Below, one piece after another: positions 1 to 64,000 of a stretch of 64,000 nucleotides of DNA; within the stretch, counting starts at the first letter, position 1, and each line of letters begins with the position of its first letter. The notes below the pieces were generated by a model, which worked only from the letters and a program-made list of their open reading frames with translations, was not told the origin of the DNA and did not search any database. Source of the DNA: a virus (taxonomy: Duplodnaviria > Caudoviricetes); IMG/VR virus record IMGVR_UViG_3300020050_009209. One strand, given 5' to 3'. Position numbers and translations under genes: made by a program.

Positions 1-1
1 T

Positions 2-154
2 ACCGATCCCATGTGGCACAAACGAGGAACGATTGTAGCCCTTCGAGCCGGGACCACTTTGGTAAACGTTTTGTGGGATGGAGAGACTGAGCCTCGACCC
101 ATCCAACTTTCTTGTCTGGCCAAGCCTGGCCCCAACCTTCGATTTTGCGAGTAA
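2..154 (+). CDS. 3' part of hypothetical protein running off the window
   Basis: Open frame from base 2 (TDPMWHKRGTIVAL...LRFCE) ending at TAA 152-154, 4 nt before the next ATG. Confidence 0.55.
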   Translation, partial: TDPMWHKRGTIVALRAGTTLVNVLWDGETEPRPIQLSCLAKPGPNLRFCE

Positions 155-158
155 CAAC

Positions 159-404
159 ATGACACACAACTACGATCGAACAGCTAATAGAGACGAAGAA
201 CACAACCGTACTCATCGCCTCGAAGAACGTGCAACCAGGGAGTGGTCTCGGTTGGCTGGTGAGCCCGTACAGGTCGAAGACGTAGGCGGGACGTTGTACG
301 CCTTTGGTTCTGAGCTTGCTTGTCTTCGCCTCTGGTCCAAAATGGGGGTGGGGAAGGCTAAGTACAGCTCAAATCGCAAGAGCTGGTTCTGGAGTATGGA
401 GTAA
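159..404 (+). CDS. hypothetical protein
   Basis: ORF track 78..404; ATG 159 follows the upstream stop. Confidence 0.65.
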   Translation: MTHNYDRTANRDEEHNRTHRLEERATREWSRLAGEPVQVEDVGGTLYAFGSELACLRLWSKMGVGKAKYSSNRKSWFWSME

Positions 405-447
405 ATAGGTCGAAATCGACTGCAACGTAGAATTGAAAGGTACTTCA

Positions 448-1020
448 ATGAGTAATCTGGTTCGGGAGTTTCAGGATGCGTTGATTACCCGCAACGTGGT
501 TGCAGCGGTTACGGCTCGAATCGTTCAAGCCAACGCATTCGGAAAACCCCTCTACGGACATAAGGATGAGAACTCCGCTTACCTCGTGGAGGACTACCCC
601 TATGGGGCGAGGGCTCGATGCCGAATCCGGTACTGGCTTGAATTTAGCTCTTCTAAGGGAGCTAGGTTCGTGTCTCAAACGGAAGACCCGAAACGGCTTC
701 GTTGGAACGCACCTAAGAAGTCTACCTACATGCCATGGGGCGGAGCTATGTACCTTGACTCCAAGGAGCATGTTCAATGGACAGGGGTAGGTCAGTACAC
801 AAAGGACGAGGAGATGCTAGAGTTCGTCAAAGCATTTCCAGACTCTGATCTGAGCATCCTCAAGAAGGTGGTTCCGATCAAGATAAAGTACCTTATGCGT
901 CGAATCAGTGGAGACAGTGGTCTCTCCATGAATGGAGTGAAGGTCGAAATGTCCGAAGAGGATATTGGTGAGGCTCGAAAAGACCTTGAAATCTGGCAAG
1001 ATATTGCTAAGTACGTCTGA
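448..1020 (+). CDS. hypothetical protein, weak N-terminal VxxRxxxA tag
   Basis: ORF 433..1020; ATG 448 after GAAAGG; VVAAVTARIVQA near the N-terminus. Confidence 0.75.
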   Translation: MSNLVREFQDALITRNVVAAVTARIVQANAFGKPLYGHKDENSAYLVEDYPYGARARCRIRYWLEFSSSKGARFVSQTEDPKRLRWNAPKKSTYMPWGGAMYLDSKEHVQWTGVGQYTKDEEMLEFVKAFPDSDLSILKKVVPIKIKYLMRRISGDSGLSMNGVKVEMSEEDIGEARKDLEIWQDIAKYV

Positions 1021-1029
1021 GTACTCACA

Positions 1030-1641
1030 ATGAGTAGCGAACTTACAACTAAGGTGCTGACAAGGTTCTTGGAGGCCTCGAAAGACCCCTTGAGCTTCAA
1101 CAAGGTCGAGAAGCTCTACCAAACTGTCGTGCGTCTGACAAAGCAGATTCATGCAGCGAATGATGACAAGGTGGAGGCCCTTTACGGTAAGATCGAAAAG
1201 GCCGCTTCCGATGTCATTGACCTAGCAGTTGCTGCGCACAAGAGCGGTAAGTTAGACTCTGATGACGCTAGCGCTTTAGCTAAAAGCTTCAAAGAGGTCG
1301 AAAAGGCTATCGACAATGGGGAAGGCAACCCTAGTGCGTTTTCAGCCGCAGGGCTAAAGAAGGCAGTAGAACGGCTCTACGGGGATATGCATAGAGCCTC
1401 AGCTCGCACCAAGACGGCAAAGACCTCCATGGAGCCTCATGTGGTTCGGAGTGCCCTCGCCATGTTGGAGGAGATGAAGGAGGCTGAGGCCCGACTGCGA
1501 AAGGCAGTTCAGTTCTCCAGGGCTCTACGAATAGAGCCCTCCCTAGAGTGGATCGTCGACCAGTTGGAGGAAGCTCACCAGTCCTGTGAGGGCGTAGTGA
1601 AGACTACAGAGGACACTCTCGACTACTTGAACCGCCGCTAG
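1030..1641 (+). CDS. helical hypothetical protein with N-terminal KVLTRFLEA tag
   Basis: 203-aa ORF; N-terminal tag; internal RTKTA. Confidence 0.75.
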   Translation: MSSELTTKVLTRFLEASKDPLSFNKVEKLYQTVVRLTKQIHAANDDKVEALYGKIEKAASDVIDLAVAAHKSGKLDSDDASALAKSFKEVEKAIDNGEGNPSAFSAAGLKKAVERLYGDMHRASARTKTAKTSMEPHVVRSALAMLEEMKEAEARLRKAVQFSRALRIEPSLEWIVDQLEEAHQSCEGVVKTTEDTLDYLNRR

Positions 1642-2123
1642 TAGTCGTCCCATTCGCTACTACCATGCCCCCAACAGAGTGAGCACTCCATAGAGTCTGC
1701 GGGCTGAGGTTCATACCCTGAGCCTGAGCATCGAGTACAACGGCTGTTTCGATAGTACTTAATCTCCCTTATCGCACCATCCACGATGGCTTTTGAGGCA
1801 GACTCCTTATCGCCTACGACAAAAAATACCCCCTCTGGGCTTAGAGTGATGGTGATAAGATCGTCGTAGTTCGTGTCGGTGAGGCCATCTTTCTCCCAAC
1901 TACGGAACGCATCTTCGTCCTTGTAGACAAATAGCTCGGTAACGTCCCAAAGTTTACGTGGTATCGCAGACTGAATTGTGGTCAAGGCCCTAAGGTGGCC
2001 TTCATATGGAGCACAAGAGACTACACTTGCGTTGGGCCACTTCCTGACTATGTAGTTCAAAGCCTCTACTAGATCGTAGGGGTTCCTAGCTCCAAGAAGT
2101 TCTACGTCGAACCCACCAATCAT
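1638..2123 (-). CDS. hypothetical protein with C-terminal DnaJ-type CxxCxGxG zinc finger
   Basis: CTRCSGSG and CSLCWGHG. Confidence 0.7.
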   Translation of the reverse strand: MIGGFDVELLGARNPYDLVEALNYIVRKWPNASVVSCAPYEGHLRALTTIQSAIPRKLWDVTELFVYKDEDAFRSWEKDGLTDTNYDDLITITLSPEGVFFVVGDKESASKAIVDGAIREIKYYRNSRCTRCSGSGYEPQPADSMECSLCWGHGSSEWDDY

Positions 2124-2728
2124 GACGACAACCTCTTGGGGATGTAGCTCTTACGATGGGCTGGGGAAATCCCTAGTTCGCGTATAGCTTGTTCGTGTTT
2201 CGCAGTCCCATAGCCTACGTTCGTAGCAAAACCATATCCTGGGTACTTGGTATCCAACTCCAGCATGTGTTGGTCGTGTAGGTACTTACCGATGACACTT
2301 GCTGCCATGACTGCGTGGATTAGTCCGTCAGCCTTTGGGAGAGCGATGTGGAAGCTGGTTAGCATTTGGTTCTGCCCGTCAATGATCACAAGTGCTTGAG
2401 GATGGCTCCGTTGTAGCTCACTCACTACAGCTTGGTAGCAGCGTCGCAGAGCAACCGCTACTCCTACTTGGTCAATCTCCTCAGCTTGAGCCATTTCGAC
2501 TTTGAATGGCACCTTAAGGGTGTCTACAAGGTACGTGTAGAAGTGCTTGTGCTTCGACTTACTCAACTTCTTAGAGTCGTTGAGGCCTACCGGTGGAATC
2601 CAACTTGTGGGTACCGCTACTGCACACACAACAAGGGGCCCGGCATACGACCCAAAGCCGCACTCATCTGCCCCTAGTACCATGGTGTGGTCGCTTATCT
2701 GGCGTACAATCTCTGGGCTAAGAGTCAC
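2120..2728 (-). CDS. rnhB: ribonuclease HII
   Basis: GADECGFGSYAGPLVVCAV, LNDSKKLS, IDG, KAD..AASVIGK, GYGTAKH, HRKSY. Confidence 0.93.
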   Translation of the reverse strand: MTLSPEIVRQISDHTMVLGADECGFGSYAGPLVVCAVAVPTSWIPPVGLNDSKKLSKSKHKHFYTYLVDTLKVPFKVEMAQAEEIDQVGVAVALRRCYQAVVSELQRSHPQALVIIDGQNQMLTSFHIALPKADGLIHAVMAASVIGKYLHDQHMLELDTKYPGYGFATNVGYGTAKHEQAIRELGISPAHRKSYIPKRLSS

Positions 2729-2910
2729 TCAACGTCCCCTTTGAGCGTGTCTTCAATGAGAAGAAGCAGTTGCTCTGTAAAACTGTTATGGTTGTAGCCA
2801 GAGTTGGCTTCCCAGTCCCCCTCAAACTTGACTTCAAGCTCCCCCTCCCCATCAAGACGAACATCCTTGATAGAGCGGAGAATGTCCAGTACTTCCTTAG
2901 ATGTTTTCAC
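2725..2910 (-). CDS. hypothetical protein
   Basis: 4-nt overlaps with both neighbours. Confidence 0.6.
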   Translation of the reverse strand: MKTSKEVLDILRSIKDVRLDGEGELEVKFEGDWEANSGYNHNSFTEQLLLLIEDTLKGDVE

Positions 2911-3188
2911 GACTTACTTGCCCCACCTGGAATGATTCGCCCCAGAACAGCATCGGCCTGGATATCACTTTTACGTCGAGCCGCTTCCATGTCGTACAGG
3001 TATACAGGCAACTTGTAGTGGTTAGCCCACCACTGGCCTTTCTCGTCAGCCTCTTCTACGGTTTCTGCTCGTGCAAGAATGTGTCCAGGCATAACACAAT
3101 CCCCGAGAATGACAGCAAACCCTTCTCGGCGTTCCAGTTCTGGCATGGCCCATGACGGAACCACGATGATTTTAAGAGGGGTGTTCAA
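2907..3188 (-). CDS. hypothetical protein
   Basis: 4-nt overlaps in a minus-strand operon. Confidence 0.6.
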   Translation of the reverse strand: MNTPLKIIVVPSWAMPELERREGFAVILGDCVMPGHILARAETVEEADEKGQWWANHYKLPVYLYDMEAARRKSDIQADAVLGRIIPGGASKS

Positions 3189-3610
3189 GCCTTCTTCCCT
3201 CCATGAAGAGCTGGGCGTGTAGCGTTGTATTGGAACTTGACGGCAACTGCCTTCGCTACATTTACACCATGAGCCTCAGCCTTATCAAGGGCACGAATGA
3301 TCTCATCTGCAATCTCTTCCTCAGCGTTGTTAAGACTTGGAAGCCCAAGAGCTTCCATCTTCTCAGACTTATCGCAGGGGGTGTAGAGCTTCCCTGCTCG
3401 AAACGCCTCCCAGAACTCAGAAGACTCTCCATGTTGATTCGCAGTGTAGACCGCAGCACGAAGAGTTTGCCCAACAGGTCCAGCCCACTGAGCATTGGTT
3501 AGGTCCCCTCGTAGTTGGTCTCGGAATCCCTTGGTTTTTGCGTTCTCAGCCACAAGATCACGAAGGGCGTTGAGGACAGCAAGACTCTCTGGGGTGACGA
3601 TTAGGTTCAT
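3185..3610 (-). CDS. MazG-like all-alpha NTP pyrophosphohydrolase
   Basis: HGESSEFWEAFR, EEEIADEIIRALD, KFQYNATRP..HGGK. Confidence 0.85.
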   Translation of the reverse strand: MNLIVTPESLAVLNALRDLVAENAKTKGFRDQLRGDLTNAQWAGPVGQTLRAAVYTANQHGESSEFWEAFRAGKLYTPCDKSEKMEALGLPSLNNAEEEIADEIIRALDKAEAHGVNVAKAVAVKFQYNATRPALHGGKKA

Positions 3611-3615
3611 GTCGA

Positions 3616-3665
3616 GGTACTACACCAAAAAAAGTGACCCATCTCCTTGTTTTTGGTGTAGTACC
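3616..3665. promoter_or_regulatory. divergent pair of TTTGGTGTAGTACC motifs (perfect 16-bp inverted repeat)
   Basis: GGTACTACACCAAAAA 3616-3631 and TTTTTGGTGTAGTACC 3650-3665; each GGTGTA lies 10-12 nt before a divergent ATG. Confidence 0.7.
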
Positions 3666-3672
3666 GTAGAAC

Positions 3673-4509
3673 ATGCTGCGAAGCGGAAAAACATCAGGGT
3701 TCCCCTACTCTTTGTCAAGATGGACCGATCTCCCGAGTGGGAAGTGGGCCTGGTTCCTCGCAAACCTGACCAGAGGTTACATGCTAGCCTTTGACCCTAC
3801 ATCAGGGATCCCAGCTCGTTGGTCGCTACGACCAGAAGACACCCTTGGGCTTTTGTTCTGGACCAAGGACCCGAGCAATCTCATTCTGGATGCCAAGCTA
3901 CTCCAATCTTACAAGGTCAAGGTACACATGACTCTGACGGGCTGGGAAGAGGTCGAGAAGGGGGCTCCAAGCCTTCTTGAGGGTGTTGCCCTCCTTGCCC
4001 AAGCCGTCGAGACCTTCGGCCCAGAGAATGTAACCTGGAGGTTCTCTCCGGTACCCCTGGTATCGGATGTAGTTGCTAGGTTCCAACGCATCCTTGACAC
4101 CGCAGCTAAGGTAGGGCTAAGACAAGTCTACGTGTCTTTCCTTCAGGCGAATGACTTGGTACCCGAAACTCGAAGCAAACAGGAGCGCCTTGAGTTGCTG
4201 ATTCAACTAGCTGACCTGGCTCAAACTAGAGGGGTGAAGGTCCTTCTGTGCAATGAGGACAATCTTCTCTTGCAAACTCAGGAGACTTACAGTAACCTGG
4301 CTTCCGGAGTGTGTGTCCCTCCGGCTGAGTTCGAGCTTACCGGATCTCAACCACTTCCTTCCGAGGGTTGTGGTTGTGTTTTGACGGTAGACCCGTTTAC
4401 AGTCAATGAGTCCTGCAACCTAGGTTGTGCCTACTGTTACGCCGCAGACAAGTCTCTGACCCCAAAAAAGCGTAACACGACAAAGAAGAGTTTACAGGTG
4501 CTACAGTGA
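3673..4509 (+). CDS. DUF1848-family protein (radical-SAM/SPL-like, C-terminal Cys cluster)
   Basis: SRWTDLP, FWTKDP, WRFSP, CGC, CNLGCAYCYA. Confidence 0.85.
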   Translation: MLRSGKTSGFPYSLSRWTDLPSGKWAWFLANLTRGYMLAFDPTSGIPARWSLRPEDTLGLLFWTKDPSNLILDAKLLQSYKVKVHMTLTGWEEVEKGAPSLLEGVALLAQAVETFGPENVTWRFSPVPLVSDVVARFQRILDTAAKVGLRQVYVSFLQANDLVPETRSKQERLELLIQLADLAQTRGVKVLLCNEDNLLLQTQETYSNLASGVCVPPAEFELTGSQPLPSEGCGCVLTVDPFTVNESCNLGCAYCYAADKSLTPKKRNTTKKSLQVLQ

Positions 4510-4790
4510 TTACCCCCTTTCTCACTCCAGAAGACCTTGGGATCAAACTCGACGAGGATTCTGAGGATGTGAGTGACCTAGACTTTGAGCAGGCGGTATT
4601 CACTGAATCCATTGAGGAGTTCTCCAAGCTCCTATCCTTGCTCATCGAGCAAAGCAATGAGGATCCTTTCATTGTAGAGCGCTACTTCCCAAAGTACGCG
4701 CTAAGACGCAAATGCGGTGTACTTCTTTGTCGGGTGGCCGTTGGCTCCCGCACTCAACTATTTCGGATTGACTGGCTGCAAAACACCTAA
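4506..4790 (+). CDS. hypothetical protein
   Basis: GTGA overlap with the upstream stop. Confidence 0.6.
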   Translation: MITPFLTPEDLGIKLDEDSEDVSDLDFEQAVFTESIEEFSKLLSLLIEQSNEDPFIVERYFPKYALRRKCGVLLCRVAVGSRTQLFRIDWLQNT

Positions 4791-4803
4791 GGGGAAAATA
4801 CGA

Positions 4804-5160
4804 ATGCGAAACCTTCTTTTCACTCTCACCGTACTACTGATGACCACCCTTACAGTTGGGGCTGGAGCCGACCCAAGAGGAGGTCGAAAGACCTTCAGTG
4901 ACACTATTGGTCGGGGTATGCAACAAACGTATGATCTAGTCCTAAACGGGGATGAGACTACCATTGTCGAGATCAATGGTAATGGTCGTAGTGACCTGGA
5001 TTGCTTCATTTTTGATGAGAACGACAACCTAGTCGTTAAAGACGATGACTCGTCCGACCAGTGCCGACTTGCCGTAACTCCCCGCTGGACTGGGCACTTC
5101 ACCTTGATTATCAAGAATGTAGGTACTACCCATAGCACTTACAGAGGAGTTGCCTACTAA
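4804..5160 (+). CDS. secreted protein with PPC-like beta-sandwich
   Basis: Signal peptide MRNLLFTLTVLLMTTLTVGAGA; DLDCFIFDENDNLVVKDDD. Confidence 0.65.
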   Translation: MRNLLFTLTVLLMTTLTVGAGADPRGGRKTFSDTIGRGMQQTYDLVLNGDETTIVEINGNGRSDLDCFIFDENDNLVVKDDDSSDQCRLAVTPRWTGHFTLIIKNVGTTHSTYRGVAY

Positions 5161-5495
5161 TGAGTAATCCAAACGATTGTGATCCTTGCCAGACAGGTGA
5201 GGGGCCTCCACCCACGCTATGCGATGGGAACACCACGAATAACTGCTGGGTAGAGAATGGAATCTGCCTACTCGACTCTATGAGCAAAGAGCAGATTGTC
5301 TACACAATCGAGCACAACCCTTTGGCAAGAACCGACCTTGTCAAAGTGACGACATGTGAGGACATCCTAGAGCTACTTAAGGACATCCCCATTCTTCCAG
5401 CCGTCCAAGAAGACGACGCACAGCAGAAAGCGTTCAACAGCGCTGACTGTCTCCCCTTCTACACGATTTTTCGTGGGAACTTTAACGACAGATGA
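5160..5495 (+). CDS. Cys-containing hypothetical protein
   Basis: TAATG coupling to the upstream gene. Confidence 0.6.
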   Translation: MSNPNDCDPCQTGEGPPPTLCDGNTTNNCWVENGICLLDSMSKEQIVYTIEHNPLARTDLVKVTTCEDILELLKDIPILPAVQEDDAQQKAFNSADCLPFYTIFRGNFNDR

Positions 5496-5848
5496 GTAGC
5501 GCTAGAAATCAGCGGAGGTTGATCGGGAAGGGGCTTAACGCCAAGTCCAACTCCTCAAAGGGAAACCCGCTGGGTGGGTTAGAGGCTCTAAAGACTCAAC
5601 TAGAGCATCTTCTGTCCAATGTAACGCCCTCCTCTGCACAGGCTGCTCAGATTGAGGACTCCATCAAGCTCATCTCTACTTTTGCGGAAGACCTTGCGTC
5701 CCTCAAGAAGGAACACGTCAAGCAGCGAGCTGTGACTTTGGGGTTGTTCTCCAAGTTGAGTTCTCTGTCGTTTGAAGATAGCTTGAAGCTGGAGACTGAG
5801 CTAAGGAGTGATTACGATCATAGTCACTCAGAAGAGGATCATGAATGA
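5492..5848 (+). CDS. hypothetical protein
   Basis: ATGA overlap. Confidence 0.6.
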   Translation: MSSARNQRRLIGKGLNAKSNSSKGNPLGGLEALKTQLEHLLSNVTPSSAQAAQIEDSIKLISTFAEDLASLKKEHVKQRAVTLGLFSKLSSLSFEDSLKLETELRSDYDHSHSEEDHE

Positions 5849-6395
5849 CAACTCGAATAGACCTCCCAACTCAGAAACGATTGGGACCACAGGGCCCTCA
5901 AGATTGGTCCCAGTTGATGTCCACCGTGATTCAACGGGCTCAGGCCCTACAGGATCCGAGACTACAAGGGCTTCAGGAGGCAATGACCCTTGGGAAGGCC
6001 GAGCAAGCCCTTCGCCGAATGGGAATTCTAACCGAGGTAGACCTACTTCGGGAATTCCCGGACAACGACCTGTAGACCCCGCTCAGACGTTGTTGCAAGC
6101 ATTTGAGCAGGGCGACCCTGAGGTGGTGTATCAAGCTGCCTTGGATCTGAAAGTTGCCTACAAAGAAGCGATGCTGGAGGGGGCTAAGCTAAGGTTCAAG
6201 TTGAACTTCGGGACCCCGTTTTGCGAAGAGTGCGACGGGTTACGCGCAGGTCCTGGGGTAATTGCCACCTGCTTTCAAATTAAACGTTGTGATTACACGA
6301 GTTTGAAGGACGGGAATCAGGATCCCGACCAGGTTCGGCTAATTACCAGCTTGGTAACCAACTTACAGAAGTATGAAGGAAAACATGACAAGTAA
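5841..6395 (+). CDS. hypothetical protein, disordered N-terminus, CxxC
   Basis: ORF 5808..6395; GAGG before ATG 5841. Confidence 0.6.
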   Translation: MNDNSNRPPNSETIGTTGPSRLVPVDVHRDSTGSGPTGSETTRASGGNDPWEGRASPSPNGNSNRGRPTSGIPGQRPVDPAQTLLQAFEQGDPEVVYQAALDLKVAYKEAMLEGAKLRFKLNFGTPFCEECDGLRAGPGVIATCFQIKRCDYTSLKDGNQDPDQVRLITSLVTNLQKYEGKHDK

Positions 6396-7269
6396 AGACG
6401 AGCTATCCAAGCTATCAAAGCAGGACCTGATTGACTTCACCTTTGAGGTTATGGCCAAGGTCAGTCAAGTAGCTGACCTGCTTTGTACCCTCCCCATCCC
6501 AACCCATAAGGCCACGGAATCCGAGGTTCCTCCCAAGGTAGAGGTTCTTCCTAAGGTTGAGACTCCTAAGGTTGAGGCTCCTAAGGTCGAGGCTCCTGTC
6601 AAAGTAAAAGCAGAGCTAGGTAAGCTAGCTCTAAGTGCAGCCCCTACTGACATCCTAGATAGCTTGCAAGTCATTATGGCTCACACCACAGCGGAGGCTA
6701 GCCTTAATCCGGTGGAATGTCATGCGGCACTAGTAGACTACAAGTGGCTGCCTGATTGCGGAGAGCCACTGGCTCATATTCGCTACACGTTGGCAGCACA
6801 TCCAGAATTGTTTACCCGACTCCCAGGGTCAAGGGCCGAGTACTACCTGGCCAACAAGGGGGAGCTAAAGGCGATCAAAGCAGCGCTCCTAGCCAAGGAT
6901 GAGGCTACGAAAAAGAAGGGGGCTAAGAAGAAGAAAGCTAGTGCTCCACTGGTAGCTCAAACCCCGGTAACTAAGCTAGCTCCCCAGATAACCCCTACCC
7001 TGCCTAAGCTAATGAAAGGGCTAGCTTCGGAGGTAACTGAAGCTGCTTCTCAGGTAAGAGGGGCAACTCCCCAGATGACTGGGCTAGCTTCTCAGATGAC
7101 TTCACCCCTGCCGAAGCCACCCGTAGCTGCTCCACCCGTCCAAGATGATGACGACCCCATGGCTGCGCTGAGTGGCTTGCTGGATGAGGTGCCTGAGGGG
7201 CTTAAGATTGCATCCGAGATCGTGGCGACAACTACAGGAATACAGTCAACGAACAAGTTTCAGCTCTAG
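6385..7269 (+). CDS. Pro/Lys/Ala-rich protein with PKVE repeats
   Basis: ORF 6373..7269; repeated PKVE units around 6530-6610. Confidence 0.7.
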   Translation: MTSKDELSKLSKQDLIDFTFEVMAKVSQVADLLCTLPIPTHKATESEVPPKVEVLPKVETPKVEAPKVEAPVKVKAELGKLALSAAPTDILDSLQVIMAHTTAEASLNPVECHAALVDYKWLPDCGEPLAHIRYTLAAHPELFTRLPGSRAEYYLANKGELKAIKAALLAKDEATKKKGAKKKKASAPLVAQTPVTKLAPQITPTLPKLMKGLASEVTEAASQVRGATPQMTGLASQMTSPLPKPPVAAPPVQDDDDPMAALSGLLDEVPEGLKIASEIVATTTGIQSTNKFQL

Positions 7270-7291
7270 TCGCAAGGGGCCACAGCACGAA

Positions 7292-7326
7292 AAAGGGGAC
7301 AAGGGTTGCAGCACCCTGTCCCCTTT
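7292..7326 (+). terminator. hairpin, possible terminator
   Basis: AAAGGGGACAAGGGT / ACCCTGTCCCCTTT after the stop at 7269. Confidence 0.5.
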
Positions 7327-7341
7327 GGTGTATACATAGGC

Positions 7342-7701
7342 ATGAGTATGGTCAACTTAGGTCTTTACAATCAGGTACTTAGGCTACTAGAAGCTGAAAT
7401 GAGACAGTTTGTGTACCGGGTAAAGCTAAACGATGCCCCAGATATATGGGGTCCCATGCTTATCGTAGGGCAGTCCTTTGTGGACCAGGCCAGACAAGAT
7501 TGGGTTGAGAACGCCCTCCCAAGCCTTAAGCTCAGCGACCTTCACAAGGTTCTCCCTCTAGCTATACAGAGAGCACGAAAGTCCACGACAGACCTTCTAC
7601 AGGACCAGGTACCCGAGGTAAAGTCCCTTGTAGCAAACTTGGATTGCCCAATTGAGTACTTGGTATCGGTAACTATCTCTGACGGTGGGGCCTTAGGATG
7701 A
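7342..7701 (+). CDS. hypothetical protein
   Basis: ATG 7342 is 9 nt after GGTGTA (7327-7332). Confidence 0.65.
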   Translation: MSMVNLGLYNQVLRLLEAEMRQFVYRVKLNDAPDIWGPMLIVGQSFVDQARQDWVENALPSLKLSDLHKVLPLAIQRARKSTTDLLQDQVPEVKSLVANLDCPIEYLVSVTISDGGALG

Positions 7702-8183
7702 GAGTTGGAGACCTCTACCGAATAGACAATCAGTTGTGGTTGATCGCAAGCTACAACCCGAACGTTAGGACCGGTCAGGCGGTAAGTCCAACTCACGAGA
7801 GAATGACAATTCTGGACGAACCTGATTTGAAGCCTTTCGCGCACCCGCTATCGGAGTGGTATGTGCTTTTGGGTTCGGTACAGAAGAAGGCGGGCCCATA
7901 CACTCAGGTTCAGATTCCAGCGAGTAACGTGACTCTAAAGCCTCACGAGCAATGGGTTCAAGTCATTCCAGACTTAGATGGGGGTAGTATCCTTGTTAAC
8001 CCTAAGGTTACCCTACCCTATGGTACAGTACTTTTAGCTCAACGTGATAATGGGACTGGAGCTAGATTCACGGTACCTCTTAAGTGTCGCACCTTACCTC
8101 AGACGCAAGCTGAGACTCAGAGAGGGATTCCCAAGATTGTGACCAAGAGCAGGTTTGATCGTTTCCGAGACGGTGAGGAATAA
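7698..8183 (+). CDS. hypothetical protein with near-C-terminal SRFDRF tag
   Basis: 161-aa ORF ending TKSRFDRFRDGEE. Confidence 0.7.
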   Translation: MRVGDLYRIDNQLWLIASYNPNVRTGQAVSPTHERMTILDEPDLKPFAHPLSEWYVLLGSVQKKAGPYTQVQIPASNVTLKPHEQWVQVIPDLDGGSILVNPKVTLPYGTVLLAQRDNGTGARFTVPLKCRTLPQTQAETQRGIPKIVTKSRFDRFRDGEE

Positions 8184-8813
8184 ATGAAGCGGCACCTCCC
8201 TATCCTTGTGAGTAGGTCTGTAGGGGCGACTCAAAACGTACGCCTTGACCTTGCCTCGAAGTTTGAGATGCAGACCAGGCAAAAAATGACAGAGAGCGGG
8301 TCACGAGTGACCTGCACGGTAGGTTGCTCTAGCTGCTGTCACCATCCGATTCAGATCTCTATTTTCGAGGGGATTCTCATCTATCGCTGGCTAGTTCAAA
8401 ACCACAAGTGGACAACTAGACTGAAAGAGAAGCTCAAGAAGGTATCGGATCAACAGTATGGTACAAGCTTCGAGGTGTGGCTACTCTCCAACATCCCATG
8501 CCCTCTCCTAGAGGACAACAAGTGCTCTGTATACAAGGCCAGACCGCTAGTCTGTAGAGCCTACTTTGCTACGAGTGACCCCTACTACTGCCACCCTCAT
8601 CGACTTGGAGTCATGACCCAAATCGTATCGAGGGAGGAAGTGGTAGATGCCTTTAACGCTCAACAGGAGACTGAACTCCGTCAACACAAGCTGCAATTCA
8701 TGACTATGCCTATTGGGGCTGCTGTTTTGCTTGGGGCTCAAGTGTGCGAAGAAGGTCTTGAGCTAGCTAATCTAGATCGGCTAATCTACCAAGAGTACGT
8801 AGAGAAAGGCTAG
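8184..8813 (+). CDS. YkgJ-family (CxxxCxxCC) cysteine-cluster protein
   Basis: CTVGCSSCCH and CPLLEDNKCSVYKARPLVCR. Confidence 0.85.
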   Translation: MKRHLPILVSRSVGATQNVRLDLASKFEMQTRQKMTESGSRVTCTVGCSSCCHHPIQISIFEGILIYRWLVQNHKWTTRLKEKLKKVSDQQYGTSFEVWLLSNIPCPLLEDNKCSVYKARPLVCRAYFATSDPYYCHPHRLGVMTQIVSREEVVDAFNAQQETELRQHKLQFMTMPIGAAVLLGAQVCEEGLELANLDRLIYQEYVEKG

Positions 8814-8818
8814 CTGCT

Positions 8819-9118
8819 GTGAAAGTTACATGCGCCATATGCGCTCGACGTAGAGATGAGAGTTCCTGTAAGGCCATCCCTACTACGAAGGCAGACCGAG
8901 CCCAGTTGCTAAAAATGGGGGAGAAGACCCCTCAAGTGGTGTACCACTACTGTCGACCGTGTCTGCGCATACTAGAGAACCCAGCCACTGCACTCGACCT
9001 ACTTCGTGGTATGATGCGCATTTACGCTCAAGCTGCGGGGGCGTCAAACCCAGACCAGATTGCTAGTAAGTACAAGAGTCAACTAGCTGCGAAGATTCCA
9101 AGGCATAAGCCTTCATAG
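8819..9118 (+). CDS. hypothetical zinc-binding protein
   Basis: CAIC...CRPC. Confidence 0.6.
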   Translation: MKVTCAICARRRDESSCKAIPTTKADRAQLLKMGEKTPQVVYHYCRPCLRILENPATALDLLRGMMRIYAQAAGASNPDQIASKYKSQLAAKIPRHKPS

Positions 9119-9130
9119 TAGAGGAACCCA

Positions 9131-9616
9131 ATGAGTCAAGATGTCGGACGTATGATGGCTGAGGCGCTCAAGTCTCAAATGCCAAGCCTAAAAACTCAAG
9201 CTCAATTCACAGCATTTATGGTGACCTTCGACGCGTTTCGAGGGCTCATGGATGCAACCTTTTCTCTTGACCCCGCTCGTGTCGTAGAGTGCCGGGACGT
9301 GTTTGAGAAAGCACTTAAGGCGTCGAAAGACGTTACGGAGCTTGGGCTCAAGTTCGAGGAGGTACCGCCTGAGAATAGGGGTGTAGCTTCGGATGCCTTC
9401 ACTCAGCCTCCAAAGGAGTACCAAGAGTACGACATCCAAAAGCAACTCATCCTAGAGTTGGAGAAGATTGAGACCTTAGCCGAGCTGTCTAAGTGGTACC
9501 TAGCGACGACCACGTTGAGGAGTCGTGTTGTCTCTCAGGTACTTAGAAATGTGCTGATCGACATGATCCGAGATAAGAGGCTTCTTTTTGAGGCCGCTGA
9601 AAAGGTGGACTCTTGA
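9131..9616 (+). CDS. hypothetical protein
   Basis: GAGGA SD, 161 aa. Confidence 0.7.
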   Translation: MSQDVGRMMAEALKSQMPSLKTQAQFTAFMVTFDAFRGLMDATFSLDPARVVECRDVFEKALKASKDVTELGLKFEEVPPENRGVASDAFTQPPKEYQEYDIQKQLILELEKIETLAELSKWYLATTTLRSRVVSQVLRNVLIDMIRDKRLLFEAAEKVDS

Positions 9617-10614
9617 TTACGACGGATCGGCTAAGGGCCGTACATACGATTGTCACGCATGCTAATTGCCCAGATGGTATAGCCTCGGCAATCCTACTCC
9701 ATGACGTACTACCTGAGGCGAAGATAGTATTCGTACAGCACCAAACACTGGAGCACAAGAGTCTACCCGTATCTGAAGGGGTGCTGTTTGTCGACTTTGC
9801 TCCCCATGAGACCCAAGCTCAGCAGTTCGTAGAAGCTGGAGCTATGATTCTTGACCACCACAAGACCGCAAGGGCTATCGTAGAGGCCTTTGGGGATAAC
9901 GGTAGGTTTGGGGATGAGGTACAGGACCCTGGGGTGTGTGGGGCCGTCCTGGCTTTCAACCATGTTTGGGCGCCACTAAAGAGTCCTAGCTACCTAATTC
10001 CTAAGCCCCCACTAAAGGAATACCAGATAGCTAAGGACTTCGCAACGCTCGCTGGGGTTCGAGATACCTGGCAAAAGGACAGTCCAGATTGGCACAGAGC
10101 CTGTGTTCAAGCTGAGATGTTAAGGTTCTTCCCCATTGAGACCTTACTGGCGGATACCTGCCCATTCCTAAACTCCAACCAGAGTCGATGGCTACCTCGT
10201 ATGGAGATAGGGGAGCTACTGATCGCAAAGCATACGAAGTCAACCCAAAAGGCAGTGGCTAAGTCCTTCAAGTTTAAGAGCTTAGCTGGGACTCGGGTTG
10301 TAATGCTCAGTAACGTAGGTGCGGTAAACGATGCCGCAGAGCTACTACGAGAAGAGGCTGATCTTGTAGTTGCCTTTGGTTACGAGGTAGAGGACAACAT
10401 GCCCAAGATCTACTTCTCCACCAGGACAGGAAGGTCGTTCGATTGTGGCACCTTCTGTAAGGACCATGGAGGCGGAGGACACACCAAAGCTGCTGGCTTT
10501 AACATGCCTCTTCCTGTCCTAAATCCTTACACAACCTTTCGCCAAGTACTGGATAATTGGGAGATGAATCACGCATCGCCTCAGTTACCTCTTCTGCCTA
10601 TCCACCCTATATGA
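9613..10614 (+). CDS. DHH/DHHA1-family phosphoesterase
   Basis: HANCPDG, FVDFA, LDHHKT, GGGGHTKAAGF. Confidence 0.88.
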   Translation: MITTDRLRAVHTIVTHANCPDGIASAILLHDVLPEAKIVFVQHQTLEHKSLPVSEGVLFVDFAPHETQAQQFVEAGAMILDHHKTARAIVEAFGDNGRFGDEVQDPGVCGAVLAFNHVWAPLKSPSYLIPKPPLKEYQIAKDFATLAGVRDTWQKDSPDWHRACVQAEMLRFFPIETLLADTCPFLNSNQSRWLPRMEIGELLIAKHTKSTQKAVAKSFKFKSLAGTRVVMLSNVGAVNDAAELLREEADLVVAFGYEVEDNMPKIYFSTRTGRSFDCGTFCKDHGGGGHTKAAGFNMPLPVLNPYTTFRQVLDNWEMNHASPQLPLLPIHPI

Positions 10615-10621
10615 AACCAAT

Positions 10622-11862
10622 GTAAACTACCTCGTCCTAAAAGGGAGAGGCTTTGTGCTTTACGCCACAAACTTTTGTAACTGAACTCCGGGGCTCACAA
10701 CCCCATCATCGTTCGCTACAATAGGCTGGTTTACAGCAGCCCTTGAAGAAATATTTCTCGCTCCTACATGATCGGCATGTCCCTCAAACCCACAACCCAC
10801 ACAGAGAAACTCGGATTGCGTCTTCCGGTTCCTCTTGTCGATTGTTCCACATTCTGGACAACTCTGACTCGTGTAGGCTGCGTTCACCAACCGCACACTC
10901 ACGCCTGCAAGCAGCGCCTTGTAAGTGATGAACCCTCGCAGCTGGTAAAATGCCCATCCAGCATGCTTCGCTCGTTGGCTTTTCCTAACCGTTACCCGGA
11001 CGCGAATTCCCTTGAGGTTCTCAAGAGCAATTCCGCGTCCGGTGTCTCTAGCCTTCGTTACGATGCATTTACTGATGCGATGATTCTCGATGGATCGAAA
11101 TCTGGCCTCCTTACCCGAGATTTTCTTGAGTCGTCGTTTAGCGCTCTTGGTTCCGCAAGCTTGAAGTCTTTGCCGATGCGAAGAGTACCTCTGGCGGGCA
11201 GCTTCAACTTCTGCCCCAGAATGAAACTCGGCATCGGAGTCCACCGCAAGATTGCGGATCCCAAGGTCGACCCCGAGCCAACCCTCTGGGTCAATAGGGG
11301 AGCCGTCTGGAACATCTACGGTCACAAAGAGGTAAAGCTTACCCCTGCGGTAAACGAGATCAGCTTGTCCTCTAACGCCTTCAAGACGAGCACGATGGTA
11401 GGACCCGATGGCACACGGAACCGTGATACGACCATTGAGGGTCAAGATCGAGAGTCGGTCCAGACCGTTCTTGAAAGTGTAGAGTCGTTGGTCATATGGG
11501 AACGACCCGAGCGGGTTAAACTTGGGAAGCTTGGCCTTATCTCTTTTGTAGACTTCGCAGACTTTACTGATAGCTCGTACGGCATGTTGAGCGCTGAGAT
11601 CGAATGTCTTGCGGATCTCGTGGTAGAAGAGCTTCTGAAGCCTAAGTTTGTCAGCCGTTCGAAGCTTAAAAGCTTTCTCGGCGATCCAGTCGCAAGCTGC
11701 ATTGGCACGGCGAAGTGTCTCCAAAAGGCGTTCCTTCTGGGCTTCATCGGTCAAGAGCTGCACGGTAGCGATCAGTTTCATCTCATAGATACAAGACGTA
11801 TAAGTAAACCCTCAACCAAAGAGAGCGTTTTCTTTCTGCCTTCAGGCGGAGGAGGAAGCGCT
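10622..11862 (-). mobile_element. solo tnpB IS200/IS605-family (IS1341-type) element, no tnpA
   Basis: tnpB CDS; right-end hairpin AAGCCTCTCCCTTTTAGGACGAGGTAGTTTAC ending at 10622; imperfect hairpin CTGCCTTCAGGCGG near 11836-11849 upstream; left boundary approximate. Confidence 0.75.
10660..11781 (-). CDS. tnpB: RNA-guided endonuclease TnpB
   Basis: RuvC D/E/D in GVDLG, ALENL and ADHVGARNI; CPECG...CVGCG zinc ribbon. Confidence 0.95.
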   Translation of the reverse strand: MKLIATVQLLTDEAQKERLLETLRRANAACDWIAEKAFKLRTADKLRLQKLFYHEIRKTFDLSAQHAVRAISKVCEVYKRDKAKLPKFNPLGSFPYDQRLYTFKNGLDRLSILTLNGRITVPCAIGSYHRARLEGVRGQADLVYRRGKLYLFVTVDVPDGSPIDPEGWLGVDLGIRNLAVDSDAEFHSGAEVEAARQRYSSHRQRLQACGTKSAKRRLKKISGKEARFRSIENHRISKCIVTKARDTGRGIALENLKGIRVRVTVRKSQRAKHAGWAFYQLRGFITYKALLAGVSVRLVNAAYTSQSCPECGTIDKRNRKTQSEFLCVGCGFEGHADHVGARNISSRAAVNQPIVANDDGVVSPGVQLQKFVA

Positions 11863-11881
11863 GAGATATGTGAAAACCCAA

Positions 11882-12082
11882 ATGAATGAAGAAGACTTCG
11901 AGGATGTGGTTAAGCTCGCATTGACTGGTTACGCCAAGGAGAACGATCTGCCTTTGCTCGTGGAGACCGTTCAAGAGAAGGGGTTCAACGAGGGGGCTGG
12001 ACTGGTTGTCCGCCTAGGTGGAAACGAGTTCTGTCTGGCGATTCGACAAACGCTATTTGAGGATGCCGAGGTTGGACAGTGA
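11882..12082 (+). CDS. hypothetical protein
   Basis: ORF 11870..12082, overlaps the methyltransferase start. Confidence 0.6.
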   Translation: MNEEDFEDVVKLALTGYAKENDLPLLVETVQEKGFNEGAGLVVRLGGNEFCLAIRQTLFEDAEVGQ

Positions 12083-13050
12083 GTTCCATGTGCTGCCCTC
12101 AATGCGGAACCGGACGATGGATCAAGGGTGACAAGTGCTGTGTTTGCAACTCGACTGTTGTTGACCTAACGGTGGTCGCGAAGGAGCTGGATCTAAGTGT
12201 AGCCAAGCCCTTCGTGAAATGGGCTGGGGGTAAGAGACAGCTTGTCTCGAAGATTTTAACCAAGATCTCTAGTCCAATCAATACCTACTACGAGCCTTTT
12301 GTCGGAGGTGGGGCCCTGTTTTTTGCTCTTGCAAACAGGAAGTTGTTCACGGATGCTGTGCTGAATGACGTAAACAAAGAGCTGATTCTGACTTACAGCG
12401 TTATTCGAGAGCCTACTCAGCTTTCGACACTGATTGAGCTGCTAGCAACCTACCCAAACACCAAGGAATTCTTCCTTGAGGTCAGAGCTAAGCAACCAAG
12501 TAAGGAGCTACTTAGCGACCCAGACCTGTACTACTCTCAGGAGGGGGTTGAGATTGCGGCTCGGTTCATCTACTTGAATAAGACCGGGTTCAACGGTCTT
12601 TACCGAGTAAACAAGAGTGGTGGATTCAACGTCCCCTTTGGGAAGGCTGCAAACCCTACCATCTGTGATGCTCTCAATCTACGAGCCGTCTCGAAGGTCC
12701 TTGCGAAAGAGAGGGTAAGGTGCGTGGACTTTGATCTCGCAACCGCAGAAGCCCAAGCAGGAGACCTGGTTTACTTCGACCCCCCGTACATCCCAAGGAC
12801 GGAGACCTCTAACTTTACAGCGTATACCGCTGAGGGGTTTGGCCTCTCCGAGCACAGACGACTAGCTGCAACGTTCAGTCGATTGGCGAGGGAAGGAGTC
12901 AGAGTACTCCTCTCGAACTCCGATATGCCCGTAATTCGAGAGTTGTACTCTGACTTTCAAGTGGATACCGTAGAGGCAAAGCGCTCCATCAACAGTGACG
13001 GAACGAAACGTGGGCTAGTTACCGAACTTCTGGTGAGTGCAAATCTCTAA
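12079..13050 (+). CDS. dam: Dam-family (D12 class) N6-adenine DNA methyltransferase with N-terminal zinc ribbon
   Basis: KPFVKWAGGK, YYEPFVGGGA, YLNKTGFNGLYRVN, YFDPPY; target sequence not determinable here. Confidence 0.92.
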   Translation: MSSMCCPQCGTGRWIKGDKCCVCNSTVVDLTVVAKELDLSVAKPFVKWAGGKRQLVSKILTKISSPINTYYEPFVGGGALFFALANRKLFTDAVLNDVNKELILTYSVIREPTQLSTLIELLATYPNTKEFFLEVRAKQPSKELLSDPDLYYSQEGVEIAARFIYLNKTGFNGLYRVNKSGGFNVPFGKAANPTICDALNLRAVSKVLAKERVRCVDFDLATAEAQAGDLVYFDPPYIPRTETSNFTAYTAEGFGLSEHRRLAATFSRLAREGVRVLLSNSDMPVIRELYSDFQVDTVEAKRSINSDGTKRGLVTELLVSANL

Positions 13051-13070
13051 GGTCAGTGGGGTGGGTACGG

Positions 13071-13082
13071 TAATCTACTTAT
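13071..13082 (+). promoter_or_regulatory. TAAYNTNCTTAT-class putative late promoter inside a hairpin
   Basis: TAATCTACTTAT 16 nt before ATG 13099; flanked by GGGTGGGTA/TACCCACCC. Confidence 0.6.
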
Positions 13083-13098
13083 CATACCCACCCTATAG

Positions 13099-13455
13099 AT
13101 GCCAGATGACAAGAGATGGGAACGTCGACAGAGGGTAACGAAAGCTAGGAAGGCCCTTAGGGACCAGATTATAGCTTACAAGGGTGGGAAGTGTGAGATT
13201 TGCGCCTACGACAAATGCCCGTCTGCGTTTGACTTGCACCACCTGAACCCAGACGAGAAGGAGTTCAACATTTCCTCTCGGATGACCTCCTTTGAGGCTA
13301 TCCGAGCTGAGTTGGATAAGTGTGTGCTGCTTTGTTGTCGATGCCACCGGGAGGTACATGACGGGTGGCACCCTCAGTACCTTGTCTGGGAAGACTCGGA
13401 TGCTGGAGGCCCACTGGACGAGGAGTTACCTGACTTCCTTGCGGAGCTGGAATGA
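13099..13455 (+). CDS. HNH endonuclease-like protein
   Basis: CEIC..FDLHHLNP...CVLLCCRCHREVH. Confidence 0.85.
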   Translation: MPDDKRWERRQRVTKARKALRDQIIAYKGGKCEICAYDKCPSAFDLHHLNPDEKEFNISSRMTSFEAIRAELDKCVLLCCRCHREVHDGWHPQYLVWEDSDAGGPLDEELPDFLAELE

Positions 13456-13655
13456 GTGACCACTACACTAGAGCTTGGGCCGACCATATGAGCATTCTCG
13501 ATATTCTCCGCCTACTAGACATGCGATGGCGTGAGGAATGCCGTAAAGAAGACGAAGAGTACGTTGCTAACTTGATTGCCAAGAATCGACCACCGAAGGG
13601 TGACAAGAGACTACTTACACATGCCCCTGCAATTGACAAAACAAGGGATACGTAA
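13452..13655 (+). CDS. hypothetical protein
   Basis: ATGA overlap. Confidence 0.55.
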   Translation: MSDHYTRAWADHMSILDILRLLDMRWREECRKEDEEYVANLIAKNRPPKGDKRLLTHAPAIDKTRDT

Positions 13656-13859
13656 CCTCGATCTAATACCTACTCCTTCCCGAGAGTCACGTATTCTACC
13701 TCCGAATTGCGACCATCGAAAGATGGGAATTTGCTGCTACGTGATCGCAGCGTCCGGTGTATTCGTTGGCAAGCGCATTCCTTGTGGCAATCTTATGTGT
13801 AGAGGGTGTGGCCTCACTTGGGATATCGCAGCTGAGCACTGATGAAGTCTTGACTGTAG

Positions 13860-13871
13860 TAACTTACTTAT
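13860..13871 (+). promoter_or_regulatory. TAAYNTNCTTAT-class putative late promoter
   Basis: TAACTTACTTAT 14 nt before ATG 13886. Confidence 0.6.
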
Positions 13872-13885
13872 ACGCCATGTAAGAC

Positions 13886-14074
13886 ATGAGTAACAGAATC
13901 AGTCGTACCTTTCGGATGCCCGAAGCACTCTCACTTAGGGTTGAAGCTGTCAGAATTGAGATGTCGAAGAGATCCATGGAGGTGGCAGTTGATCGCACGG
14001 CGGTCTTGTGTCTTTTACTGGAACATGGGCTAGACCAACTAGAGTTGAAGTTAAAGGCCTCTGGTGGGTTGTGA
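13886..14074 (+). CDS. ribbon-helix-helix-like DNA-binding protein
   Basis: SRTFRMPEAL strand followed by two helices (DRTAVLCLLLEHGL). Confidence 0.6.
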   Translation: MSNRISRTFRMPEALSLRVEAVRIEMSKRSMEVAVDRTAVLCLLLEHGLDQLELKLKASGGL

Positions 14075-14913
14075 AGCCCGATAGCCTAAAACCTTGGGCT
14101 ATCTATAAGCTCACAGACCCACGTGAGCCTGATGTTGTTAGGTACATTGGCAAAACGCACCTCGCTGACCCCAGACGTCGCCTTCGAAAACACCTGACTG
14201 AGGCTGTGTCCGGACGGGATAAAACTTACTGCGGTAACTGGAAAAGGTCACTACTGGACGCTGGGGTCGAACCCTGTCTAACCATCATTGAATTAGGGGA
14301 AGGAGAAGGATGGGCGGATGCTGAGATGTATTGGATCACACACTATCAAAATGACGCTCGCTCACGTCTGACTAACTTGACGAAAGGGGGCGTAGGCATA
14401 GTTGGGTATCAGCATAGCCCTGAGACGAGAGAAAAGATTGCAGGCGCTCTTCTTGGTCACGTGGTATCCGTGACCACACGAGAAAAACTTCGTCATGCTA
14501 ACACCGGTCGTATTGCACCCAGAGATCAAGTGGAAAGATCATCGGCTGCCCGTCGAGGCAAAAAACGGTCTGCATCTGCGATTGAGAAAACAGCCGCTGC
14601 GAAGAGGGGTACAAAACACACCCCCGAAGCTATTGAGAAAATGAGAGCTTCCAAGCTTGGTCAAAAGCATACTGAGGAGGCAAAAGCCAAAATTAGTGCA
14701 GCTAATAAGGGGAAAATCCTATCCCCTGAATCCAGAGCCAAGATAGCCGCTGCCGCAATAGGGCGTATACTGTCGGACGAGACCAAAGCCAAGATGAATG
14801 CCGCCAAAAGGGGCCGAAAACAAACCACAGAAACTATTGCTAAACGAGTGGCCACTCGAAAAATCAATCGTGAGTCAAGAAAAGAGCGCAAAGATGAGCA
14901 CTACGTCGCATAA
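14071..14913 (+). CDS. GIY-YIG homing endonuclease with NUMOD3 repeats
   Basis: AIYKLTDP..RYIGKT, AEMYWI, NLTKGG; repeated HSPETREKI/HTEEAKAKIS. Confidence 0.88.
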   Translation: MKPDSLKPWAIYKLTDPREPDVVRYIGKTHLADPRRRLRKHLTEAVSGRDKTYCGNWKRSLLDAGVEPCLTIIELGEGEGWADAEMYWITHYQNDARSRLTNLTKGGVGIVGYQHSPETREKIAGALLGHVVSVTTREKLRHANTGRIAPRDQVERSSAARRGKKRSASAIEKTAAAKRGTKHTPEAIEKMRASKLGQKHTEEAKAKISAANKGKILSPESRAKIAAAAIGRILSDETKAKMNAAKRGRKQTTETIAKRVATRKINRESRKERKDEHYVA

Positions 14914-17176
14914 GATCAGTCCAAATCTGTACCTCGTTCGCCAGGAGATCACAAGGAAGCCAACTGTTCAACGGGTAGAACAACCAACCAATTATATATT
15001 CGTGTGTGACGTGTCCGGCTCTATGTCCAGCGATCTACCGATGATCCGAGAGCAACTTAAGAAGAAACTCCCCAAACTCCTCCGGGAGATGGATACAATT
15101 TCGATCATATTCTTCTCTGGACGCAAGGAGTTTGGAGTTATTCTGGAGGCCGAGCCTGTTGCCACCCTTGCCGATCTAAAAGACGTAAATACAGCAATTG
15201 ACCGCTGGCTTAAGCCAGTTGGTCTCACTGGGTTCAAAGACCCTTTGGAAGAGGTTATAGCACTGACCAAGAGGGTCTCCAAGATCAACAAAAGTACGTT
15301 CGCTCTCTTGTTCTTATCTGACGGCCATGATAATTGCTCTCCTCGTGGAGATGTGCTCAATGCCGTTGAGCAAGCTGGCAAATGCGTTGCATCAGTAACC
15401 ATTATTGAGTACGGCTACTACGCAGATCGACCCCTGCTTACCGCCATGGCGGAGAAGGCAGGCGGTAGCCTCATTCACGCAAACGCCTTCGACAAGTTCC
15501 AGCCTATCTTTGAAGCCTCGATGGCAAAGCGCCCTCTTGGAGCCTCCAAGGTTGAGGTGTCCATCTCTGGGGATGCGATTGGAGGATTTGTCTGGTCCCA
15601 AGAGAGTGGAGACCTGACAACTTACTCGATCGATGGCGATAAGGTACGTGTTACTGAGGGCACTGGAGATCTTTGGTACTTGTCCCCTAAGCCCAATGGA
15701 CTTGAGCACAAGCTTGAGAACTCCTTTGCTCCACTCTATGCGGCAATGAGTTTGTTCTCGGTTCGGATGAAGCCAGAGGTCATCTTTCCGCTCCTCAAGG
15801 CAACGGGGGACGTAAAGTTCATCGAAGACTTTGCCTCCTGCTTTGGTAAGCAGAAGTACAGTGAGTTCATGGATGCTACGAAGGCTGCGGCTTTCAATCC
15901 TAAGTTGTGCTTTAGCAAGGGCTATGACCCCAATAAGGTCCCAGCCGACGATGCTTACACAATCCTCGACTTGCTGAAGCTACTCTCATCCGATGAAGCT
16001 AACCGCGTTCTGTTGGATCACCCAGACTTCAAGTTTAGCTGCATCTCTCGTAAGCGAGTGGACGCAGCGAGTGTTCTGACCGAGGATGAGCAGAAGCAGG
16101 TAGCTGAGATCAGCAGCAAGCTAGCTACCGAAAAGAGCGCAGCCAAGCTGAAGGAGCTTCAAGCCGAGTTGTCTGCAATCACGGCCAAGAAGAATCCTTT
16201 GAAGTTCACGCAGACCTTGCAGCCAGAGGGGTACGCTATCTCCTCTCTCACCTTCAATGAGGACCGTCCCAACGTCAGCATGAAGCTGAAGCTTGAGGGG
16301 ACGGTAGACTTGACAGGTAGGCTCCCAGAGGGAAGTAAGATTCCAGATCAATTCTCTACCTTCCAGTACCGGGATCGTAACGTGGTAGCCGATGGTCTCG
16401 TCAACATGGAGCAACTTCCTGTCCGTGTAACGAAGGCCACGGCAAACGCCCTATCCAAGGTCCTACCCGCTGCGGCTCTTCCTGCGAAGATGATCGTAAG
16501 CAAGGACTACGTAGAGGGGACGATCAACCTCACGGCTCTTCCTGTCATCAACCGTCAAATGTGCAAGACGGCTTCAGCTGCAACCCTGTTCCGCACCCAG
16601 TTCCAGCTGGAGAAGGCTCGGGCAGCTCAAAAGGTGTACAAGGCCTACAAGGATGAGCGGGTTGCGAAGAAGGAGTCCAAGTCTTACCAAGAGACGTATG
16701 GAGCTACCGACGCAGAGTGGCTTAAGGACCAAGGGTTTACGGACTACAGCGGGTTCTCGCCAAAGATGGTCCAGGCAGAGAGCACTGACTTCTACGTAGG
16801 TAAGGCTCTTGAGGTGTCCCTTAAGGGGTACTCCAAGCTTCCCTCGATGACGGAGTACAAGAAGCAAGCCTCTACGAACAAGTTCAATGGGCCTGGACTG
16901 CTCATGAAGCCAGTCGTTGAAGAGGTTGAGGCCTACTTGAACTCGAAGCCTTCAGAGGCTGAAGTCCTTGCTTGGCTTGAGACCAAGACGAAGGCCTCTG
17001 TCAAGGCGGCTCGGGACCTCATCTTTGAGCTTGCTCAAGTGAAGTTTGCAATCGTAGTTGGCCAAGGTTGGTTTGAGGAGTTCTCTTCTCTTGACGAGAA
17101 CTCCCTAACTCTGGAAGTCGATGGGGTCCAGCTAGCTGGCAAAGTCGAGATGAAAGAGATCCAAGTAAAGCTATGA
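14894..17176 (+). CDS. vWA-domain protein with large uncharacterised C-terminus
   Basis: MIDAS DVSGS, T, LSDG; ATG 14894. Confidence 0.85.
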   Translation: MSTTSHKISPNLYLVRQEITRKPTVQRVEQPTNYIFVCDVSGSMSSDLPMIREQLKKKLPKLLREMDTISIIFFSGRKEFGVILEAEPVATLADLKDVNTAIDRWLKPVGLTGFKDPLEEVIALTKRVSKINKSTFALLFLSDGHDNCSPRGDVLNAVEQAGKCVASVTIIEYGYYADRPLLTAMAEKAGGSLIHANAFDKFQPIFEASMAKRPLGASKVEVSISGDAIGGFVWSQESGDLTTYSIDGDKVRVTEGTGDLWYLSPKPNGLEHKLENSFAPLYAAMSLFSVRMKPEVIFPLLKATGDVKFIEDFASCFGKQKYSEFMDATKAAAFNPKLCFSKGYDPNKVPADDAYTILDLLKLLSSDEANRVLLDHPDFKFSCISRKRVDAASVLTEDEQKQVAEISSKLATEKSAAKLKELQAELSAITAKKNPLKFTQTLQPEGYAISSLTFNEDRPNVSMKLKLEGTVDLTGRLPEGSKIPDQFSTFQYRDRNVVADGLVNMEQLPVRVTKATANALSKVLPAAALPAKMIVSKDYVEGTINLTALPVINRQMCKTASAATLFRTQFQLEKARAAQKVYKAYKDERVAKKESKSYQETYGATDAEWLKDQGFTDYSGFSPKMVQAESTDFYVGKALEVSLKGYSKLPSMTEYKKQASTNKFNGPGLLMKPVVEEVEAYLNSKPSEAEVLAWLETKTKASVKAARDLIFELAQVKFAIVVGQGWFEEFSSLDENSLTLEVDGVQLAGKVEMKEIQVKL

Positions 17177-17249
17177 GTACGTCAGGCCGATTTCAGGACC
17201 CAAAAGAGGGTACAGCAGACCCTAGAGATGAAAGAAGTACAGGTTAAGA

Positions 17250-17972
17250 ATGCTTGGACCGTCAGTTAACAAGACAAAACCAGGAGTGTTCCGCACCTTG
17301 GTCAACTTTCTCTCTCAAGAGGACGTGCTGGGCCCACAGATCAACTCTGCTAAGATCAAAGCACTACAGCTCTATAGGCCCTTGCACTTCCAAATTGTAA
17401 GGGCCAAGGCGTTGCTTAGTCATGGGGATCCTTGGGGTCTAACGAATGCACTAGGGCTCCGAAATTGGTTCCCGATTCGCCATACCCCCAAGGATTACCC
17501 AAAGGTAGACCCAACTCCCTATGTTGATAGTAGTGAGTTAGGTATAGCTCAAGTCTATCGAGTGAGAGAGGGGCTAGGAAGTCCTACGCATTACCACCAA
17601 GACTTGCGTAATACCCCCTACAAAGTCAGGGACACAAGTCAAGTCCCAGCCCTTCCCATCGATACCTTTTTTGATCGAGATGGCGCTATCGTCGTACCTT
17701 CATCTCAAACTCCTGAAGAAATTGAGATTGAAATGAAGAAGTTGACTGAGCTTTGGGAGGACCCCTGGTCCGGCACCTTTGTGTTCAGGGAGGCTGAGGT
17801 GGAGGCTGAGGAGTCTTGGGCCACCTCTCTTGCTCAGCAAGAAAAGAAAGAAGGGCATGGGGTAGCAGCAGCTCGTCATCCTCAGCTTCCCGAGGGTAAG
17901 GCTCTAGACAAAACCATCCAGGACATCGTAGACGCAGGTGGTACAGCAGACCCTAAAAAGGAGGAAAACTAG
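17250..17972 (+). CDS. hypothetical protein
   Basis: 240-aa ORF. Confidence 0.7.
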   Translation: MLGPSVNKTKPGVFRTLVNFLSQEDVLGPQINSAKIKALQLYRPLHFQIVRAKALLSHGDPWGLTNALGLRNWFPIRHTPKDYPKVDPTPYVDSSELGIAQVYRVREGLGSPTHYHQDLRNTPYKVRDTSQVPALPIDTFFDRDGAIVVPSSQTPEEIEIEMKKLTELWEDPWSGTFVFREAEVEAEESWATSLAQQEKKEGHGVAAARHPQLPEGKALDKTIQDIVDAGGTADPKKEEN

Positions 17973-18180
17973 AGTGTTGTTCCAAGTATGGCAAGAAGGA
18001 TTTCGAGCTACAGGTGAAAGTAGTCCAGCCATCTTTCATGGGGAGGTTGAGGCATCGACCTTTCGTGACGCCTGTATTGCTATCTTCAAGGGCAACAGTA
18101 CCTTTGAGGAGAGTACCTTAACCTACTGGGGTTGCCGTCTCTTCGATAACGAAACCAAAGCTCGCAAGTCGTTTGGTTGA
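17938..18180 (+). CDS. hypothetical protein (true start probably near 17974)
   Basis: ORF ending just before the terminator. Confidence 0.55.
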   Translation: MVQQTLKRRKTRVLFQVWQEGFRATGESSPAIFHGEVEASTFRDACIAIFKGNSTFEESTLTYWGCRLFDNETKARKSFG

Positions 18181-18195
18181 GCTTTACTAGAGCGT

Positions 18196-18234
18196 GAAGA
18201 AGGGGCTTAGAGTCGTACTCTAAGCCCCTTCTTC
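18196..18234. terminator. bidirectional terminator between convergent genes
   Basis: Perfect 18-bp stem GAAGAAGGGGCTTAGAGT-cgt-ACTCTAAGCCCCTTCTTC. Confidence 0.85.
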
Positions 18235-18518
18235 TATATCGTGGTAACTTCCCCACGGGTCACATAGCCATGCCAGCAATCCAAGCTAATGCTCGGAGAC
18301 AGGGAGAGACTCTCCAACGTAGTACCTGCTACCTCCCACTGCTTGGCTCCCAAAACTGCTGTATCTTGGACCCCATGGTCTCGGAACCAGATCAGTATGG
18401 AGTGCTTGGTGCAAGGGCAATCGAAGACGACTCCTTGCGATGCCTCAAAGGTACCTACCACCCTAAATCCATCTGTTGTCACCTGTACAAAGTTAGCCTC
18501 TAGCTCCGTTAGTCGCAT
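18234..18518 (-). CDS. DUF6527-like protein
   Basis: FDCPC...LSLSPSI..CWHGYV. Confidence 0.6.
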   Translation of the reverse strand: MRLTELEANFVQVTTDGFRVVGTFEASQGVVFDCPCTKHSILIWFRDHGVQDTAVLGAKQWEVAGTTLESLSLSPSISLDCWHGYVTRGEVTTI

Positions 18519-18763
18519 GGCTCATCACCCTCTTGATACTCAGAGAGTAAAGACTCATCATAGGCTCGCTCAGCGTCAAATTCTTCTAGGTCGGCCCGCT
18601 CCCAAAATGAGTGGTCCTCTGTAGCTTCGAGCACGAGAAGACCTATATCTTCCAGTTTCCGTAGGTCTCGGATGGGTACGGGTTCCGATTTGCTCGCTGG
18701 GGCACACCAGTAACAAAGGCACTGGTACCCTGTCTTAGCTGGACGTCGCCTTGACCGGCTCAT
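18509..18763 (-). CDS. hypothetical protein
   Basis: Overlapping minus-strand operon; CLCYWC. Confidence 0.6.
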   Translation of the reverse strand: MSRSRRRPAKTGYQCLCYWCAPASKSEPVPIRDLRKLEDIGLLVLEATEDHSFWERADLEEFDAERAYDESLLSEYQEGDEPCD

Positions 18764-19029
18764 GTTACTTCGATCTGAAGGCTCTTGAATTGAGATTGCA
18801 AGCTACCTTGAATTCGGGGTAGGAAGTCGGGGGAGGTGGCTGGAGTTATCCTTGGTGCGGACCCCACCTCGCTCCCCTCATCAACCCACTCGAACAAGCC
18901 TTGGCTTAACCAGCGTTCGACTGTAGCCGAGAACTTGGGCTTGGTTTCTACCATTCGAGAATGCCCCTCCATCTGCTCGATGACAAACAGAGTTTCCCCA
19001 TCGGCATTTCGTACGGTTAAAACTGCCAC
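18760..19029 (-). CDS. hypothetical protein
   Basis: GAGG SD before GTG. Confidence 0.6.
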   Translation of the reverse strand: MAVLTVRNADGETLFVIEQMEGHSRMVETKPKFSATVERWLSQGLFEWVDEGSEVGSAPRITPATSPDFLPRIQGSLQSQFKSLQIEVT

Positions 19030-19052
19030 GCTACCTCTAGGCTGTAAATAGG

Positions 19053-19160
19053 GACAGCTCCAATAGGCCTGGGGGGGAGGTGGGCCTACTGGAGCTGTCT
19101 AGTTGTAAGTTAGGGAATCGAACCCATGCTGCTACCGACTAACTCTCACATTTCAAGCAG
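19053..19160 (-). ncRNA. possible structured RNA or tRNA remnant (T-loop plus long hairpin)
   Basis: GGGTTCGATTCCC on minus (19113-19125) and a 17-bp hairpin 19053-19099; no full cloverleaf. Confidence 0.3.
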
Positions 19161-19209
19161 TGTAATCCTTAGGGTACGGTAAGGCAAGCCCAATCTTTAG
19201 GAGGAGAGC

Positions 19210-19395
19210 CTAATCCCGTTCGATCCTAAGCCGTAGCGCTGAAAGGATTGTGTTTGCAAGTCGTTCGGAGGGGGCTCTTTTTGCCCATTTGGCTAGGCGT
19301 GCAATGTCAGTAACCTCTACCTCATGTTGGAGGAGTCTGGTACTAATCCACTTTGCTGCTATAGCTGGGCTTCGACGGTTGAACTTGGATCGCAT
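19210..19395 (-). CDS. hypothetical protein
   Basis: 61-aa ORF. Confidence 0.5.
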   Translation of the reverse strand: MRSKFNRRSPAIAAKWISTRLLQHEVEVTDIARLAKWAKRAPSERLANTILSALRLRIERD

Positions 19396-19464
19396 TTTTA
19401 GTCACTTTGGTTCGGTAACTGGTGTACACTGGTTAGTAGGTGTGCAACCTAGTAGGAGTATAAG

Positions 19465-19830
19465 ATGAACGATACCGAGTATGTAGCAGAGTTGATTCGA
19501 AAAGCCAACGTGCTTGTCGCAGACCTGAAGATCGACAAGTCGCAGGTCGTAGACGTGGCTAGACTTTTGCATGAGGTTCGCAAGCGTAAGGAGACCAGCA
19601 GCCCCTACAAGAGCGGAAAGTCCGATCCTGTAGCTGAGGCACGTAAGGCTCCACGTAAGCCTATGATTGTTCGACCCATAGCCAAAGCTACGGTAAGAAC
19701 CGAAGCTAAGCCTGCGCCGGGTCATCTCGGTCGACCCTGCAACCACGTCGAAGCTCCAAAAGCTCCAAAAGTAGATGTAGCTCCACTCCCCCCGCCGCCC
19801 CCGCCCGTCAAAAAGCCAAGGAAGCGGTAA
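19465..19830 (+). CDS. Pro/Lys-rich hypothetical protein
   Basis: AGGAG SD; GGTGTA at 19421. Confidence 0.7.
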   Translation: MNDTEYVAELIRKANVLVADLKIDKSQVVDVARLLHEVRKRKETSSPYKSGKSDPVAEARKAPRKPMIVRPIAKATVRTEAKPAPGHLGRPCNHVEAPKAPKVDVAPLPPPPPPVKKPRKR

Positions 19831-20073
19831 GTGCTCACCTACTTCGTAGAGTCTTCTCGGAGACTCTTCTCGGAGACTCTACGAAGTATTCCCATTTCGT
19901 GGAAGAAAAGGTTGTAGTGACCAACGAGACGAAGTGCCCCTGTACGCGTTGTAGGCCAGCAACCTACCGGGTAGCCGTGTGCCCACATTGCGGTCACGAC
20001 GCGTCGTGGTGTCAATGTGTTGGCAACGTAGGAAGCAACGCACCATTCAACTCCCCATCTAACGACGAATCCA

Positions 20074-20493
20074 ATGATCCCCAAGATATCTGATACTCGA
20101 CTCAAGCAACTCGCAAAAAAGATTCGACCTGTCGTACGAGGATCCAACGGTACCCTTCACTACATTAAGCCTGTTAACCTGAAGGAGACGGCCTTCACCT
20201 GGGATCCAGATCTTGCGGAAGAAACCATTTCTCCCACACTTATCACAACAATCCGCACCTTGCACACCTACGGGTACCATGGTTTTTTCAAGCCGAGCAT
20301 TGCTGAGGTTCTTGCTCAAATCCCACTCGATCTTCTGAACTCAGTGGATGCTTTCGAGACCCATGGCCCCGATACGGCTGAGGACTTTTACCAAGACGAG
20401 GAAACCACGAATGCCTTCAATAGTGGTTTCCACACAGCTAAGACTATGCTCTACCGTAGCACTCAGCCGCAGTCGCGCTTCGAGAGGATCTAG
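20074..20493 (+). CDS. hypothetical protein with C-terminal SRFERI tag
   Basis: HTYGYHGFFKPSIAEVLAQIP; ends QSRFERI*. Confidence 0.75.
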   Translation: MIPKISDTRLKQLAKKIRPVVRGSNGTLHYIKPVNLKETAFTWDPDLAEETISPTLITTIRTLHTYGYHGFFKPSIAEVLAQIPLDLLNSVDAFETHGPDTAEDFYQDEETTNAFNSGFHTAKTMLYRSTQPQSRFERI

Positions 20494-20495
20494 TC

Positions 20496-20858
20496 ATGAG
20501 TACTCTACCTAGGGCCCGTAAGATTGTCGTTGATACTCCAACGGGTAAGACCCTGTTTTTCTGGAACTTAGGTTCAGGTAAGGGCCACCTCATGGGTATG
20601 TCAGGTCCTGGGGTTACTCTCACTGTCATGTCGAGTAGCTCAACTAGGGCGATCCTACAGATGAGTCTAGCCTCGAAAACTTACGCCGCACAGAACTCCT
20701 ACGACGAGGAGCACACCGGAGTTAAGTCTTCTCTTACCCCCAAAGATGTAAAGTGCGCCATCGAGTATGCCCTGCGTGCGGGCTGGAACCTCAACGAGAA
20801 GAGGGTTTTTTCTCCAAAGGGTCCGCTGGACCTGGAAGAATATGAACTTTTACCTTAA
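20496..20858 (+). CDS. hypothetical protein
   Basis: Starts 2 nt after the upstream stop. Confidence 0.7.
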   Translation: MSTLPRARKIVVDTPTGKTLFFWNLGSGKGHLMGMSGPGVTLTVMSSSSTRAILQMSLASKTYAAQNSYDEEHTGVKSSLTPKDVKCAIEYALRAGWNLNEKRVFSPKGPLDLEEYELLP

Positions 20859-20882
20859 GCTCTAGGTCTCCTTAGCCGTAGG
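20855..20882 (+). promoter_or_regulatory. TTAAGS-N16-CGTW putative promoter
   Basis: TTAAGC-16 nt-CGTAGG, 7 nt before ATG 20890. Confidence 0.6.
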
Positions 20883-20889
20883 TTCAGAC

Positions 20890-21060
20890 ATGGAACTCTT
20901 TCGCATCCAAATCAAGTCCGAAGACCTCCCCCGCCGTAGCCCACTCCTTGTGGCTCTTGTGGCTCGACACGGTGGTGGCGTCAAGATCATGAAGGATCGT
21001 CGCACCCCTCGTGGGGGTAACCGCAACAAGCAGCGTGATTACCGTAGCGATAACTACTGA
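20890..21060 (+). CDS. small basic protein (56 aa, below the ORF-track cutoff)
   Basis: MELFRIQIKSEDLPRRSPLLVALVARHGGG...DYRSDNY*. Confidence 0.7.
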   Translation: MELFRIQIKSEDLPRRSPLLVALVARHGGGVKIMKDRRTPRGGNRNKQRDYRSDNY

Positions 21061-21071
21061 GGAGATGTAAA

Positions 21072-21251
21072 ATGACCTACGACATCAGCACGAAGATCAA
21101 AGCCGAAGCATTTGTTCAGATGGTAGTGGAGTCTACCGCCCCTCCGTCAAAGATCCGCAACGCACTTGAGGAGGGCTACGAGCGTGCGGATAAAGCAGCT
21201 AACCGAGAGGTTGCGCTTGTCTTCAAGCATGCTATCGAAGACTTCGCCTAG
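21072..21251 (+). CDS. small hypothetical protein (59 aa)
   Basis: GAGGAG SD; MTYDISTKIKAEAF...IEDFA*. Confidence 0.7.
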   Translation: MTYDISTKIKAEAFVQMVVESTAPPSKIRNALEEGYERADKAANREVALVFKHAIEDFA

Positions 21252-21649
21252 GGTCTCGGTCACCTAGCCAGTACCAGACAAATGCCGAGGTACTGGCTAG
21301 GCTCCCAGAGTTTCGAGCCCTAACGAGTGAGGATTCGAGCAGCGACCTCAACATTCTCCTTGACGACCTACTTGCAGGTAAAAGTCCCATTATTGCTGCA
21401 CTTAGTGCCGAGGTGGGGAGCATGCTTGTGGGGTGGGTTGCCTACGAAAGGCTCCCTCGCAGGGGCAAAAGAACAAGCTACATAGTCAACACATTTGTGC
21501 TACCTGAGTACCGGTACCAGGGAATTGCCAACTCCCTTTTGACCTTACTTTTTCAGCACCCTCAGATTGCAGAGACGAAGATCCTAGTAGACCCAGAGCT
21601 TGAGTCCTTCTGCTCTAGGTTCCCAAGATTGAGGGTGTATGGTACCTAA
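21203..21649 (+). CDS. GNAT acetyltransferase, start uncertain
   Basis: Motif A FVLPEYRYQGIANSLL; frame open from 21203 but first start codon is at 21413. Confidence 0.6.
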   Translation, partial: PRGCACLQACYRRLRLGSRSPSQYQTNAEVLARLPEFRALTSEDSSSDLNILLDDLLAGKSPIIAALSAEVGSMLVGWVAYERLPRRGKRTSYIVNTFVLPEYRYQGIANSLLTLLFQHPQIAETKILVDPELESFCSRFPRLRVYGT

Positions 21650-21929
21650 GGCGCCTCTTCCTGTTACCTACAAGACCTACGAAGAGTTTCGGGTTGCCGT
21701 ACGGCACATGACGGTGCCCGCAAAAATGACGTTTCGTCAGATCTCAACGAGACTCATTATCGAAACCCCCCTCTCAGCTGCGCAGCGCAAGACCCTAGAT
21801 GGTACCCCTTTTGAAGGGCTATACCGCTACCCGATACTGACCTGCGACGTAGCAGAGGTACTTCGCCATAGTTTGTGGCGACTGTCCTCCCACTTAGACT
21901 CCCCCATCAAACCCACCCCTAGGAAGTGA
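21639..21929 (+). CDS. hypothetical protein
   Basis: Operon context. Confidence 0.55.
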   Translation: MVPKAPLPVTYKTYEEFRVAVRHMTVPAKMTFRQISTRLIIETPLSAAQRKTLDGTPFEGLYRYPILTCDVAEVLRHSLWRLSSHLDSPIKPTPRK

Positions 21930-21930
21930 A

Positions 21931-22578
21931 ATGACGCTACCTCGTAAGAAGTCTGAGAAGTTTCTGAGAAAGGCTGGAGCCTGGCTGCAAGGTCAATACG
22001 AGGTGGCCTCGTTCTCGGAACTCCTGTCGATGGCGTTGGAACTTCTAAACTGGAAGCCTAAGCAGTTAGCTACCAAGATGGAGGTTATCCCAGCTACAGT
22101 CTACCGTTGGAAGACCGGTCAATCAAAACCACTTCCTGGAATGCAGAGACTGGTCATACGTAACCTTCACTTGGAGGTGCGTAGTTTGAATGGTACTGCG
22201 AGGAAAAGGAAAAAGACAGTAAGTTACACCGCCAACGCCCAAGAGTGTGTAGGCGGTCATGGTGGTAGAGCCTACGCTACCATTACGTCCAGAGTTACTG
22301 GGTCCCCAGCCCAAGCTCAACTTCATGCGAAGGCTATTAGGTCTGTTCTAGCTACAGCACGGGCTGAGGAGCGTGCTAGAATCGCCCTATTCCATGCAAC
22401 TGGCAGGCTTGGCCTAAGGTTCAGAGCCCTTGACACAGCTTGGATCCGACGAGTAGAGGCAACTCGTGTTGCTGTAGGGCAACTTATGCGAATTGAGGCG
22501 GAGCTAACTCAACGACCCAAGGGCCATCGATCAGTACTCACTAAAGAGATGCTAGAACATGCCGACGATGGAAGCTAA
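21931..22578 (+). CDS. XRE-family HTH protein
   Basis: WKPKQLATKMEVIPATVYRWKTGQSKP. Confidence 0.75.
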   Translation: MTLPRKKSEKFLRKAGAWLQGQYEVASFSELLSMALELLNWKPKQLATKMEVIPATVYRWKTGQSKPLPGMQRLVIRNLHLEVRSLNGTARKRKKTVSYTANAQECVGGHGGRAYATITSRVTGSPAQAQLHAKAIRSVLATARAEERARIALFHATGRLGLRFRALDTAWIRRVEATRVAVGQLMRIEAELTQRPKGHRSVLTKEMLEHADDGS

Positions 22579-22628
22579 GCTCCACAAATTATCCCTCAAG
22601 TAACCCCTCTACTGGTGTACTCCATCTC

Positions 22629-23303
22629 ATGCTGAAAACCATGTTCAAACTAGTCGGAATAGCGCTCAAGTACGTTGGAGAGAAGCTTCTCTCTTTTCAT
22701 GGGCAAGACATCGTTCTTCGTCAGACCCCATCTGACCAGGACCTGCTGCAACCTATGCCCATGTGGGCTCCTCTGCACTTCGCTGACTTCCAGCTCCAAC
22801 ATCCGCAATATCGCCAGGAGTTCTGTGATCTTGAGTGGGACCGGTTCGTGAACTACGTTAGGAGGTCTCGAAAAGAAGGTCGCTCAGCTACGATTACAGA
22901 GAGCATTTGGAAGGCCTGGCTGGCTAAGTCTTGGATGGACAAGCAAACCAATGCGACGCAGACTCCCGACGACTCCCCTCAGCTGGAGGCTACCTTCAAG
23001 CCTAGGGCACACAACTACAACCCCAAGGAGCACAAGACGTTCTACCTTGTGGGGGCGAACATCCTACAGCGTCTAGTGGGCTCAACGGCACCTTGTACCG
23101 TACGGGACCTCACGAAGTACTTTGAGACTACTGGTCAGGGTTTTGCAGAGTCAACCATTCGGGGGACGTGCAAGGAACTTGTAAAGGACGGGATCCTCAC
23201 CCAGCTAGTCGATGTGACTCCTGCTACATTTCAGGTAGCGGATGAGGCAGCCGCTCTAGACTTCGTGCAAAAGCACTTGGAACGCACCTCGGAGCCTTCC
23301 TGA
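22629..23303 (+). CDS. hypothetical protein with C-terminal winged helix
   Basis: TVRDL...ESTIRGTCKELVKDGIL; GGTGTA 9 nt upstream. Confidence 0.7.
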   Translation: MLKTMFKLVGIALKYVGEKLLSFHGQDIVLRQTPSDQDLLQPMPMWAPLHFADFQLQHPQYRQEFCDLEWDRFVNYVRRSRKEGRSATITESIWKAWLAKSWMDKQTNATQTPDDSPQLEATFKPRAHNYNPKEHKTFYLVGANILQRLVGSTAPCTVRDLTKYFETTGQGFAESTIRGTCKELVKDGILTQLVDVTPATFQVADEAAALDFVQKHLERTSEPS

Positions 23304-23722
23304 TGGATACCCCCAAGGCCACCCAGATTCCAGGCTCAAAGGTGAGCGAAGGACCCCTTGTACGCATCTACTGTGCGGTTCTGAACGACCTAGAGGAGTT
23401 GGTTGCCATCCCAGAGGTCACAATCAAGCAGGTACAGCAAGCCTCCGGGGTTGTCGAGGTCCTTTGGCCTCTCGGAGTCTACCTCGGGTTTACTGAGGAA
23501 GGGTTGACCCTAGGAATTTACGGTCGAACCTCTACAGGAGAGGTGGTCCATGGGGTATCTCAAAAACCTCTAAGCGTTGACACTTGCCCAGACATTGGCC
23601 CTGAGGTTTGGAACCTTTGGAAGAAGTTGAGGGTCCCCCCATACGTCCTTCACTTCAATATGATGGGTAACTTCGACACGCTCTTTCATCAGACAAGAGA
23701 GCAGCACAACCTGCAAGCTTGA
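23303..23722 (+). CDS. hypothetical protein
   Basis: TGATG coupling. Confidence 0.65.
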   Translation: MDTPKATQIPGSKVSEGPLVRIYCAVLNDLEELVAIPEVTIKQVQQASGVVEVLWPLGVYLGFTEEGLTLGIYGRTSTGEVVHGVSQKPLSVDTCPDIGPEVWNLWKKLRVPPYVLHFNMMGNFDTLFHQTREQHNLQA

Positions 23723-23723
23723 A

Positions 23724-24296
23724 ATGCCTTGCTACAGTACCAATATCTCCACTTTCTCTACCTTACCCGTACCCTTCCAGTTCGAATGGATTGATGCTCC
23801 CTGGGTGAAGTGGGCGCGTAAAGGGGTTCCAGAGGCGTTTGTTGCCGGGTTGGAGGTGAGCGTCACTCTACCAGTAGCTCAACGACAAGTGGACTTCCAC
23901 AGTCCGTTTCCGTTCAGTATCTCTCAGCCTCCTCGATGCCACTGGGTGGTGTATGGGTCAACTTCCAAGCGTCAATGGCCTGTACAGATTGACTACTCAG
24001 ACTACCAAGACCTACTATCTGATTGGACTATCATTGAGGCCTCTCGACCGAGTAAGAAGAACCCTAGTTGGTTTACTGAAGGCCGAACGGTGTATGCTCG
24101 CGATAAGGTACTTGACGAGTGGGATCCCATAGCGTGCAAAATTGCATGCGTTAGAGGTTCTTGGGCTGCAATTGTGACTCTAGATGATAGTGGTAACGTT
24201 GACGTATTTCAAGGGATTTACTCACTTAGAGCATTCCCTTTCAATCCTCTCCTCACTCGCTATGAGCGAGGTATCTTCACCTTTCCAGAAAGTTAA
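23724..24296 (+). CDS. hypothetical protein with near-C-terminal TRYER tag
   Basis: Ends LLTRYERGIFTFPES. Confidence 0.65.
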   Translation: MPCYSTNISTFSTLPVPFQFEWIDAPWVKWARKGVPEAFVAGLEVSVTLPVAQRQVDFHSPFPFSISQPPRCHWVVYGSTSKRQWPVQIDYSDYQDLLSDWTIIEASRPSKKNPSWFTEGRTVYARDKVLDEWDPIACKIACVRGSWAAIVTLDDSGNVDVFQGIYSLRAFPFNPLLTRYERGIFTFPES

Positions 24297-24299
24297 CCC

Positions 24300-26555
24300 G
24301 TGTCGAATAGCCTAACAAGTACCCCGTCCGTTGCAGAGTTGAACCCAACTACGTTCAACGCCATGATTGACCTCATGCTCACAGTTTCCAGTACGAACAA
24401 GCTGCTGGAAGCTATTGTGAAGGCGGTAGAACTCAACGTAGCGAATCTAGACGAGTCTGTTGAGTCGCTAGCCAAGTCGAATGATGCTCTCTTGGCGGAG
24501 GTACGCCAAACAACGAGAAAAAAGGACAAGGGCATATTCACGAGTACGGAAACAGAAGACCCGTATGCCGATCTACGACATAACGTAGATGGTAACTTCA
24601 TTCAGGTCATCTTCGACATCTACTCCACCCTTCAGACGGGCTACAGTGCCTTGTCTAGGATTGCAAAGGGTCTAATCCCAGGGGAAGTTCTCGTGGTAGG
24701 TGAACGCCTTACGGCCCACCCAAAAACCATTGAGGAGCTGTCTGCATTCTCTGTTCAATACAACATGAACCGAGCAGCGATCAACGACTTTGCCTCTGGT
24801 ACTGTTCTCGCAGAGAGGGCAGATCATGTTGTCGTGGAGATTGGCAACAAGATTGTGAACATCCTTGATCGCTACTACCACACTCTCCTGCAACGGCATG
24901 AGTTTGATGGGGTTCAGGTTCATGGGAATCCCATCTTGACGGACATTGCAATGTCCGTTTACGCGAACGTAGACGCTAACGGGGAGGTCAAGGATGGCAA
25001 AAACCCAGATGAGGTAAGTGCCTACTCTCTACGTAAAGCTATGCTGGTGATTGAGGCAGTCAAGTTTGGACCAATCGGTCAAATCATTGACAACCCAGAC
25101 ACTCTCATGAGTATCATTCGCACCGGGCTAAAGGACCTGAGGGACCTAGGCGTAAAGCTAGCAGACTTTGCCGCACCTACAGCTCAACGGATTCGAAGGC
25201 TACATCCCAACACCTACCGGGAGCCCAAGCGGATCAAGGACCATGTGTTTGAGGCCTCTCTGGGGTACCTGAGCGACTTGGACCCACGAAACGTAGTGTT
25301 TCGAGACAAGCAGCAGATGGCTACCGCAGAAGAGCAGCTGGAAGCCACTTTCAAAAATGAGACTCTAGCTCAGATTGTGAGTAGGCTTAAAGACCCGGAT
25401 TGTTCGCCCACTGACTTGGTCGGATACGTCCTCACTCGTAAGGCAGAGCTTCACAAGTACTACCAGGAGGTCAACAGCTTCTACGTCTGTAAGATTGGGA
25501 CTGGTAACCAATTCTCTGGTGAGGCTCCTGGAGGGTTGACTGTGGTCCCAGGAGTAAAGCCTGTCGTCAATATTGACGATGTAGTGGGATCCGGGTTTGA
25601 CCAGGTAAAGGAGTTCATTCTCCAGATTCGCGAGGGTGCAAAGTGGCATGACTTGTTCCTGGCTACCTCCCCAAGCAAGAGCGGAGACAAGGCAAATGCC
25701 TTGCTTATCGGTCCGCAAGGTTGCGGTAAGTCAGAAGTTTTGCGTGGCATTGGTGGTGACAAGCAAGCCATTGGCATCTACGCTCAACCCTCCGACTTTC
25801 TTACCTGTTGGAAGGGCGAGGCTGAGAAGAACCCAAAGCGTCTCTTTGAGGCAGCACTCAAGCTCCAGAAAGACTCTGGAAAGCAGGTCTTCATCCTGAT
25901 TGATGAGGTGGACACCATCCTCAATGACGACCATGCGCGTGGAGGTTTCGGGTCTACGAACCTGACAACCGAGTTCCAACAACTGATGGATGGTATCCTA
26001 CGATACCCTAACATTGCTGTTTGGAGTGCGACGAACCACCCGGAACGTATCCCAATGCCTATGATTCGACGCTTCTCGAAAGTTGCTGTTGTAGGCGAGC
26101 TAAACCAAGCGGATAGGGTGAAGCTATTGAAGCACTTCACTGGGTTTGTGCCTATCTCCCATGAGTTCCCTGAGGCAGCTTGGGAAGACGCTGCTACTCT
26201 TCTTGAGGGGGCCGTAGGAGACACCCTCCGTAAGGTTGCCGACCACATTTGGCGGGAGAAGATGTCCGACCTAGTACGGAATCACCCGCGAGTTGCAGAG
26301 AAAATTATCGCGAAGTTGACTCAGGATGGGGCCAAAAAGTTCCAGGTCTCTCAACTCACAAAAGAGATGAGAGCCGATATCCATAAGGATATGCGTCCTT
26401 TCGTCGAAGTGACGGCTGAGGACCTCATTGCCTCTACAGCTATCCACCTAGACAACATTGCAATTCGCACGGAGATAGCGACAGCGGTAGAGACTTACGA
26501 GCGATCGAAGCTATTCCTTGCTGGGATTAAGTCCCATGCTACACGAGCTTCTTGA
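24300..26555 (+). CDS. classic-clade AAA+ ATPase with long N-terminal region
   Basis: Walker A GPQGCGKS, Walker B ILIDEVD, SRH SATNHPE...RRF. Confidence 0.88.
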   Translation: MSNSLTSTPSVAELNPTTFNAMIDLMLTVSSTNKLLEAIVKAVELNVANLDESVESLAKSNDALLAEVRQTTRKKDKGIFTSTETEDPYADLRHNVDGNFIQVIFDIYSTLQTGYSALSRIAKGLIPGEVLVVGERLTAHPKTIEELSAFSVQYNMNRAAINDFASGTVLAERADHVVVEIGNKIVNILDRYYHTLLQRHEFDGVQVHGNPILTDIAMSVYANVDANGEVKDGKNPDEVSAYSLRKAMLVIEAVKFGPIGQIIDNPDTLMSIIRTGLKDLRDLGVKLADFAAPTAQRIRRLHPNTYREPKRIKDHVFEASLGYLSDLDPRNVVFRDKQQMATAEEQLEATFKNETLAQIVSRLKDPDCSPTDLVGYVLTRKAELHKYYQEVNSFYVCKIGTGNQFSGEAPGGLTVVPGVKPVVNIDDVVGSGFDQVKEFILQIREGAKWHDLFLATSPSKSGDKANALLIGPQGCGKSEVLRGIGGDKQAIGIYAQPSDFLTCWKGEAEKNPKRLFEAALKLQKDSGKQVFILIDEVDTILNDDHARGGFGSTNLTTEFQQLMDGILRYPNIAVWSATNHPERIPMPMIRRFSKVAVVGELNQADRVKLLKHFTGFVPISHEFPEAAWEDAATLLEGAVGDTLRKVADHIWREKMSDLVRNHPRVAEKIIAKLTQDGAKKFQVSQLTKEMRADIHKDMRPFVEVTAEDLIASTAIHLDNIAIRTEIATAVETYERSKLFLAGIKSHATRAS

Positions 26556-27294
26556 GCGCCTCGAACTTCTCCGGGCACTTTCTCTTCAGCTCCTGTGGCT
26601 CTTCAATGTAGGCCCGGAAACTCTCTGCCACATCCTCTACGCCGGGCTTATGCTCGGCGTAGTCTGAGATGAATGGAGGGTTACCCCATGGAGGGCCGTC
26701 AACCCGGTGTGTCTCCTCGAAGGCATGACCCAACTCATGAGTAAGTTGGGTCGTCCTAACCTTAGCGTCATAGCTTTTGTGAATCGAGAGATGCATCACT
26801 CCACCAGACCGCCAAGAGGCGTCCTCGGAACCCATAGGACCGCCAAGGTGAACCTTCTTGACAGACTGGGACCAAACCTGACGAGCCTTGGGCTTGAGCT
26901 TCTTGAACCCCGCAACCCACCCCAAGACAGCCTTCCCAGCCTCGGGGTCATTCTCGAATTTCATGTCTGGGACAACGCTGATCCCCATTTCTCGACCCAT
27001 AGCTAGGAAGGCGTCAACGAAGTCAACAGATTTCGTAGTTTTCGGAGCCTTAACCTTTGTACGCTCTACCAGGCTAACCTCATCTTCGTCTACGCCACGC
27101 GAACGAAGATATTCCCCTAGCTCTGTGACAGGGAACGGAGCAATGGCGTCATTCCGTAGAGACCGGACGAGCTGTTGAATGCGAGTCGTTGCATCCGGGG
27201 CTGCGTTGGCATCAAGTACTTTGAGGATAGCCTCCAGATGCTCCGGAGTAACGTTCTGAGATGCCGCAAATCTCGTAGCGACCCGCAGCGCCAT
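26539..27294 (-). CDS. zincin metallopeptidase with N-terminal RVATRFAA tag
   Basis: THELGH, ISDYA, EDVAESF; ATG 27294. Confidence 0.75.
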   Translation of the reverse strand: MALRVATRFAASQNVTPEHLEAILKVLDANAAPDATTRIQQLVRSLRNDAIAPFPVTELGEYLRSRGVDEDEVSLVERTKVKAPKTTKSVDFVDAFLAMGREMGISVVPDMKFENDPEAGKAVLGWVAGFKKLKPKARQVWSQSVKKVHLGGPMGSEDASWRSGGVMHLSIHKSYDAKVRTTQLTHELGHAFEETHRVDGPPWGNPPFISDYAEHKPGVEDVAESFRAYIEEPQELKRKCPEKFEALKKLV

Positions 27295-27416
27295 GTAGTC
27301 TTCTCTAGAGTTCAAAGAAGTAGTCCCTGTGTGGATGGTTACCTTTGCCTTCGTATAAGTTCCTTCCTCCTGCCCCTCCGCTTGGATAGTCTATTGGTGC
27401 AAGTTCAATACTCGAA

Positions 27417-27692
27417 ATGACCAATCGAAAAAAACAGGCACTTGCAGATAGAGATCATGTCTACCAGGCGTTGGATGACCTCGTAGACAGCTTTTTGGTG
27501 TATGACCGTAGAGAGGATGAAGATCTCCCTCAAGGGGTCATAGAGCGACTTATCGCGAAGGACACTATGTCAATCGACGACTTAGTAGATCGGTTTCGTG
27601 AAGGGCTCGAAGGGCACCTGGAGTCTATCGAGCCAGAAGATGATGAAGAAGATGAAGAAGAAGAGTACTTAGAGGAAGGGTACGATGGATGA
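27417..27692 (+). CDS. acidic hypothetical protein
   Basis: YDRREDEDLP; acidic tail. Confidence 0.7.
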   Translation: MTNRKKQALADRDHVYQALDDLVDSFLVYDRREDEDLPQGVIERLIAKDTMSIDDLVDRFREGLEGHLESIEPEDDEEDEEEEYLEEGYDG

Positions 27693-27969
27693 CAAGGTAT
27701 TCGCTCTCTGTTTAGACTCAATCGCTAGTGAAGTAGCCGCTCAAGGCCTGACGATCGAGAAAATAAAAGTGAGCCCTGAAGTGTATCGACAACATGGGCA
27801 CCTACGGTACGCCCTAGCGGTCAACAACCAACTCCAGGGTTATGTCATTCAAGTAATCATTCCAAGCGACATGCCGTTCTTAGACCGCTTTATGGGGGAA
27901 GTACCTACTCTAGACCTTTTACAGGTCGTTGAGACCTATGAGGTCCGTAGTCGATTTGATCGTTTATAG
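27685..27969 (+). CDS. hypothetical protein with C-terminal SRFDRL tag
   Basis: Ends RSRFDRL*. Confidence 0.65.
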   Translation: MDDKVFALCLDSIASEVAAQGLTIEKIKVSPEVYRQHGHLRYALAVNNQLQGYVIQVIIPSDMPFLDRFMGEVPTLDLLQVVETYEVRSRFDRL

Positions 27970-27981
27970 CTTGGGGTAGGT

Positions 27982-28719
27982 ATGGCACTACAGCTCCCCC
28001 CAAATGCCGGTCCTGCAAGAGACCAAGCGATCCTACACTACGTGCTTGGGAACAACTACGAGCACGAGTGGTCAAGAATCACCTCGACCCACGAAGGGCG
28101 GACCGCTGAGTTTTGGGTTTCCTCAGATGCCCTTAAAATAGAGGGTGTGCGTGTCAACCTGAATGCACGCTTGCAGCAGGATATTGCAGACTTCCTCGAT
28201 GGGTCTCTACTGACAGCTAAGTTGTGCGACCTCATGTGGGCGCAGAGGGAGATTACTATCCCGCCCTTCCCGAGGTCTATAACATCAAGCACGGAGGCTA
28301 TGCTCAAGCACTCCCTTGCTATTGACACCTACCTAAGTAATAGGTTCGATTCCTTAGGGGATGGAGTCAAGTCTACCGTAGGGAAAACTTGGGTCATAGA
28401 CAACAGCGTTAGTGCTAAGAAGGCCATGAACTATGGCTGGCACTTTCAGGGGTCCAGCTTCCAGGGCATCCAAGGCGAGCCTACAGCGTCCAACCTAAAG
28501 GATGAGGATGGGAACCTTGTACGCCTTATCCAAGGCAGGGGAACGCGTCATGGGCCGTCTCATGACGATTACAGTCAAGTTGGGTTGTTCGTATCTAGGG
28601 AGTGTCGAGTCGATGGTCAGGTCTTTGACCTGCATGACCTTCTCAACTCCACTACCTTAGCTCCACTGGCAAGCCATCAGGGCGTTGTCCGAGTTCTTCG
28701 GCAACCTAAGGAAACCTGA
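27982..28719 (+). CDS. conserved hypothetical protein (YGWH...IQ...H..H.DYSQ family)
   Basis: NYGWH, HGPSHDDYSQ; TTAT-N14-ATG upstream. Confidence 0.7.
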   Translation: MALQLPPNAGPARDQAILHYVLGNNYEHEWSRITSTHEGRTAEFWVSSDALKIEGVRVNLNARLQQDIADFLDGSLLTAKLCDLMWAQREITIPPFPRSITSSTEAMLKHSLAIDTYLSNRFDSLGDGVKSTVGKTWVIDNSVSAKKAMNYGWHFQGSSFQGIQGEPTASNLKDEDGNLVRLIQGRGTRHGPSHDDYSQVGLFVSRECRVDGQVFDLHDLLNSTTLAPLASHQGVVRVLRQPKET

Positions 28720-29274
28720 ATGCTGGTAGTTACTCCTAGGGGTGAGATGCGCCCACTTGTAAGTGAGCGATTGCAACTCACCCCACTAAGTACCCAAGAC
28801 ACGACGGGGATGTTTGAGGGGGTAGAGGCCTCTCGCGCACAGCTCAAGCAATGGCTGCCTTGGGTCCCATTTGTCCACGACTTCGACTCAACGCTACGGT
28901 ATATCGAATCCAGTATGTCCGACTGGGACTCTGGAACGGCCTACCGTTTTGCAATCCATAACGAAGGCAAGTTTCTTGGAGTTATCGGTCTTGAGGGGGT
29001 CTCCCACATGCACGATAACGTAGAACTAGGCTACTGGATTCGATCAGATGTAGCTAGTCAAGGCTATACCACGGAAGCCGCAACTCTAATCCTACCCTGG
29101 GCATTCGCAGCTCGGGTTCACAGGGTTAGAGTTGCAGCTGCTACAACGAACCTAGCCTCCTTACGAGTGATACGTAAGTTGGGGTTCCACCATGAAGGAG
29201 TCTCCCGTGGTGCCGAGCGTTGTAACGGTAAGTGGCTAGACCACGAAGTGTTCTCGTTGCTTAAGACGGACTGA
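28720..29274 (+). CDS. RimJ/RimL-type GNAT acetyltransferase
   Basis: WLPW, ELGYWI..QGYTTEA, NLASLRVIRKLGF..EG. Confidence 0.9.
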   Translation: MLVVTPRGEMRPLVSERLQLTPLSTQDTTGMFEGVEASRAQLKQWLPWVPFVHDFDSTLRYIESSMSDWDSGTAYRFAIHNEGKFLGVIGLEGVSHMHDNVELGYWIRSDVASQGYTTEAATLILPWAFAARVHRVRVAAATTNLASLRVIRKLGFHHEGVSRGAERCNGKWLDHEVFSLLKTD

Positions 29275-30475
29275 ACTTACGGGTATTCGAAGGGCTGGGA
29301 GCTGAATCCTTAGCCTCAGCTGAAGTGACTCCCGCAAGGAGTTTCTTCATCAGTTTAATGCTAGCGATTACCTCTTCCGTGGTATCTCCACTTTGGAGAC
29401 GAAGAGCAATCTCCCTCACGTAGTCCTGAGAGAGCCCCTCGGAGGCGAGTACAAAAGAGTCGATATCCCACTGCATCGGGCTATCTTTCAAGTACCCTGA
29501 AAGAAGGCTCTTCCGCTCTTCGGGAGCTGGGAGAGGAAACTCAAACCACGTATCTACTCTACCAGGGCGTAGAAGCCCAGCGTCGAAGGAGTCTGTTGTG
29601 TTTGAGGTCAAGATTACGGATGTTTTGGGGTGGTCAATCTTGAACTTCTGGAGGAGGTCAAGGACTGTAGGCATGACCTTCGACAGGTCCGCCTTATCCA
29701 GATCATCGATGATTAGGAATTCTGGGTTCAGGCCATCCAGCAGAAATGACATCGCCTGCACCTCACAGTAAGCTAGGGTAGATGCATCGAACTTGAGAAT
29801 ACGGCTACCTAACCTAGAGGCGAATTCCATTGCGAATGAGGTCTTACCCGTACCTGGAGGTCCGAAAAACATGTAGGACCTAGGTACTCCTTGCGCTACC
29901 CAGGCTCGATGCCGCTGCACTCTTTTCTGCATTTGCACCTCAGCGTCACCATACAACGGACTATTCAGCACCCCAAAGCTTGTAAACTTGTGATCGATGC
30001 GACCCGACGAGTTCACTGCGGATACATGGATTCGACCGTCATAGACGCTCCACATCTTGTCGAACGCTTCCTCGAACACAAACCCCTTGGAGTGGTAGAA
30101 GGTTGGCTCCTTTCGACCATCGCTATACCGGTACTCTAGAAAGAACAGGCGCCCATGCGTTGGAGAGGTTGCCTCAATTACATCTAGGTACTCGGTAATC
30201 CCGTACTTGTGGACATGAAACTCATCTTTGAGCTTGGTATCGAAGAACAAGCTCACAAATTGAGCATTCATGGTTGAGTCAAGGTTGTACTTCTGAACGA
30301 GAGTTGCGGCTCCATGGTTTTTCCCAGGATTGACAGCGTCTTCGATGACGTCAATCAGCGAGAGGCACTTTACGAAAGTGGTAAAGGCAGAGTCCTCACT
30401 TTTTGGTAGCTTATCTGCCACCGCAGTAGCTACCTTGAGGCCTAGTCGAATACGATGGAAAAACTCTAGGTTCAT
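29261..30475 (-). CDS. AAA+ ATPase
   Basis: GPPGTGKT, IIDDLD (Walker B Glu replaced by Asp), TSN, LLRPGRVD. Confidence 0.88.
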   Translation of the reverse strand: MNLEFFHRIRLGLKVATAVADKLPKSEDSAFTTFVKCLSLIDVIEDAVNPGKNHGAATLVQKYNLDSTMNAQFVSLFFDTKLKDEFHVHKYGITEYLDVIEATSPTHGRLFFLEYRYSDGRKEPTFYHSKGFVFEEAFDKMWSVYDGRIHVSAVNSSGRIDHKFTSFGVLNSPLYGDAEVQMQKRVQRHRAWVAQGVPRSYMFFGPPGTGKTSFAMEFASRLGSRILKFDASTLAYCEVQAMSFLLDGLNPEFLIIDDLDKADLSKVMPTVLDLLQKFKIDHPKTSVILTSNTTDSFDAGLLRPGRVDTWFEFPLPAPEERKSLLSGYLKDSPMQWDIDSFVLASEGLSQDYVREIALRLQSGDTTEEVIASIKLMKKLLAGVTSAEAKDSAPSPSNTRKFSPS

Positions 30476-31002
30476 GCGGTAAGTACCCCTGTCTCTGTGA
30501 TGTAGTCTTTGGTACTTAGAGCGGATAGTACACTAGAGTTCATTGTAAGTCCTGTCCCCTTTTGGGTGGCGTAGCGATTTACAGTGTGCTCCTTGTGTCC
30601 ATCTCGATAGGTGCGAGAGGGTAACCTTCGGACAGCGATTGTGTGGACCTGCGACCCTGAACCAGACTCGCCAAAATACGGGAGAAGCGTCATAGTGAGT
30701 GTACCACTTTTCTGTAGCAAGTACTGGTCTATCTCACTTATGGGAGTTACGGGGTTCAAGTTGTTTTCTAGGGGTATGTCGTTCTGAATGAAGTCGCCTA
30801 AGAGGTACAACCCTAGGTCAAAGGTTGGAGCAAGTACCACAACACTTGCTCCAAGACTGAACTTCAAGACATTGTGTGCCGCTCGAACGTCAAGCACTAG
30901 GTTGTTGGCCAAGACTACCCCACTGAGGTCAGGAAGAATTCGGTCGAATCTAGACCGCGTATCTTCCACATCTAGGTCCAACGTCCAGGTGTAACGATTC
31001 AT
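30472..31002 (-). CDS. hypothetical protein with N-proximal SRFDRI tag
   Basis: TRSRFDRILPD. Confidence 0.65.
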   Translation of the reverse strand: MNRYTWTLDLDVEDTRSRFDRILPDLSGVVLANNLVLDVRAAHNVLKFSLGASVVVLAPTFDLGLYLLGDFIQNDIPLENNLNPVTPISEIDQYLLQKSGTLTMTLLPYFGESGSGSQVHTIAVRRLPSRTYRDGHKEHTVNRYATQKGTGLTMNSSVLSALSTKDYITETGVLTA

Positions 31003-31013
31003 ATTCTTCTTAT
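31002..31013 (+). promoter_or_regulatory. TAAYNTNCTTAT-class putative late promoter
   Basis: TATTCTTCTTAT 14 nt before ATG 31028. Confidence 0.6.
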
Positions 31014-31027
31014 CTCAAGGGTGAAGT

Positions 31028-31998
31028 ATGCCAAGTATCTTGACTAGAGTAGTACACCGGTATGCCGCAGCCACCAAGGTGGTGGTAGACCTACAGGCTA
31101 CTCTTCAAGCTCGCAGCAAGTACTCGCTGTTTTCGGATCTAATCATCGGCAAGTTCGACAGCACAACGACCATGTATCGAGTATTTGACGAGGTAGAGCT
31201 TGGACACATTCTAGCTTCCGGAAGGATCACGGGATATTTGACGAGGTAGAGCTTGGACACATTCTAGCTTCCGGAAGGATCACGGGAGGGAACTACTCTG
31301 TAAAGGCTGAGCGAGACCATGGGGCAAGTTGGGGGTCGAACATCAACGAAGTCATTCCTTGGGGGTTACGACAACTAGGGGGGCGTCTTGGACAAGAACT
31401 ATACCTAGCCAAGTTGGATGCCTTTGACGTGAGTTTTATGCACCTAGACCCCGGAGTGGCGATTGACCCCAATGGAGCCCCAGAGCAGACCATTGTGTTT
31501 GATACGAGTAGGTGTAATACAGGCCTAGGGTGCTCCCTCATCAACGTCAAGTTAGAGGACGTTGACATATTCAAGGTGAACTCACAAGGTCAGATCCAGC
31601 GGCAAAGCATCGCGGAGCTTAAGGCCGGTTTGAAGACCAAAGAAGAAGCGCCTAAGGAAGCCCCCACAGAAGACGTACCTGTAATCAACGACAAACTGAG
31701 GGACCCTACCTGGGAGCTGCAACCGAAAGCAAAAGTCATTGTCACGAAAGGATCCACACCGCTAGGAATTGGGGTGCGAGCTACAGCTCAGGTTGTAGAT
31801 GTATGGCAGCGTGTTGTGGGGGGTAAGCCTGAAAAGGAAGTCATGGTAAGGCTGCAATTCGTGTACCCCAGGAAGACCCCTGACAAGTGGACGCGAGAGC
31901 CAATTACCCTATACGCGACACATGCGAACAGACTGAAAGACCATGAGATAGCGCTTCTAGACAGCCGAGGTAGCCGGGTACTGATTAAGAAGCGCTAG
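31028..31998 (+). pseudogene. RVVHRYAAA-tagged gene frameshifted by a 53-bp tandem duplication
   Basis: Removing one copy of the 31182-31287 repeat gives 918 nt (305 aa) joining ORFs 31028..31249 and 31414..31998. Confidence 0.8.
31182..31287 (+). repeat. perfect 53-bp tandem duplication
   Basis: TATTTGACGAGGTAGAGCTTGGACACATTCTAGCTTCCGGAAGGATCACGGGA x2. Confidence 0.95.
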
Positions 31999-32003
31999 GT
32001 AGA

Positions 32004-32045
32004 CTACACCGTTTTTCTCTAGCTCTGGGTTGAAAATCGGTGTAG
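32004..32045. promoter_or_regulatory. second divergent pair of GGTGTA motifs
   Basis: CTACACCGTTTTTC / GAAAATCGGTGTAG, 13 of 14 inverted match. Confidence 0.55.
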
Positions 32046-32079
32046 AGGTAAAGGCTACCCCTTTAACCCAGAGCGTAAA

Positions 32080-33276
32080 ATGAAAAAAGAGCTACTAGTC
32101 CCTACAAGTTGGTGGAACTCAACGAAGGCTACCGTCGTAGGTAACCTTGGACCGCTAGGTGGGATGCTACTTGACCAAGCGATGGCCTCAAAGGCTACCC
32201 TGTACAGTGGACACTGCCAAGGCTTCCTGGAGCACCCAGACCTAGAAGAGGGTAAGAAGTACCTTCTCGAAGCTCTAGTAGAAAAGACCGGAGCCCACAC
32301 CCCCTACACGGAAGGGCCGATTTTCGGCCGGGGCACCTTCGACACCTGGCTGACCTGGGATACTGGCGCCATTCAGCTGAAGATTGGGCTTGACAACAAG
32401 TTGTCTGTTACTGTCTCCTGCTTGGACGAGAGCACTTACATGCTCGTTGCGGACACTCTTGGGGAGCACATCCTTCCAGACCATGTTCGACAGCCCGTGT
32501 ACTCCCTCGCTGAAGGGCCTCAAGGAGTTGAAATCATTGAGGTTGGGTTGGCTGGGCAAGACTTCGAGGACGACAACTACGAAGCTGAAACGGTTGAGGG
32601 TTTCTACTCAATTGCAGCTGAGCTTCAACGGGATAACCCTATCGGAAGGCTTGTTATCCTGGAGGGAAGCCCTGGTAGCGGTAAGACGTTCCTAGTTAGA
32701 GGGCTCATCCATGAGGTGTTGGATGCCATCTTTGTGCTGGTCCCTCCGCACCTAGTAGACAGTCTTGCTGGCCCTCAGCTTGTACCCATGTTGGTCCGAG
32801 CGAGGGGGATGGCTGGAACCAATCGCCCTATCGTACTGGTCATTGAGGACGCAGATAAGGCCCTTGTTCCACGAGATGAGGGGTCCCTTGCGGCAATTAG
32901 TGCCTTGTTGAATGTGTCGGATGGCATCCTAGGCCATGCACTCAACATTCGGGTGCTTTGCACGACCAACGCTACGATCGACCAAATCGACTCGGCTCTT
33001 CTCCGACCTGGAAGGCTATCTCGACACCTCCATCTGGGGGATCTTAGTCCTGAGAAAGCTAAAGAGGTTTTCATACGGCTGACGAACGGAGAAAAGGGAG
33101 AGTTGGAGTTTGACAAGCCAACCTCGCTAGCTCAGGTGTACGAGACCATCAAGGCTCTTCAGATAATGGAAGACGATGAGGAAGACGAAGAAGAGGATGC
33201 GGGGGACGACGATGACGATGAGGATGAGGATGACGATGATGAGGATGACGACGAAGACGAGGATGACGACGAGTAA
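32080..33276 (+). CDS. AAA+ ATPase with Asp/Glu C-terminal tail
   Basis: GSPGSGKT, VIEDAD, TTN, ALLRPGRL; about 33-residue acidic tail. Confidence 0.88.
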   Translation: MKKELLVPTSWWNSTKATVVGNLGPLGGMLLDQAMASKATLYSGHCQGFLEHPDLEEGKKYLLEALVEKTGAHTPYTEGPIFGRGTFDTWLTWDTGAIQLKIGLDNKLSVTVSCLDESTYMLVADTLGEHILPDHVRQPVYSLAEGPQGVEIIEVGLAGQDFEDDNYEAETVEGFYSIAAELQRDNPIGRLVILEGSPGSGKTFLVRGLIHEVLDAIFVLVPPHLVDSLAGPQLVPMLVRARGMAGTNRPIVLVIEDADKALVPRDEGSLAAISALLNVSDGILGHALNIRVLCTTNATIDQIDSALLRPGRLSRHLHLGDLSPEKAKEVFIRLTNGEKGELEFDKPTSLAQVYETIKALQIMEDDEEDEEEDAGDDDDDEDEDDDDEDDDEDEDDDE

Positions 33277-33282
33277 CCAGTC

Positions 33283-33429
33283 TTGATCTGGAGAAAGCCT
33301 AGGTTCCGGGTCGCTGTATGGGTAAGTGTCAGTGTTATTGCACTGACACTTACCGTAAATGTGGCCTTCGAGTTGATACGTTGGGTGTCTAGCACAGCGC
33401 AAAGTAAGGACGTACGTGAAGCCCACTGA
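33283..33429 (+). CDS. small membrane protein (48 aa)
   Basis: TTG start; MIWRKPRFRVAVWVSVSVIALTLTVNVAFELIRW...; contains a perfect 14-bp hairpin 33321-33354. Confidence 0.45.
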   Translation: MIWRKPRFRVAVWVSVSVIALTLTVNVAFELIRWVSSTAQSKDVREAH

Positions 33430-33706
33430 CATGACAATTCTTAGGGCGCTCCTGGATGCTGGGAAGAAGAACCTATCCACAGCTGAGGCAAAAGCCTTCA
33501 AGGGCATGCTATTTGACTTGGAAGGGGGAAAGTACATTCGACTGTCCAAGTCTCAACGAGAGTGGGCGGAGAAGAAGTACTATGGTTTACAACTTGACCG
33601 CGTGTATCGCGACACTCCACCCCCTCCTGTAGTGTCCGTAAAACCTAAGACTCCCACCGTGTATGCTTGGGAGCAGAATAAAGTCCTTAAGCCTCCTGGA
33701 CGGTAG
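33416..33706 (+). CDS. hypothetical protein
   Basis: AAGGA SD; ends LKPPGR. Confidence 0.65.
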   Translation: MKPTDMTILRALLDAGKKNLSTAEAKAFKGMLFDLEGGKYIRLSKSQREWAEKKYYGLQLDRVYRDTPPPPVVSVKPKTPTVYAWEQNKVLKPPGR

Positions 33707-34624
33707 ATGCTCATTCAATTTGACCGCCCCAATCTGCGAATTGACTCTAGCCGGTACCCTCAACACTTGGTACTCATACTTCTGAGTCGGAATCTCACGC
33801 CAACAAGTGTAACTTGTGAGCTTGACTCTTTTGACCAGCTGTTAGCCCCAACTAGAGTCCACTACCTAGATGGAGATCAGCGTATCATAAGAGCTACGTC
33901 AGATAATGGCCTACAGGTGTCCGAGTACGCAGTTTCATTTGAGTCACTGTACGATCCAGACACTAGAAGGCGGCGCCAGCCTCTGGAGTTCAGGTTAAGA
34001 GTCGACTCTCTCTACCTAGAGGACCGAGCTTACCACACAAGGCATGTCGAACTTAACGTAACTTTCCCCTTAGTAGGTGGAGTTGGGACTCTGACTCTAA
34101 ACCCCACCGCTGGGTTTCAATACGACATAGCATCTTCAATAGAGTTACGCCCACCCAACATCGTACAGTTGTGCGACTCGACCGAGATCCTCACTAGTTA
34201 CCGTAGGACTCACGCAGGAAGGGTGCGAAGTCCTGAGGCACACACTCTACGTGATTGGCGAATTGCTAATCCTCAACTCAGTCAGCTAGACTTAGATAGC
34301 GTGCACAGCAGCTTCATCCCTGAGGCTCCCACGGTTTCCGTCAATTTCCCGTCGCTCGAACAAATTGAGAATGCAGTAACTACATTAACCACTAGCCAGC
34401 TCTCGACACTACTAGCCATTGACCCAGAGCAGGCTATTGACCTGGAGCGAGAGCGAGAGTTGCTGAGGGAAGAACTTAACCCAAAGGTAGCCCCCCAAGT
34501 GCCAACGAGTCGATTCGTTCGACCTAACCTAGACACGGACGAATTACTACCGTCTGATGCTAGCTTGGATCAGTCGCCTCCAAAGAGCAGTCTTTCCGGG
34601 GAGGGCAAGAGGGAAGGAGACTGA
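33707..34624 (+). CDS. hypothetical protein
   Basis: 305-aa ORF; TSRFVR near the C-terminus. Confidence 0.65.
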   Translation: MLIQFDRPNLRIDSSRYPQHLVLILLSRNLTPTSVTCELDSFDQLLAPTRVHYLDGDQRIIRATSDNGLQVSEYAVSFESLYDPDTRRRRQPLEFRLRVDSLYLEDRAYHTRHVELNVTFPLVGGVGTLTLNPTAGFQYDIASSIELRPPNIVQLCDSTEILTSYRRTHAGRVRSPEAHTLRDWRIANPQLSQLDLDSVHSSFIPEAPTVSVNFPSLEQIENAVTTLTTSQLSTLLAIDPEQAIDLERERELLREELNPKVAPQVPTSRFVRPNLDTDELLPSDASLDQSPPKSSLSGEGKREGD

Positions 34625-35101
34625 AAGTTTCTCATCCCCTGTGTCCCCACCCCAAAACACGACTTCGTATGCAGTCCAGTCGATGGGCCCAAAAGTCACA
34701 TCCTTGTCGGCCTTTGGTGCGTAACTTAGGGTTACATGTGGCTTGTACACAGGGAAGTTCTTGTTGTATTCGACCCCTGCCTTGTCTAGGGACTTCTTGA
34801 GACTTGCATGTAACTCGTGAAGCTCTGGAGAGGTTACTGGGCAGATGATAGGGACAACATCCTTGTCTTCTCCCTTAGGGAAAGAGGAAACACGGTCTAA
34901 CTCTACCGAGAAGGGTTTCGTCTTAGAGACTACCTCGTAGATGGCCACAATAATGGGTCCTACATCATCGATGGGGAGGTCCTTACCGGTCACAAAAAGG
35001 GTGATGTGGTAGTGATTGATCGGCTCCTTGTCTCCAGGTACGCTCAGACCTGTAAGAAGCCTACCCACCTCTAGTGGTACTCGTAACCCGATAAAGCTCA
35101 T
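34547..35101 (-). CDS. 2H phosphoesterase (LigT/Acb1-like)
   Basis: Two HxT motifs YHITLF and PHVTLS; TTAT-N14-ATG upstream. Confidence 0.88.
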   Translation of the reverse strand: MSFIGLRVPLEVGRLLTGLSVPGDKEPINHYHITLFVTGKDLPIDDVGPIIVAIYEVVSKTKPFSVELDRVSSFPKGEDKDVVPIICPVTSPELHELHASLKKSLDKAGVEYNKNFPVYKPHVTLSYAPKADKDVTFGPIDWTAYEVVFWGGDTGDEKLSVSFPLALPGKTALWRRLIQASIRR

Positions 35102-35163
35102 ACTACCCCCTGAGCATAACATGAAACGTCACTCAAGTCCCGCTCTCCGGTGTATGAGTCTAA

Positions 35164-35376
35164 GTGGTGTACCGGTCCTCCTACCTTCCTAATTTGACTC
35201 CCAAACGGCAGTGGTTACGAAGTTTATGCTGGATCTTTGGACATAGGTGGGTTACTACTCGTGAGCAATTTAGCGCACTGCAAGCTATCCACCCACTTGC
35301 AAGATGCGATGCCTACTGTACTCGGTGTAGTTACACTTGGCTAGACTATGAAAAAGGGGACTCGACGAATGGTTGA
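35164..35376 (+). CDS. hypothetical protein (C..FGH.W...CxxC)
   Basis: GGTGTA 9 nt before GTG. Confidence 0.6.
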   Translation: MVYRSSYLPNLTPKRQWLRSLCWIFGHRWVTTREQFSALQAIHPLARCDAYCTRCSYTWLDYEKGDSTNG

Positions 35377-35989
35377 TCGGATTGAAGTGGGCGATAGGGT
35401 TCGTAGTAATGTTGCATTTGACCCCTTGGTTCACGAGGGAATCGTGCAAAGCATCAGTCTGGGTTATACGAGTCAAGGCCCTGCCCCCATCCTAAGGATC
35501 AAAGTAGATATGAAGGATGGTGTGGCACTCGACCCAACGCACACCTTTGAGTCTGCTGCGATTCTGTGGGGTAAGGTTCAAGACGACTCGACTACGAAAG
35601 ATTGGGACAAACCTGTGAAGTCAGACATCTGTGAGACTTGTGGGATATCCCACTCAAAGGGGCCGTTTACCCCAGAGATGCTTGACCTGTTCGATCGATG
35701 GCAGCAAGCTCTCGAAGCAGACCAAGAGGTCATTCTACTTGAGCTTGTCGATAGGTTCAGGGACCACATGACCCCCATGGATACCTCAGTTCCAGACAGC
35801 GTACATAAGCTACTGGCCAAGGCAGATGCAGCAGACGAAAAAGCTAGGCATAGTCGCATTGCCATTGGTCGAGTGCTCGTTCACAACCTGAAGGAGATGG
35901 CGAATCAGAGCAAGTTGGAGCGCCAACTCTTGAGTGCCTTGCTACCTAAAACTCAAGCTCCGAAAAAAGAAGAGGGGAGCTTGAATTGA
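35369..35989 (+). CDS. hypothetical protein
   Basis: ORF 35348..35989; GGGG before ATG 35369. Confidence 0.65.
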   Translation: MVDRIEVGDRVRSNVAFDPLVHEGIVQSISLGYTSQGPAPILRIKVDMKDGVALDPTHTFESAAILWGKVQDDSTTKDWDKPVKSDICETCGISHSKGPFTPEMLDLFDRWQQALEADQEVILLELVDRFRDHMTPMDTSVPDSVHKLLAKADAADEKARHSRIAIGRVLVHNLKEMANQSKLERQLLSALLPKTQAPKKEEGSLN

Positions 35990-36246
35990 CCCTGCTTCCA
36001 GATGCTCTAGTAGTTGACCCTTCCCCTGAAGTCCATCGCTCCCTCCACCTAGACCTAGATGAAATAGAGACCTTCGATAAGGATATCTCTGCTCTTAGGG
36101 AAGTGGCTCAACAGCACGAGCTAGAGGTTGATAGGTTGAAGATCATCCTACGGGCACTCTACGACCGCATCAATGAGCATAGAGATGCTAGGGGTGAGAA
36201 AGTCAAGACCCTTATTCTAAAGTTGAAGCAGGTAGCTAGCAAATGA
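35986..36246 (+). CDS. coiled-coil hypothetical protein
   Basis: 4-nt overlap. Confidence 0.6.
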   Translation: MTLLPDALVVDPSPEVHRSLHLDLDEIETFDKDISALREVAQQHELEVDRLKIILRALYDRINEHRDARGEKVKTLILKLKQVASK

Positions 36247-36494
36247 AGATACCAGCCCCTGGCTTTCCCGGCCCACCTAACTCCGCCAGATCCTGGTCCT
36301 TGAGGGAGAGCTACATGCTCTACAGCTCAGGATTTAGAGACGGAGCAAGCACAAAGGCAATGCGTTCCAATTGTAAGGGGGCTCTCCCTTACGACCAAGG
36401 CTATGCCGATGGGCAAAAAGCATACCAAAGCGCAGTAGGATCCTACTGCAAGGCCATAGGGCATACGCCCTCGATTCTCAGGACGACCGAGTAG
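36243..36494 (+). CDS. hypothetical protein
   Basis: ATGA overlap; YDQGYADG. Confidence 0.6.
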   Translation: MKIPAPGFPGPPNSARSWSLRESYMLYSSGFRDGASTKAMRSNCKGALPYDQGYADGQKAYQSAVGSYCKAIGHTPSILRTTE

Positions 36495-36532
36495 GTAAGT
36501 TGGAGCGTCAACCAACTCTTAGGAAAAGCCCC

Positions 36533-37285
36533 ATGCCCAAAGATCCAGCTCCAGTAGAGGCTACAGTAGTTATTGTCATCTACTGCCACATACATCGAGA
36601 GTCTGGAAAAAGGTACGTTGGGCAGACCCGTCTAACGATGCGACGACGATGGCTGCAACACCTTGGTTGTGTCCGTCGTGGCTCTACTTACTTTTTTCAC
36701 GCAGCAATCCGTAAGTATGGTGCTGACGCGTTTGATCACATCGTGCTTGAGGGAGTTGACTCTGAAAAGGCCGCCAACGAGGCCGAGAAACGTTGGATTA
36801 CGCTATACAAGTCCAACAATAGTGCGTTTGGGTACAATCTACATTCGGGGGGTGGAGGAGCAGCAAGAGATCCAAGCCCAGAAGGGGGACTGCGACGATC
36901 TCTTATCGCAAAAGCACGCGAAGCAGCTATGACCCCCGAGCAGAAAACAGCTCGGGCAATGCGTGGTCTTGCAGGTCTGTCGCCAGAGCAACGCAGCGAA
37001 ATTGCTCGGCGACGTGAAGCCAATAGGACCCCAGAAGCACGCTCACGGAGCATGCGACATGCCCGTCAAGCTCAAAACCCAAAACCCAGGAAAGAGCCTA
37101 CACCTCGCAAACTATTAACGCCGGAACAGCGTAGAGAAGCGATCCTATTGCGTGAGGCAAGGAAAACGCCGGAACAACGCAGTGAGGCTGTAAGAAAAGG
37201 TCACGCAAAGCGAACACCGGAAGCCAAAACCGCTGCCGTACAGAGAATGGTTGAAGCTAAACGCAAGGCACTCAAGATCGGATGA
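36533..37285 (+). CDS. GIY-YIG homing endonuclease with TPEQR repeats
   Basis: IYCHIHRESGKRYVGQT, AIRKYG, AEKRWI, GYNL. Confidence 0.88.
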   Translation: MPKDPAPVEATVVIVIYCHIHRESGKRYVGQTRLTMRRRWLQHLGCVRRGSTYFFHAAIRKYGADAFDHIVLEGVDSEKAANEAEKRWITLYKSNNSAFGYNLHSGGGGAARDPSPEGGLRRSLIAKAREAAMTPEQKTARAMRGLAGLSPEQRSEIARRREANRTPEARSRSMRHARQAQNPKPRKEPTPRKLLTPEQRREAILLREARKTPEQRSEAVRKGHAKRTPEAKTAAVQRMVEAKRKALKIG

Positions 37286-37412
37286 CTCCCTTCCTCTTAC
37301 CCTGACTTACGGAACTGAGAAGGGATCATACCTGAAGGGGCGGATGCTTAGCATTCGCCCCTTCTCGTTATCCAGTACCGAAATCCTAGCCGTCCAAACT
37401 TCAAGAGGAGGC

Positions 37413-37892
37413 TTAGAATCGATCATAGCGAGATTTAGGGGTGGCGTGTCTCACTGCCTCGATTATCCTGAGGCACTTGGCCTTATCTAGAAAGCCTATC
37501 CTTAGGTAGTCCTGTGGCACACCTAAGAGGGTGTGAATCTCCCCATACTCACACTTACTCCTATCCCAGAAGGTATGCATAGCCTCATACGCTTGATGCC
37601 GTAGCTTTCGCGTCTCAGCGTTTGCAGGAAACCCTAGTGGTTTGGCAGAACGATTACAAGAGAGGGACCCCTTACACTGAGTCTCTCTCCAATTGACGCA
37701 ACCGTAGAAAATGCCGAACTTACTGTCCTTCAGGATGAGCAGTGCTCCACAGTCTGGACACTCCAGGTCATACCTTTGCTTTGGGTAGGTTTGAGCCAGT
37801 ACTTCCCGACTGGTCAACCTCCTGGGGACCTCGAATGGAAAGGGGTCCTCAGAGGTTAGCGCTAACCCAATAGAGTTGTCGTCAAATGCCAT
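37413..37892 (-). CDS. zinc-finger protein (topoisomerase C4/DUF3268-like) with C-terminal SRYDRF tag
   Basis: CPDCG..FYGC..QC..PLGFPA; ends KSRYDRF*. Confidence 0.75.
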   Translation of the reverse strand: MAFDDNSIGLALTSEDPFPFEVPRRLTSREVLAQTYPKQRYDLECPDCGALLILKDSKFGIFYGCVNWRETQCKGSLSCNRSAKPLGFPANAETRKLRHQAYEAMHTFWDRSKCEYGEIHTLLGVPQDYLRIGFLDKAKCLRIIEAVRHATPKSRYDRF

Positions 37893-38361
37893 TGGACCCT
37901 GGTACGAGTTGAAATGTAGTCGGGGGTAGAAACTCTGCCAAGCTCTCTTGAGTGTACCCTAAGCTCATCCAACGGTCAGGTGGGGCCAGTTTCTTCCAAT
38001 TGGTAATTGGAGCGCATCGAATTGCGGTCAACCAAAATTGCAGTAGAGCCCCTGCCCGCTTCACTTGGACGTACTTACGGTCTGGCAGTAGTTTCTGGTG
38101 CAGCGCCCTACCGAGATGTTCTACCCGTGCCAGAATCAGACTTGAGTCGGGAGTGAAGACTAGAGTGGGGTGGAAGGTTGGGTGGTACTTTCGCACCTCT
38201 AAGGACTGAGCCATGCCGTAGATGAGAGTTGCGTCCACTATCTCTACGTCTGGATTAGCTGAAGAAACCCCTCGTGCGTGAGGGTTGGTGTATAGAGTTT
38301 GCTGCCCCTGTGTAGGAGAAACTCTAAGTAGCAAGTTGTGTACCTCAAGGGGGGAGACCAT
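37882..38361 (-). CDS. hypothetical protein
   Basis: GGTGTA 10 nt before ATG. Confidence 0.65.
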   Translation of the reverse strand: MVSPLEVHNLLLRVSPTQGQQTLYTNPHARGVSSANPDVEIVDATLIYGMAQSLEVRKYHPTFHPTLVFTPDSSLILARVEHLGRALHQKLLPDRKYVQVKRAGALLQFWLTAIRCAPITNWKKLAPPDRWMSLGYTQESLAEFLPPTTFQLVPGSNGI

Positions 38362-38541
38362 ATCTACAAACTACACCGCTGGGGAGGGCATGCACTTAAA
38401 ATTTGAACTCACCTCCAAGATGAGGTACAAGTCAGGCTCTTAATTTTCGGACTGCACTTAGACTAACAAACCTATTGGTAGCTAGTCGACCACTAATCTG
38501 GCCGACTTTTACTGCTACCTTAACTCGAAAGGGATACTGTT

Positions 38542-39192
38542 TTGGATATCGTAATTGCTTGGATCGTGGCCCTCATTATCTCCTCTGCCCCTCCTGGACG
38601 TACTCAGTACTTCCCGGACGCAAAGGAAACTGAGGCTGAGACCCTTACGCGGTACAATGAGATTGCTAGAGACGTCATGGAGGTGGTCTATGACCGAAAT
38701 GAACGTCCTCTTTTTTCTGGCCCTTACGGCAGAGCTAACACTGTAACCGTAGTACTTGCTGTAATGACCTACGAGTCCCATTTCCGCAAGGATGTGGACC
38801 TAGGTGTAGGTAAGTTCTCGAAGGGTGACGGCGGGAGGTCCTGGGGCCTCATGCAAGTCAACCTAGGTGCTGGCAGAATCGAATTGGTGACAGCTAGTCC
38901 AGGGTTTGCGTTCACCTCCGACCCTAACCGAGGGTGGAGTGGAGAGGACCTTGTTCGGGATCGAAAAAAGGGCGTGCGAGCTGGTCTTGCAATTCTGCGA
39001 TCCTCCTTTGCCTGCGGTAAGCCAGACCTTGAAAAACTGAACGCTTACGCTTCAGGTAAGTGTGATAGTGGTCAGGCTGAAAGCAAAACTAGAATGGGTC
39101 TAGCGTTGCTATGGCAAACTACTCGTAGACCGTCCTTCACAGATAATGATGTGTTGCGATGGCTTACACAACCAGTAAGGAGCCCCGAATGA
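38542..39192 (+). CDS. lysozyme/lytic transglycosylase-fold protein with N-terminal hydrophobic segment
   Basis: YESHF, SWGLMQV, AYASG. Confidence 0.7.
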   Translation: MDIVIAWIVALIISSAPPGRTQYFPDAKETEAETLTRYNEIARDVMEVVYDRNERPLFSGPYGRANTVTVVLAVMTYESHFRKDVDLGVGKFSKGDGGRSWGLMQVNLGAGRIELVTASPGFAFTSDPNRGWSGEDLVRDRKKGVRAGLAILRSSFACGKPDLEKLNAYASGKCDSGQAESKTRMGLALLWQTTRRPSFTDNDVLRWLTQPVRSPE

Positions 39193-39677
39193 CGACTCAC
39201 CTATCAAAGCATGAGATCAAGGACCTCAAAGAGCGAATCCACGCTACCAATGGTAATGGCGCAAATATCGGTAGAGCCAACGACTACCTGCTTCGCCTTA
39301 TCAATGAGGTAGAGGAACTCAGAGATCGCGTCTCACGTCCTCGCTCCCTATGTGGCGTACTGCGTGTAGGGGAAATGACTGTAAAGAAGGCCCCCAAAGT
39401 AGAAGAGACCTTGACGGTTGTTGAGGAGAAGGTGCAAGTAACTGAGCTTGTAGCTAATCTAATCGAAGTAGAGGTTCCAGTTCTTGAGGATTTCCCCATA
39501 GTGGCTTCTCAAAAGCCAGAGATTACGACAGTAGAAGTACCAGCTCCTGCGGATTTCGTCGTAGTGGCTCCTCAGGAGCCAGAGTCTCACTCAAGTGAAC
39601 CTCTTCCCGAGACTCCTGAGGTCCATGAAGAGCCTCAGGAGGAGGTACGAGGTAAGGGGAAGAAGAAGGGTAAGTAA
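39189..39677 (+). CDS. Glu/Pro/Val-rich hypothetical protein
   Basis: AGGAG SD before ATG 39189. Confidence 0.65.
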   Translation: MTTHLSKHEIKDLKERIHATNGNGANIGRANDYLLRLINEVEELRDRVSRPRSLCGVLRVGEMTVKKAPKVEETLTVVEEKVQVTELVANLIEVEVPVLEDFPIVASQKPEITTVEVPAPADFVVVAPQEPESHSSEPLPETPEVHEEPQEEVRGKGKKKGK

Positions 39678-39679
39678 CC

Positions 39680-40534
39680 CTATTCTTCTCGCTTGAGGGC
39701 CTCATCTAACAAGGCTTGCTTTGTTTTGGGGCCCACGACTCCATCTGGAGTTAGGTCGTGTGCTAGCTGAAATTGCTGAATGGCATTCTTGGTTTTTGGG
39801 CCAAGAATGCCATCGGCTGATCCTAGATCGAACCCCTCAGCTATCAGCTCTCGCTGCCATTGTGCAACGTCCTCAAAGTCAGCTAGGGTGAGCTTTGGCG
39901 GAGTCACACTAGGGTCGGAGAGTCCCATCACGTCCTCATAGGCAGTAGAGCCCATGAAGGCCTTGAATGAGGGTCGCATCCCATTCGCATAAGCACTAGC
40001 GTCAGCTGTAAAGTAGCCTTTAGCTCTAAGGCATACTGCAAACTCATCACAATCTCCGACGAGGACTCCCTTAGTCCACCCTTCAGCATAGCGCTTCTTC
40101 AAGAAGCGTACATGGTCTCTCATGGCCTCGTTCAAAGAAGCGAATGCCCGAAACCTAGTCTGAGGGTGTGGGGGCTTGAAGATAATCGAAACCCTCCCTG
40201 GACCTACAGCTTTCGCGTGGTCTTCGCTAGGATCTGCGACTGCCTCTCCGTTGGCAATCAACCGAGCAGCTTCTGCTGGGTTGAACCCTTCCCATACGCC
40301 ATTCAGGTACTGGTAGTCGTAGCCGTCTCCAGCTACTTTCTTGACGTTACCAATATTCCAGTTCCAGCACGCCCTGTTGCCAGTCTCGACCATGTATTGG
40401 GCCCAGAGGACTCCAATACTCGCCTTCGATGGAACTCCCTCTTCCACCAGGCTCCAAGCATCTACGACAGCTTGGACGTAGAGTTGTGGGGTTAGTTTTG
40501 TAGCAAGCTTAGGGACAAGTTGGTTGGACGCCAT
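39680..40534 (-). CDS. endolysin: GH73 glucosaminidase-like domain plus C-terminal peptidoglycan-binding domain
   Basis: VETG..WNWNIGN.K, FRAF, GYFTA..Y; DGILGPKT...FQ...DGVVGPKT. Confidence 0.85.
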   Translation of the reverse strand: MASNQLVPKLATKLTPQLYVQAVVDAWSLVEEGVPSKASIGVLWAQYMVETGNRACWNWNIGNVKKVAGDGYDYQYLNGVWEGFNPAEAARLIANGEAVADPSEDHAKAVGPGRVSIIFKPPHPQTRFRAFASLNEAMRDHVRFLKKRYAEGWTKGVLVGDCDEFAVCLRAKGYFTADASAYANGMRPSFKAFMGSTAYEDVMGLSDPSVTPPKLTLADFEDVAQWQRELIAEGFDLGSADGILGPKTKNAIQQFQLAHDLTPDGVVGPKTKQALLDEALKREE

Positions 40535-40560
40535 ACCAACTTGTCCCTATAAGAAGGTTA
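40510..40560 (-). promoter_or_regulatory. putative late promoter TAACCTTCTTAT plus a 15-bp hairpin enclosing the endolysin AUG
   Basis: TAGGGACAAGTTGGT (40510-40524) / ACCAACTTGTCCCTA (40535-40549). Confidence 0.75.
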
Positions 40561-40563
40561 GCT

Positions 40564-41268
40564 TTACCAGGTAACCTTAGACGCTAGCCCGCCTGCGAAC
40601 GGCTTCCCCGGTGTGGTCAAAGGGGTATCAGACGTTCTATCCAAGTAGTCTTTGATCACCTGAGGAATCCCCCCGCTAACCAAAGACTGAGCAGACCTCC
40701 TCAGGAAGTCGAAGTCCCCCTCCCCAACTTCAAGTGTAAGATCCACGGGTATCGTTGCCATCTCCACCTCAGAGCTGTGGGTATCGGCAGACTTGGGTAG
40801 GTCTAAACGTACGATCTTGATCGTGTGAGCCCCAATTCGCTTCAAGGCTTTGGCTTCATTGATGAACCGGGTATCTGGGATAAGAACCTGGGGAGTACCG
40901 TGGACCTCCTGAATGAGCATCTGAATCCAGAAGTCATCCTGGGCTCGCCTCACGTACTCAGTACCCAAATACTGAAGGACTTCTCGTGGATTGGTAGCCA
41001 CCTTACCAGCTGCTAGTAGAGGCAAACTTGACTCTTTGCGCATCTGCTCAAGATAGATATCCATCTCGATTGGCTGGCTGAGTGGGACCTCTTTGAAGTC
41101 TTGGTTGTATAGCTGGTCGTGCGTCAAGCCAAACACTCGACCTGCCATCTCCTTAAGCGACTTCGCGAAGTGGGTGATCTTGAAGTTCGGGTTAGCCTCC
41201 TGGACAAGCTTGGCAAACGTATCCTTCCCGTGCCCCTTGTTACCTAGAATCCCGTACACCTCTGACAT
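40564..41268 (-). CDS. deoxynucleoside monophosphate kinase
   Basis: GNKGHGKDT, FAKSLK, PREVLQYLGTE, DTRFINE, HSSE. Confidence 0.9.
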   Translation of the reverse strand: MSEVYGILGNKGHGKDTFAKLVQEANPNFKITHFAKSLKEMAGRVFGLTHDQLYNQDFKEVPLSQPIEMDIYLEQMRKESSLPLLAAGKVATNPREVLQYLGTEYVRRAQDDFWIQMLIQEVHGTPQVLIPDTRFINEAKALKRIGAHTIKIVRLDLPKSADTHSSEVEMATIPVDLTLEVGEGDFDFLRRSAQSLVSGGIPQVIKDYLDRTSDTPLTTPGKPFAGGLASKVTW

Positions 41269-41610
41269 TTACTTGGTCTCCAGTACTTGCTTGTAGATAG
41301 GCCCTAGTACCCTGGACACAGCGGTTCGGTAAGCCTCAACAATTGCTTGAACCGCACCGGCTAACGTTGAGTAACGAGTTTGGTCCAACGCATCATAGCC
41401 GACCTTTGATGTAGCTGCAACCTCATACTCCCTACCTATCTGAGTGATTGCAAAGCCATTCGTGTAGACACGAGGCTCACCCTCAGAGGGATCTGAAAGT
41501 GAGGTGCCCCCGTGAATTCGAAGTGGCTCTGAGCTAACCAATCTTGAGGCTAAACCAGCAGCTGCAAGCCGTCTAGCAGCCGCAAGCCGTTCTCGCATGG
41601 AGGGCGTCAT
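41269..41610 (-). CDS. hypothetical protein
   Basis: Operon context. Confidence 0.6.
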   Translation of the reverse strand: MTPSMRERLAAARRLAAAGLASRLVSSEPLRIHGGTSLSDPSEGEPRVYTNGFAITQIGREYEVAATSKVGYDALDQTRYSTLAGAVQAIVEAYRTAVSRVLGPIYKQVLETK

Positions 41611-43265
41611 TCAGTGCTCATTTCTATGGTTGCTAGGTCCTCTGGGATCTTACCGCTGGTGGCAAGTCCAGTGATTAGCCGATTGATCTGACTTCTCTTA
41701 GCCGCATCCAAAGGTCCAGCCCTACGAGGGCTTGGTAGCCGTAGAGTAAGGAACAAGGACTCGGTAAGTGTGAGTCTCATGGGAGTTGTGTCGAGCAGCT
41801 TCTTTGTTGCGGGGCCTATCCCGTAGAGGTCTGGTCCGAACTCCACAACATTGAGGTACAGTTCTAAGATCTGAAACTTGGAGAGGTGGCTCTCTAGGTC
41901 AATCGTTAGGAAGGCCTCTTGGACCTTTCGCCCAAGGGTCTTGGATCTCGCTAGCCATAGGTTTTTGGCGAGTTGCATGGTCAGAGTGCTTCCCCCACGC
42001 AAGGGCTTCTCTGCCTTCAGGTTAGCTGCAATAGACGACACCAAAGCCTCTCGGATAAAACCATGGTGCAGAAAGAAGGCTCCATCCTCCGTGGTCAGTA
42101 GCGCTGTAATTACGTTTGGGCTAACCTCTTGAAGAGAAACCCAGTCCTTTGTCTTGGATCCGGACATCCTACTCGTCTCACCGTTAGCTCCGACTTGGTA
42201 CTGAAAGGAGTCTTTTAGGCTAGCTACCGCAGGGGAGACGGTAGACTTACAACCCAGATTCCACCGTAGCTTAACCTCTGGCTTCAACTCTAGGTCAAAG
42301 TCAAAGTTTCCCGTATAGGTGGACCCAAGTAGCATAGGAGCTTTGAGTTCTGTGGGTAGCGCTGAGAACCAGGCGCTGCAAGTCTCCGCCCCCCACACCC
42401 TCCTTTTTTCGAGGTTGAAGTGAAGCGTTGCCGAGTCCACTCGAACTCTCTGATCAGAGCTAGCAAGTTTATCTAGGACTACTGGACCCACTTCGATTGA
42501 CTTGAATGTCGTAGGTAAGCAGTTGCCTTGGTGATCCGCGTGTAATTGCTTTGAGCACACTACGAGGGACTCCAACGTGCCGAGTATCCCCTCTGGAGTT
42601 TGCTCTACCTTCATACCTACGGCAGCTAACCCAGCCCCAAAGGCGCTCGTAGTAGTCGACCCTACTTTGAGGGTCTTATTCGCCAAGTGGGCCGTGACCT
42701 TTTGAAATGAGACCTTACCTAGGGTATGCCCCATCACTTGCCCTCTAGGAGTAAACTCCCCGCTATCTAGAAGTACTTGAGAGCCTGTCCGGGTGAGAGT
42801 CACACCCTTCGCGTCAAAGTCTCCTCTAGGGTGGTACCCACTAACCGTCTCAGCCACGACAGCTTGAGACCCAAAACGCACCCCACCTAGGGTCGCTAAA
42901 GACTCTTCGTACGTAGCGTAAACCTCCAGGTCTTCCCCAGTGACTAGATAACCGTCACTTTTCTCATCGCCTTTAGCTCCCTTTGGCTTCTGACTCAGAG
43001 CTATATTGATGCTACCACCCTGCAAGTGAACTTGCTTTGTGTCTCGCCACACATAGACCTTCGGGAAGCTACCCTTCACCCAGCCCCGATCAACTGTCAC
43101 GCCTGAGAGGAGAAGCCCCCCTCTCAGAGGAGCTACTATCTCCACTTTCGTGACGGTTACTCCTGTTTTCCCATTGAGGTAAGCTCGAATAGCAATGGGG
43201 GTCCCAAACCAAAATGCCACTAGGGTAATGGCAAGACCGATCAAGAAGGCGTACTTTTTAGTCAT
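41607..43265 (-). CDS. membrane-anchored biosynthetic peptidoglycan transglycosylase (GT51)
   Basis: N-terminal TM; EDGAFFLHHG, GGSTLTMQLAKN, RKVQE, KFQILELYLN..EFG; no transpeptidase domain. Confidence 0.9.
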   Translation of the reverse strand: MTKKYAFLIGLAITLVAFWFGTPIAIRAYLNGKTGVTVTKVEIVAPLRGGLLLSGVTVDRGWVKGSFPKVYVWRDTKQVHLQGGSINIALSQKPKGAKGDEKSDGYLVTGEDLEVYATYEESLATLGGVRFGSQAVVAETVSGYHPRGDFDAKGVTLTRTGSQVLLDSGEFTPRGQVMGHTLGKVSFQKVTAHLANKTLKVGSTTTSAFGAGLAAVGMKVEQTPEGILGTLESLVVCSKQLHADHQGNCLPTTFKSIEVGPVVLDKLASSDQRVRVDSATLHFNLEKRRVWGAETCSAWFSALPTELKAPMLLGSTYTGNFDFDLELKPEVKLRWNLGCKSTVSPAVASLKDSFQYQVGANGETSRMSGSKTKDWVSLQEVSPNVITALLTTEDGAFFLHHGFIREALVSSIAANLKAEKPLRGGSTLTMQLAKNLWLARSKTLGRKVQEAFLTIDLESHLSKFQILELYLNVVEFGPDLYGIGPATKKLLDTTPMRLTLTESLFLTLRLPSPRRAGPLDAAKRSQINRLITGLATSGKIPEDLATIEMSTE

Positions 43266-43771
43266 TACTCCCCAGTGCCATGTAAACGGGCTTCATCGTA
43301 ATCCTCAGTGCGGAACCCTACAACCGCAGCGAGCAAACGAGCAACAGCTGCCTGTTTTACAGCCTTGCTCTGGGTACCTGTGGCCCACCCATGGTAGAGT
43401 GTACCTCCAATATCCAAGACCACCTCAGTAGTGAATGTCAAGTTGTCTTCGGGTCCTGTGCGAGATGACTCGTACCTTGGGGTGGAGTTGGCTTTGTTTT
43501 GGCTATGTAGAGCTAGAACCTTTACTGCTACCTCGTGGCGATCCTGCAAGTACTTCACTGTGGCTAATTGAACAGGCCTCCACCCAAGCTCATACGCATC
43601 GAAGATTACCGTATGAAGGCACGGCAAGGAGACTCTATTCTCCGCCAACCTATGTAAATAAGCCTGGTGTAGCTCGGGTGGGAGGACATTGGTGGAATTT
43701 GCCCAAGATTGAACAACCCGCTCAAAGTCCTTTGCATTGAAGCCCTCAAGTTGTCGAAGGTCTAAGCTCAT
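43265..43771 (-). CDS. protein with C-terminal dsRBD-like domain
   Basis: PRYE...GP...FTTEV...GTQSKAVKQAAVARLL. Confidence 0.55.
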   Translation of the reverse strand: MSLDLRQLEGFNAKDFERVVQSWANSTNVLPPELHQAYLHRLAENRVSLPCLHTVIFDAYELGWRPVQLATVKYLQDRHEVAVKVLALHSQNKANSTPRYESSRTGPEDNLTFTTEVVLDIGGTLYHGWATGTQSKAVKQAAVARLLAAVVGFRTEDYDEARLHGTGE

Positions 43772-43785
43772 AGGTACCGATCCAT

Positions 43786-44010
43786 CTAGAGTAACCCAGA
43801 GTAGTAATCTGCCCACATATCATCCCAAAACTGATGATGGTCTATAGCACAATCTCTACATAATGGTATGGGGGCGTTAGGATCCGAGAGAGGTTCCTCG
43901 AAGATCCGCTCCATTCGCGTTTGGGGTACTGACTCGTAGCAGGTCCTAGAGGGCTCTAGCTCAACTTCGTCCTCCTCAGCTCCTTCAGTTTTACAGCAGC
44001 AACAAAGCAT
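43786..44010 (-). CDS. small zinc-binding protein with TRMERI tag variant
   Basis: CCCC...LCRDCA; QTRMERIF. Confidence 0.6.
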   Translation of the reverse strand: MLCCCCKTEGAEEDEVELEPSRTCYESVPQTRMERIFEEPLSDPNAPIPLCRDCAIDHHQFWDDMWADYYSGLL

Positions 44011-44095
44011 GCGCGTCACGCCCCACCAGGTAAGCAATGCCAGGTCCTAGGAGAACCGCTGCGATGAACACGAATGAAATGACTTTCTGATGCAT
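43991..44095 (-). CDS. 34-aa membrane peptide
   Basis: MHQKVISFVFIAAVLLGPGIAYLVGRDAHALLLL*; GGTGTA 11 nt upstream. Confidence 0.55.
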   Translation of the reverse strand: MHQKVISFVFIAAVLLGPGIAYLVGRDAHALLLL

Positions 44096-44112
44096 CTAGC
44101 CCCATCTACACC

Positions 44113-44162
44113 AAAAAGAGGTCCCACCGAAAGAAAAAAAAAGAGGTCCCACCGAAAGAAAA
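44113..44162 (+). repeat. 25-bp tandem duplication in a divergent promoter region
   Basis: AAAAAGAGGTCCCACCGAAAGAAAA x2. Confidence 0.9.
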
Positions 44163-44168
44163 AACGTG

Positions 44169-44196
44169 TTAAGGTTCGCGTTAAGGTGTACGTAAG
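44169..44196 (+). promoter_or_regulatory. TTAAGS-N16-CGTW putative promoter
   Basis: TTAAGG-16 nt-CGTAAG, 8 nt before ATG 44205. Confidence 0.6.
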
Positions 44197-44204
44197 GAGA
44201 GGGT

Positions 44205-44579
44205 ATGAACATCAATCCTACGACTTTGAAAGACGCTGGTTATCGAGGCCCCTACCCCCAGCCTATCCATGGGGATTTCTGCCGAGGCTTGTACCAGAAG
44301 ACCGTTCACGGTCAAGCTCATGGCGAGGTGAAGAAAAGCTACTTCATCAACGTCCTCATCTGGGAGTTCCCAAACCGCCCCCTTAGCGCGAGCGTGGACG
44401 TGGTATTCTCCCAAGAGGATGGCCTGACCTCGCGTGGAAGTGAGGGCCGTGATTGTTACACTTCGTTCAAGGTGGACCTTTACCTTGGCGGTGATACAAC
44501 CATCGAGCAAATGGAGGAGTTCTATGCGAAGCTCTACACGAAGCTTGAGTGTACTCCGGACATCCACAACAACGACTGA
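44205..44579 (+). CDS. hypothetical protein
   Basis: AAGGAG upstream. Confidence 0.7.
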   Translation: MNINPTTLKDAGYRGPYPQPIHGDFCRGLYQKTVHGQAHGEVKKSYFINVLIWEFPNRPLSASVDVVFSQEDGLTSRGSEGRDCYTSFKVDLYLGGDTTIEQMEEFYAKLYTKLECTPDIHNND

Positions 44580-44746
44580 AAACTCAATGAAACTCACTTT
44601 CCTCGACTATGACCAGGCCCGTGCATGGATGGAGAAAACTCAATGAAACTCACTTTCCTCGACTATGACCAGGCCCGTGCATGGATGGAGAAAACTCAAT
44701 GAAACCCACTTTCCTCGACTATGACCAGGCCCGTGCATGGATGGAG
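44578..44746 (+). repeat. 56-bp tandem repeat x3 containing a start codon
   Basis: GAAAACTCAATGAAACTCACTTTCCTCGACTATGACCAGGCCCGTGCATGGATGGA; third copy has one substitution. Confidence 0.95.
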
Positions 44747-45079
44747 CAGAAGGCAAAAGAACACGGTGGGCTCAAAGCGTTCTCAGCAACTTCGGAATAC
44801 AAGCAGGTGTATCCCGAGATCGAGGCTATCTACAAAAAAGAGACCCTAGCTGCAAGTACAAAAGCTCTACAAAAGGCCGGTCTTGAGTACGGGGAAGAGG
44901 TAACTTACTCGCAACTCAACCTGCTGTTGGGGGGCGTGATTACTGCCAAGGGGAAGCTTGTAGAACGGCGTGGGAAGCCATACGTGAAGCTAGACCCACC
45001 TGTGCTGGGTCGAAAAGAAGTTCGTTGGCACTCAGGCTTCGTTCGCGTCGCGTACAGTTACGACAGAGGCGGCACATGA
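44699..45079 (+). CDS. hypothetical protein
   Basis: Starts at the ATG of the third repeat copy. Confidence 0.7.
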   Translation: MKPTFLDYDQARAWMEQKAKEHGGLKAFSATSEYKQVYPEIEAIYKKETLAASTKALQKAGLEYGEEVTYSQLNLLLGGVITAKGKLVERRGKPYVKLDPPVLGRKEVRWHSGFVRVAYSYDRGGT

Positions 45080-45697
45080 CTCAAATTACAAGATTCAGGG
45101 ACATACCACCCTACACTAAGAGCCCAACCCTACACCGTGAATGTAGGGTTGGGTTACTTGGTGGCGCACTATACCATGTGTGTAACCGAGTGGGGTCTGG
45201 ACGTGGCCCCAGACTTCCAGAGGGCTTACGTTTGGACTGATCGTCAGAAAGTCAGTTTCGTGGAGTACTTCCTCCGAGGTGGTTCCTCTGGGGTAGACAT
45301 CTACACGAACTGCCCTACCTGGAATTCCATGGTACCTCCACTGGATCCCAAGTCATGGTTCGTCCTTGTCGATGGGAAGCAGCGACTTGACGCATTGCTA
45401 GGGTTCCTTAACAACGAATTCCAAGTGTTCGGAGGAAGCTACTTCCGAGATTTCACGGACAAGCCAAGGATTACGTCCGCTAACCTTAGGTGGCATGTAA
45501 ATGACCTGAAGACTCGTGAAGAGTGCCTTCAGTGGTATCTGGACTTGAATAGTGGAGGTACTGTCCACACTCAAGAAGACTTGGATGTCGTGAGAAACCT
45601 CCTAGCTAACCAGGTACCTTACGTAAGGCCTGAGTACAGCACTATACTAGAGCATGCTCGGCTGAATCGTGAGGCCTTTCGGGGTCAGGGAAAGTGA
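45076..45697 (+). CDS. DUF262/GmrS ParB-like protein, apparent 1-nt frameshift near 45128-45130
   Basis: PDFQRAYVW, VDGKQRL, LNSGGT; ATGA-coupled N-terminus MTQITRFRDIPPYTKSP is in a different frame. Confidence 0.75.
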
Positions 45698-46368
45698 TCA
45701 CAGGAGCTGACACCTTAATGAGGGAGGTCTTGAAGTTGGAGTACTTCCAACCCACCTCATCCGGAGTTACCCCTATTCCGACCTACTGGAAGCCTGGAAC
45801 AGGTAATACAGTAGTCGTAGTAGGGGAAAACGCGTCCGGTAAGAGCTTTCTACGTCGTGTGATTGCTTACCTCTGTCAGCAGTCCAACCTAGAGTGCATT
45901 CATACCAGCATGCAAGAGCGCGTTCAGTCCACCGGGCTGAAGCGTATCATGGTCTATGGGGAAGAGACTGAGAGTGCAACGGGCTACAACTCAGCAAACC
46001 TCATCCAAGGCAGCATGCGAACCTGTCAATCTCGGGAAACTCCTCACGTTATGGTGTGGGATGAGCCTGAGCTTGGACTGTCAGATAACAGTGTAACTGG
46101 AGTAGGGTTAGCACTGCGAGACTTCCTCAGTACCCCTCCAGCTCACACCTTAGCTCAAGTTATCATTACGCACTCTAGAGTCCTGGTACAGGAGCTTCTA
46201 GACCTTGACCCGCACTACCTTCACCTTGGCAGTGAAAGTCCCCCCAAGAGTCTCCTGGAGTGGATGAGAGCCCCTATTACCCCTCGTAGTATCTCTGACA
46301 TCCTGCTTGCAGGGAAAGGTCGTTACCGTCTCGTTGAAGATGTACTCAGGGCAAGGAGAGGGAAATGA
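45694..46368 (+). CDS. small ABC-type ATPase (AAA_21-like)
   Basis: GENASGKS, VWDEPELGL, ITHS. Confidence 0.8.
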   Translation: MITGADTLMREVLKLEYFQPTSSGVTPIPTYWKPGTGNTVVVVGENASGKSFLRRVIAYLCQQSNLECIHTSMQERVQSTGLKRIMVYGEETESATGYNSANLIQGSMRTCQSRETPHVMVWDEPELGLSDNSVTGVGLALRDFLSTPPAHTLAQVIITHSRVLVQELLDLDPHYLHLGSESPPKSLLEWMRAPITPRSISDILLAGKGRYRLVEDVLRARRGK

Positions 46369-46524
46369 CTGGCGATGAGATTTACAATGAAGTAGTCAGG
46401 GGTGGCTCCAATCAAAGAGAGCCCCCGAATCCTCCATTGAGGAGTTTGCCAATTCTGGTGGCTACTTTGATGCTTTTGGGGTATACGCTGGTCAACCCGA
46501 CTTGACCGAAACCAAGAGGCACAG

Positions 46525-47751
46525 ATGCTAAGTGAACTTGAGATTCAGCTAGTAACCAAGTATATCTTGAGCCTCGATGAGCGATCAGACCGCTATGGGG
46601 ATGAGTTGGTAGACCACGTACTCCATCGTATCTCCTATCTCAACTCTGACGATGAGGTTGATTGGGATACCTATCGGGCTATCTGCTCATTTAGAGATGA
46701 GTTTGGGGGTGAATTTGATGAGGCACAAATGGCCTTTGTTGAGAGAGTCCTCCAAGGAGATAGCCCACAAGTAAGTGCCAAACAACCCCAGGCTCCATGT
46801 CACATTCTGGCTGCGAGTCAATTTGACATCAAGACTATCGACCTCGTATTCAAAAGGGCTCAGGAGATAGAGCATTCGACCACTGAGAGACTTCTACACA
46901 AGCTACAGGGTAAGACCTTGGCTTGCGTTTTCTATGAGCCGTCTACCCGAACATCCTCCAGCTTCATTGCTGCAATGGGTAAGCTTGGTGGGAACGTGAT
47001 ACCCATCACACAAGGGGTCCAGTACTCAAGTGTATCCAAGGGGGAGTCGCTAGAAGATACGATCGTCACCTTGGGTCAATATGCAGATGCGATTGTTCTT
47101 CGTCATCCTACGGTAGGGGCTTCAGCTCTTGCGGCTAGCGTTAGTCCCGTGCCAATCATCAATGCAGGGGATGGTATTAGTGAGCACCCCACGCAAGCTC
47201 TTCTAGACCTATACACGATCCAAAGGGAACTCGGGCGTACATCCAACCTTAAGGTAGCCTTTGTGGGGGACCTTGCGAATGGGCGGACGATCCACAGCTT
47301 AGCTGCACTCCTAGCGCTCTACTCAGGAAATGAGTTCTCCCTAGTATCCCCATTCCTACTGAAGCTAAGTCATGATTCGGCGCCTTACCTGCGAATCAAA
47401 GACAAAGTAACCCATGAGATTCACGTAAAGGATAGCCTAGTAAAGGCTGAGGAGGTTTTGGCAGAGGCGGACGTGGTCTACATGACGCGAATCCAGCGAG
47501 AGCGTTTCGGGTTCCTAGAGAACTATTCTGAGGTAAAGGACTCCTGTATTCTCACGGAGGAGTTAGTAAAGAAGCTCAAGCCATCGGCACGTATTCTACA
47601 CCCCCTCCCGAGAGTCAACGAGATTCCAAGAGAGATCGACTCTGACCCTAGAGCGGCCTACTTTCGAGAGGTCAAAATGGGACTTTACGTGAGGATGGCC
47701 CTCCTAGACCTAACAATGGGGTCGACCGAACCTTGGCTACTCAACCTATAA
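46525..47751 (+). CDS. pyrB: aspartate carbamoyltransferase catalytic subunit with about 90-aa N-terminal extension
   Basis: FYEPSTRT, KGESLEDT, INAGDG, HPTQALLD, GRTIHSL, TRIQRERF, HPLPR. Confidence 0.95.
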   Translation: MLSELEIQLVTKYILSLDERSDRYGDELVDHVLHRISYLNSDDEVDWDTYRAICSFRDEFGGEFDEAQMAFVERVLQGDSPQVSAKQPQAPCHILAASQFDIKTIDLVFKRAQEIEHSTTERLLHKLQGKTLACVFYEPSTRTSSSFIAAMGKLGGNVIPITQGVQYSSVSKGESLEDTIVTLGQYADAIVLRHPTVGASALAASVSPVPIINAGDGISEHPTQALLDLYTIQRELGRTSNLKVAFVGDLANGRTIHSLAALLALYSGNEFSLVSPFLLKLSHDSAPYLRIKDKVTHEIHVKDSLVKAEEVLAEADVVYMTRIQRERFGFLENYSEVKDSCILTEELVKKLKPSARILHPLPRVNEIPREIDSDPRAAYFREVKMGLYVRMALLDLTMGSTEPWLLNL

Positions 47752-47760
47752 CATACTTAT
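47749..47760 (+). promoter_or_regulatory. TAAYNTNCTTAT-class putative late promoter
   Basis: TAACATACTTAT 13 nt before ATG 47774. Confidence 0.6.
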
Positions 47761-47773
47761 CCTGAGGTTAGGT

Positions 47774-48715
47774 ATGTCCTTCAACGCCAGAGAAGCGGTT
47801 CGTCTACTCCTTGCTATGTCTATGGAAGAGGCCAAGCAAGCACTAGGATTTGCTCCAAATGCGAATCCTAGCTCGGGAGAGATTCAACGAGCCTATCGCG
47901 CAAAGGCTATCCAAAATCACCCTGACCGTGGAGGTGACCCAAAGAAGATGGTCGTCATCAACGTGGCTAAGGAGATATTGGAGGGGAAGCGAGTCAACGA
48001 TAAGACCGAGTACACTCCGGACGTTGAGGATGCTGGAGTAAAGAAGCAGCGGCAACAAGAGGCGTTTGTTGCGGACGTGAAAGCGGAGAAGGCGAAGGTA
48101 GGGAGTGCATTTGAGTCATCAAAGGCGGCAATTCTATCGCCATTCGGTCGGCACACTATACCATTCCCTGAGTTCTTGGATACTGCCTTCGAGTCAATAG
48201 CCAAGATCCAAGACGAGATTCAGGATACACTAGATGACTCCCCTCAGAAGGACCCAGCTTGGGTGAAGACTCAGCAAATCTGCGATATCATCGTAGGTAA
48301 GATGCGGCGAGTAGATCAGCAACGCATCGCAGTAACTCTGCCCTTACCAAAAATTCTTACTTTCAAGGATATCGAGTCTCGGTTCAGGGCAATGAGGGTT
48401 CTCCTTAAGTCCTACGAGGCTTTGATGGGGGAGTCCTCTAGTCTCGTAGGCTTGCTCAATACTAGTGAGGACGTCCCACTGAATTGGGATAGTATCTACT
48501 ACCACACTCACGGTATGTTCTCGTCTTATCTGTCGAACCTTCGTGACACCTTGAAGCAATTACACTTGACTTCCCTCAAGAAGCAATTAGAGGATAGTAG
48601 AAGCGCTATCATTAAGAGCAAGACTGCCAATAAGATCGGCGGGTTTACTCCTATCGAACAATGGGACCAGCTAGAATTCCCTACAAGCTTCAATGACCTC
48701 ATGGAGGTCAAATGA
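47774..48715 (+). CDS. J-domain (DnaJ) protein
   Basis: EIQRAYRAKAIQNHPDRGGD...INVAKEIL. Confidence 0.85.
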   Translation: MSFNAREAVRLLLAMSMEEAKQALGFAPNANPSSGEIQRAYRAKAIQNHPDRGGDPKKMVVINVAKEILEGKRVNDKTEYTPDVEDAGVKKQRQQEAFVADVKAEKAKVGSAFESSKAAILSPFGRHTIPFPEFLDTAFESIAKIQDEIQDTLDDSPQKDPAWVKTQQICDIIVGKMRRVDQQRIAVTLPLPKILTFKDIESRFRAMRVLLKSYEALMGESSSLVGLLNTSEDVPLNWDSIYYHTHGMFSSYLSNLRDTLKQLHLTSLKKQLEDSRSAIIKSKTANKIGGFTPIEQWDQLEFPTSFNDLMEVK

Positions 48716-49773
48716 ATAACATAATAGCCAGGGTCGTCTACCGGTTCGCAGCAACCAAACAAGAAACCGCCTTCCTCGCCCTTCTGGAAAAGGTACGCCG
48801 GGGAGCGGACTCTTCCCTCAAGTTACCTCAACTACTCCAAATTCTAGACTATCTTGGTGGTTGGAGCTACAAGGCAGTTGACAATATCAAACAGCCTTGG
48901 GTTTCAAAGCCTAAAGTGGTGTCTACTGATACGCTAACAGAGGCAGAAGTTAGGGAGCGCTACCAAGTTCGACTAAGGCTAGAGAGTGGGCCAAAAGTCA
49001 TTGGTAAGGTGTACCCATTTGAGCTTACAGCCCCTAAAGACCTACCTGGAGGTAGTTTCGGATTTACCTACAAGGAGTACATGCTTTCCAACGGGATTTT
49101 GTTTCGATCCCCGGAAGGGAAGGAGTACGAAGCTATTAACGACACTCACGACCAAGTCGACCCATTCCAAGGAGTTATTTGGACCTCAAAGATGAAATCG
49201 TGGTTTCGTACGGAGACTAAGTTCCTTGACCAGATCTCTCAGGTACTTGGGGTGCCTAACTCTGACCGTCCTACATCCACAGGGCTAAGTAAGTCCAAAC
49301 CAAGAGAGCTTAGTGGTACTGGTACCTGCCCAGCTTGTTTCCGTAACATCAAGCTCAAGAAGGCTGGAGATGCCTACAAAATGGTTCTCCATGGTTATGA
49401 GCGGCCAGGGTGGGGGTACACTGAGGGTCGTTGCATTGGAGTGGACCACCCTCCCTTTGAGGAAAGCCCTAAGGGCACTAAAGAGGTGATTAAGGTACTT
49501 GCCCTTCGACTACGGGGGTTGCAGCAATATCTAGTCGACTTGCACTCTGGTAAAATTACCTCTATTCAAAATCGGGACAATGCCGTTGTCCGCAAGGGGG
49601 ACCCCTCCTGGACAAAAGACTACCTTCAGAAGATCTCCGATGTGGAGTACGACTACAAGCAGGTAGATGAGGATGGGAAGGCGTTTGAGAAATTGGTCCG
49701 GGATTGGGTGAAAGCGGATTTACCTAAAACGGGGGATAAAGTAGCACCTCCACCACGCTTCCTTACCTTATAG
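48712..49773 (+). CDS. hypothetical protein with RVVYRFAA tag and C/H zinc site
   Basis: N-terminal tag; GTCPACFR...HGY.RPG.G...C. Confidence 0.75.
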   Translation: MNNIIARVVYRFAATKQETAFLALLEKVRRGADSSLKLPQLLQILDYLGGWSYKAVDNIKQPWVSKPKVVSTDTLTEAEVRERYQVRLRLESGPKVIGKVYPFELTAPKDLPGGSFGFTYKEYMLSNGILFRSPEGKEYEAINDTHDQVDPFQGVIWTSKMKSWFRTETKFLDQISQVLGVPNSDRPTSTGLSKSKPRELSGTGTCPACFRNIKLKKAGDAYKMVLHGYERPGWGYTEGRCIGVDHPPFEESPKGTKEVIKVLALRLRGLQQYLVDLHSGKITSIQNRDNAVVRKGDPSWTKDYLQKISDVEYDYKQVDEDGKAFEKLVRDWVKADLPKTGDKVAPPPRFLTL

Positions 49774-49783
49774 GAGTTACAAA

Positions 49784-50464
49784 ATGTCGCTCTCAGTCAT
49801 CTCAAATGTCGTAGCTAGGTGGAAGAAAAAGGCTAACAACGAGTCCGTCTGGGCCGTAGGATCTGAGCGTAAGGACTACGTTGAGGTCGTTTGGGACATG
49901 TACAAGTCCTCCTACCAAAAAATCGGCATGCACGTTTCAAGCCCTGCGGGTCTCTTGGACTACGACAAGTGGGAAATTATGCTTGACGGAGACAAACCCG
50001 TAGCTTTCAACCTGTACAAGAGCACCTCGATGGGGTTAAAGGCTGGGTTGGCAGGTACGGATGGGTCTGCTGTAGGTAAAAGTTTGATGAAAGACCACTT
50101 CAAGGCTCGACTTCAGCGTCCTGGAGTGTACGCTGAAGTTAGCCATGCCGTAGAGCGTCTAAGTGCCGGAGCCCCTGTCGTTTGTGCTGTACACGTACCC
50201 AAGGTTCTCGGTAAAACTGTAATACCCCAAGAAGATGGGGTACACTACCAAAGGTCACTGGAAGGGTTAGGTCCCGTGGTGAAAAAGTTGATTGGGAACC
50301 CCAAAGGGGTTCCGTCTGGTTCGGAAAATGCGTGTGAGATCTATGCTAACCCAGGGGAACCACTATCCCCCGAAGAGGCTGTAAGGCTCGCAGCTGAGCA
50401 TAAAGTGAGTCAAGAGATTGACATGGCAGAGCATGCCTCTTGTCAACTTGACCTAGACGACTGA
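49784..50464 (+). CDS. hypothetical protein with NVVARWKKKA tag
   Basis: AGGAG SD; N-terminal tag. Confidence 0.75.
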   Translation: MSLSVISNVVARWKKKANNESVWAVGSERKDYVEVVWDMYKSSYQKIGMHVSSPAGLLDYDKWEIMLDGDKPVAFNLYKSTSMGLKAGLAGTDGSAVGKSLMKDHFKARLQRPGVYAEVSHAVERLSAGAPVVCAVHVPKVLGKTVIPQEDGVHYQRSLEGLGPVVKKLIGNPKGVPSGSENACEIYANPGEPLSPEEAVRLAAEHKVSQEIDMAEHASCQLDLDD

Positions 50465-50482
50465 ATGCTCTATAAGAGGGGC

Positions 50483-51925
50483 ATGAAGAATCTACGAACT
50501 GTTCTAAGTCTCCTAGGTCTTGGGCTACTGTCCTGTCATGCCTCAGAGCGTTCTTTGGGCTTGACTCCTGTGTCGTTTACGAAGGGGTCAATCTTCACTA
50601 CGAACTCTGGTACGACCAATTGGGCTTACGTCCCTCTAGCCTACGATAGCTCCCATGCTACGCCGATGCCGATGTTTGTTTGGCTCCATGGGTGTGGCGG
50701 TCGAGGACAGTACGATATCGACATGGTCTCCCCAGGAGGCTCCTCTCAGACCTGGATCTCCCTAGCCGTGGGAGGGCGTGAAGGTTCGTGTTGGTCGAAT
50801 CTAGGAGTGGATGGCCCCAAGGTCCTTGCAGCTATTGCGGACATGAAGTCTCACTTCAATGTGGACTCCCGACGAGTTGTGCTTGGAGGTTACTCCTCTG
50901 GTGGTGACATCGGTTATCCTCTCGTGTTCCAGAATGCAGACATGTTTGCAGGTGCGATCTTCGAGAACACCGCACCTAGTAGCGAAGCTCTTACTCTGGC
51001 ACCCTCCGCAAAGTGGAAGCTCAACCTGGTTCAAATTTCCCACCTATCGGACACTACGTACCCTATCTCTGGAGTTCGGTCAAAAATGGCTACCTTGGCC
51101 AGCCTAGGGTTTCCAGTAAGCACCATCGAGAAGACTGGAACTCACTGGGATAACGACACTGGAACCTCAGGTACCAAATACGACCTGGTGATGTTCGGGC
51201 TACCCTTTCTCAAGCGTGGGTGGGCTACACCAGCTCCTGCTTGTACTTACAGCTACTCGGCATGGGCAACATGCGCCTCCAGCGGATCGCAAACTCGGAC
51301 AATTCTGTCGAGTCTTCCTGCTGGATGTGAGGGGACCCCTCAGCCGCTGCAACAAGCTTGCGTTTACGTGCCTCCTACGTGCTCAGACTTCACCTACTCC
51401 GCTTGGTCGGAGTGTGCCCCAACGAGTAGCCAAACGCGTACAGTACTGACCTCTGCTCCCGCAAGCTGTGTTGGTGGAGCCCCCGTGCTGAGCCAAGCTT
51501 GCACATACACGGTACCCGACCAAGACAAGGACGGGATCGATGACAAGCTGGATGCTTGCCCTACGGTCGCAGGAGTGAGAACTTCGGACCCTACAACGAA
51601 TGGCTGTCTAGCTCTCGTGGTCTCGTCTAAGAAGACTGCGGATTGGGGGACAGGATACTGCCGTAAGTTCTACATGCGCAACCCAAACCCCAAGGCAATG
51701 AAGTGGGTTGACATGACAATCAAGTTGGGGGACGGTCGACTTCGCGGTCCAGGGGCCGTGTGGGGAGGAGTATTTCCGGACCCCGCAGCTACAGGTACCA
51801 TCGTGGTAACTCCAGCAGCCTGGACAAGTACAGTCAACCCTGGAGTTACCATTGAGACGGTAGGCTTGTGCGCCAACTACGGTCCAAGCAAAGTCTCTGC
51901 TTCTGTAGGTAGCCTGAAACTGTAA
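50483..51925 (+). CDS. secreted lipoprotein: alpha/beta-hydrolase, 2 TSP1-like repeats, TSP3-like Ca repeat, CBM2-like domain
   Basis: Lipobox LLSC; LHGCGG, GYSSGG; YSAWxxCxxxxxQTRT x2; DQDKDGIDDKLDACP; DWGTGYC...W. Confidence 0.8.
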   Translation: MKNLRTVLSLLGLGLLSCHASERSLGLTPVSFTKGSIFTTNSGTTNWAYVPLAYDSSHATPMPMFVWLHGCGGRGQYDIDMVSPGGSSQTWISLAVGGREGSCWSNLGVDGPKVLAAIADMKSHFNVDSRRVVLGGYSSGGDIGYPLVFQNADMFAGAIFENTAPSSEALTLAPSAKWKLNLVQISHLSDTTYPISGVRSKMATLASLGFPVSTIEKTGTHWDNDTGTSGTKYDLVMFGLPFLKRGWATPAPACTYSYSAWATCASSGSQTRTILSSLPAGCEGTPQPLQQACVYVPPTCSDFTYSAWSECAPTSSQTRTVLTSAPASCVGGAPVLSQACTYTVPDQDKDGIDDKLDACPTVAGVRTSDPTTNGCLALVVSSKKTADWGTGYCRKFYMRNPNPKAMKWVDMTIKLGDGRLRGPGAVWGGVFPDPAATGTIVVTPAAWTSTVNPGVTIETVGLCANYGPSKVSASVGSLKL

Positions 51926-51942
51926 AGCGTACCTCTCGAAAG

Positions 51943-51979
51943 AAAGAAGGGAGTCTCCCAATTGGAGACTCCCTTCTTT
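51943..51979. terminator. bidirectional terminator
   Basis: AAAGAAGGGAGTCTCC-caatt-GGAGACTCCCTTCTTT between convergent genes. Confidence 0.85.
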
Positions 51980-51984
51980 TCTGC

Positions 51985-52398
51985 TCATCCGTCTTCGTTG
52001 GGAACTCTGGGTTCATTCCACCCGTAGTGGTCGTGCCAACATTCTAGTACCTCACTAAACGACTCAGGAGGTACAATATCATCAAGGGCATAGTAACTCA
52101 TTACGTCGCTTGAAAGGGCGTTGTAATTGAGGCCAACGGATGGCTTACCCCAAGCATAAGCCATTCCCACCTCTGCCGTAAGGTCTTTGCCGTAGTCTAG
52201 TAGAACCGCAACGAAGAAAAGAGAGGATCGGATCAACTCGACATTACGTTGAAATATGCCTTGCTCAGTTAAGGTCTGATCCGTGTGAGTTATCGCAGAT
52301 ACGGCCTCAAACCCCGCCTCAGTAGCCTGCTTCAGTAGCGCTCTAGTGACGGTTGCATGCTTATTTGGAGAGCAGATATACACTCGTGGAAGTGTCAT
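51985..52398 (-). CDS. nucleoside 2-deoxyribosyltransferase-like protein
   Basis: VYICSP, RNVELIRSS, DLTAEVGMAYAWGKP. Confidence 0.75.
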   Translation of the reverse strand: MTLPRVYICSPNKHATVTRALLKQATEAGFEAVSAITHTDQTLTEQGIFQRNVELIRSSLFFVAVLLDYGKDLTAEVGMAYAWGKPSVGLNYNALSSDVMSYYALDDIVPPESFSEVLECWHDHYGWNEPRVPNEDG

Positions 52399-52655
52399 GG
52401 TTTCGGCTCCTTCTTGCAGATCGAAAACCGAAGCGTGGTGATGTCATATCCGCGCTCCTCTAGTTCGGCGACAAACGACTTAGCATAGGCAATGAATCGT
52501 TCACCGTTGTCACGGTAGTCCACGTACGGGCGCTCGACGCAAAGCACGCTGTACAAGAGGTGCCCATTCGCCTTGTGGTCGGGATGGTGAAATACAAGGT
52601 CCTTCTCCCGCTTGCTCCAGGATGCCTTGAGTGTGTTGGCGTTGGTTCGTTTCAT
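52395..52655 (-). CDS. hypothetical protein
   Basis: ELEERGYDITTLRFSI. Confidence 0.65.
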   Translation of the reverse strand: MKRTNANTLKASWSKREKDLVFHHPDHKANGHLLYSVLCVERPYVDYRDNGERFIAYAKSFVAELEERGYDITTLRFSICKKEPKP

Positions 52656-52665
52656 ATCAGGTCCA

Positions 52666-53238
52666 CTACCTATAGTCCCTTCGCCTAAGTGGCTTACCTA
52701 CACGAACCTTGTGCCCTACTGTCTTGTCCTCTTCCCTAGGAAGAACCGTAACGCAAACGGGTCGAGACTTACCGCCATCCCGACGCATGACGAATATTAC
52801 CCCAGAGGTACTTACCCACTGCTCATCCCCAGTGAGAGTTTTCTCTCGGATAGGGGTAGCGGTCTTAGCCTCTTCCGTCAGGTAAGCTATTGCCCTCTCC
52901 AAGGGTTCGCTGCGGAGGTGACGTTCGGCATACCGCTCAAAGGCATGATTCGTTACCACGAAGGGGAGACGGTAGTGGCAAAGGAGCTTTACAATAGCTA
53001 GCCCTCTTTCCTCTTTTTGCCGCCTGACTTCCTCTCGGGTCTTCGTGTAACGTGGGGATACCCTTAAGTCTTTAGCTAACTTAAGGTTGTTGCGACCAGC
53101 AGCTGTTTGCGCGGTAAGTATGCTAAGACACGCCTCTTGGGTCCTACCCTCTTTAGCTGCCAGAGCACATAGAAGGTCGACCTCGTCTTGAGTAAGGTCC
53201 CTAAGGCAAGCCTCTTTTACCAGTTCGTCGAGAGTCAT
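52666..53238 (-). CDS. hypothetical protein with HAxER (RelE/BECR-like) C-terminal domain
   Basis: TNHAFERYAER...VCVTVL. Confidence 0.55.
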   Translation of the reverse strand: MTLDELVKEACLRDLTQDEVDLLCALAAKEGRTQEACLSILTAQTAAGRNNLKLAKDLRVSPRYTKTREEVRRQKEERGLAIVKLLCHYRLPFVVTNHAFERYAERHLRSEPLERAIAYLTEEAKTATPIREKTLTGDEQWVSTSGVIFVMRRDGGKSRPVCVTVLPREEDKTVGHKVRVGKPLRRRDYR

Positions 53239-53289
53239 GACTTGACTGAGTTTTCATTTTGAATAAGACGTTTGTAGGTTAGTGTAGGT

Positions 53290-53463
53290 GTGAAAAGAGT
53301 TGACACACATCAGAGCCCTGAACCTCACGTCGAATGTCTAGACCCCGCATGTTGTGCGTGTGAGTGCGCAACATGCAAACGTGAGTGGTTTGCAGCGAAT
53401 CGACCTAACCCGAGGGATTGCTTTACGCACAACCCCCCAAAGTCAAGGTTTGATCGAATCTAG
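53290..53463 (+). CDS. 57-aa Cys-rich protein ending in SRFDRI
   Basis: MKRVDTHQSPEPHVECLDPACCACECATCKREW...PPKSRFDRI*; fills an apparent intergenic gap. Confidence 0.65.
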   Translation: MKRVDTHQSPEPHVECLDPACCACECATCKREWFAANRPNPRDCFTHNPPKSRFDRI

Positions 53464-53912
53464 TACATACACTTTGGAGTCTGCCGACACAACGTTCGCA
53501 TACCTCCAGGATTTTGCTCTCGCCAGGCCTCAGTTACAGCAGGGTCATACCCCCCACAGCAAGCACATGGAAGGGAGTCTGACTTTGTAGACAAAGTTCG
53601 GTATCGCAGCTTCTTGATAGCTGTAAACCATCGACTATTCAGGTTAGTCGTCTTAGGGTCAGACTTCACCTTACGTGCATAGGCGGCTCTTAGTAGAGCT
53701 AAGCCATCTTTGGAGTTCTCTTCAACCGCCAACCAGAGTGCCAACTGACAGGCATCGTTCGCTTGCTGGCGCTCCCAAAACACCTCTGTGAACTCAGAGC
53801 CCGATGGCTCACAACTCCTTATCCCGTTCTCATCTGGATGGTGCTCCATCCCGCACAAGTGACAACCAAAGTCAATTCGAGTGATTTCCTCAGGTGTGAG
53901 CATAGACCTCAA
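53460..53912 (-). CDS. Cys-containing hypothetical protein
   Basis: 150-aa ORF. Confidence 0.6.
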   Translation of the reverse strand: MRSMLTPEEITRIDFGCHLCGMEHHPDENGIRSCEPSGSEFTEVFWERQQANDACQLALWLAVEENSKDGLALLRAAYARKVKSDPKTTNLNSRWFTAIKKLRYRTLSTKSDSLPCACCGGYDPAVTEAWREQNPGGMRTLCRQTPKCMY

Positions 53913-53933
53913 GTAGGGTAAGGTATAGGGGGA

Positions 53934-54554
53934 TTAACCCTCGACAGAGAGGCCTGCCGAGGCGAGGATGCGACGGGCTGCCTCGTAGGTGTCCCCACGA
54001 ATACTACCGCTCACCTCCCACGTCGCGAGCATGTCCTTTAGCACCTTCACAGCTTCGGCATCACGCCTGTCTCGATTGACAAGAGTAGTAACCGCGTCTT
54101 TTGCCTCCTCAGGTCGAACTCCAAGTAGGTCCCCTATGCGATGCAGGTCTATTTGTGACCTGTCTCTTTGACTTGCTGTTTCCTCAGCAGACTGGCGTAG
54201 AGTCTCATAGTACAACTTAAGGAGGGCTAGCTCATTCTCAGCTTTCTCCGCTCTTTTTAGAGAGTCATTACCCTTTAGAACGTCACTGCCCTTTTCACGT
54301 AGCGCCTCATGGGTAAGACCCTCTGCTTTAAGGTTTTCCAAGTCCACCTTTTCAGGAGAGATTCGATTTGCTAGATGCTCCGCGTAGCTAGCCAGCCACC
54401 CATTGGAGTACAGCGTTTCCTTGTCTGGAGTAGCCCCTTTTACGAGTTCTTCCACTACTCCACAAGGAAGATGGTCCCGCATCAACGAATACAGGAAGCT
54501 TACAAGCCTGCTTGTAGACCTCACTTCCCCACTCACTTCTCGAATGTCACTCAT
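53934..54554 (-). CDS. hypothetical coiled-coil protein
   Basis: LVSFLYSLMRDHLPCGVVEELV; ATG 54554. Confidence 0.65.
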   Translation of the reverse strand: MSDIREVSGEVRSTSRLVSFLYSLMRDHLPCGVVEELVKGATPDKETLYSNGWLASYAEHLANRISPEKVDLENLKAEGLTHEALREKGSDVLKGNDSLKRAEKAENELALLKLYYETLRQSAEETASQRDRSQIDLHRIGDLLGVRPEEAKDAVTTLVNRDRRDAEAVKVLKDMLATWEVSGSIRGDTYEAARRILASAGLSVEG

Positions 54555-55038
54555 CGAATTCCCCAAGGTTGTAGTCCGGGTCGAAGTCCACAACCTCCAT
54601 GGCCCAGTAAGAAGGGCACTTTCGATTGCGAATTTGGACATCCATTTGATAGATGGTCGTGTCAGGCACCTTGTGGATGTTACGCTTGATTGCTGTCTTT
54701 GGGTTGCACAGAATCGTAACAGCCTTCGCCTCATATCCGAATGCAGCTGCGGCTTGCATGTAAGGAGCCAACTCGGCCACATCAGTGTTGGTGTTGTCTA
54801 CCACCACACACTCCACCCCAGCCTGGAGAGACTCAATGAAGTTTCTGAAACATGCGTTATGAGCTTGCCCGATTTGAAGAGGATCAAATCGATACTCCCC
54901 TCCCACCATGAAAAAGTCGTCAGCTGAAACCACCTTAGCGGTTGGCCACATCGTTTTCGCCACCGTGGACTTACCCGAACCTGGAATCCCGCAAAGAACA
55001 AAAACCTGCTTCATTTCAACCTTAATCTTGGTGCTCAT
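54547..55038 (-). CDS. P-loop kinase (AAA_33/N4BP2-like)
   Basis: GIPGSGKST, SADDFF, VDNTN, RNIHKVP. Confidence 0.88.
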   Translation of the reverse strand: MSTKIKVEMKQVFVLCGIPGSGKSTVAKTMWPTAKVVSADDFFMVGGEYRFDPLQIGQAHNACFRNFIESLQAGVECVVVDNTNTDVAELAPYMQAAAAFGYEAKAVTILCNPKTAIKRNIHKVPDTTIYQMDVQIRNRKCPSYWAMEVVDFDPDYNLGEFDE

Positions 55039-55406
55039 TTGTCTTCGAGTACCCTAGTGCCTTGAGCAAGTTGGTGGGGAGTATTGTCTACCAAGTAGTC
55101 AACCAGTGCGTGCATAGCATCCGATACACCACCCGTTATGTGAGCACGGCCTAGAAATTGATCGTCGACCCGATCGTAGGTAGGTACTCTCCCACCACTT
55201 ACAGTGGATACCGAGCGCTGCCATCTCTCCAGTGTTGCCCCTCTATCGGAGATGCGCAGGTGCACCCAACGTCCGCTTGTATGGTGCGCCTGCACATCTA
55301 CTCGTCTAGCAACCGAGTCAACCTCTACCGAGCGCAGCTCCCACCCAAGCCTAGCAAGCTGGATAGTTGGAACGGTAAGTTGCACTGATAGCTCAGTTGA
55401 GATCAT
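55035..55406 (-). CDS. hypothetical protein
   Basis: ATGA overlap. Confidence 0.6.
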   Translation of the reverse strand: MISTELSVQLTVPTIQLARLGWELRSVEVDSVARRVDVQAHHTSGRWVHLRISDRGATLERWQRSVSTVSGGRVPTYDRVDDQFLGRAHITGGVSDAMHALVDYLVDNTPHQLAQGTRVLEDK

Positions 55407-55416
55407 TCGTTAAGCT

Positions 55417-55842
55417 TTACTCTACGCTCAGGACCATGACAGCAAAACCAGCCTTCTTAGCCTTGTAGGCCAGATCCCGGCTTCGGGTTGCGTTGTAGGT
55501 CTTTCCCCCAAAGGTAGCCGTAAATCCACCTCCAACACGGTTCCTGATGAACACGGTACCGTTGGTCGCCTGAGTAGCAGCAGGCTTCGAGGCAGCAGGA
55601 TTCGAGACTGGCTTGGGGGCAGGAGGAGCAGGAACGTATCGTGCTGCCTTTACCTCCTTGACTGCCTTCGGCTTGGGAGCCGCCTTGACCTTGGCCTTGG
55701 GAGCCTTGACCTTGGAAACCTTGGCTGGGGCTGGGGTTGCCAGAGACTGCAACTCCGTCAGGGGGACCTTTCGGATCTCAGAGAGAATGGCAGTGGCAAA
55801 CGACATGGCAATGGCTTTGATGGAGGCTTCGAGATTCGTCAT
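55417..55842 (-). CDS. histone H1-like Lys/Ala/Pro-rich DNA-binding protein
   Basis: N-terminal helix FATAILSEIRKVPLTEL; KAPKAKVKAAPKPK. Confidence 0.65.
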   Translation of the reverse strand: MTNLEASIKAIAMSFATAILSEIRKVPLTELQSLATPAPAKVSKVKAPKAKVKAAPKPKAVKEVKAARYVPAPPAPKPVSNPAASKPAATQATNGTVFIRNRVGGGFTATFGGKTYNATRSRDLAYKAKKAGFAVMVLSVE

Positions 55843-55911
55843 GATTTTCTCTTATTTGGGGGTAAATGGTAGGGGTTTCTCTTTGAGAGCCTACCGTGGG
55901 TGTTCAGTACC

Positions 55912-56058
55912 TTAGCGAGTTACTGCTTTTCCGTCAACAACTTTCTCAGACCAGTTAAGTTTAGGCTCATCCTTGCAGGTGAAGGTGTGCAGCTCGTACC
56001 CTTGGAGGTACTTGATGATGAACGTGCATCCACCTACGGAGCAAACGAACGGCTTCAT
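55912..56058 (-). CDS. 48-aa zinc-finger-like peptide
   Basis: MKPFVCSVGGCTFIIKYLQGYELHTFTC; GAGG SD; ATGA overlap. Confidence 0.5.
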   Translation of the reverse strand: MKPFVCSVGGCTFIIKYLQGYELHTFTCKDEPKLNWSEKVVDGKAVTR

Positions 56059-56225
56059 GGCCGTCCTCTCGGGAAGTAGTAGCGAAGAGCCATGATGTCT
56101 ACACCAAAATGTCTGGCGGCATCATCATAAGCGGCACGCTCACAGGCTAGGGGGTCCTGAGACTCCTGAGACTTGGGAGGGTTCTTCGTCTCCACGTCTT
56201 CCGTCTGCTTAGTTTTATCTGTCAT
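56055..56225 (-). CDS. small hypothetical protein
   Basis: TTAAGC-N16-CGTAGG 7 nt before ATG 56225. Confidence 0.6.
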   Translation of the reverse strand: MTDKTKQTEDVETKNPPKSQESQDPLACERAAYDDAARHFGVDIMALRYYFPRGRP

Positions 56226-56256
56226 GCTAGACCCTACGTAGAAGACTACACCGGGC

Positions 56257-56601
56257 TTAAGGTAATTTTGTTGGGATGGGTGCACTGACACAAGAAATAA
56301 GCTCCCGCTGAGCCTTGACCCAATCTTCCTTGCCCGTATTTTCGCAGGAAAGCTTCTGGACGAGACTCTGCAACTTGTATCGCAGGTCTCCCTTGTGCCG
56401 GTAGAAGCAGTAGTCTTCAATAGTGTAAGCTGTAGCATGCCCGTAGGCATCGTGGATACGGCCATTAGCTAGCTTGTACTGGCGTCCGGCTACAGTAAAG
56501 TACTGCCTGCCTACCTTGGTGACGACTTCTTTCCGATCGTCTAGACGGTTAACATCCACGATAACAACGGGGGTCCCTACGCTTACCTTCAACATGCTCA
56601 C
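56257..56601 (-). CDS. hypothetical protein
   Basis: VTKVGRQYFTV. Confidence 0.65.
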   Translation of the reverse strand: MSMLKVSVGTPVVIVDVNRLDDRKEVVTKVGRQYFTVAGRQYKLANGRIHDAYGHATAYTIEDYCFYRHKGDLRYKLQSLVQKLSCENTGKEDWVKAQRELISCVSAPIPTKLP

Positions 56602-56653
56602 CTTTACTTCACCATCTACGTGAGCTGAGGTGGGAATTTAACCGAAAAAGACG

Positions 56654-56681
56654 TTAAGGCTCGGACGCCACGTTACGTTAT
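56654..56681 (+). promoter_or_regulatory. TTAAGS-N16-CGTW putative promoter
   Basis: TTAAGG-16 nt-CGTTAT, 6 nt before ATG 56688. Confidence 0.6.
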
Positions 56682-56687
56682 AGAAGC

Positions 56688-56948
56688 ATGGCAACCTTCC
56701 GAAAGAATACGCAGGGCGATTGGGTGGTCCTTGGGGCATCTGACGAGGTGGTCCCTGGGACCTTCTGTCAGGTCTTCAAGAGGGATGGGAGCGTCCGTCG
56801 CATCTTTATCACTGGGGTGGGAGCACCTTTCGATGTGTCTGGCACCCCCATGGTGTATGGTTACATCGGAACGGCTCCTCGCACGGAGCGAAAGACCAAA
56901 GCTAGGAGCGAGTCTCCGAGGGAAGAGAACTTCGCGCTGCCATGGTAA
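56688..56948 (+). CDS. hypothetical protein
   Basis: Directly after the promoter motif. Confidence 0.7.
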   Translation: MATFRKNTQGDWVVLGASDEVVPGTFCQVFKRDGSVRRIFITGVGAPFDVSGTPMVYGYIGTAPRTERKTKARSESPREENFALPW

Positions 56949-56963
56949 GCACAATGAAAGAGA

Positions 56964-57275
56964 GTGCCTCAAATGGGCTGGGCTGACTCCTACATCGCAA
57001 AGCTACAGTCGGGGGAGGTTGTTAGCTTCCGCCCCCGAGGTAACTCTATGCAAGGCAGAATCGAGTCCGGTCAACTTGTAACTCTAGAGCCCCCAACCCA
57101 CCCTGTAGAAACAGGCTGTATTGTCTTGTGTAAGGTAGCTGGAGCCCAGTACTTACACTTGGTTTTGGCGGTAGGTGCGGACGGCCGATACAAGATCGGT
57201 AACAATAAGGGTCGTGTGAATGGGTGGTGCACGCCATCCCAAGTGTACGGAATTCTTACTAAAGTTGAGGCTTGA
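56964..57275 (+). CDS. S24/S26 peptidase-like protein
   Basis: FRPRGNSM..I..G, IVLCKV..YLHLV. Confidence 0.7.
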   Translation: MPQMGWADSYIAKLQSGEVVSFRPRGNSMQGRIESGQLVTLEPPTHPVETGCIVLCKVAGAQYLHLVLAVGADGRYKIGNNKGRVNGWCTPSQVYGILTKVEA

Positions 57276-57917
57276 GTGACAGGTAACATGAAGACAGATA
57301 CCGTTTTGGACCTCCAGTCGTGGGCCAATGCCAATGAGCCGGGCAAGGAGATGTTCTACGCCCAAGGTTTTTGGAATCAAGTCATGTTCTTACGGGACGA
57401 TGTTGCGGGAGTACTGAGTTCTGGCTCGAACATCTACCCGAAGATCGAGGGTAGGGTAATCTCCCAACACAGGTCGAAGTCTGTAAACCTACCCGTCGTA
57501 GCTTTTGCCCGCCCTGACCTGGAGTTGCGGATTGTCCTGCGAAACAACTTCTACAACTGGAAGATGAGCGTCAGCTCCTCGACCCCCATCGAAGCCGACT
57601 TCACTGGCTTGTTCATCGAGTCGCCCCCGTTGGAGCCTGATTACACTGGGGACAACCTTTCCAGAGTGTACTTCGAGGGGTTCCCACACGAGGAAATCTT
57701 CGGATACCGAAAGTCCAACTCTCTCAAGTGGAGTGCTGAGATTCACGGCAACTTTAACCTGATGACAACTCTGTTCCTCATCATGCGAGGGCTGGGTCAG
57801 GTGAAGCCTCTCGTGTATAACACAAGAGCTACGCACAAGATTCAGCTAGAGGAGGATGGTAAACGTCTTGACAAGTACTTGGCTGAGGCAAGAGCCAAAC
57901 GAGAAGCCCAAACATGA
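57276..57917 (+). CDS. hypothetical protein
   Basis: HRSKSVNLPV, RNNFYNWK, YFEGFP. Confidence 0.75.
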   Translation: MTGNMKTDTVLDLQSWANANEPGKEMFYAQGFWNQVMFLRDDVAGVLSSGSNIYPKIEGRVISQHRSKSVNLPVVAFARPDLELRIVLRNNFYNWKMSVSSSTPIEADFTGLFIESPPLEPDYTGDNLSRVYFEGFPHEEIFGYRKSNSLKWSAEIHGNFNLMTTLFLIMRGLGQVKPLVYNTRATHKIQLEEDGKRLDKYLAEARAKREAQT

Positions 57918-58159
57918 GTCAACAGTACACCTACATTGGGCCATACCTAGAGTATACAGTCAAGGACCACGAGAGGGGATGGTATCCTGATCAGGATGTC
58001 TATACATCCCGCCTTAAACGGCTAGAGCAGAGGCTTCGGGATTTGAAACCTCCATGTCTACTAGAACTCCACACTCTCGCCAAAGTCTACTCAATTCAGA
58101 TGCTATGTGGGCAAAGATTGCCTTTGGATCTGTCTCTGTGGGGTTGGATTCCAACTTAG
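57914..58159 (+). CDS. hypothetical protein
   Basis: ATGA overlap. Confidence 0.45.
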   Translation: MSQQYTYIGPYLEYTVKDHERGWYPDQDVYTSRLKRLEQRLRDLKPPCLLELHTLAKVYSIQMLCGQRLPLDLSLWGWIPT

Positions 58160-58335
58160 CGGTAGTCGGGATCATTATCACCAAGTAATCGCCCGTCATC
58201 ACGTATCCGTTCATCACGTACCTTACTTTGAGCTTAACCAAAGGCTTTGACAGGCATTGACCATGTCTGGCACCAAGCACCCGCGAGACCTGACAGCCTC
58301 AGCCGTCTCTCCCAAGATAGGGATGGGACCTCGCA

Positions 58336-59094
58336 TCACGTACCTCCTGCCATCTCAGACCAACGTGCCGATAACATTCGAGCGTAATCCGCTGGCTTCA
58401 GCCCATAGTGCCCAAAAGAGTACCCTTCGTTGCGCTCTACGAGTAGAGTAAGGCCATCGGAGGTTACCCCCCAATCACAACAGTAGGCAATGGGTGCCCC
58501 TGCTTCTTGATGAGCTGCTGTAGCTTGCTCGATAATGAGTCTGTCAGGGGCTTTCGACCAATCCCCACGATACAGACGAACATCTAGAATACGTCCTTGC
58601 AAGATGAATGCTCGGTACTCAGCTACAAACTGCACTGGAGTTGACGTCCAAAGCAGAGTGTCATCAGGCACGGTTACGGTCCTAGCTCTAGACTCAACAT
58701 CTCCAATCCAAAGCAGGCCTGTAAAGAGCTTGTGCTCCTTCGGCTTGATGAAGATAGGCTCGATACTGGAGCGAACTTCGATCATGGTTGCCGTACCAAG
58801 AGTACGCCCTAAGTAAGGTTGGAGTTCCTCTGGATAGTCCACGTTTTCCGGTGGGGTCTTACCCATGGCTTTGAGTCCTGCATGGACGTCTCCAATGAAC
58901 CCAGCAACTCCTACTGTAGGGCTTAGGTCCACCTTTTCAGCAAGATCGTCGACCCAGTAGAAGGGTTTCGTTTCTACCCCATGCGTCCACATGCCCCTAC
59001 GAGCATAGTCGCACAACTCGCCATCGGGAAATTCTTCTCGATATCGAACGTAGAAGGCAGTGGCTTCAATGTTACCTAAGATAGGATACGACAT
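58336..59094 (-). CDS. ATP-grasp protein, R2K/DUF4343 family
   Basis: DYPEEL, FIKPKEHKLFTG, EYRAFI, YCCDWG, LVERN. Confidence 0.85.
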   Translation of the reverse strand: MSYPILGNIEATAFYVRYREEFPDGELCDYARRGMWTHGVETKPFYWVDDLAEKVDLSPTVGVAGFIGDVHAGLKAMGKTPPENVDYPEELQPYLGRTLGTATMIEVRSSIEPIFIKPKEHKLFTGLLWIGDVESRARTVTVPDDTLLWTSTPVQFVAEYRAFILQGRILDVRLYRGDWSKAPDRLIIEQATAAHQEAGAPIAYCCDWGVTSDGLTLLVERNEGYSFGHYGLKPADYARMLSARWSEMAGGT

Positions 59095-59695
59095 AGGCTA
59101 GCCCTCTACGAACATACAGGTGCGGGACATTGTCTCTACCCACAACAAGCTCCCAATCCCCCTTGGGGTTAGACTTCACCGTTCGCTCCTTACGCACACC
59201 TTCATCCCAATCCATCTTAGGTTGTGGCAAAGCCAGCATGGAAACTGGGAACTTACGGTGCAAGTCGATTACATCCAAGCTGTAGCTACGAACTGCCTTT
59301 AGGCAGGCTTTGAGCTTACGATCCAAACTCATCTTTTTGTAGGCCTTTGGCGGGTCATTGTCGAGGGTGTACCCCTTCACGATGATGACTTGCTGTAACA
59401 GCTTAGCTAGCTCTATGTCTAGTGGAGGGCTCAAAAGTCCCTGAGGTGAGGGAGCTAGACAAGTCAACTCACAGAACAACCTACGAAGCTCTGGAGTAAG
59501 TTTTGGCCTCCACTGGTAATCCTCCCCCCAGTATCGACGTTCTAGTGTGGTTGGGTCGCAAATCCCAATAGGTGTGTCAACTAACTTCGTCGTCAACTCA
59601 GCTAGAGTCTCAAAGCATGCGTTAAGCTGTAAGCTAAGGAATTGGCCGGTATTGAGCTGTAGGCTGACAAGTTGGTCTGTAGATGAGCGGGGCAT
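59072..59695 (-). CDS. hypothetical protein
   Basis: Operon context. Confidence 0.65.
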   Translation of the reverse strand: MPRSSTDQLVSLQLNTGQFLSLQLNACFETLAELTTKLVDTPIGICDPTTLERRYWGEDYQWRPKLTPELRRLFCELTCLAPSPQGLLSPPLDIELAKLLQQVIIVKGYTLDNDPPKAYKKMSLDRKLKACLKAVRSYSLDVIDLHRKFPVSMLALPQPKMDWDEGVRKERTVKSNPKGDWELVVGRDNVPHLYVRRGLAYVVSYLR

Positions 59696-59895
59696 TATCT
59701 TTCTCCGTACTTCGCTTCAATGTAGTGGGACAGGTACACACCAATGACTACCCCTACAGCGACTAGTCGATCCAAGGAAACCAAACCGCTTGAGAGTAGA
59801 TGGACTGACATCCCCAACACAAATATGGTCAACGTGGATAGGAACCCAGCAAGGAGTAACCCCCAGAAAGCATTAGTAGCTGGGGTTCCCCTCAT
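59695..59895 (-). CDS. small two-TM membrane protein
   Basis: Two hydrophobic segments. Confidence 0.6.
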   Translation of the reverse strand: MRGTPATNAFWGLLLAGFLSTLTIFVLGMSVHLLSSGLVSLDRLVAVGVVIGVYLSHYIEAKYGER

Positions 59896-60422
59896 AGCGC
59901 ATCCAAACTAGCTGCTATATCAAGTAGACGCTTACATCGTACGCAGGTAACGTTAGCTATTTTGCCACTGTGAGCCCCCCTGGCCGCAATCCGGTCCCTA
60001 TCTCGACCATTTAGACAAGCAGACCGCCCCTTCTCATGTAGACCACACCTAATGACAGACAGCTCGCCAGAGTAGTGGACGACTATCTTTGATGGCTTTT
60101 CTCTTCTCTGCCACTCCGCGTCCCACTCGAACTCCAAGAGCTTATTGACCGCCTCAATATGGGTTATCAATGCTCTTTTCCTATCTCCAGATAGGAGAGC
60201 TTTTGACGCTGCTAAGACCTCAACGATAGCCTTTGCGTGAGCTTGAGCCCTGCGGGAATTCTTGACCCACTCTCCGTACACCTCAGGTCGATAGACCTGA
60301 ACAGGGTCGTTCATGTCGAAGTTGACATGGCTTGCTTCGTACTCGTAGGGTTCGGTCATGGTTTTCCCAGCTTGAATCCGATCAACAACTCCAGTCCAGC
60401 CTTTGCCAGGCGATCCCGCCAC
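59892..60422 (-). CDS. hypothetical protein
   Basis: C-terminal VTCVRC. Confidence 0.6.
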   Translation of the reverse strand: MAGSPGKGWTGVVDRIQAGKTMTEPYEYEASHVNFDMNDPVQVYRPEVYGEWVKNSRRAQAHAKAIVEVLAASKALLSGDRKRALITHIEAVNKLLEFEWDAEWQRREKPSKIVVHYSGELSVIRCGLHEKGRSACLNGRDRDRIAARGAHSGKIANVTCVRCKRLLDIAASLDAL

Positions 60423-60425
60423 GAA

Positions 60426-60983
60426 TTATCTCTGCCTTGACATCGGATAATGGTTTTCGTACAGCGGTCCTTGGCTGGAATGCTCCTTCCGTCGTGGTAC
60501 ATCTTGCACTCGCACCCCTCGAAGGACTCCCAGATCGCTTTGCGAAGGGCCTTCTCTCTTTCCGCTAAACGCCACCAAATTTTGGGTTACGCTATCGGAA
60601 GTTGGAGGGCCCCCCAGTGCAGCTCGGCATCGTCCAATGAAGTCCCGTTCTTCTTGCGCTTCCTCTTTGTCAAGGTCGCCAGATTCCTCACTTGCCTCTA
60701 CCGCCATATCTAGGTGGGTGCATGCCTCTTGCAGCGTCGTTTTCAGCCTCTCCACCTCCGCCTCAGCGGCAAGCACCATGGGTCCGAGCCTCTGAATAAG
60801 CTCCTCATCCATGAGAGTGCGAGCCTCCGCAGCCTGAAGCCGCGCGGAGATCTTTACATTCTCGGCAAGAAGGTCCCTCACATCATCTAGGACCTGGATC
60901 GTGAGACAGTCACGAGAGTCCATAATCCCGTTAGCCCACGCCATGTTTCGCAGTCGTTCCCTTGAATCTTCTGTTGTCTTCAT
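60426..60983 (-). CDS. hypothetical coiled-coil protein
   Basis: AAEAEVERLK. Confidence 0.6.
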   Translation of the reverse strand: MKTTEDSRERLRNMAWANGIMDSRDCLTIQVLDDVRDLLAENVKISARLQAAEARTLMDEELIQRLGPMVLAAEAEVERLKTTLQEACTHLDMAVEASEESGDLDKEEAQEERDFIGRCRAALGGPPTSDSVTQNLVAFSGKREGPSQSDLGVLRGVRVQDVPRRKEHSSQGPLYENHYPMSRQR

Positions 60984-61441
60984 GTTGCCGGATGTGCAAT
61001 TGGAGTATTTGGCTTCTTTCGGATTCCGTAAGTGGTGCGCTTACGGTTCCCATGGTTGGCTACCCCCCAGCCATCGAGATCTCTACGGACCCAAGCTTTC
61101 AGCTCAGCCACAATGAGCTTAGCTTCACGCTTGTAAGCTGCGAGGTCTAGGACCATCCCATTTACTTCGATAGGCTCAGCTTCACAGGTTTCCACTTGGG
61201 CCTTTGTTCCCCATCCTACGGATAGCTCCTTGAGTGCTTTCTCACACATAGCTACTCTCGCAGATAGAGTCCGATTACGAAACTTCATGGCCATTGCTAG
61301 CACACCAGGGACCCCAGGAGGCCACTGATCTCTGGTAAACCGAGAGGCGCTCATGGAGCCCATCAAACTTTCAGGGGTGACCACCTTGTTCTTCTTTCGC
61401 AAGGTATTCGCCCGATACTTAAGTAGCTCAAGTAGAGTCAT
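60980..61441 (-). CDS. hypothetical protein
   Basis: ATGA overlap. Confidence 0.6.
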   Translation of the reverse strand: MTLLELLKYRANTLRKKNKVVTPESLMGSMSASRFTRDQWPPGVPGVLAMAMKFRNRTLSARVAMCEKALKELSVGWGTKAQVETCEAEPIEVNGMVLDLAAYKREAKLIVAELKAWVRRDLDGWGVANHGNRKRTTYGIRKKPNTPIAHPAT

Positions 61442-61445
61442 CTAG

Positions 61446-61790
61446 TCACTCGCCTTTCGTAAATTCGGTAATGATTCTCGTAGGCCAGTCCACACTCCAA
61501 TCATACCGATTGACACAGAGTCTATGGATCTCAGTCACTAGCTCTAGTTCTTTTTCTCCCCAATTGCAGGTGCTCCCGTAAAGTACGTAATCGTGAGCCA
61601 CTGGCTCGACCTTATAGCCCACAGCTGGAGAGGTAATTTGCTCTCGTACTATACCATAGGAGAAGGGTAGTGTGCCTCCTTCCCCTTTGTTAACATCTAC
61701 GAATCGAATCAGGTCCCCAGGCTTGAACTTGAACTTGACATTCTCTGCCCAAAAGTTGTTGAGCAGCTCCCTTTTCTCGTCTTCTGTCAT
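61446..61790 (-). CDS. hypothetical SH3/KOW-like protein
   Basis: KFKPGDLIRF...EKELELV. Confidence 0.6.
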   Translation of the reverse strand: MTEDEKRELLNNFWAENVKFKFKPGDLIRFVDVNKGEGGTLPFSYGIVREQITSPAVGYKVEPVAHDYVLYGSTCNWGEKELELVTEIHRLCVNRYDWSVDWPTRIITEFTKGE

Positions 61791-61793
61791 GCT

Positions 61794-63509
61794 TCACTTC
61801 ACATGCTTTGCGAGATAGCTAAGAGCTAGCTTCTTAATGTGCCCTGGGTCCACCTGAAGCCGTTCGAGCAGGTCTCCCTCCTCTGGTTTGAGGGCTCCGT
61901 CCAGTTGCTGGAGCTTCAAACCTAGGACCTCGGATACGATAGGGTCAGACCCTGTATTGGCAGTGAGGTAGTAAGCTACCACGGGATTACCTTGACCATC
62001 TCGATAGACTCTAGCCAGACACTGATCCATTACACCAGGAGACCAGTCCAACTCCGCAAATACGACGGTACTGCATTTGAATTGTAGCCCGTCCAACCCA
62101 GCCCCACTTCGTAGGGACATGAGAAGGATCTGACTATCCCCATCGCAGAATGCCTTCTTAGCTCTCTCTTTTTGACCTACCGTCTCAGACCCCGTGTAGA
62201 GTAGGGGATTGAACTCCTTTAGGCGATCTAGAAGGATGCTGTACACCTCTCGATGCCAAGCGAAAACAAGGATCTTCTCCCCACTCTCAGCTAACATCTT
62301 CACGAACTCCGCAACAAATGGAGCCTTTGCCACTCCTGTTGCTTGTCGGAGCTTGTTGGATAGCTCCTCAGAGGCGAGCATCTTGGCTCCCTTCTTGACC
62401 TCTTTCTCCCCAAGGATGATTCGAGCAAGCTCCATGCAAGCATCATTGACCTTGTTGAGTGCCTCAGGGTTTGCGTCTACCGTATGCTCAATCTTCTGTA
62501 GAGCTGGTAGCTCTCTCGCAATGTCCTTGCGTGTTCTCCGTAGCATCATCCCAGAGCCTCGAAGATACTCTCCAAACGCCTTTGGCGAGGCTAGCCTAGG
62601 CTTATCTCCATAGGTGTGAGAACACCACTCCCGAGTAAACTCCTCGAATGACCCGAGTTGGCCAGGGAACAGGATGTTCAGAACAGCGTAGAACTCACCT
62701 CCATAGTTGAAGATAGGAGTAGCGCTCAAACCGCTACGGTATTGAGCACTTTCCGCAAGCATTGCCGCTGCCTGGTACTTCGCTGGAGTCTTCGATCCAA
62801 ACCCAGACCTTAGCTCTTGAATCTCATCGAAAATGACAGACTTCAATCCCGACTCGGATAGCGTGTGAGCCCAACGGGCCAGCTTCGCGTAATTCAGGAT
62901 GGTAACGTCAGGAAACTGAGGGGCAATCTTGTACTTCTTCGCTACGGCCTTTGTCAGGTCGTAGGGGTTACCTACCTTAACCACATGAGTCTTCAACTGA
63001 GGTAGGAAGCGATTGACTTGCTCTTCCCACTGAGGCGGAAGACTGGTCATCGTAACTACCAACGCTGGAAGGGTCTTGGCGTCACTGAGGGTACAGAGCG
63101 CTGATACTGTCTTTCCCGTGCCAAGATCGTCAGCTAGGAGCAATGCTCCTGTAGACAGAATCAGGTCTCCAGCAATCTTCTGGTAGTCCCTGGGGGGTAG
63201 GGCCAAGTCAAAGCTACGAGTTGTTGACGGGTTCGCTAGGAACCTCTGAACGAGACTCTCTTTTTCCTTGTGTACGGAGGACCGACCCTGAAGACGCTCA
63301 AGATCTAGAGCGGACACCTCGTAGGGCTCATATCTAGAGATGAACCATTCCAAGTCTCTTGCGGTCTCGGGGGAGTCACTGAGGTGAAGGGCCTTACTAG
63401 GCCCTTGCTGGGCCTTCGAGAAGACCCGCTTTGCTCGCATCAAGATGTGGGGTGGGGCCTCTAGAATCCACTCTTTTTTCTTGACGCCATAGCTTAGCTT
63501 CACAACCAA
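61794..63509 (-). CDS. SNF2-family helicase
   Basis: LADDLGTGKT, FDEIQ, SATP, MLRRT, GLDGLQ, QCLARVYRDGQ. Confidence 0.93.
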   Translation of the reverse strand: MVVKLSYGVKKKEWILEAPPHILMRAKRVFSKAQQGPSKALHLSDSPETARDLEWFISRYEPYEVSALDLERLQGRSSVHKEKESLVQRFLANPSTTRSFDLALPPRDYQKIAGDLILSTGALLLADDLGTGKTVSALCTLSDAKTLPALVVTMTSLPPQWEEQVNRFLPQLKTHVVKVGNPYDLTKAVAKKYKIAPQFPDVTILNYAKLARWAHTLSESGLKSVIFDEIQELRSGFGSKTPAKYQAAAMLAESAQYRSGLSATPIFNYGGEFYAVLNILFPGQLGSFEEFTREWCSHTYGDKPRLASPKAFGEYLRGSGMMLRRTRKDIARELPALQKIEHTVDANPEALNKVNDACMELARIILGEKEVKKGAKMLASEELSNKLRQATGVAKAPFVAEFVKMLAESGEKILVFAWHREVYSILLDRLKEFNPLLYTGSETVGQKERAKKAFCDGDSQILLMSLRSGAGLDGLQFKCSTVVFAELDWSPGVMDQCLARVYRDGQGNPVVAYYLTANTGSDPIVSEVLGLKLQQLDGALKPEEGDLLERLQVDPGHIKKLALSYLAKHVK

Positions 63510-63850
63510 CCTCCCACATGAAGGACGCGTACAGGCTTTCCTTGTAACACGGAAACGAGCCCCTTGTGAGAGCTTTTTGTGGTTACAAGAAGTAGTCCCT
63601 CAACCCCTGGGGAGGCTAGATACCGATGAATCTGACGCAGCATAGGGGCTAACCCACCACCTACCTTGACCTCTAGTCCCAGAGCACCCACAAGGAAGTC
63701 TATCCGCGACTTCGCATCTAGCTTGACCTCCCTCTGGTAAGAGTATCCTAAGGTCTCCAGGGCAGCTTGGAGGGCGTCCTGTAGCACTACCTCACTATCG
63801 AACCGGTACTTGTAGCTACTCAAGCCTTCATGTAATTCGTCTAGAGTCAC
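63500..63850 (-). CDS. PD-(D/E)xK nuclease-like protein
   Basis: EVVLQ, YQREV, RIDFLV..LEVK, QIHRY. Confidence 0.75.
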   Translation of the reverse strand: MTLDELHEGLSSYKYRFDSEVVLQDALQAALETLGYSYQREVKLDAKSRIDFLVGALGLEVKVGGGLAPMLRQIHRYLASPGVEGLLLVTTKSSHKGLVSVLQGKPVRVLHVGGWL

Positions 63851-63867
63851 GAAGAGCAGGTAGCACG

Positions 63868-63923
63868 AAATGGTCTATCAGACCATCGAAAAGGTAAATG
63901 GTCTATCAGACCATCGAAAAGGT
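63868..63923 (+). repeat. 28-bp tandem duplication containing a palindrome
   Basis: AAATGGTCTATCAGACCATCGAAAAGGT x2; ATGGTCT-atc-AGACCAT. Confidence 0.9.
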
Positions 63924-64000
63924 AATGGGTAGGTACCGATCAACTTGATTGAGGTGCTCTCGAATACACCCTTCGGTAAGACTGATCTCAACAAACGGCA

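Follow-up and report, generated by a model that had tools for sequence, protein, structure and literature searches.

In a 64,000-nt stretch of DNA (the window) from an uncultured phage with a genome of ~380 kb, four to five unrelated proteins carry an R-V-A-x-R-F/Y helix. The question raised by this locus is whether this segment is a genuine shared tag and, if so, what reads it. The original prediction described it as an N-terminal pattern, [RK]V..R[FYW].{1,3}A, common to otherwise unrelated proteins. This observation is confirmed. The strict pattern had exactly 4 matches in all six frames of the window (127,996 residues), and all 4 lie at the starts of real genes, with the motif within residues 4-11: KVLTRFLEA in gene 1030, RVATRFAA in gene 27294 (minus strand), RVVHRYAAA in gene 31028 and RVVYRFAA in gene 48712. 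When the 102 called proteins were shuffled 2,000 times, the pattern occurred on average 0.185 times, 3 times at most and never 4 times or more, and the shuffled mean within the first 15 residues was 0.0135. The suggested check against shuffled proteomes therefore came out in favor of the tag (4 real matches, all N-terminal, vs a mean of 0.185). Synonymous codons vary among the copies (AAG, CGG, AGA or AGG for the first Arg/Lys; GTG, GTC or GTA for Val), which excludes a DNA repeat and rules out a regulatory element beneath the tag.

Tags were scored with a position matrix built from the window and five related phages (G001-G005, records of 255-435 kb), with a cut-off of 16 bits. The census covered these five phages and, from the source phage's 380 kb, the window. 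The tag copies of the window are:

448..534, plus strand: decayed tag of a longer subtype, SNLVREFQDALITRNVVAAVTARIV, gene 448-1020, found by alignment to relatives
1042..1077, plus strand: tag ELTTKVLTRFLE, gene 1030-1641 (203 aa, function not assigned); the first basic residue is residue 8
27259..27294, minus strand: tag MALRVATRFAAS, gene 26539-27294/27315, with a HELGH zinc-peptidase-like C-terminal part
31037..31072, plus strand: tag ILTRVVHRYAAA, gene 31028; strict match, 28.0 bits
48721..48756, plus strand: tag IIARVVYRFAAT, gene 48712-49773 (353 aa, Cys/His zinc-binding family); strict match, 24.6 bits
49796..49831, plus strand: weak tag VISNVVARWKKK, gene 49784-50464; NVVARW, 10.2 bits

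The 1030 tag scored 20.3 bits on the core matrix. Among relatives of its cargo, the tag is N-terminal in G005_25105 and internal, behind a ChaB-like N-terminal module, in G001_4880 (residue 64) and G002_222101 (residue 432). The minus-strand tag at 27294 reached 29-30 bits; its gene starts either at ATG 27294 or at TTG 27315, and a 95-aa homologue that consists of the HELGH part alone (G002_282818) has no tag. Gene 31028 is not a 73-aa gene, a reading that we rejected, and instead forms the front of a gene of ~305 aa:

31028..31998, plus strand: full cargo gene, its frame shifted by a perfect 53-nt tandem duplication (31182-31234 / 31235-31287)

Indeed, tblastn with the 369-aa orthologue G004_73634, which carries tag MDALTTRVLTRF, united the ORFs 31028-31249 and 31414-31998. 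In the 48712 family, the tag is retained in 26 of 28 homologues, down to an identity of ~30%. An AlphaFold2 model of this protein (mean pLDDT 75) placed the tag in an N-terminal helix that is not packed on the fold, with pLDDT below 50 at residues 7-12; a PDB fold search with the cargo gave no match.

The copies that had been presented as weaker fared less well. The segment at 448 has a negative core-matrix score, yet it can be aligned to a longer form of the tag, PL[RQ][AE]F[QHK]DAL[IL]xR[NR]V[VTA][AS]R[FV], which is N-terminal, internal or C-terminal in the relatives (G001_111665, G002_220680 and G002_219353, respectively, align with the 448 segment), and is a decayed member of it. At 49784, listed among the clear copies, a similar segment is present, but its score makes it a weak copy, possibly a young one; in G002, its counterpart is the final part (residues 397-611) of a J-domain fusion protein of 611 aa that is untagged at this point. 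AREAVRLLLAM at 47774 is no tag. It scored -3.5 and represents the conserved helix I of a J domain, aligned with ERYARLLLSMSLQEAK in relatives:

47774..48715, plus strand: J-domain protein, untagged; Pfam DnaJ at residues 24-71

True tags do occur ahead of helix I in related J-domain proteins, two in G001_5815 and one in G002_225709. The relatives encode no Hsp70, so their tagged J-domain proteins must work with the host DnaK, and a phage Hsp70 was rejected as reader of the tag.

An upstream motif, TAAYNTNCTTAT, had been noted directly ahead of gene 31028 and of the 47774 operon, and it is indeed there:

31002..31013, plus strand: TATTCTTCTTAT, one mismatch to TAAYNTNCTTAT, upstream of 31028
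47749..47760, plus strand: TAACATACTTAT, exact copy of TAAYNTNCTTAT, 14 nt upstream of the 47774 start

The window holds 4 exact copies and 1 with a single mismatch, each ~25 nt ahead of a start codon. A tight link with the tag did not hold: the motif is missing before the tagged genes 1030 and 27294, and three more genes led by it are untagged. Upstream of tagged genes, no CTTAT was found in G001 or G002, and no common promoter-like motif was seen in G001-G003.

Across the window and the five relatives, the matrix gave 66 matches at 16 bits or more in real proteins, compared to 0 in reversed and 0 in shuffled ones, which argues strongly against chance or composition as the source of the tag. 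The tag lies within the first 40 residues in 52 of the 66, most often at residue 7, and ~10-15 proteins per genome carry it. Once it was masked, its bearers fell into 39 families without BLAST relation, in agreement with the claim of differing cargoes, and no similarity was left among them that would point to a common ancestral N-terminal domain, a possibility we thus rejected. The cargoes include HExxH peptidase-like, J-domain, topoisomerase IB and HD-nucleotidyltransferase proteins, together with many proteins to which no function is assigned. One of the matches, at the C-terminus of an endonuclease VII-like protein (G003_207461), seems to be a feature of that protein family itself. A literature search found no mention of the tag or its description, and among GenBank phages searched for close relatives at DNA and protein level there were none, or only distant ones.

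The consensus reads M-D-[SP]-[LI]-A-x-R-V-[AV]-x-R-[FY]-[LA]-x-A, with Arg at 0 and +4 and hydrophobic residues at -3, -2, +1, +2, +5 and +6. This pattern of conservation fits an amphipathic helix of about three turns. A twin-arginine (Tat) signal places its arginines side by side in S/T-R-R-x-F-L-K and continues with a hydrophobic stretch and an A-x-A site. It was ruled out, since the two arginines of the tag stand 4 positions apart, with no hydrophobic stretch behind them. A linker rich in Pro, Gly and Ser joins the tag to the unrelated cargo domains. In the relatives, internal, tandem and C-terminal copies of the tag are present as well; it was gained and lost inside families and is present again at the new N-terminus of a split gene. 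As judged from these sequence comparisons, selection on the tag acts at the protein and not at the DNA level. Furthermore, non-homologous proteins of one phage share lineage-specific variants. In G003, whose variant reads RVARLFLAR, position +4 is not Arg in 8 of 12 tags, compared to 1 of 54 elsewhere (p = 7e-7), and in G005 Leu occupies +2 in 6 of 13 tags, compared to 3 of 53 elsewhere (p = 0.001). Such variants, spread across unrelated proteins of the 66-tag set, argue for a single co-evolving reader. We consider the existence of the tag, its modularity, its strong N-terminal preference, its selection as protein and its lineage-own variants to be established.

The segment is very probably a shared docking tag of some kind. 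We propose that it would act as a modular docking peptide, read by one partner that co-evolves with each phage lineage. Its likeliest destination would be the assembling head, at the scaffold/core or the inner capsid surface, where tagged enzymes would be co-packaged and then delivered along with the DNA. We infer both the docking on one reader and the place of this reader in the head. The modular sorting tag of the original prediction thus stood as to modularity, unrelated cargoes and protein-level selection, whereas the loading of the head is only plausible. As a head-loading label with its reader in the assembling head, the tag has an explanation that we hold tentatively. It is suggested by gene order in the relatives. 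The head module of G002 encodes, in sequence, a tagged 129-aa protein, a 209-aa protein, a probable large terminase with an intein, a tagged topoisomerase IB, the portal (phrog_16240), a 962-aa protein tagged at about residue 73, a 594-aa protein, the protease (phrog_18299), a Gln-rich acidic scaffold-like protein (G002_94708) and an HK97-type capsid protein (phrog_2522, PF05065), and this synteny holds in G001 and G003-G005. The 129-aa protein bears the tag in 5/5 related genomes and the topoisomerase IB in all 3 full-length copies. The large protein between portal and protease has a tag or near-tag in 5/5, at about residue 70-90 in G001, G002, G003 and G005 and at residue 1087 in G004. Tags had also been expected in head-gene operons. 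Three tagged genes indeed belong to the packaging/head module of the relatives, but there are no head genes near the tagged genes of the window, which sit among replication and nucleotide-metabolism genes.

This location in the window speaks against head loading, as do several other observations. The protease, scaffold-like and capsid proteins of the relatives' module are untagged, and the portal has no tag in 4/5 genomes; that of G004 scored 14.4 bits, under the 16-bit cut. The nearest cultured relatives are Tunturiibacter phage Tunturi_5, with a capsid protein 47% identical, and Bacillus phage G, with 37%, and Tunturi_5 has no tag across the 41-kb head/tail region scanned. The link to TAAYNTNCTTAT is weak, and tags also cluster around clpX. 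The proposed cleavage after the Ala was not borne out either: no conserved motif follows the tag, Glu at +7 being present in 8/66. The internal, tandem and C-terminal copies imply that a free N-terminus, as for a cleaved leader, is not needed.

The clustering around clpX raises the most concrete alternative, namely that the tag is a ClpX docking or degron motif, read by the phage's own ClpX (with a zinc-binding N-domain and an LGF loop for ClpP) or by that of the host. The N-domain would then hold tagged proteins as clients, to be unfolded or degraded at a set time, or these proteins would serve as adaptors. We consider this unlikely, though it deserves close attention. A genuine ClpX (E = 1e-108 to E. 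coli ClpX; zf-C4_ClpX + AAA_2 + ClpB_D2-small) with a C4 zinc-binding N-domain is encoded in all five relatives, and an intein splits the G002 gene. The clpX gene is flanked by 5815 (two tags) and 8518 in G001, by 214733 and 218102 in G002 (within a 12-kb run of about 9 tagged genes) and by 25105 and 26990 in G005, and it adjoins 88026 in G004. No tag adjoins it in G003, however, and four further ClpX loci have 0-2 tags within 10 kb on each side; these loci stand for three or four phages, since matches were identical for L108 and L109. The adjacency is in part inherited synteny rather than a set of independent events. ClpP was found in G003 only among the relatives searched, the ClpX N-domain is conserved, and docking on ClpX leaves the head-module location of the most conserved tagged genes unaccounted for. 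At the level of residues, tags such as MALRVATRF, PIALRVVARY and LILRVAARF resemble the ClpX-binding peptide of SspB, RGGRPALRVVK (PMC3983244). In the tags, R-V-[AV] is near-invariant and Ala occupies -2 in 30/66, but the Leu before the first Arg is present in just 15/66, and the Arg-aromatic pair has no counterpart in the SspB peptide. The tag looks helical in its (i, i+4) pattern and in the AlphaFold2 model. The SspB peptide is said to bind as a beta strand in the 2007 structure of Park et al. (PDB 2DS8). This XB peptide acts at any position in a chain (PMC12373786), which the N-terminal, internal, C-terminal and tandem tags match, and ClpX also reads N-terminal degrons, of which there are three classes (PMC12723719). 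Mass spectrometry of phage G particles revealed both ClpX and ClpP (PMC12484599), and docking on ClpX and loading into the head therefore need not be mutually exclusive. A specific form of this idea, which appears rather improbable, is that the phage ClpX would use its zinc-binding N-domain to grip some 10-20 of the phage's proteins by a tag helix mimicking the SspB peptide, and then either degrade them at a set time or pass them in unfolded form into the assembling head. To our knowledge, there is no description of a virus that has its own code for choosing the clients of an AAA+ unfoldase.

The tag might also dock on another hub, be it a recruited host protein, another phage assembly or replication factory, or the tag itself through self-association, which would bring its bearers together in a single body. 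Its behavior is that of a generic short linear motif, position-flexible, tandem and attached by linkers; the cargoes are mostly enzymes and protein-remodelling factors, with J-domain bearers that need host DnaK, and several bearers are long, charged and of low complexity (G002_88081, 220680 and 222101). The lineage variants, however, are more in keeping with a quickly evolving reader encoded by the phage than with a conserved hub of the host, and there is no candidate reader: a Tudor/SH3-like YFxPGD...GKYKN domain, which always follows a tag, was rejected because it occurs in only 2/6 genomes. We regard another hub as doubtful. That the tag has no sorting function at all and stems from chance, composition, a translation-initiation constraint, a DNA repeat or an ancestral N-terminal domain is hardly credible and already largely refuted. 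It is true that the tag is short and rich in Ala, Arg and Val and that the endonuclease VII-like match is apparently family-intrinsic, but the contrast of 66 matches with none in shuffled or reversed proteomes, the unlike codons, the C-terminal and internal copies and the loss of all similarity upon masking stand against it.

New in this work are the internal, tandem and C-terminal tags, the lineage variants, the three tagged head-module genes in the relatives and the position of clpX among tag genes. Should the tag prove to mark proteins for head loading, the sequence alone would reveal which proteins these uncultured phages of 250-435 kb inject, among them peptidase-like proteins, J-domain co-chaperones, a topoisomerase IB and a tRNA nucleotidyltransferase-like enzyme, and such a peptide could point to a way of bringing foreign proteins into large capsids. 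Should it instead be a handle for ClpX, a virus would be seen for the first time to encode a client code for an unfoldase. In either case, a 12-residue peptide that marks ~40 families, with a lineage variant per phage, is a concrete bait for a partner search.

Among known systems, phage T4 loads IPI-III and Alt into its head by an N-terminal peptide, MKTYQEFIAE, which ends in the prohead-protease motif L/I-x-E and is cleaved off. As in T4, short N-terminal peptides are found here on unrelated proteins of one phage, and the genes of some tag bearers stand between those of the portal and the head protease, as those of gp67/gp68 do in T4. The tag consensus nevertheless has no sequence similarity to the T4 peptide, is followed by no conserved protease site and occurs internally, in tandem and C-terminally too. 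The capsid protein is of the small HK97 type and not gp23-like, and the tag set is much larger than that of T4 (~10-15 proteins per genome, 39 families). A search for PF03420 (Peptidase_S77) found nothing in the five relatives, and nothing in control genomes either; the head maturation protease that the relatives do encode (phrog_18299) is of a different type. With the XB peptide of SspB, several tags share an A-L-R-V-V/A core, position-independent tethering and tandem copies that would permit bivalent binding, and a ClpX with a zinc N-domain is encoded among the tag genes. They differ from it in the non-conserved Leu before the Arg, in the second Arg with its aromatic neighbor and in a predicted helix instead of a strand, and tagged proteins lack an SspB-like substrate-binding body. 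HK97-fold encapsulins load cargo via short terminal peptides. The consensus and the phage context of the tag differ from those of encapsulin and microcompartment peptides, and the likeness is one of architecture. In those systems, unrelated enzymes reach the interior of a protein shell by way of a short N- or C-terminal peptide or amphipathic helix that hangs on a flexible linker, a layout that the tag resembles. Encapsulin shells and the capsid of this phage both have the HK97 fold.

The strict pattern [RK]V..R[FYW].{1,3}A was found four times in the six-frame translation of the window, always at residues 4-11 of real genes (1030, 27294(-), 31028 and 48712), whereas shuffled proteomes gave a mean of 0.185 matches and never four. 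The original prediction of a peptide shared by gene starts was thereby confirmed. Codons at the conserved positions varied from copy to copy, indicating that selection acts on the protein. No close relative of the window was present among the GenBank phages searched, and five related IMG/VR records, taken whole, served as comparators (G001, 286 kb; G002, 363 kb; G003, 435 kb, complete with terminal repeats; G004, 363 kb; G005, 255 kb). All five have an HK97-type capsid protein, which shares 47% identity with its closest cultured counterpart, in Tunturiibacter phage Tunturi_5, and 37% with that of Bacillus phage G. It was 90-97% identical among the five (e.g. L013:16778-17650), most other head-module proteins being 30-80% identical, and is under unusually strong constraint. 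The window has 51% G+C and short, tightly packed genes on both strands; the protein of gene 48712 was encoded on a 381,772 bp contig. Also present were a 792-aa von Willebrand A-domain protein (14798-17176; match to phrog_2426, a family without assigned function, E = 1e-165) and an aspartate/ornithine carbamoyltransferase with both Pfam domains (46525-47751), whose N-terminal extension of ~75-90 residues is absent from the G002 orthologue.

A position matrix with a cut-off of 16 bits yielded 66 matches in the six genomes and none in reversed or shuffled proteins. The first Arg stood most often at residue 7, and 52 matches lay within the first 40 residues. The consensus was M-D-[SP]-[LI]-A-x-R-V-[AV]-x-R-[FY]-[LA]-x-A, with Arg at 0 and +4, hydrophobic residues at -3, -2, +1, +2, +5 and +6, and Asp/Ser-Pro ahead; this spacing would fit a capped amphipathic helix. 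AlphaFold2 also predicted a helix for the 48712 family, although the tag was modelled with low confidence. A linker containing Pro/Gly usually came next, within 6-12 residues. An endonuclease VII-like zinc protein (G003 207461, 173 aa) has a C-terminus, DDPEVLRAAALYLEAR, that also scored as a tag; this motif is probably characteristic of its family and hence a false positive of the profile. A paper describing the tag was not found in the literature.

Once the tag was masked, the tagged proteins fell into 39 families, and most had no Pfam or PHROG match. Recognisable cargo domains were HD plus poly(A)-polymerase-type nucleotidyltransferase, type IB topoisomerase, J-domain proteins and HExxH peptidase-like proteins. 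Within families some members were tagged and others not; in the 48712 family 26 of 28 homologues retained the tag, four of them behind an extra N-terminal domain of 80-100 residues. Tags also stood in tandem (G001_5815, G001_218879, G001_136474), at the C-terminus of G002_219353 and at each end of G005_237491 and of G002_7286. A free N-terminus is therefore preferred, not required, which counts against a simple cleaved leader and leaves the proposed cleavage after Ala unsupported. We judge the tag to be a real, clade-wide and modular address peptide. A small Tudor/SH3-like domain (YFxPGD..GKYKN..G.V) always had a tag directly ahead (G002 7286, 119 aa; G004 71385; N-termini of P0021/P0026/P0030), and in G002_7286 a second one behind. 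In relatives of 1030 (G001 4880-5317(-), G002 222101-223717), a putatively ChaB-like N-terminal module (MPAKVDELFK...AWATAWS..CKHV) preceded the internal tag. A second repeated peptide, [ST]PEALKEYLH[ED]HPKADKSKHTVKK, was present in three copies in two adjacent charged tagged proteins (G002 220680-223717, L020:680-3717).

Four entries in the list of tagged genes had to be revised. The tag of 448 is of a longer subtype, PLRAFQDALITRNVVAR[FV], which in relatives is N-terminal in one place, internal in another and C-terminal in a third; the copy in the window has lost its aromatic residue. Gene 47774 carries no tag: the residues named for it are helix I of a J domain. J-domain relatives do bear tags ahead of that helix, two in G001 and one in G002. 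Gene 49784 is only a weak copy (10.2 bits) and corresponds to the C-terminal part of a protein fused to the J domain in G002. This 611-aa protein (G002 246221-248056(-), L021:6221-8056) is split in the window into 47774, the J-domain half, and 49784; tagged 48712, which is unrelated, has been inserted between the halves (47774-50464), so that the tag-like N-terminus of 49784 arose at a new start. Gene 31028 does have the tag, but as listed is only the front of a gene of ~305 aa: a perfect tandem duplication (2 x 53 nt, 31182-31287), due either to very recent mutation or to faulty assembly, shifts the frame and separates ORF 31414-31998.

The motif TAAYNTNCTTAT, to which the tag had been linked, is real and promoter-like and lies ~25 nt ahead of five start codons; its four exact copies compare with ~0.2 expected by our estimate from base composition.

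Copies of TAAYNTNCTTAT in the window
13071, exact
13860, exact
31002, one mismatch
40549(-), exact
47749, exact

It does precede tagged 31028 and the 47774 operon, but also three untagged genes (13099, 13886, 40534(-)); it was not found ahead of tagged 1030 and 27294, nor was CTTAT upstream of tagged genes in G001 or G002. The motif lends the original prediction little support.

The tag varied with the lineage. In G003 another residue, chiefly Leu (as in RVARLFLAR), took the place of the second Arg in 8/12 tags versus 1/54 elsewhere (p = 7e-7), and G005 had Leu for Ala/Val at +2 in 6/13 versus 3/53 (p = 0.001). Both changes were common to non-homologous proteins of the same genome, as expected if every tag fits one partner drifting with the lineage, and we infer a single co-evolving partner. 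A tag without function is extremely improbable. ClpX, of which all five relatives encode a true copy, might be this partner. The gene is directly flanked by tagged genes in G001, G002, G004 and G005, and about 9 of 15 genes over 12 kb are tagged in the G002 clpX island. The window start (448, 1030) is the syntenic tail of this island. This adjacency is, however, in part inherited synteny, and four further ClpX loci had only 0-2 tags nearby. The ClpX-binding peptide of the adaptor SspB, RGGRPALRVVK (PMC3983244), binds the ClpX zinc-binding domain at any chain position (PMC12373786), and ClpX recognises N-terminal degrons too (PMC12723719). Several tags contain the similar ALRV[AV], but the Leu ahead of Arg is not conserved among tags. 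Moreover, the SspB peptide is bound as a strand, whereas the conservation pattern of the tag is helical. We regard a ClpX docking peptide as a real rival to loading into the head, though on balance unlikely, and docking on another hub as slightly less likely still; a small share of the probability falls to none of the readings named. ClpX and ClpP were detected by mass spectrometry in phage G particles (PMC12484599), so that docking on ClpX and loading into the head could meet.

Loading into the head, as originally proposed, is the leading reading, which we hold tentatively, as possible rather than probable. Tagged genes form two clusters, the clpX island and a packaging/head module that each of the five relatives retains; the second is the best argument for such loading.

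Packaging/head module, gene order of G002
Gene 1, 129-aa protein, tagged
Gene 2, 209-aa protein
Gene 3, probable large terminase, intein inside
Gene 4, topoisomerase IB, tagged
Gene 5, portal
Gene 6, charged protein of 962-1347 aa, tagged near residue 70-90
Gene 7, 594-aa protein
Gene 8, head maturation protease
Gene 9, Gln-rich acidic scaffold-like protein
Gene 10, capsid protein

G002 carries inteins (Hint + LAGLIDADG) in ClpX (L019:15735-18077) and in the probable large terminase (79359-82718); the orthologues in G001 and G003-G005 have none. The 129-aa protein was tagged in 5/5 genomes and topoisomerase IB in 3/3 full-length copies. The post-portal protein had a tag or near-tag in 5/5, at residue 1087 in G004 and at residue ~70-90 in the other four. 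In T4, tagged core proteins are encoded between portal and protease, and the post-portal tagged protein of the relatives is encoded in the same position.

Follow-up and report, generated by a model that had tools for sequence, protein, structure and literature searches.

A short peptide tag recurring on unrelated accessory proteins in one clade of large phages, with an AAA ATPase as its candidate reader

The 64,000-nucleotide stretch of phage DNA analyzed here (hereafter the window) encodes unrelated proteins that share a short peptide motif, and this recurrence is real and far above chance. The motif is under selection at the peptide level, is modular in that orthologous proteins have gained and lost it, and is restricted to a single phage clade. 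Judged by its sequence features, it is a selected short linear motif (SLiM) carried on the disordered ends, usually the C-terminus, of mostly small and unrelated accessory proteins, and it very probably serves as a functional docking tag. As a tentative whole, we propose that such tags on disordered ends would be read, most likely, by an AAA ATPase encoded at 32080-33276 together with a 96-aa partner.

Occurrence of the tag in the window

A search of all six frames of the window identified seven matches to the core [ST]R[FY][DE]R, six of them at most 13 aa before a stop codon in open reading frames (ORFs) of at least 50 codons. Across 59 order-permuted controls, the mean was 0.6 core matches in total and 0.08 near a stop. 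When residues were shuffled 1000 times inside each called protein, the means were 0.07 in total and 0.005 at the C-terminus, compared with six and five observed. All nine copies listed in the initial annotation were recovered in place, and the counts exceed the shuffled controls it had suggested, with a bias toward protein ends. The copies are written in different codons and are therefore not a DNA repeat, in agreement with its claim of conservation at the peptide level. Also as it had described, the second, N-terminal tag ([RNK][VI]xx[RK][FYW]) is absent from all nine carriers; it is present on five other proteins in the window.

Four window ORFs end exactly at the stop codon with the tag (QSRFERI, RSRFDRL, KSRYDRF and KSRFDRI), as previously noted. 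Two of these are orphans on the plus strand: SRFERI at 20473-20490 closes a 139-aa ORF (20074-20493), and SRFDRL at 27949-27966 closes one of 94 aa (27685-27969). On the minus strand, SRYDRF at 37416-37433 ends a 159-aa zinc-ribbon protein (ORF 37413-37892; DUF3268/Top1-type ribbon) whose orthologues end in TRFDRVLEDD, SRYDLLDREE and SRFDLMDEWDGTL. Untagged homologues, a check proposed at the outset, do occur: the zinc-ribbon orthologue in G002, a related phage that does not use the tag, lacks it. The fourth copy, SRFDRI at 53443-53460 (plus strand), closes a 57-aa ORF with a GTG start (53290-53463) flanked by two minus-strand genes. A codon-usage gene caller made no call for this ORF and orthologues gave no support, and the tag itself is the main reason for taking it as a gene.

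In the 161-aa ORF 7698-8183 (plus strand), SRFDRF at 8148-8165 is followed by RDGEE and the stop, giving the tail KSRFDRFRDGEE. Among its orthologues in four phages, R-F-x-R are the sole invariant residues of the tail. Thirty-six of the 40 database clusters in this family fit a loose tail motif, and most end in xRFx[RHK]IL plus a run of D/E (e.g. DDDD). A 176-aa protein (ORF 30472-31002, minus strand) carries its copy near the N-terminus instead, with SRFDRI at residues 17-22 (30937-30954; RSRFDRIL from residue 17). This N-terminal copy is retained within the family as SRFDRT in G001, TRFELL in G005 and SRFDRL in G039.

The remaining copies are variants. TRMERI (43903-43920, minus strand), followed by FEEPLSDPNA, lies in ORF 43786-44037; TRMERIF aligns to TRFERVL or TRFERIL of orthologues, and the equivalent stretch reads TRFERVLEPDPPDPNA in G001 and TRFERILDPEPEDPNI in G039. 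The degenerate SRFVRP (34508-34525, plus strand), followed by NLDTDE, lies 38 aa before the end of ORF 33707-34624, the next gene beyond the AAA gene and the 96-aa partner. The same slot in G001 and G039 holds carriers with TRFERIL in their C-terminal third, though their homology to the window ORF is weak. By alignment and gene position, both variants are supported by relatives. TRYERG (24255-24272, plus strand), 13 aa before the end of ORF 23724-24296, is doubtful, as the ORF has no orthologue and the hydrophobic residue at position 6 is absent.

The tag in related phages

We compared the window with related genomes from IMG/VR (denoted by G numbers). C-terminal copies number five in the window, twelve in G001 (407 kb), fifteen in G005 (363 kb), ten in G003 (448 kb) and forty in G039, counted over the first 400 kb of its 512 kb. 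Four permuted controls contained zero to two copies each, and the non-users G002, G007 and G008 contained zero or one. G003 uses a variant form, SRFDL[IM]. No tag was found in more distant relatives. The users form one clade of phages of 360-510 kb that have about 80 further clade-specific genes in common.

Across these genomes the full consensus is P-[TS]-R-F-[ED]-[RL]-[ILV]-L-x-[DE][DE], then the stop. The motif extends beyond the core originally defined, to P-[TS]RF[ED][RL][ILV]L with an acidic run behind it, and by comparison the window copies ending at the stop are shortened forms. Position 4 alternates between D/E and S/T, with D/E in 75 of 82 C-terminal copies and acidic runs following the S/T forms. 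The upstream flank is rich in proline and glutamate, the core is trailed by 0 to 11 residues, and the motif also occurs internally and near the N-terminus.

The carriers proved as unrelated as had been claimed, with 65 carriers over five phages sorting into 54 families. After removal of the tails, the 39 carriers in G039 fall into 31 families. Tandem paralogues account for a few of the carriers in G039 and G005. Overall, the carriers include a peptidoglycan hydrolase, a kinase and an SNF2 helicase with an internal copy, and are located in the accessory arm amid small orphan genes, away from the structural genes. Orthologues retain the motif within tails that are otherwise unalignable. It also changes between orthologues: in G001 a PPPTRFERI tail has been added to the orthologue of window ORF 44205-44579, and a glucosaminidase carries the tag in G001 where its orthologues in the window and G005 have a peptidoglycan-binding domain.

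Two apparent extensions of the tag to other phages were rejected. A DNA pattern gave five hits versus none for G024 and G021 as users of the variant with L, but the sequence context was unconvincing. In G007, the recurrent ending GKRYKLEE[VI] proved to be a 34-aa module belonging to a single paralogue family.

The enrichment, the unrelated carriers and the conserved islands mark the peptide as a selected SLiM on disordered ends. It recurs on unrelated proteins more often than composition-matched controls predict, and in orthologues it forms a conserved island within a variable, low-complexity flank. It does not match the beta-clamp consensus (QL[SD]LF or QLxLxL, compared with [TS]RF[ED][RL][ILV]L here). 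Nor is it an ssrA-type degron, which is strictly C-terminal with a free carboxylate, because the core lies 0 to 11 residues from the end and some copies are N-terminal or internal. A Tat signal (N-terminal S/T-R-R-x-F-L-K plus a hydrophobic stretch) does not fit either, because the arginines are non-adjacent, the motif is mostly C-terminal and acidic residues come after it. Literature searches on the motif strings and on shared phage tags returned nothing relevant. The initial annotation had interpreted the motif as a docking or degron peptide for one shared phage hub. The reading as a tag is upheld by conservation at 30-65% protein identity, by gain and loss and by the conserved island; the common hub did not find the same support.

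A candidate reader

Of the hubs that had been named, a sliding clamp appears unlikely, and the best candidate is one of the AAA+ proteins, a 398-aa classic-AAA ATPase at 32080-33276 on the plus strand (Pfam AAA, E 1.8e-13), on phyletic and gene-order evidence. It consists of an N-terminal domain (residues 1-190), an AAA domain and a conserved acidic tail of about 45 D/E residues. With Walker A (GSPGSGKT), a second region of homology (LLRPGRLSR) and best PDB matches to Afg2, Cdc48 and p97, it belongs to the substrate-threading classic AAA clade.

Among the genomes searched, the N-domain was found only in six tag-using lineages: the window and, at E 1e-65 or better, G001, G003, G005, G009 and G039. 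The 27 other related contigs searched yielded no strong match; in three of them the hits were weak and partial (E 1e-5 to 1e-7), and the nine complete genomes among these 27 show no tag enrichment. The users are one clade with about 80 shared genes, and the phyletic match between ATPase and tag is therefore confounded by descent. For the same reason, a phyletic profile of G001 proteins against G005, G003, G002, G007 and G008 left about 80-127 candidates.

Gene order adds to this association. Directly downstream of the AAA gene lies the 96-aa partner (33416-33706, plus strand), which has no Pfam family and is found at the same position, with 55-65% identity, in G001, G005, G009 and G039. The conserved order is a protein ending in SRFER(D/E)xxI, the AAA gene, the 96-aa partner and a carrier, plus the divergent 176-aa protein with the N-terminal tag. 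The 176-aa protein adjoins the AAA gene in the window, G001, G009 and G039 and is about 5 kb away in G005; in the window, the gene just before the ATPase lacks the tag. In G003, where tag position 5 changes from R to L, the N-domain has I in place of the E51 that is invariant in the R-type phages, a covariation seen in one lineage only.

The N-domain itself had no Pfam hit up to E 10. Its structural model is of moderate quality (pLDDT 64.8) and has a predicted alpha/beta fold, for which Foldseek returned nothing significant and Bcs1 chains only at low ranks. Atlas feature hits also indicated similarity to BCS1_N (0.82 and 0.77, leads only). The top VIA-align matches, at Z 9.3 over a background of 7-8 and again only a lead, were the platform domains of COPI and adaptin appendages, which are SLiM-binding hubs. 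Complex prediction for ATPase residues 1-355 (five-row alignment) and the last 44 residues of ORF 7698-8183 (four-row) scored 0.01, where the mark was 0.32, a result that speaks neither for binding nor against it.

On these genomic associations, it is possible that the ATPase is the reader, and we propose this tentatively. One common reader would bind the tag; the ATPase's N-domain would dock the tagged proteins, and its ring would then unfold them, remodel them or hand them on. Both the acidic run that trails the core and the ATPase's own poly-D/E tail may vie for the same basic surface or pore. A fuller version, somewhat more speculative again, is a tag-reader system belonging to the clade itself, in which the products of up to about a tenth of genes would bear PTRFERIL and an acidic run as a label, a dedicated, phage-encoded Cdc48/Bcs1-like AAA machine with a new N-domain would unfold, remove or relocate the labelled proteins on schedule, and tag and pocket would co-evolve (R to L, E51 to I). 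Wall hydrolase, kinase and SNF2 helicase are odd substrates for an unfoldase. If one reader does handle 10-50 unrelated accessory proteins, the tag would gather into one functional class a set of orphan genes of huge phages that otherwise escape annotation, and would reveal a level of proteome control that the virus itself encodes and exerts by removing, remodelling or delivering proteins at set times. Short, portable and lineage-specific, it could also become an orthogonal handle once the reader is in hand.

The two other AAA proteins make poorer readers. The one at 24300-26555 is also present in the non-users G002, G007 and G008, and the N-terminal part of the one at 29261-30475 matched only G039 among the fetched genomes, with G001, G005, G003 and G009 lacking it.

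Alternative explanations

It is about equally possible that the docking tag is read by something else, such as a host protease, a chaperone, the transcription or translation machinery or another of the approximately 80 clade-specific phage proteins. Each argument for docking stands without the ATPase, about 80 genes have the same phyletic pattern and the clade limit could stem from a shared host group; against this, no such candidate stands out, and the conserved carriers within the AAA operon would be a coincidence. Loading into the capsid for injection, as with encapsulin cargo peptides or the T4 capsid-targeting sequence, is unlikely. In its favour are the short terminal peptide past a Pro-rich linker on unrelated cargo, the N-terminal tag on a separate set of proteins, and the wall hydrolase and kinase among the carriers, enzyme types that some phages package. 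The carriers, however, are not beside structural genes, no connection with a head gene emerged, and up to forty or more acidic-tailed cargo species beside packed DNA seems implausible. We consider it less likely still that the tag is primarily a site of post-translational modification by a phage Ser/Thr kinase or R2K ATP-grasp ligase. Both genes are present, and the exchange of D/E for S/T at position 4 with subsequent acidic runs is phosphomimic-like, but most C-terminal copies already have an acidic residue there, the kinase is itself tagged and G008, a non-user, has the R2K gene as well.

Binding to the phage's DnaN-like sliding clamp is very improbable. A divergent beta-clamp is encoded beside a DnaX-like loader, clamp motifs too can be N-terminal, internal or C-terminal, and the G003 form xRFDL[IM] loosely resembles QL[SD]LF. 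Yet in the G001 replication block with clamp and loader, no ORF of at least 380 aa ends in the tag (ORFs chosen by size, without individual annotation as polymerase or other clamp clients), the clamp family spans at least 107 database clusters versus 40 for the tagged family of ORF 7698-8183, and a wall hydrolase and numerous tiny orphans are among the carriers; the clamp was rejected as reader. Even slighter is the prospect that the vWA protein at 14798-17176 acts as an adaptor whose MIDAS site takes the tag, with its acidic residue at position 4, as a ligand. This protein has an intact DxSxS motif, is very well conserved (59-69% identity) and seemed clade-specific in the first profile, but its homologues occur in about 30 related contigs without tag enrichment, and it was set aside as a hub. 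Chance, hidden paralogy and a DNA repeat are refuted as sources of the recurrence: although G039 and G005 do contain the few tandem-paralogue carriers, the counts exceed those in permuted and shuffled controls 10- to 100-fold, the codons differ, the carriers sort into 54 families, and the motif is kept across orthologues.

Resemblance to known systems

Short motifs are read by the N-domains of several AAA/AAA+ proteins, as in p97/Cdc48 with VIM, VBM and SHP, the Vps4 MIT domain with the C-terminal MIM of ESCRT-III, and the ClpX N-domain with the XB tail of SspB. Like the clients of these proteins, the phage carriers are many, unrelated and marked on disordered ends, and the candidate reader combines an N-terminal domain with a classic AAA ring nearest to Afg2, Cdc48 and p97. 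The phage motif is unrelated in sequence to those of p97, Vps4 and ClpX, and the predicted alpha/beta N-domain would differ from the Vps4 MIT bundle and the double-psi barrel. Encapsulin cargo-loading peptides are short, conserved and terminal, and like the phage tag they sit past a flexible Pro-rich linker, at either end of unrelated proteins. They differ from it in motif, and the phage tag has many more carriers and no gene link to a shell protein.

Among phages, T4 gp43, gp33 and gp55 have C-terminal clamp-binding tails, and T7 gp2.5 and gp4 have acidic C-terminal tails. In those systems one terminal peptide is common to several unrelated proteins and is read by one hub, for which there is only a candidate in the present case. 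There are 10-50 carriers per genome here, mostly small orphans rather than replisome parts, and the order of residues also differs, being R-F-acid-R-hydrophobic and then the acidic run. As in the T4 and T7 tails, an acidic run accompanies the key aromatic residue.

The tag in the window

The nine copies of a short peptide tag (core [ST]R[FY][DE]R, mostly C-terminal, on unrelated proteins) listed in the initial annotation were all recovered where it had placed them. Four end exactly at the stop codon and the codons vary among copies, as had been reported. A six-frame search of the window for [ST]R[FY][DE]R gave seven matches, compared with a mean of 0.6 for 59 order-permuted motifs, and six of the seven lie within 13 residues of a stop (ORFs of at least 50 codons; control mean 0.08). 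Among the called proteins, the core occurs six times (mean of 0.07 in 1000 within-protein shuffles), including five times inside the last 14 residues (shuffle mean 0.005). Both the count and the bias toward the stop are therefore far above permuted and shuffled controls. Two weaker candidates were also seen, CSRFPRLRVYGT at the C-terminus of 21413-21649 and ASRFTRDQW at residue 33 of 60980-61441 (minus strand).

A separate N-terminal tag, [RNK]Vxx[RK][FYW], is found on five other window proteins (1030-1641; 26539-27315, minus strand; 31028-31249; 48712-49773; 49784-50464). The claim that no protein carries both tags is borne out in each direction (0/9 carriers of the C-terminal tag and 0/5 carriers of the N-terminal one). 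The two tags have an R-[FY] core in common.

The tag across related phages

The window belongs to an uncultured huge phage, whose relatives in IMG/VR were reached from the window's 751-aa AAA protein and from other proteins. They include G001 (407 kb, with terminal repeats), G005 (363 kb), G003 (448 kb), G039 (512 kb, with terminal repeats, of which the first 400 kb were analysed), the 37-kb fragment G009, and three relatives at greater distance (G002, G007, and G008). The window itself encodes three Pfam-AAA ATPases, a vWA protein, an SNF2 helicase, a GT51 transglycosylase, a glucosaminidase, an aspartate carbamoyltransferase, a Dam-type methylase, RNase HII, a J-domain protein, an R2K ATP-grasp enzyme, and a GNAT acetyltransferase. 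The R2K ATP-grasp gene (58336-59094, minus strand) is 95% identical to its counterpart in G005 (42314-43072), whereas identities of 35-70% are seen for the other proteins shared, which suggests a recent transfer.

For comparison across genomes we used a single definition, [STN]R[FY][DESTN][RLHK][ILVMF] with its start within 18 residues of the stop and in an ORF no shorter than 45 codons, and four permuted motifs served as controls (ranges in parentheses). C-terminal copies numbered 5 in the window (0), 12 in G001 (0-1), 15 in G005 (0-2), 10 in G003 (0-1), and 40 in the 400 kb of G039 (0-1). The tag is thus enriched in these phages, whereas G002, G007, and G008 have only 1 (0-2), 1 (0-1), and 0 (0-2) copies.

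Across 82 C-terminal copies, a Pro/Glu-rich lead-in with P at position -1 precedes a core of [T53 S25], R82, [F74 Y8], [E44 D31], [R60 L17], and [I46 L16 V10]. The six-residue core is followed by L, any residue, and [DE][DE], with the stop mostly four to six residues past the core; the window copies lying right at the stop are its shortest version. In G003 the tag reads SRFDL[IM], after which comes an acidic stretch in some copies and G plus the stop in others, and G005 has both R and L forms. Conserved N-terminal and internal copies also exist, for example in a family of 176-aa proteins, in a kinase, and in an SNF2 helicase loop (YTRFSRIL or YTRYSRV, in three phages).

Carriers of the tag

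BLAST sorts the 65 carriers of five phages into 54 families, and the 39 called carriers of G039 still form 31 when compared without their tails. Known domains are rare among carriers (a zinc ribbon at window 37413-37892, a Ser/Thr kinase, a glucosaminidase, and an SNF2 helicase). In a four-phage alignment of the family of ORF 7698-8183, R, F, and R are the sole invariant tail residues. A loose tail motif is present in 36 of the 40 clusters of this family in a set of 5.8 billion proteins, and most of these clusters end in xRFx[RHK]IL and a D/E run behind an unalignable Lys/Ala/Pro linker.

Orthologues have also gained or lost tails. An additional EEEGKPPPTRFERI is present in the G001 orthologue of window ORF 44205-44579, and in the G001 glucosaminidase the tag TRFTRVLFDDEDE replaces the C-terminal PG_binding_1 domain of the window and G005 orthologues (glucosaminidase genes at window 39680-40534, minus strand, and L024:12476-13219 in a relative). 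Tagless homologues, which the initial annotation had proposed looking for, include the zinc-ribbon orthologue of G002. Given the unrelated carriers, the conserved tail core, and this gain and loss, the tag behaves like a selected short linear motif of disordered ends.

Terminal peptides common to several proteins and read by one hub are known from T4 clamp tails, T7 acidic tails, and degrons, and MIM-MIT pairs and encapsulin cargo peptides are further cases of a peptide and its hub. The tag resembles these, though its reader is only a candidate. It differs in its scale, with as many as 40 or more carriers in a genome, in occurring at either protein end, and in offering a concrete, testable candidate reader. 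A full-text literature search found no description of the motif. The initial annotation had read it as a docking or degron peptide for one shared hub; a docking tag acting at the peptide level is very probably correct, while the common hub stands only at the level of a candidate.

A candidate reader

Reader candidates were compared by distribution and gene order. The vWA protein (14798-17176), with its DxSxS motif intact, shows 59-69% conservation. It was set aside as a reader because about 30 further contigs, complete genomes among them, have homologues of it without tag enrichment as judged by three different DNA patterns. The AAA protein at 24300-26555 is also present in phages that lack tag enrichment, and the N-terminal part of the one at 29261-30475 matched only G039 among the fetched genomes, with no match in four genomes that use the tag.

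The initial annotation had named an AAA+ unfoldase as one possible hub, and the third ATPase (32080-33276) sets itself apart from these two poorly fitting ones. Outside the window, strong matches to its 190-residue N-domain are confined to G001, G003, G005, G009, and G039 (E of 1e-65 or better), although this co-distribution is confounded by descent, as the tag users form one clade with about 80 other clade-specific genes in common. In the 27 other related contigs no match was strong, and three of them gave weak partial hits (E of 1e-5 to 1e-7). G039, the heaviest user of the tag, was reached independently through the 7698-8183 family and also has the N-domain.

Gene order points the same way. 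Directly upstream of the ATPase in G001, G009, and G039 is a protein ending SRFER(D/E)xxI. The next gene after the ATPase in the window, G001, G005, G009, and G039 encodes a 96-99-aa partner, beyond which lies a carrier whose tag is located in the C-terminal third and has a degenerate form in the window (SRFVRP, at 34508). The 176-aa protein with an N-terminal tag copy is transcribed divergently. On distribution and gene order we propose the ATPase as a tentative candidate for the tag reader, a role that it may well not have and that a host protein could equally fill.

The ATPase domain is closest to Afg2, Cdc48, p97, and proteasomal Rpt subunits, and about 45 D/E residues terminate the protein in every orthologue (L025:14376-15626, L043:5092-6294, L138:5030-6271, L151:14913-16673, and L211:5639-6838, in stretches of the relatives). 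In G003, where R at position 5 of the tag becomes L, the N-domain lacks three acidic positions conserved among R-type phages, one of them the invariant E51, where it has I. This covariation comes from a single lineage and is therefore only a hint. An insert of 50 residues and a long N-terminal extension further distinguish the G003 copy.

A predicted model of the N-domain had moderate confidence (pLDDT 64.8), and Foldseek returned nothing significant with it. The best VIA-align matches were the platform domains of COPI gamma and adaptin appendages (Z of 9.3 and 7.5, near background), which are hubs for peptide motifs. Atlas features gave hints of DUF5925 and BCS1_N-type domains of AAA proteins, without Pfam support.

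Other readings of the tag

An unlikely reading takes the tag as a binding motif for the phages' own sliding clamp, a divergent DnaN-like protein whose gene occurs in these phages together with one for a DnaX-like loader. The Pfam matches of the clamp gene (L014:4343-5602; G001 104343-105602) are sub-threshold and cover clamp domains one and three in the correct order. Yet no large ORF ends in the tag within the G001 replication block that contains clamp and loader, and the clamp family spans at least 107 database clusters, compared with 40 for the tagged 7698-8183 family. A capsid-loading signal is possible, as the peptide is terminal, sits behind a Pro-rich linker, and has a wall hydrolase and a kinase among its carriers, but no link to head genes was found. 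Variation between D/E and S/T at position 4 would suit a modification site, although D/E prevails there in 75 of the 82 copies.

The neighbours of the G001 clamp gene are the DnaX-like loader, a PD-(D/E)XK nuclease, and a Toprim protein (L014:8564-10120 is also cited for this block), and its 107 database clusters are mostly nameless or otherwise 'hypothetical protein'.

Other recurrent tails were seen in these phages. Two G001 paralogues of about 480-500 aa (60633-62135 and 398956-400389) end in FDF[SM]M[SG]LES[DE], a different hydrophobic-acidic tail. In G007 (L070-L074), eighteen small proteins with differing bodies have in common a C-terminal module of 34 residues that closes with C[TA][SG]K[IV]VEIDGKRYKLEE[VI], and the last 11 residues of this module occur alone in one further protein. 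The module genes form tandem arrays at about 26.6-29.0, 38.6-40.7, 73.8-78.8, and 106.6-107.5 kb.
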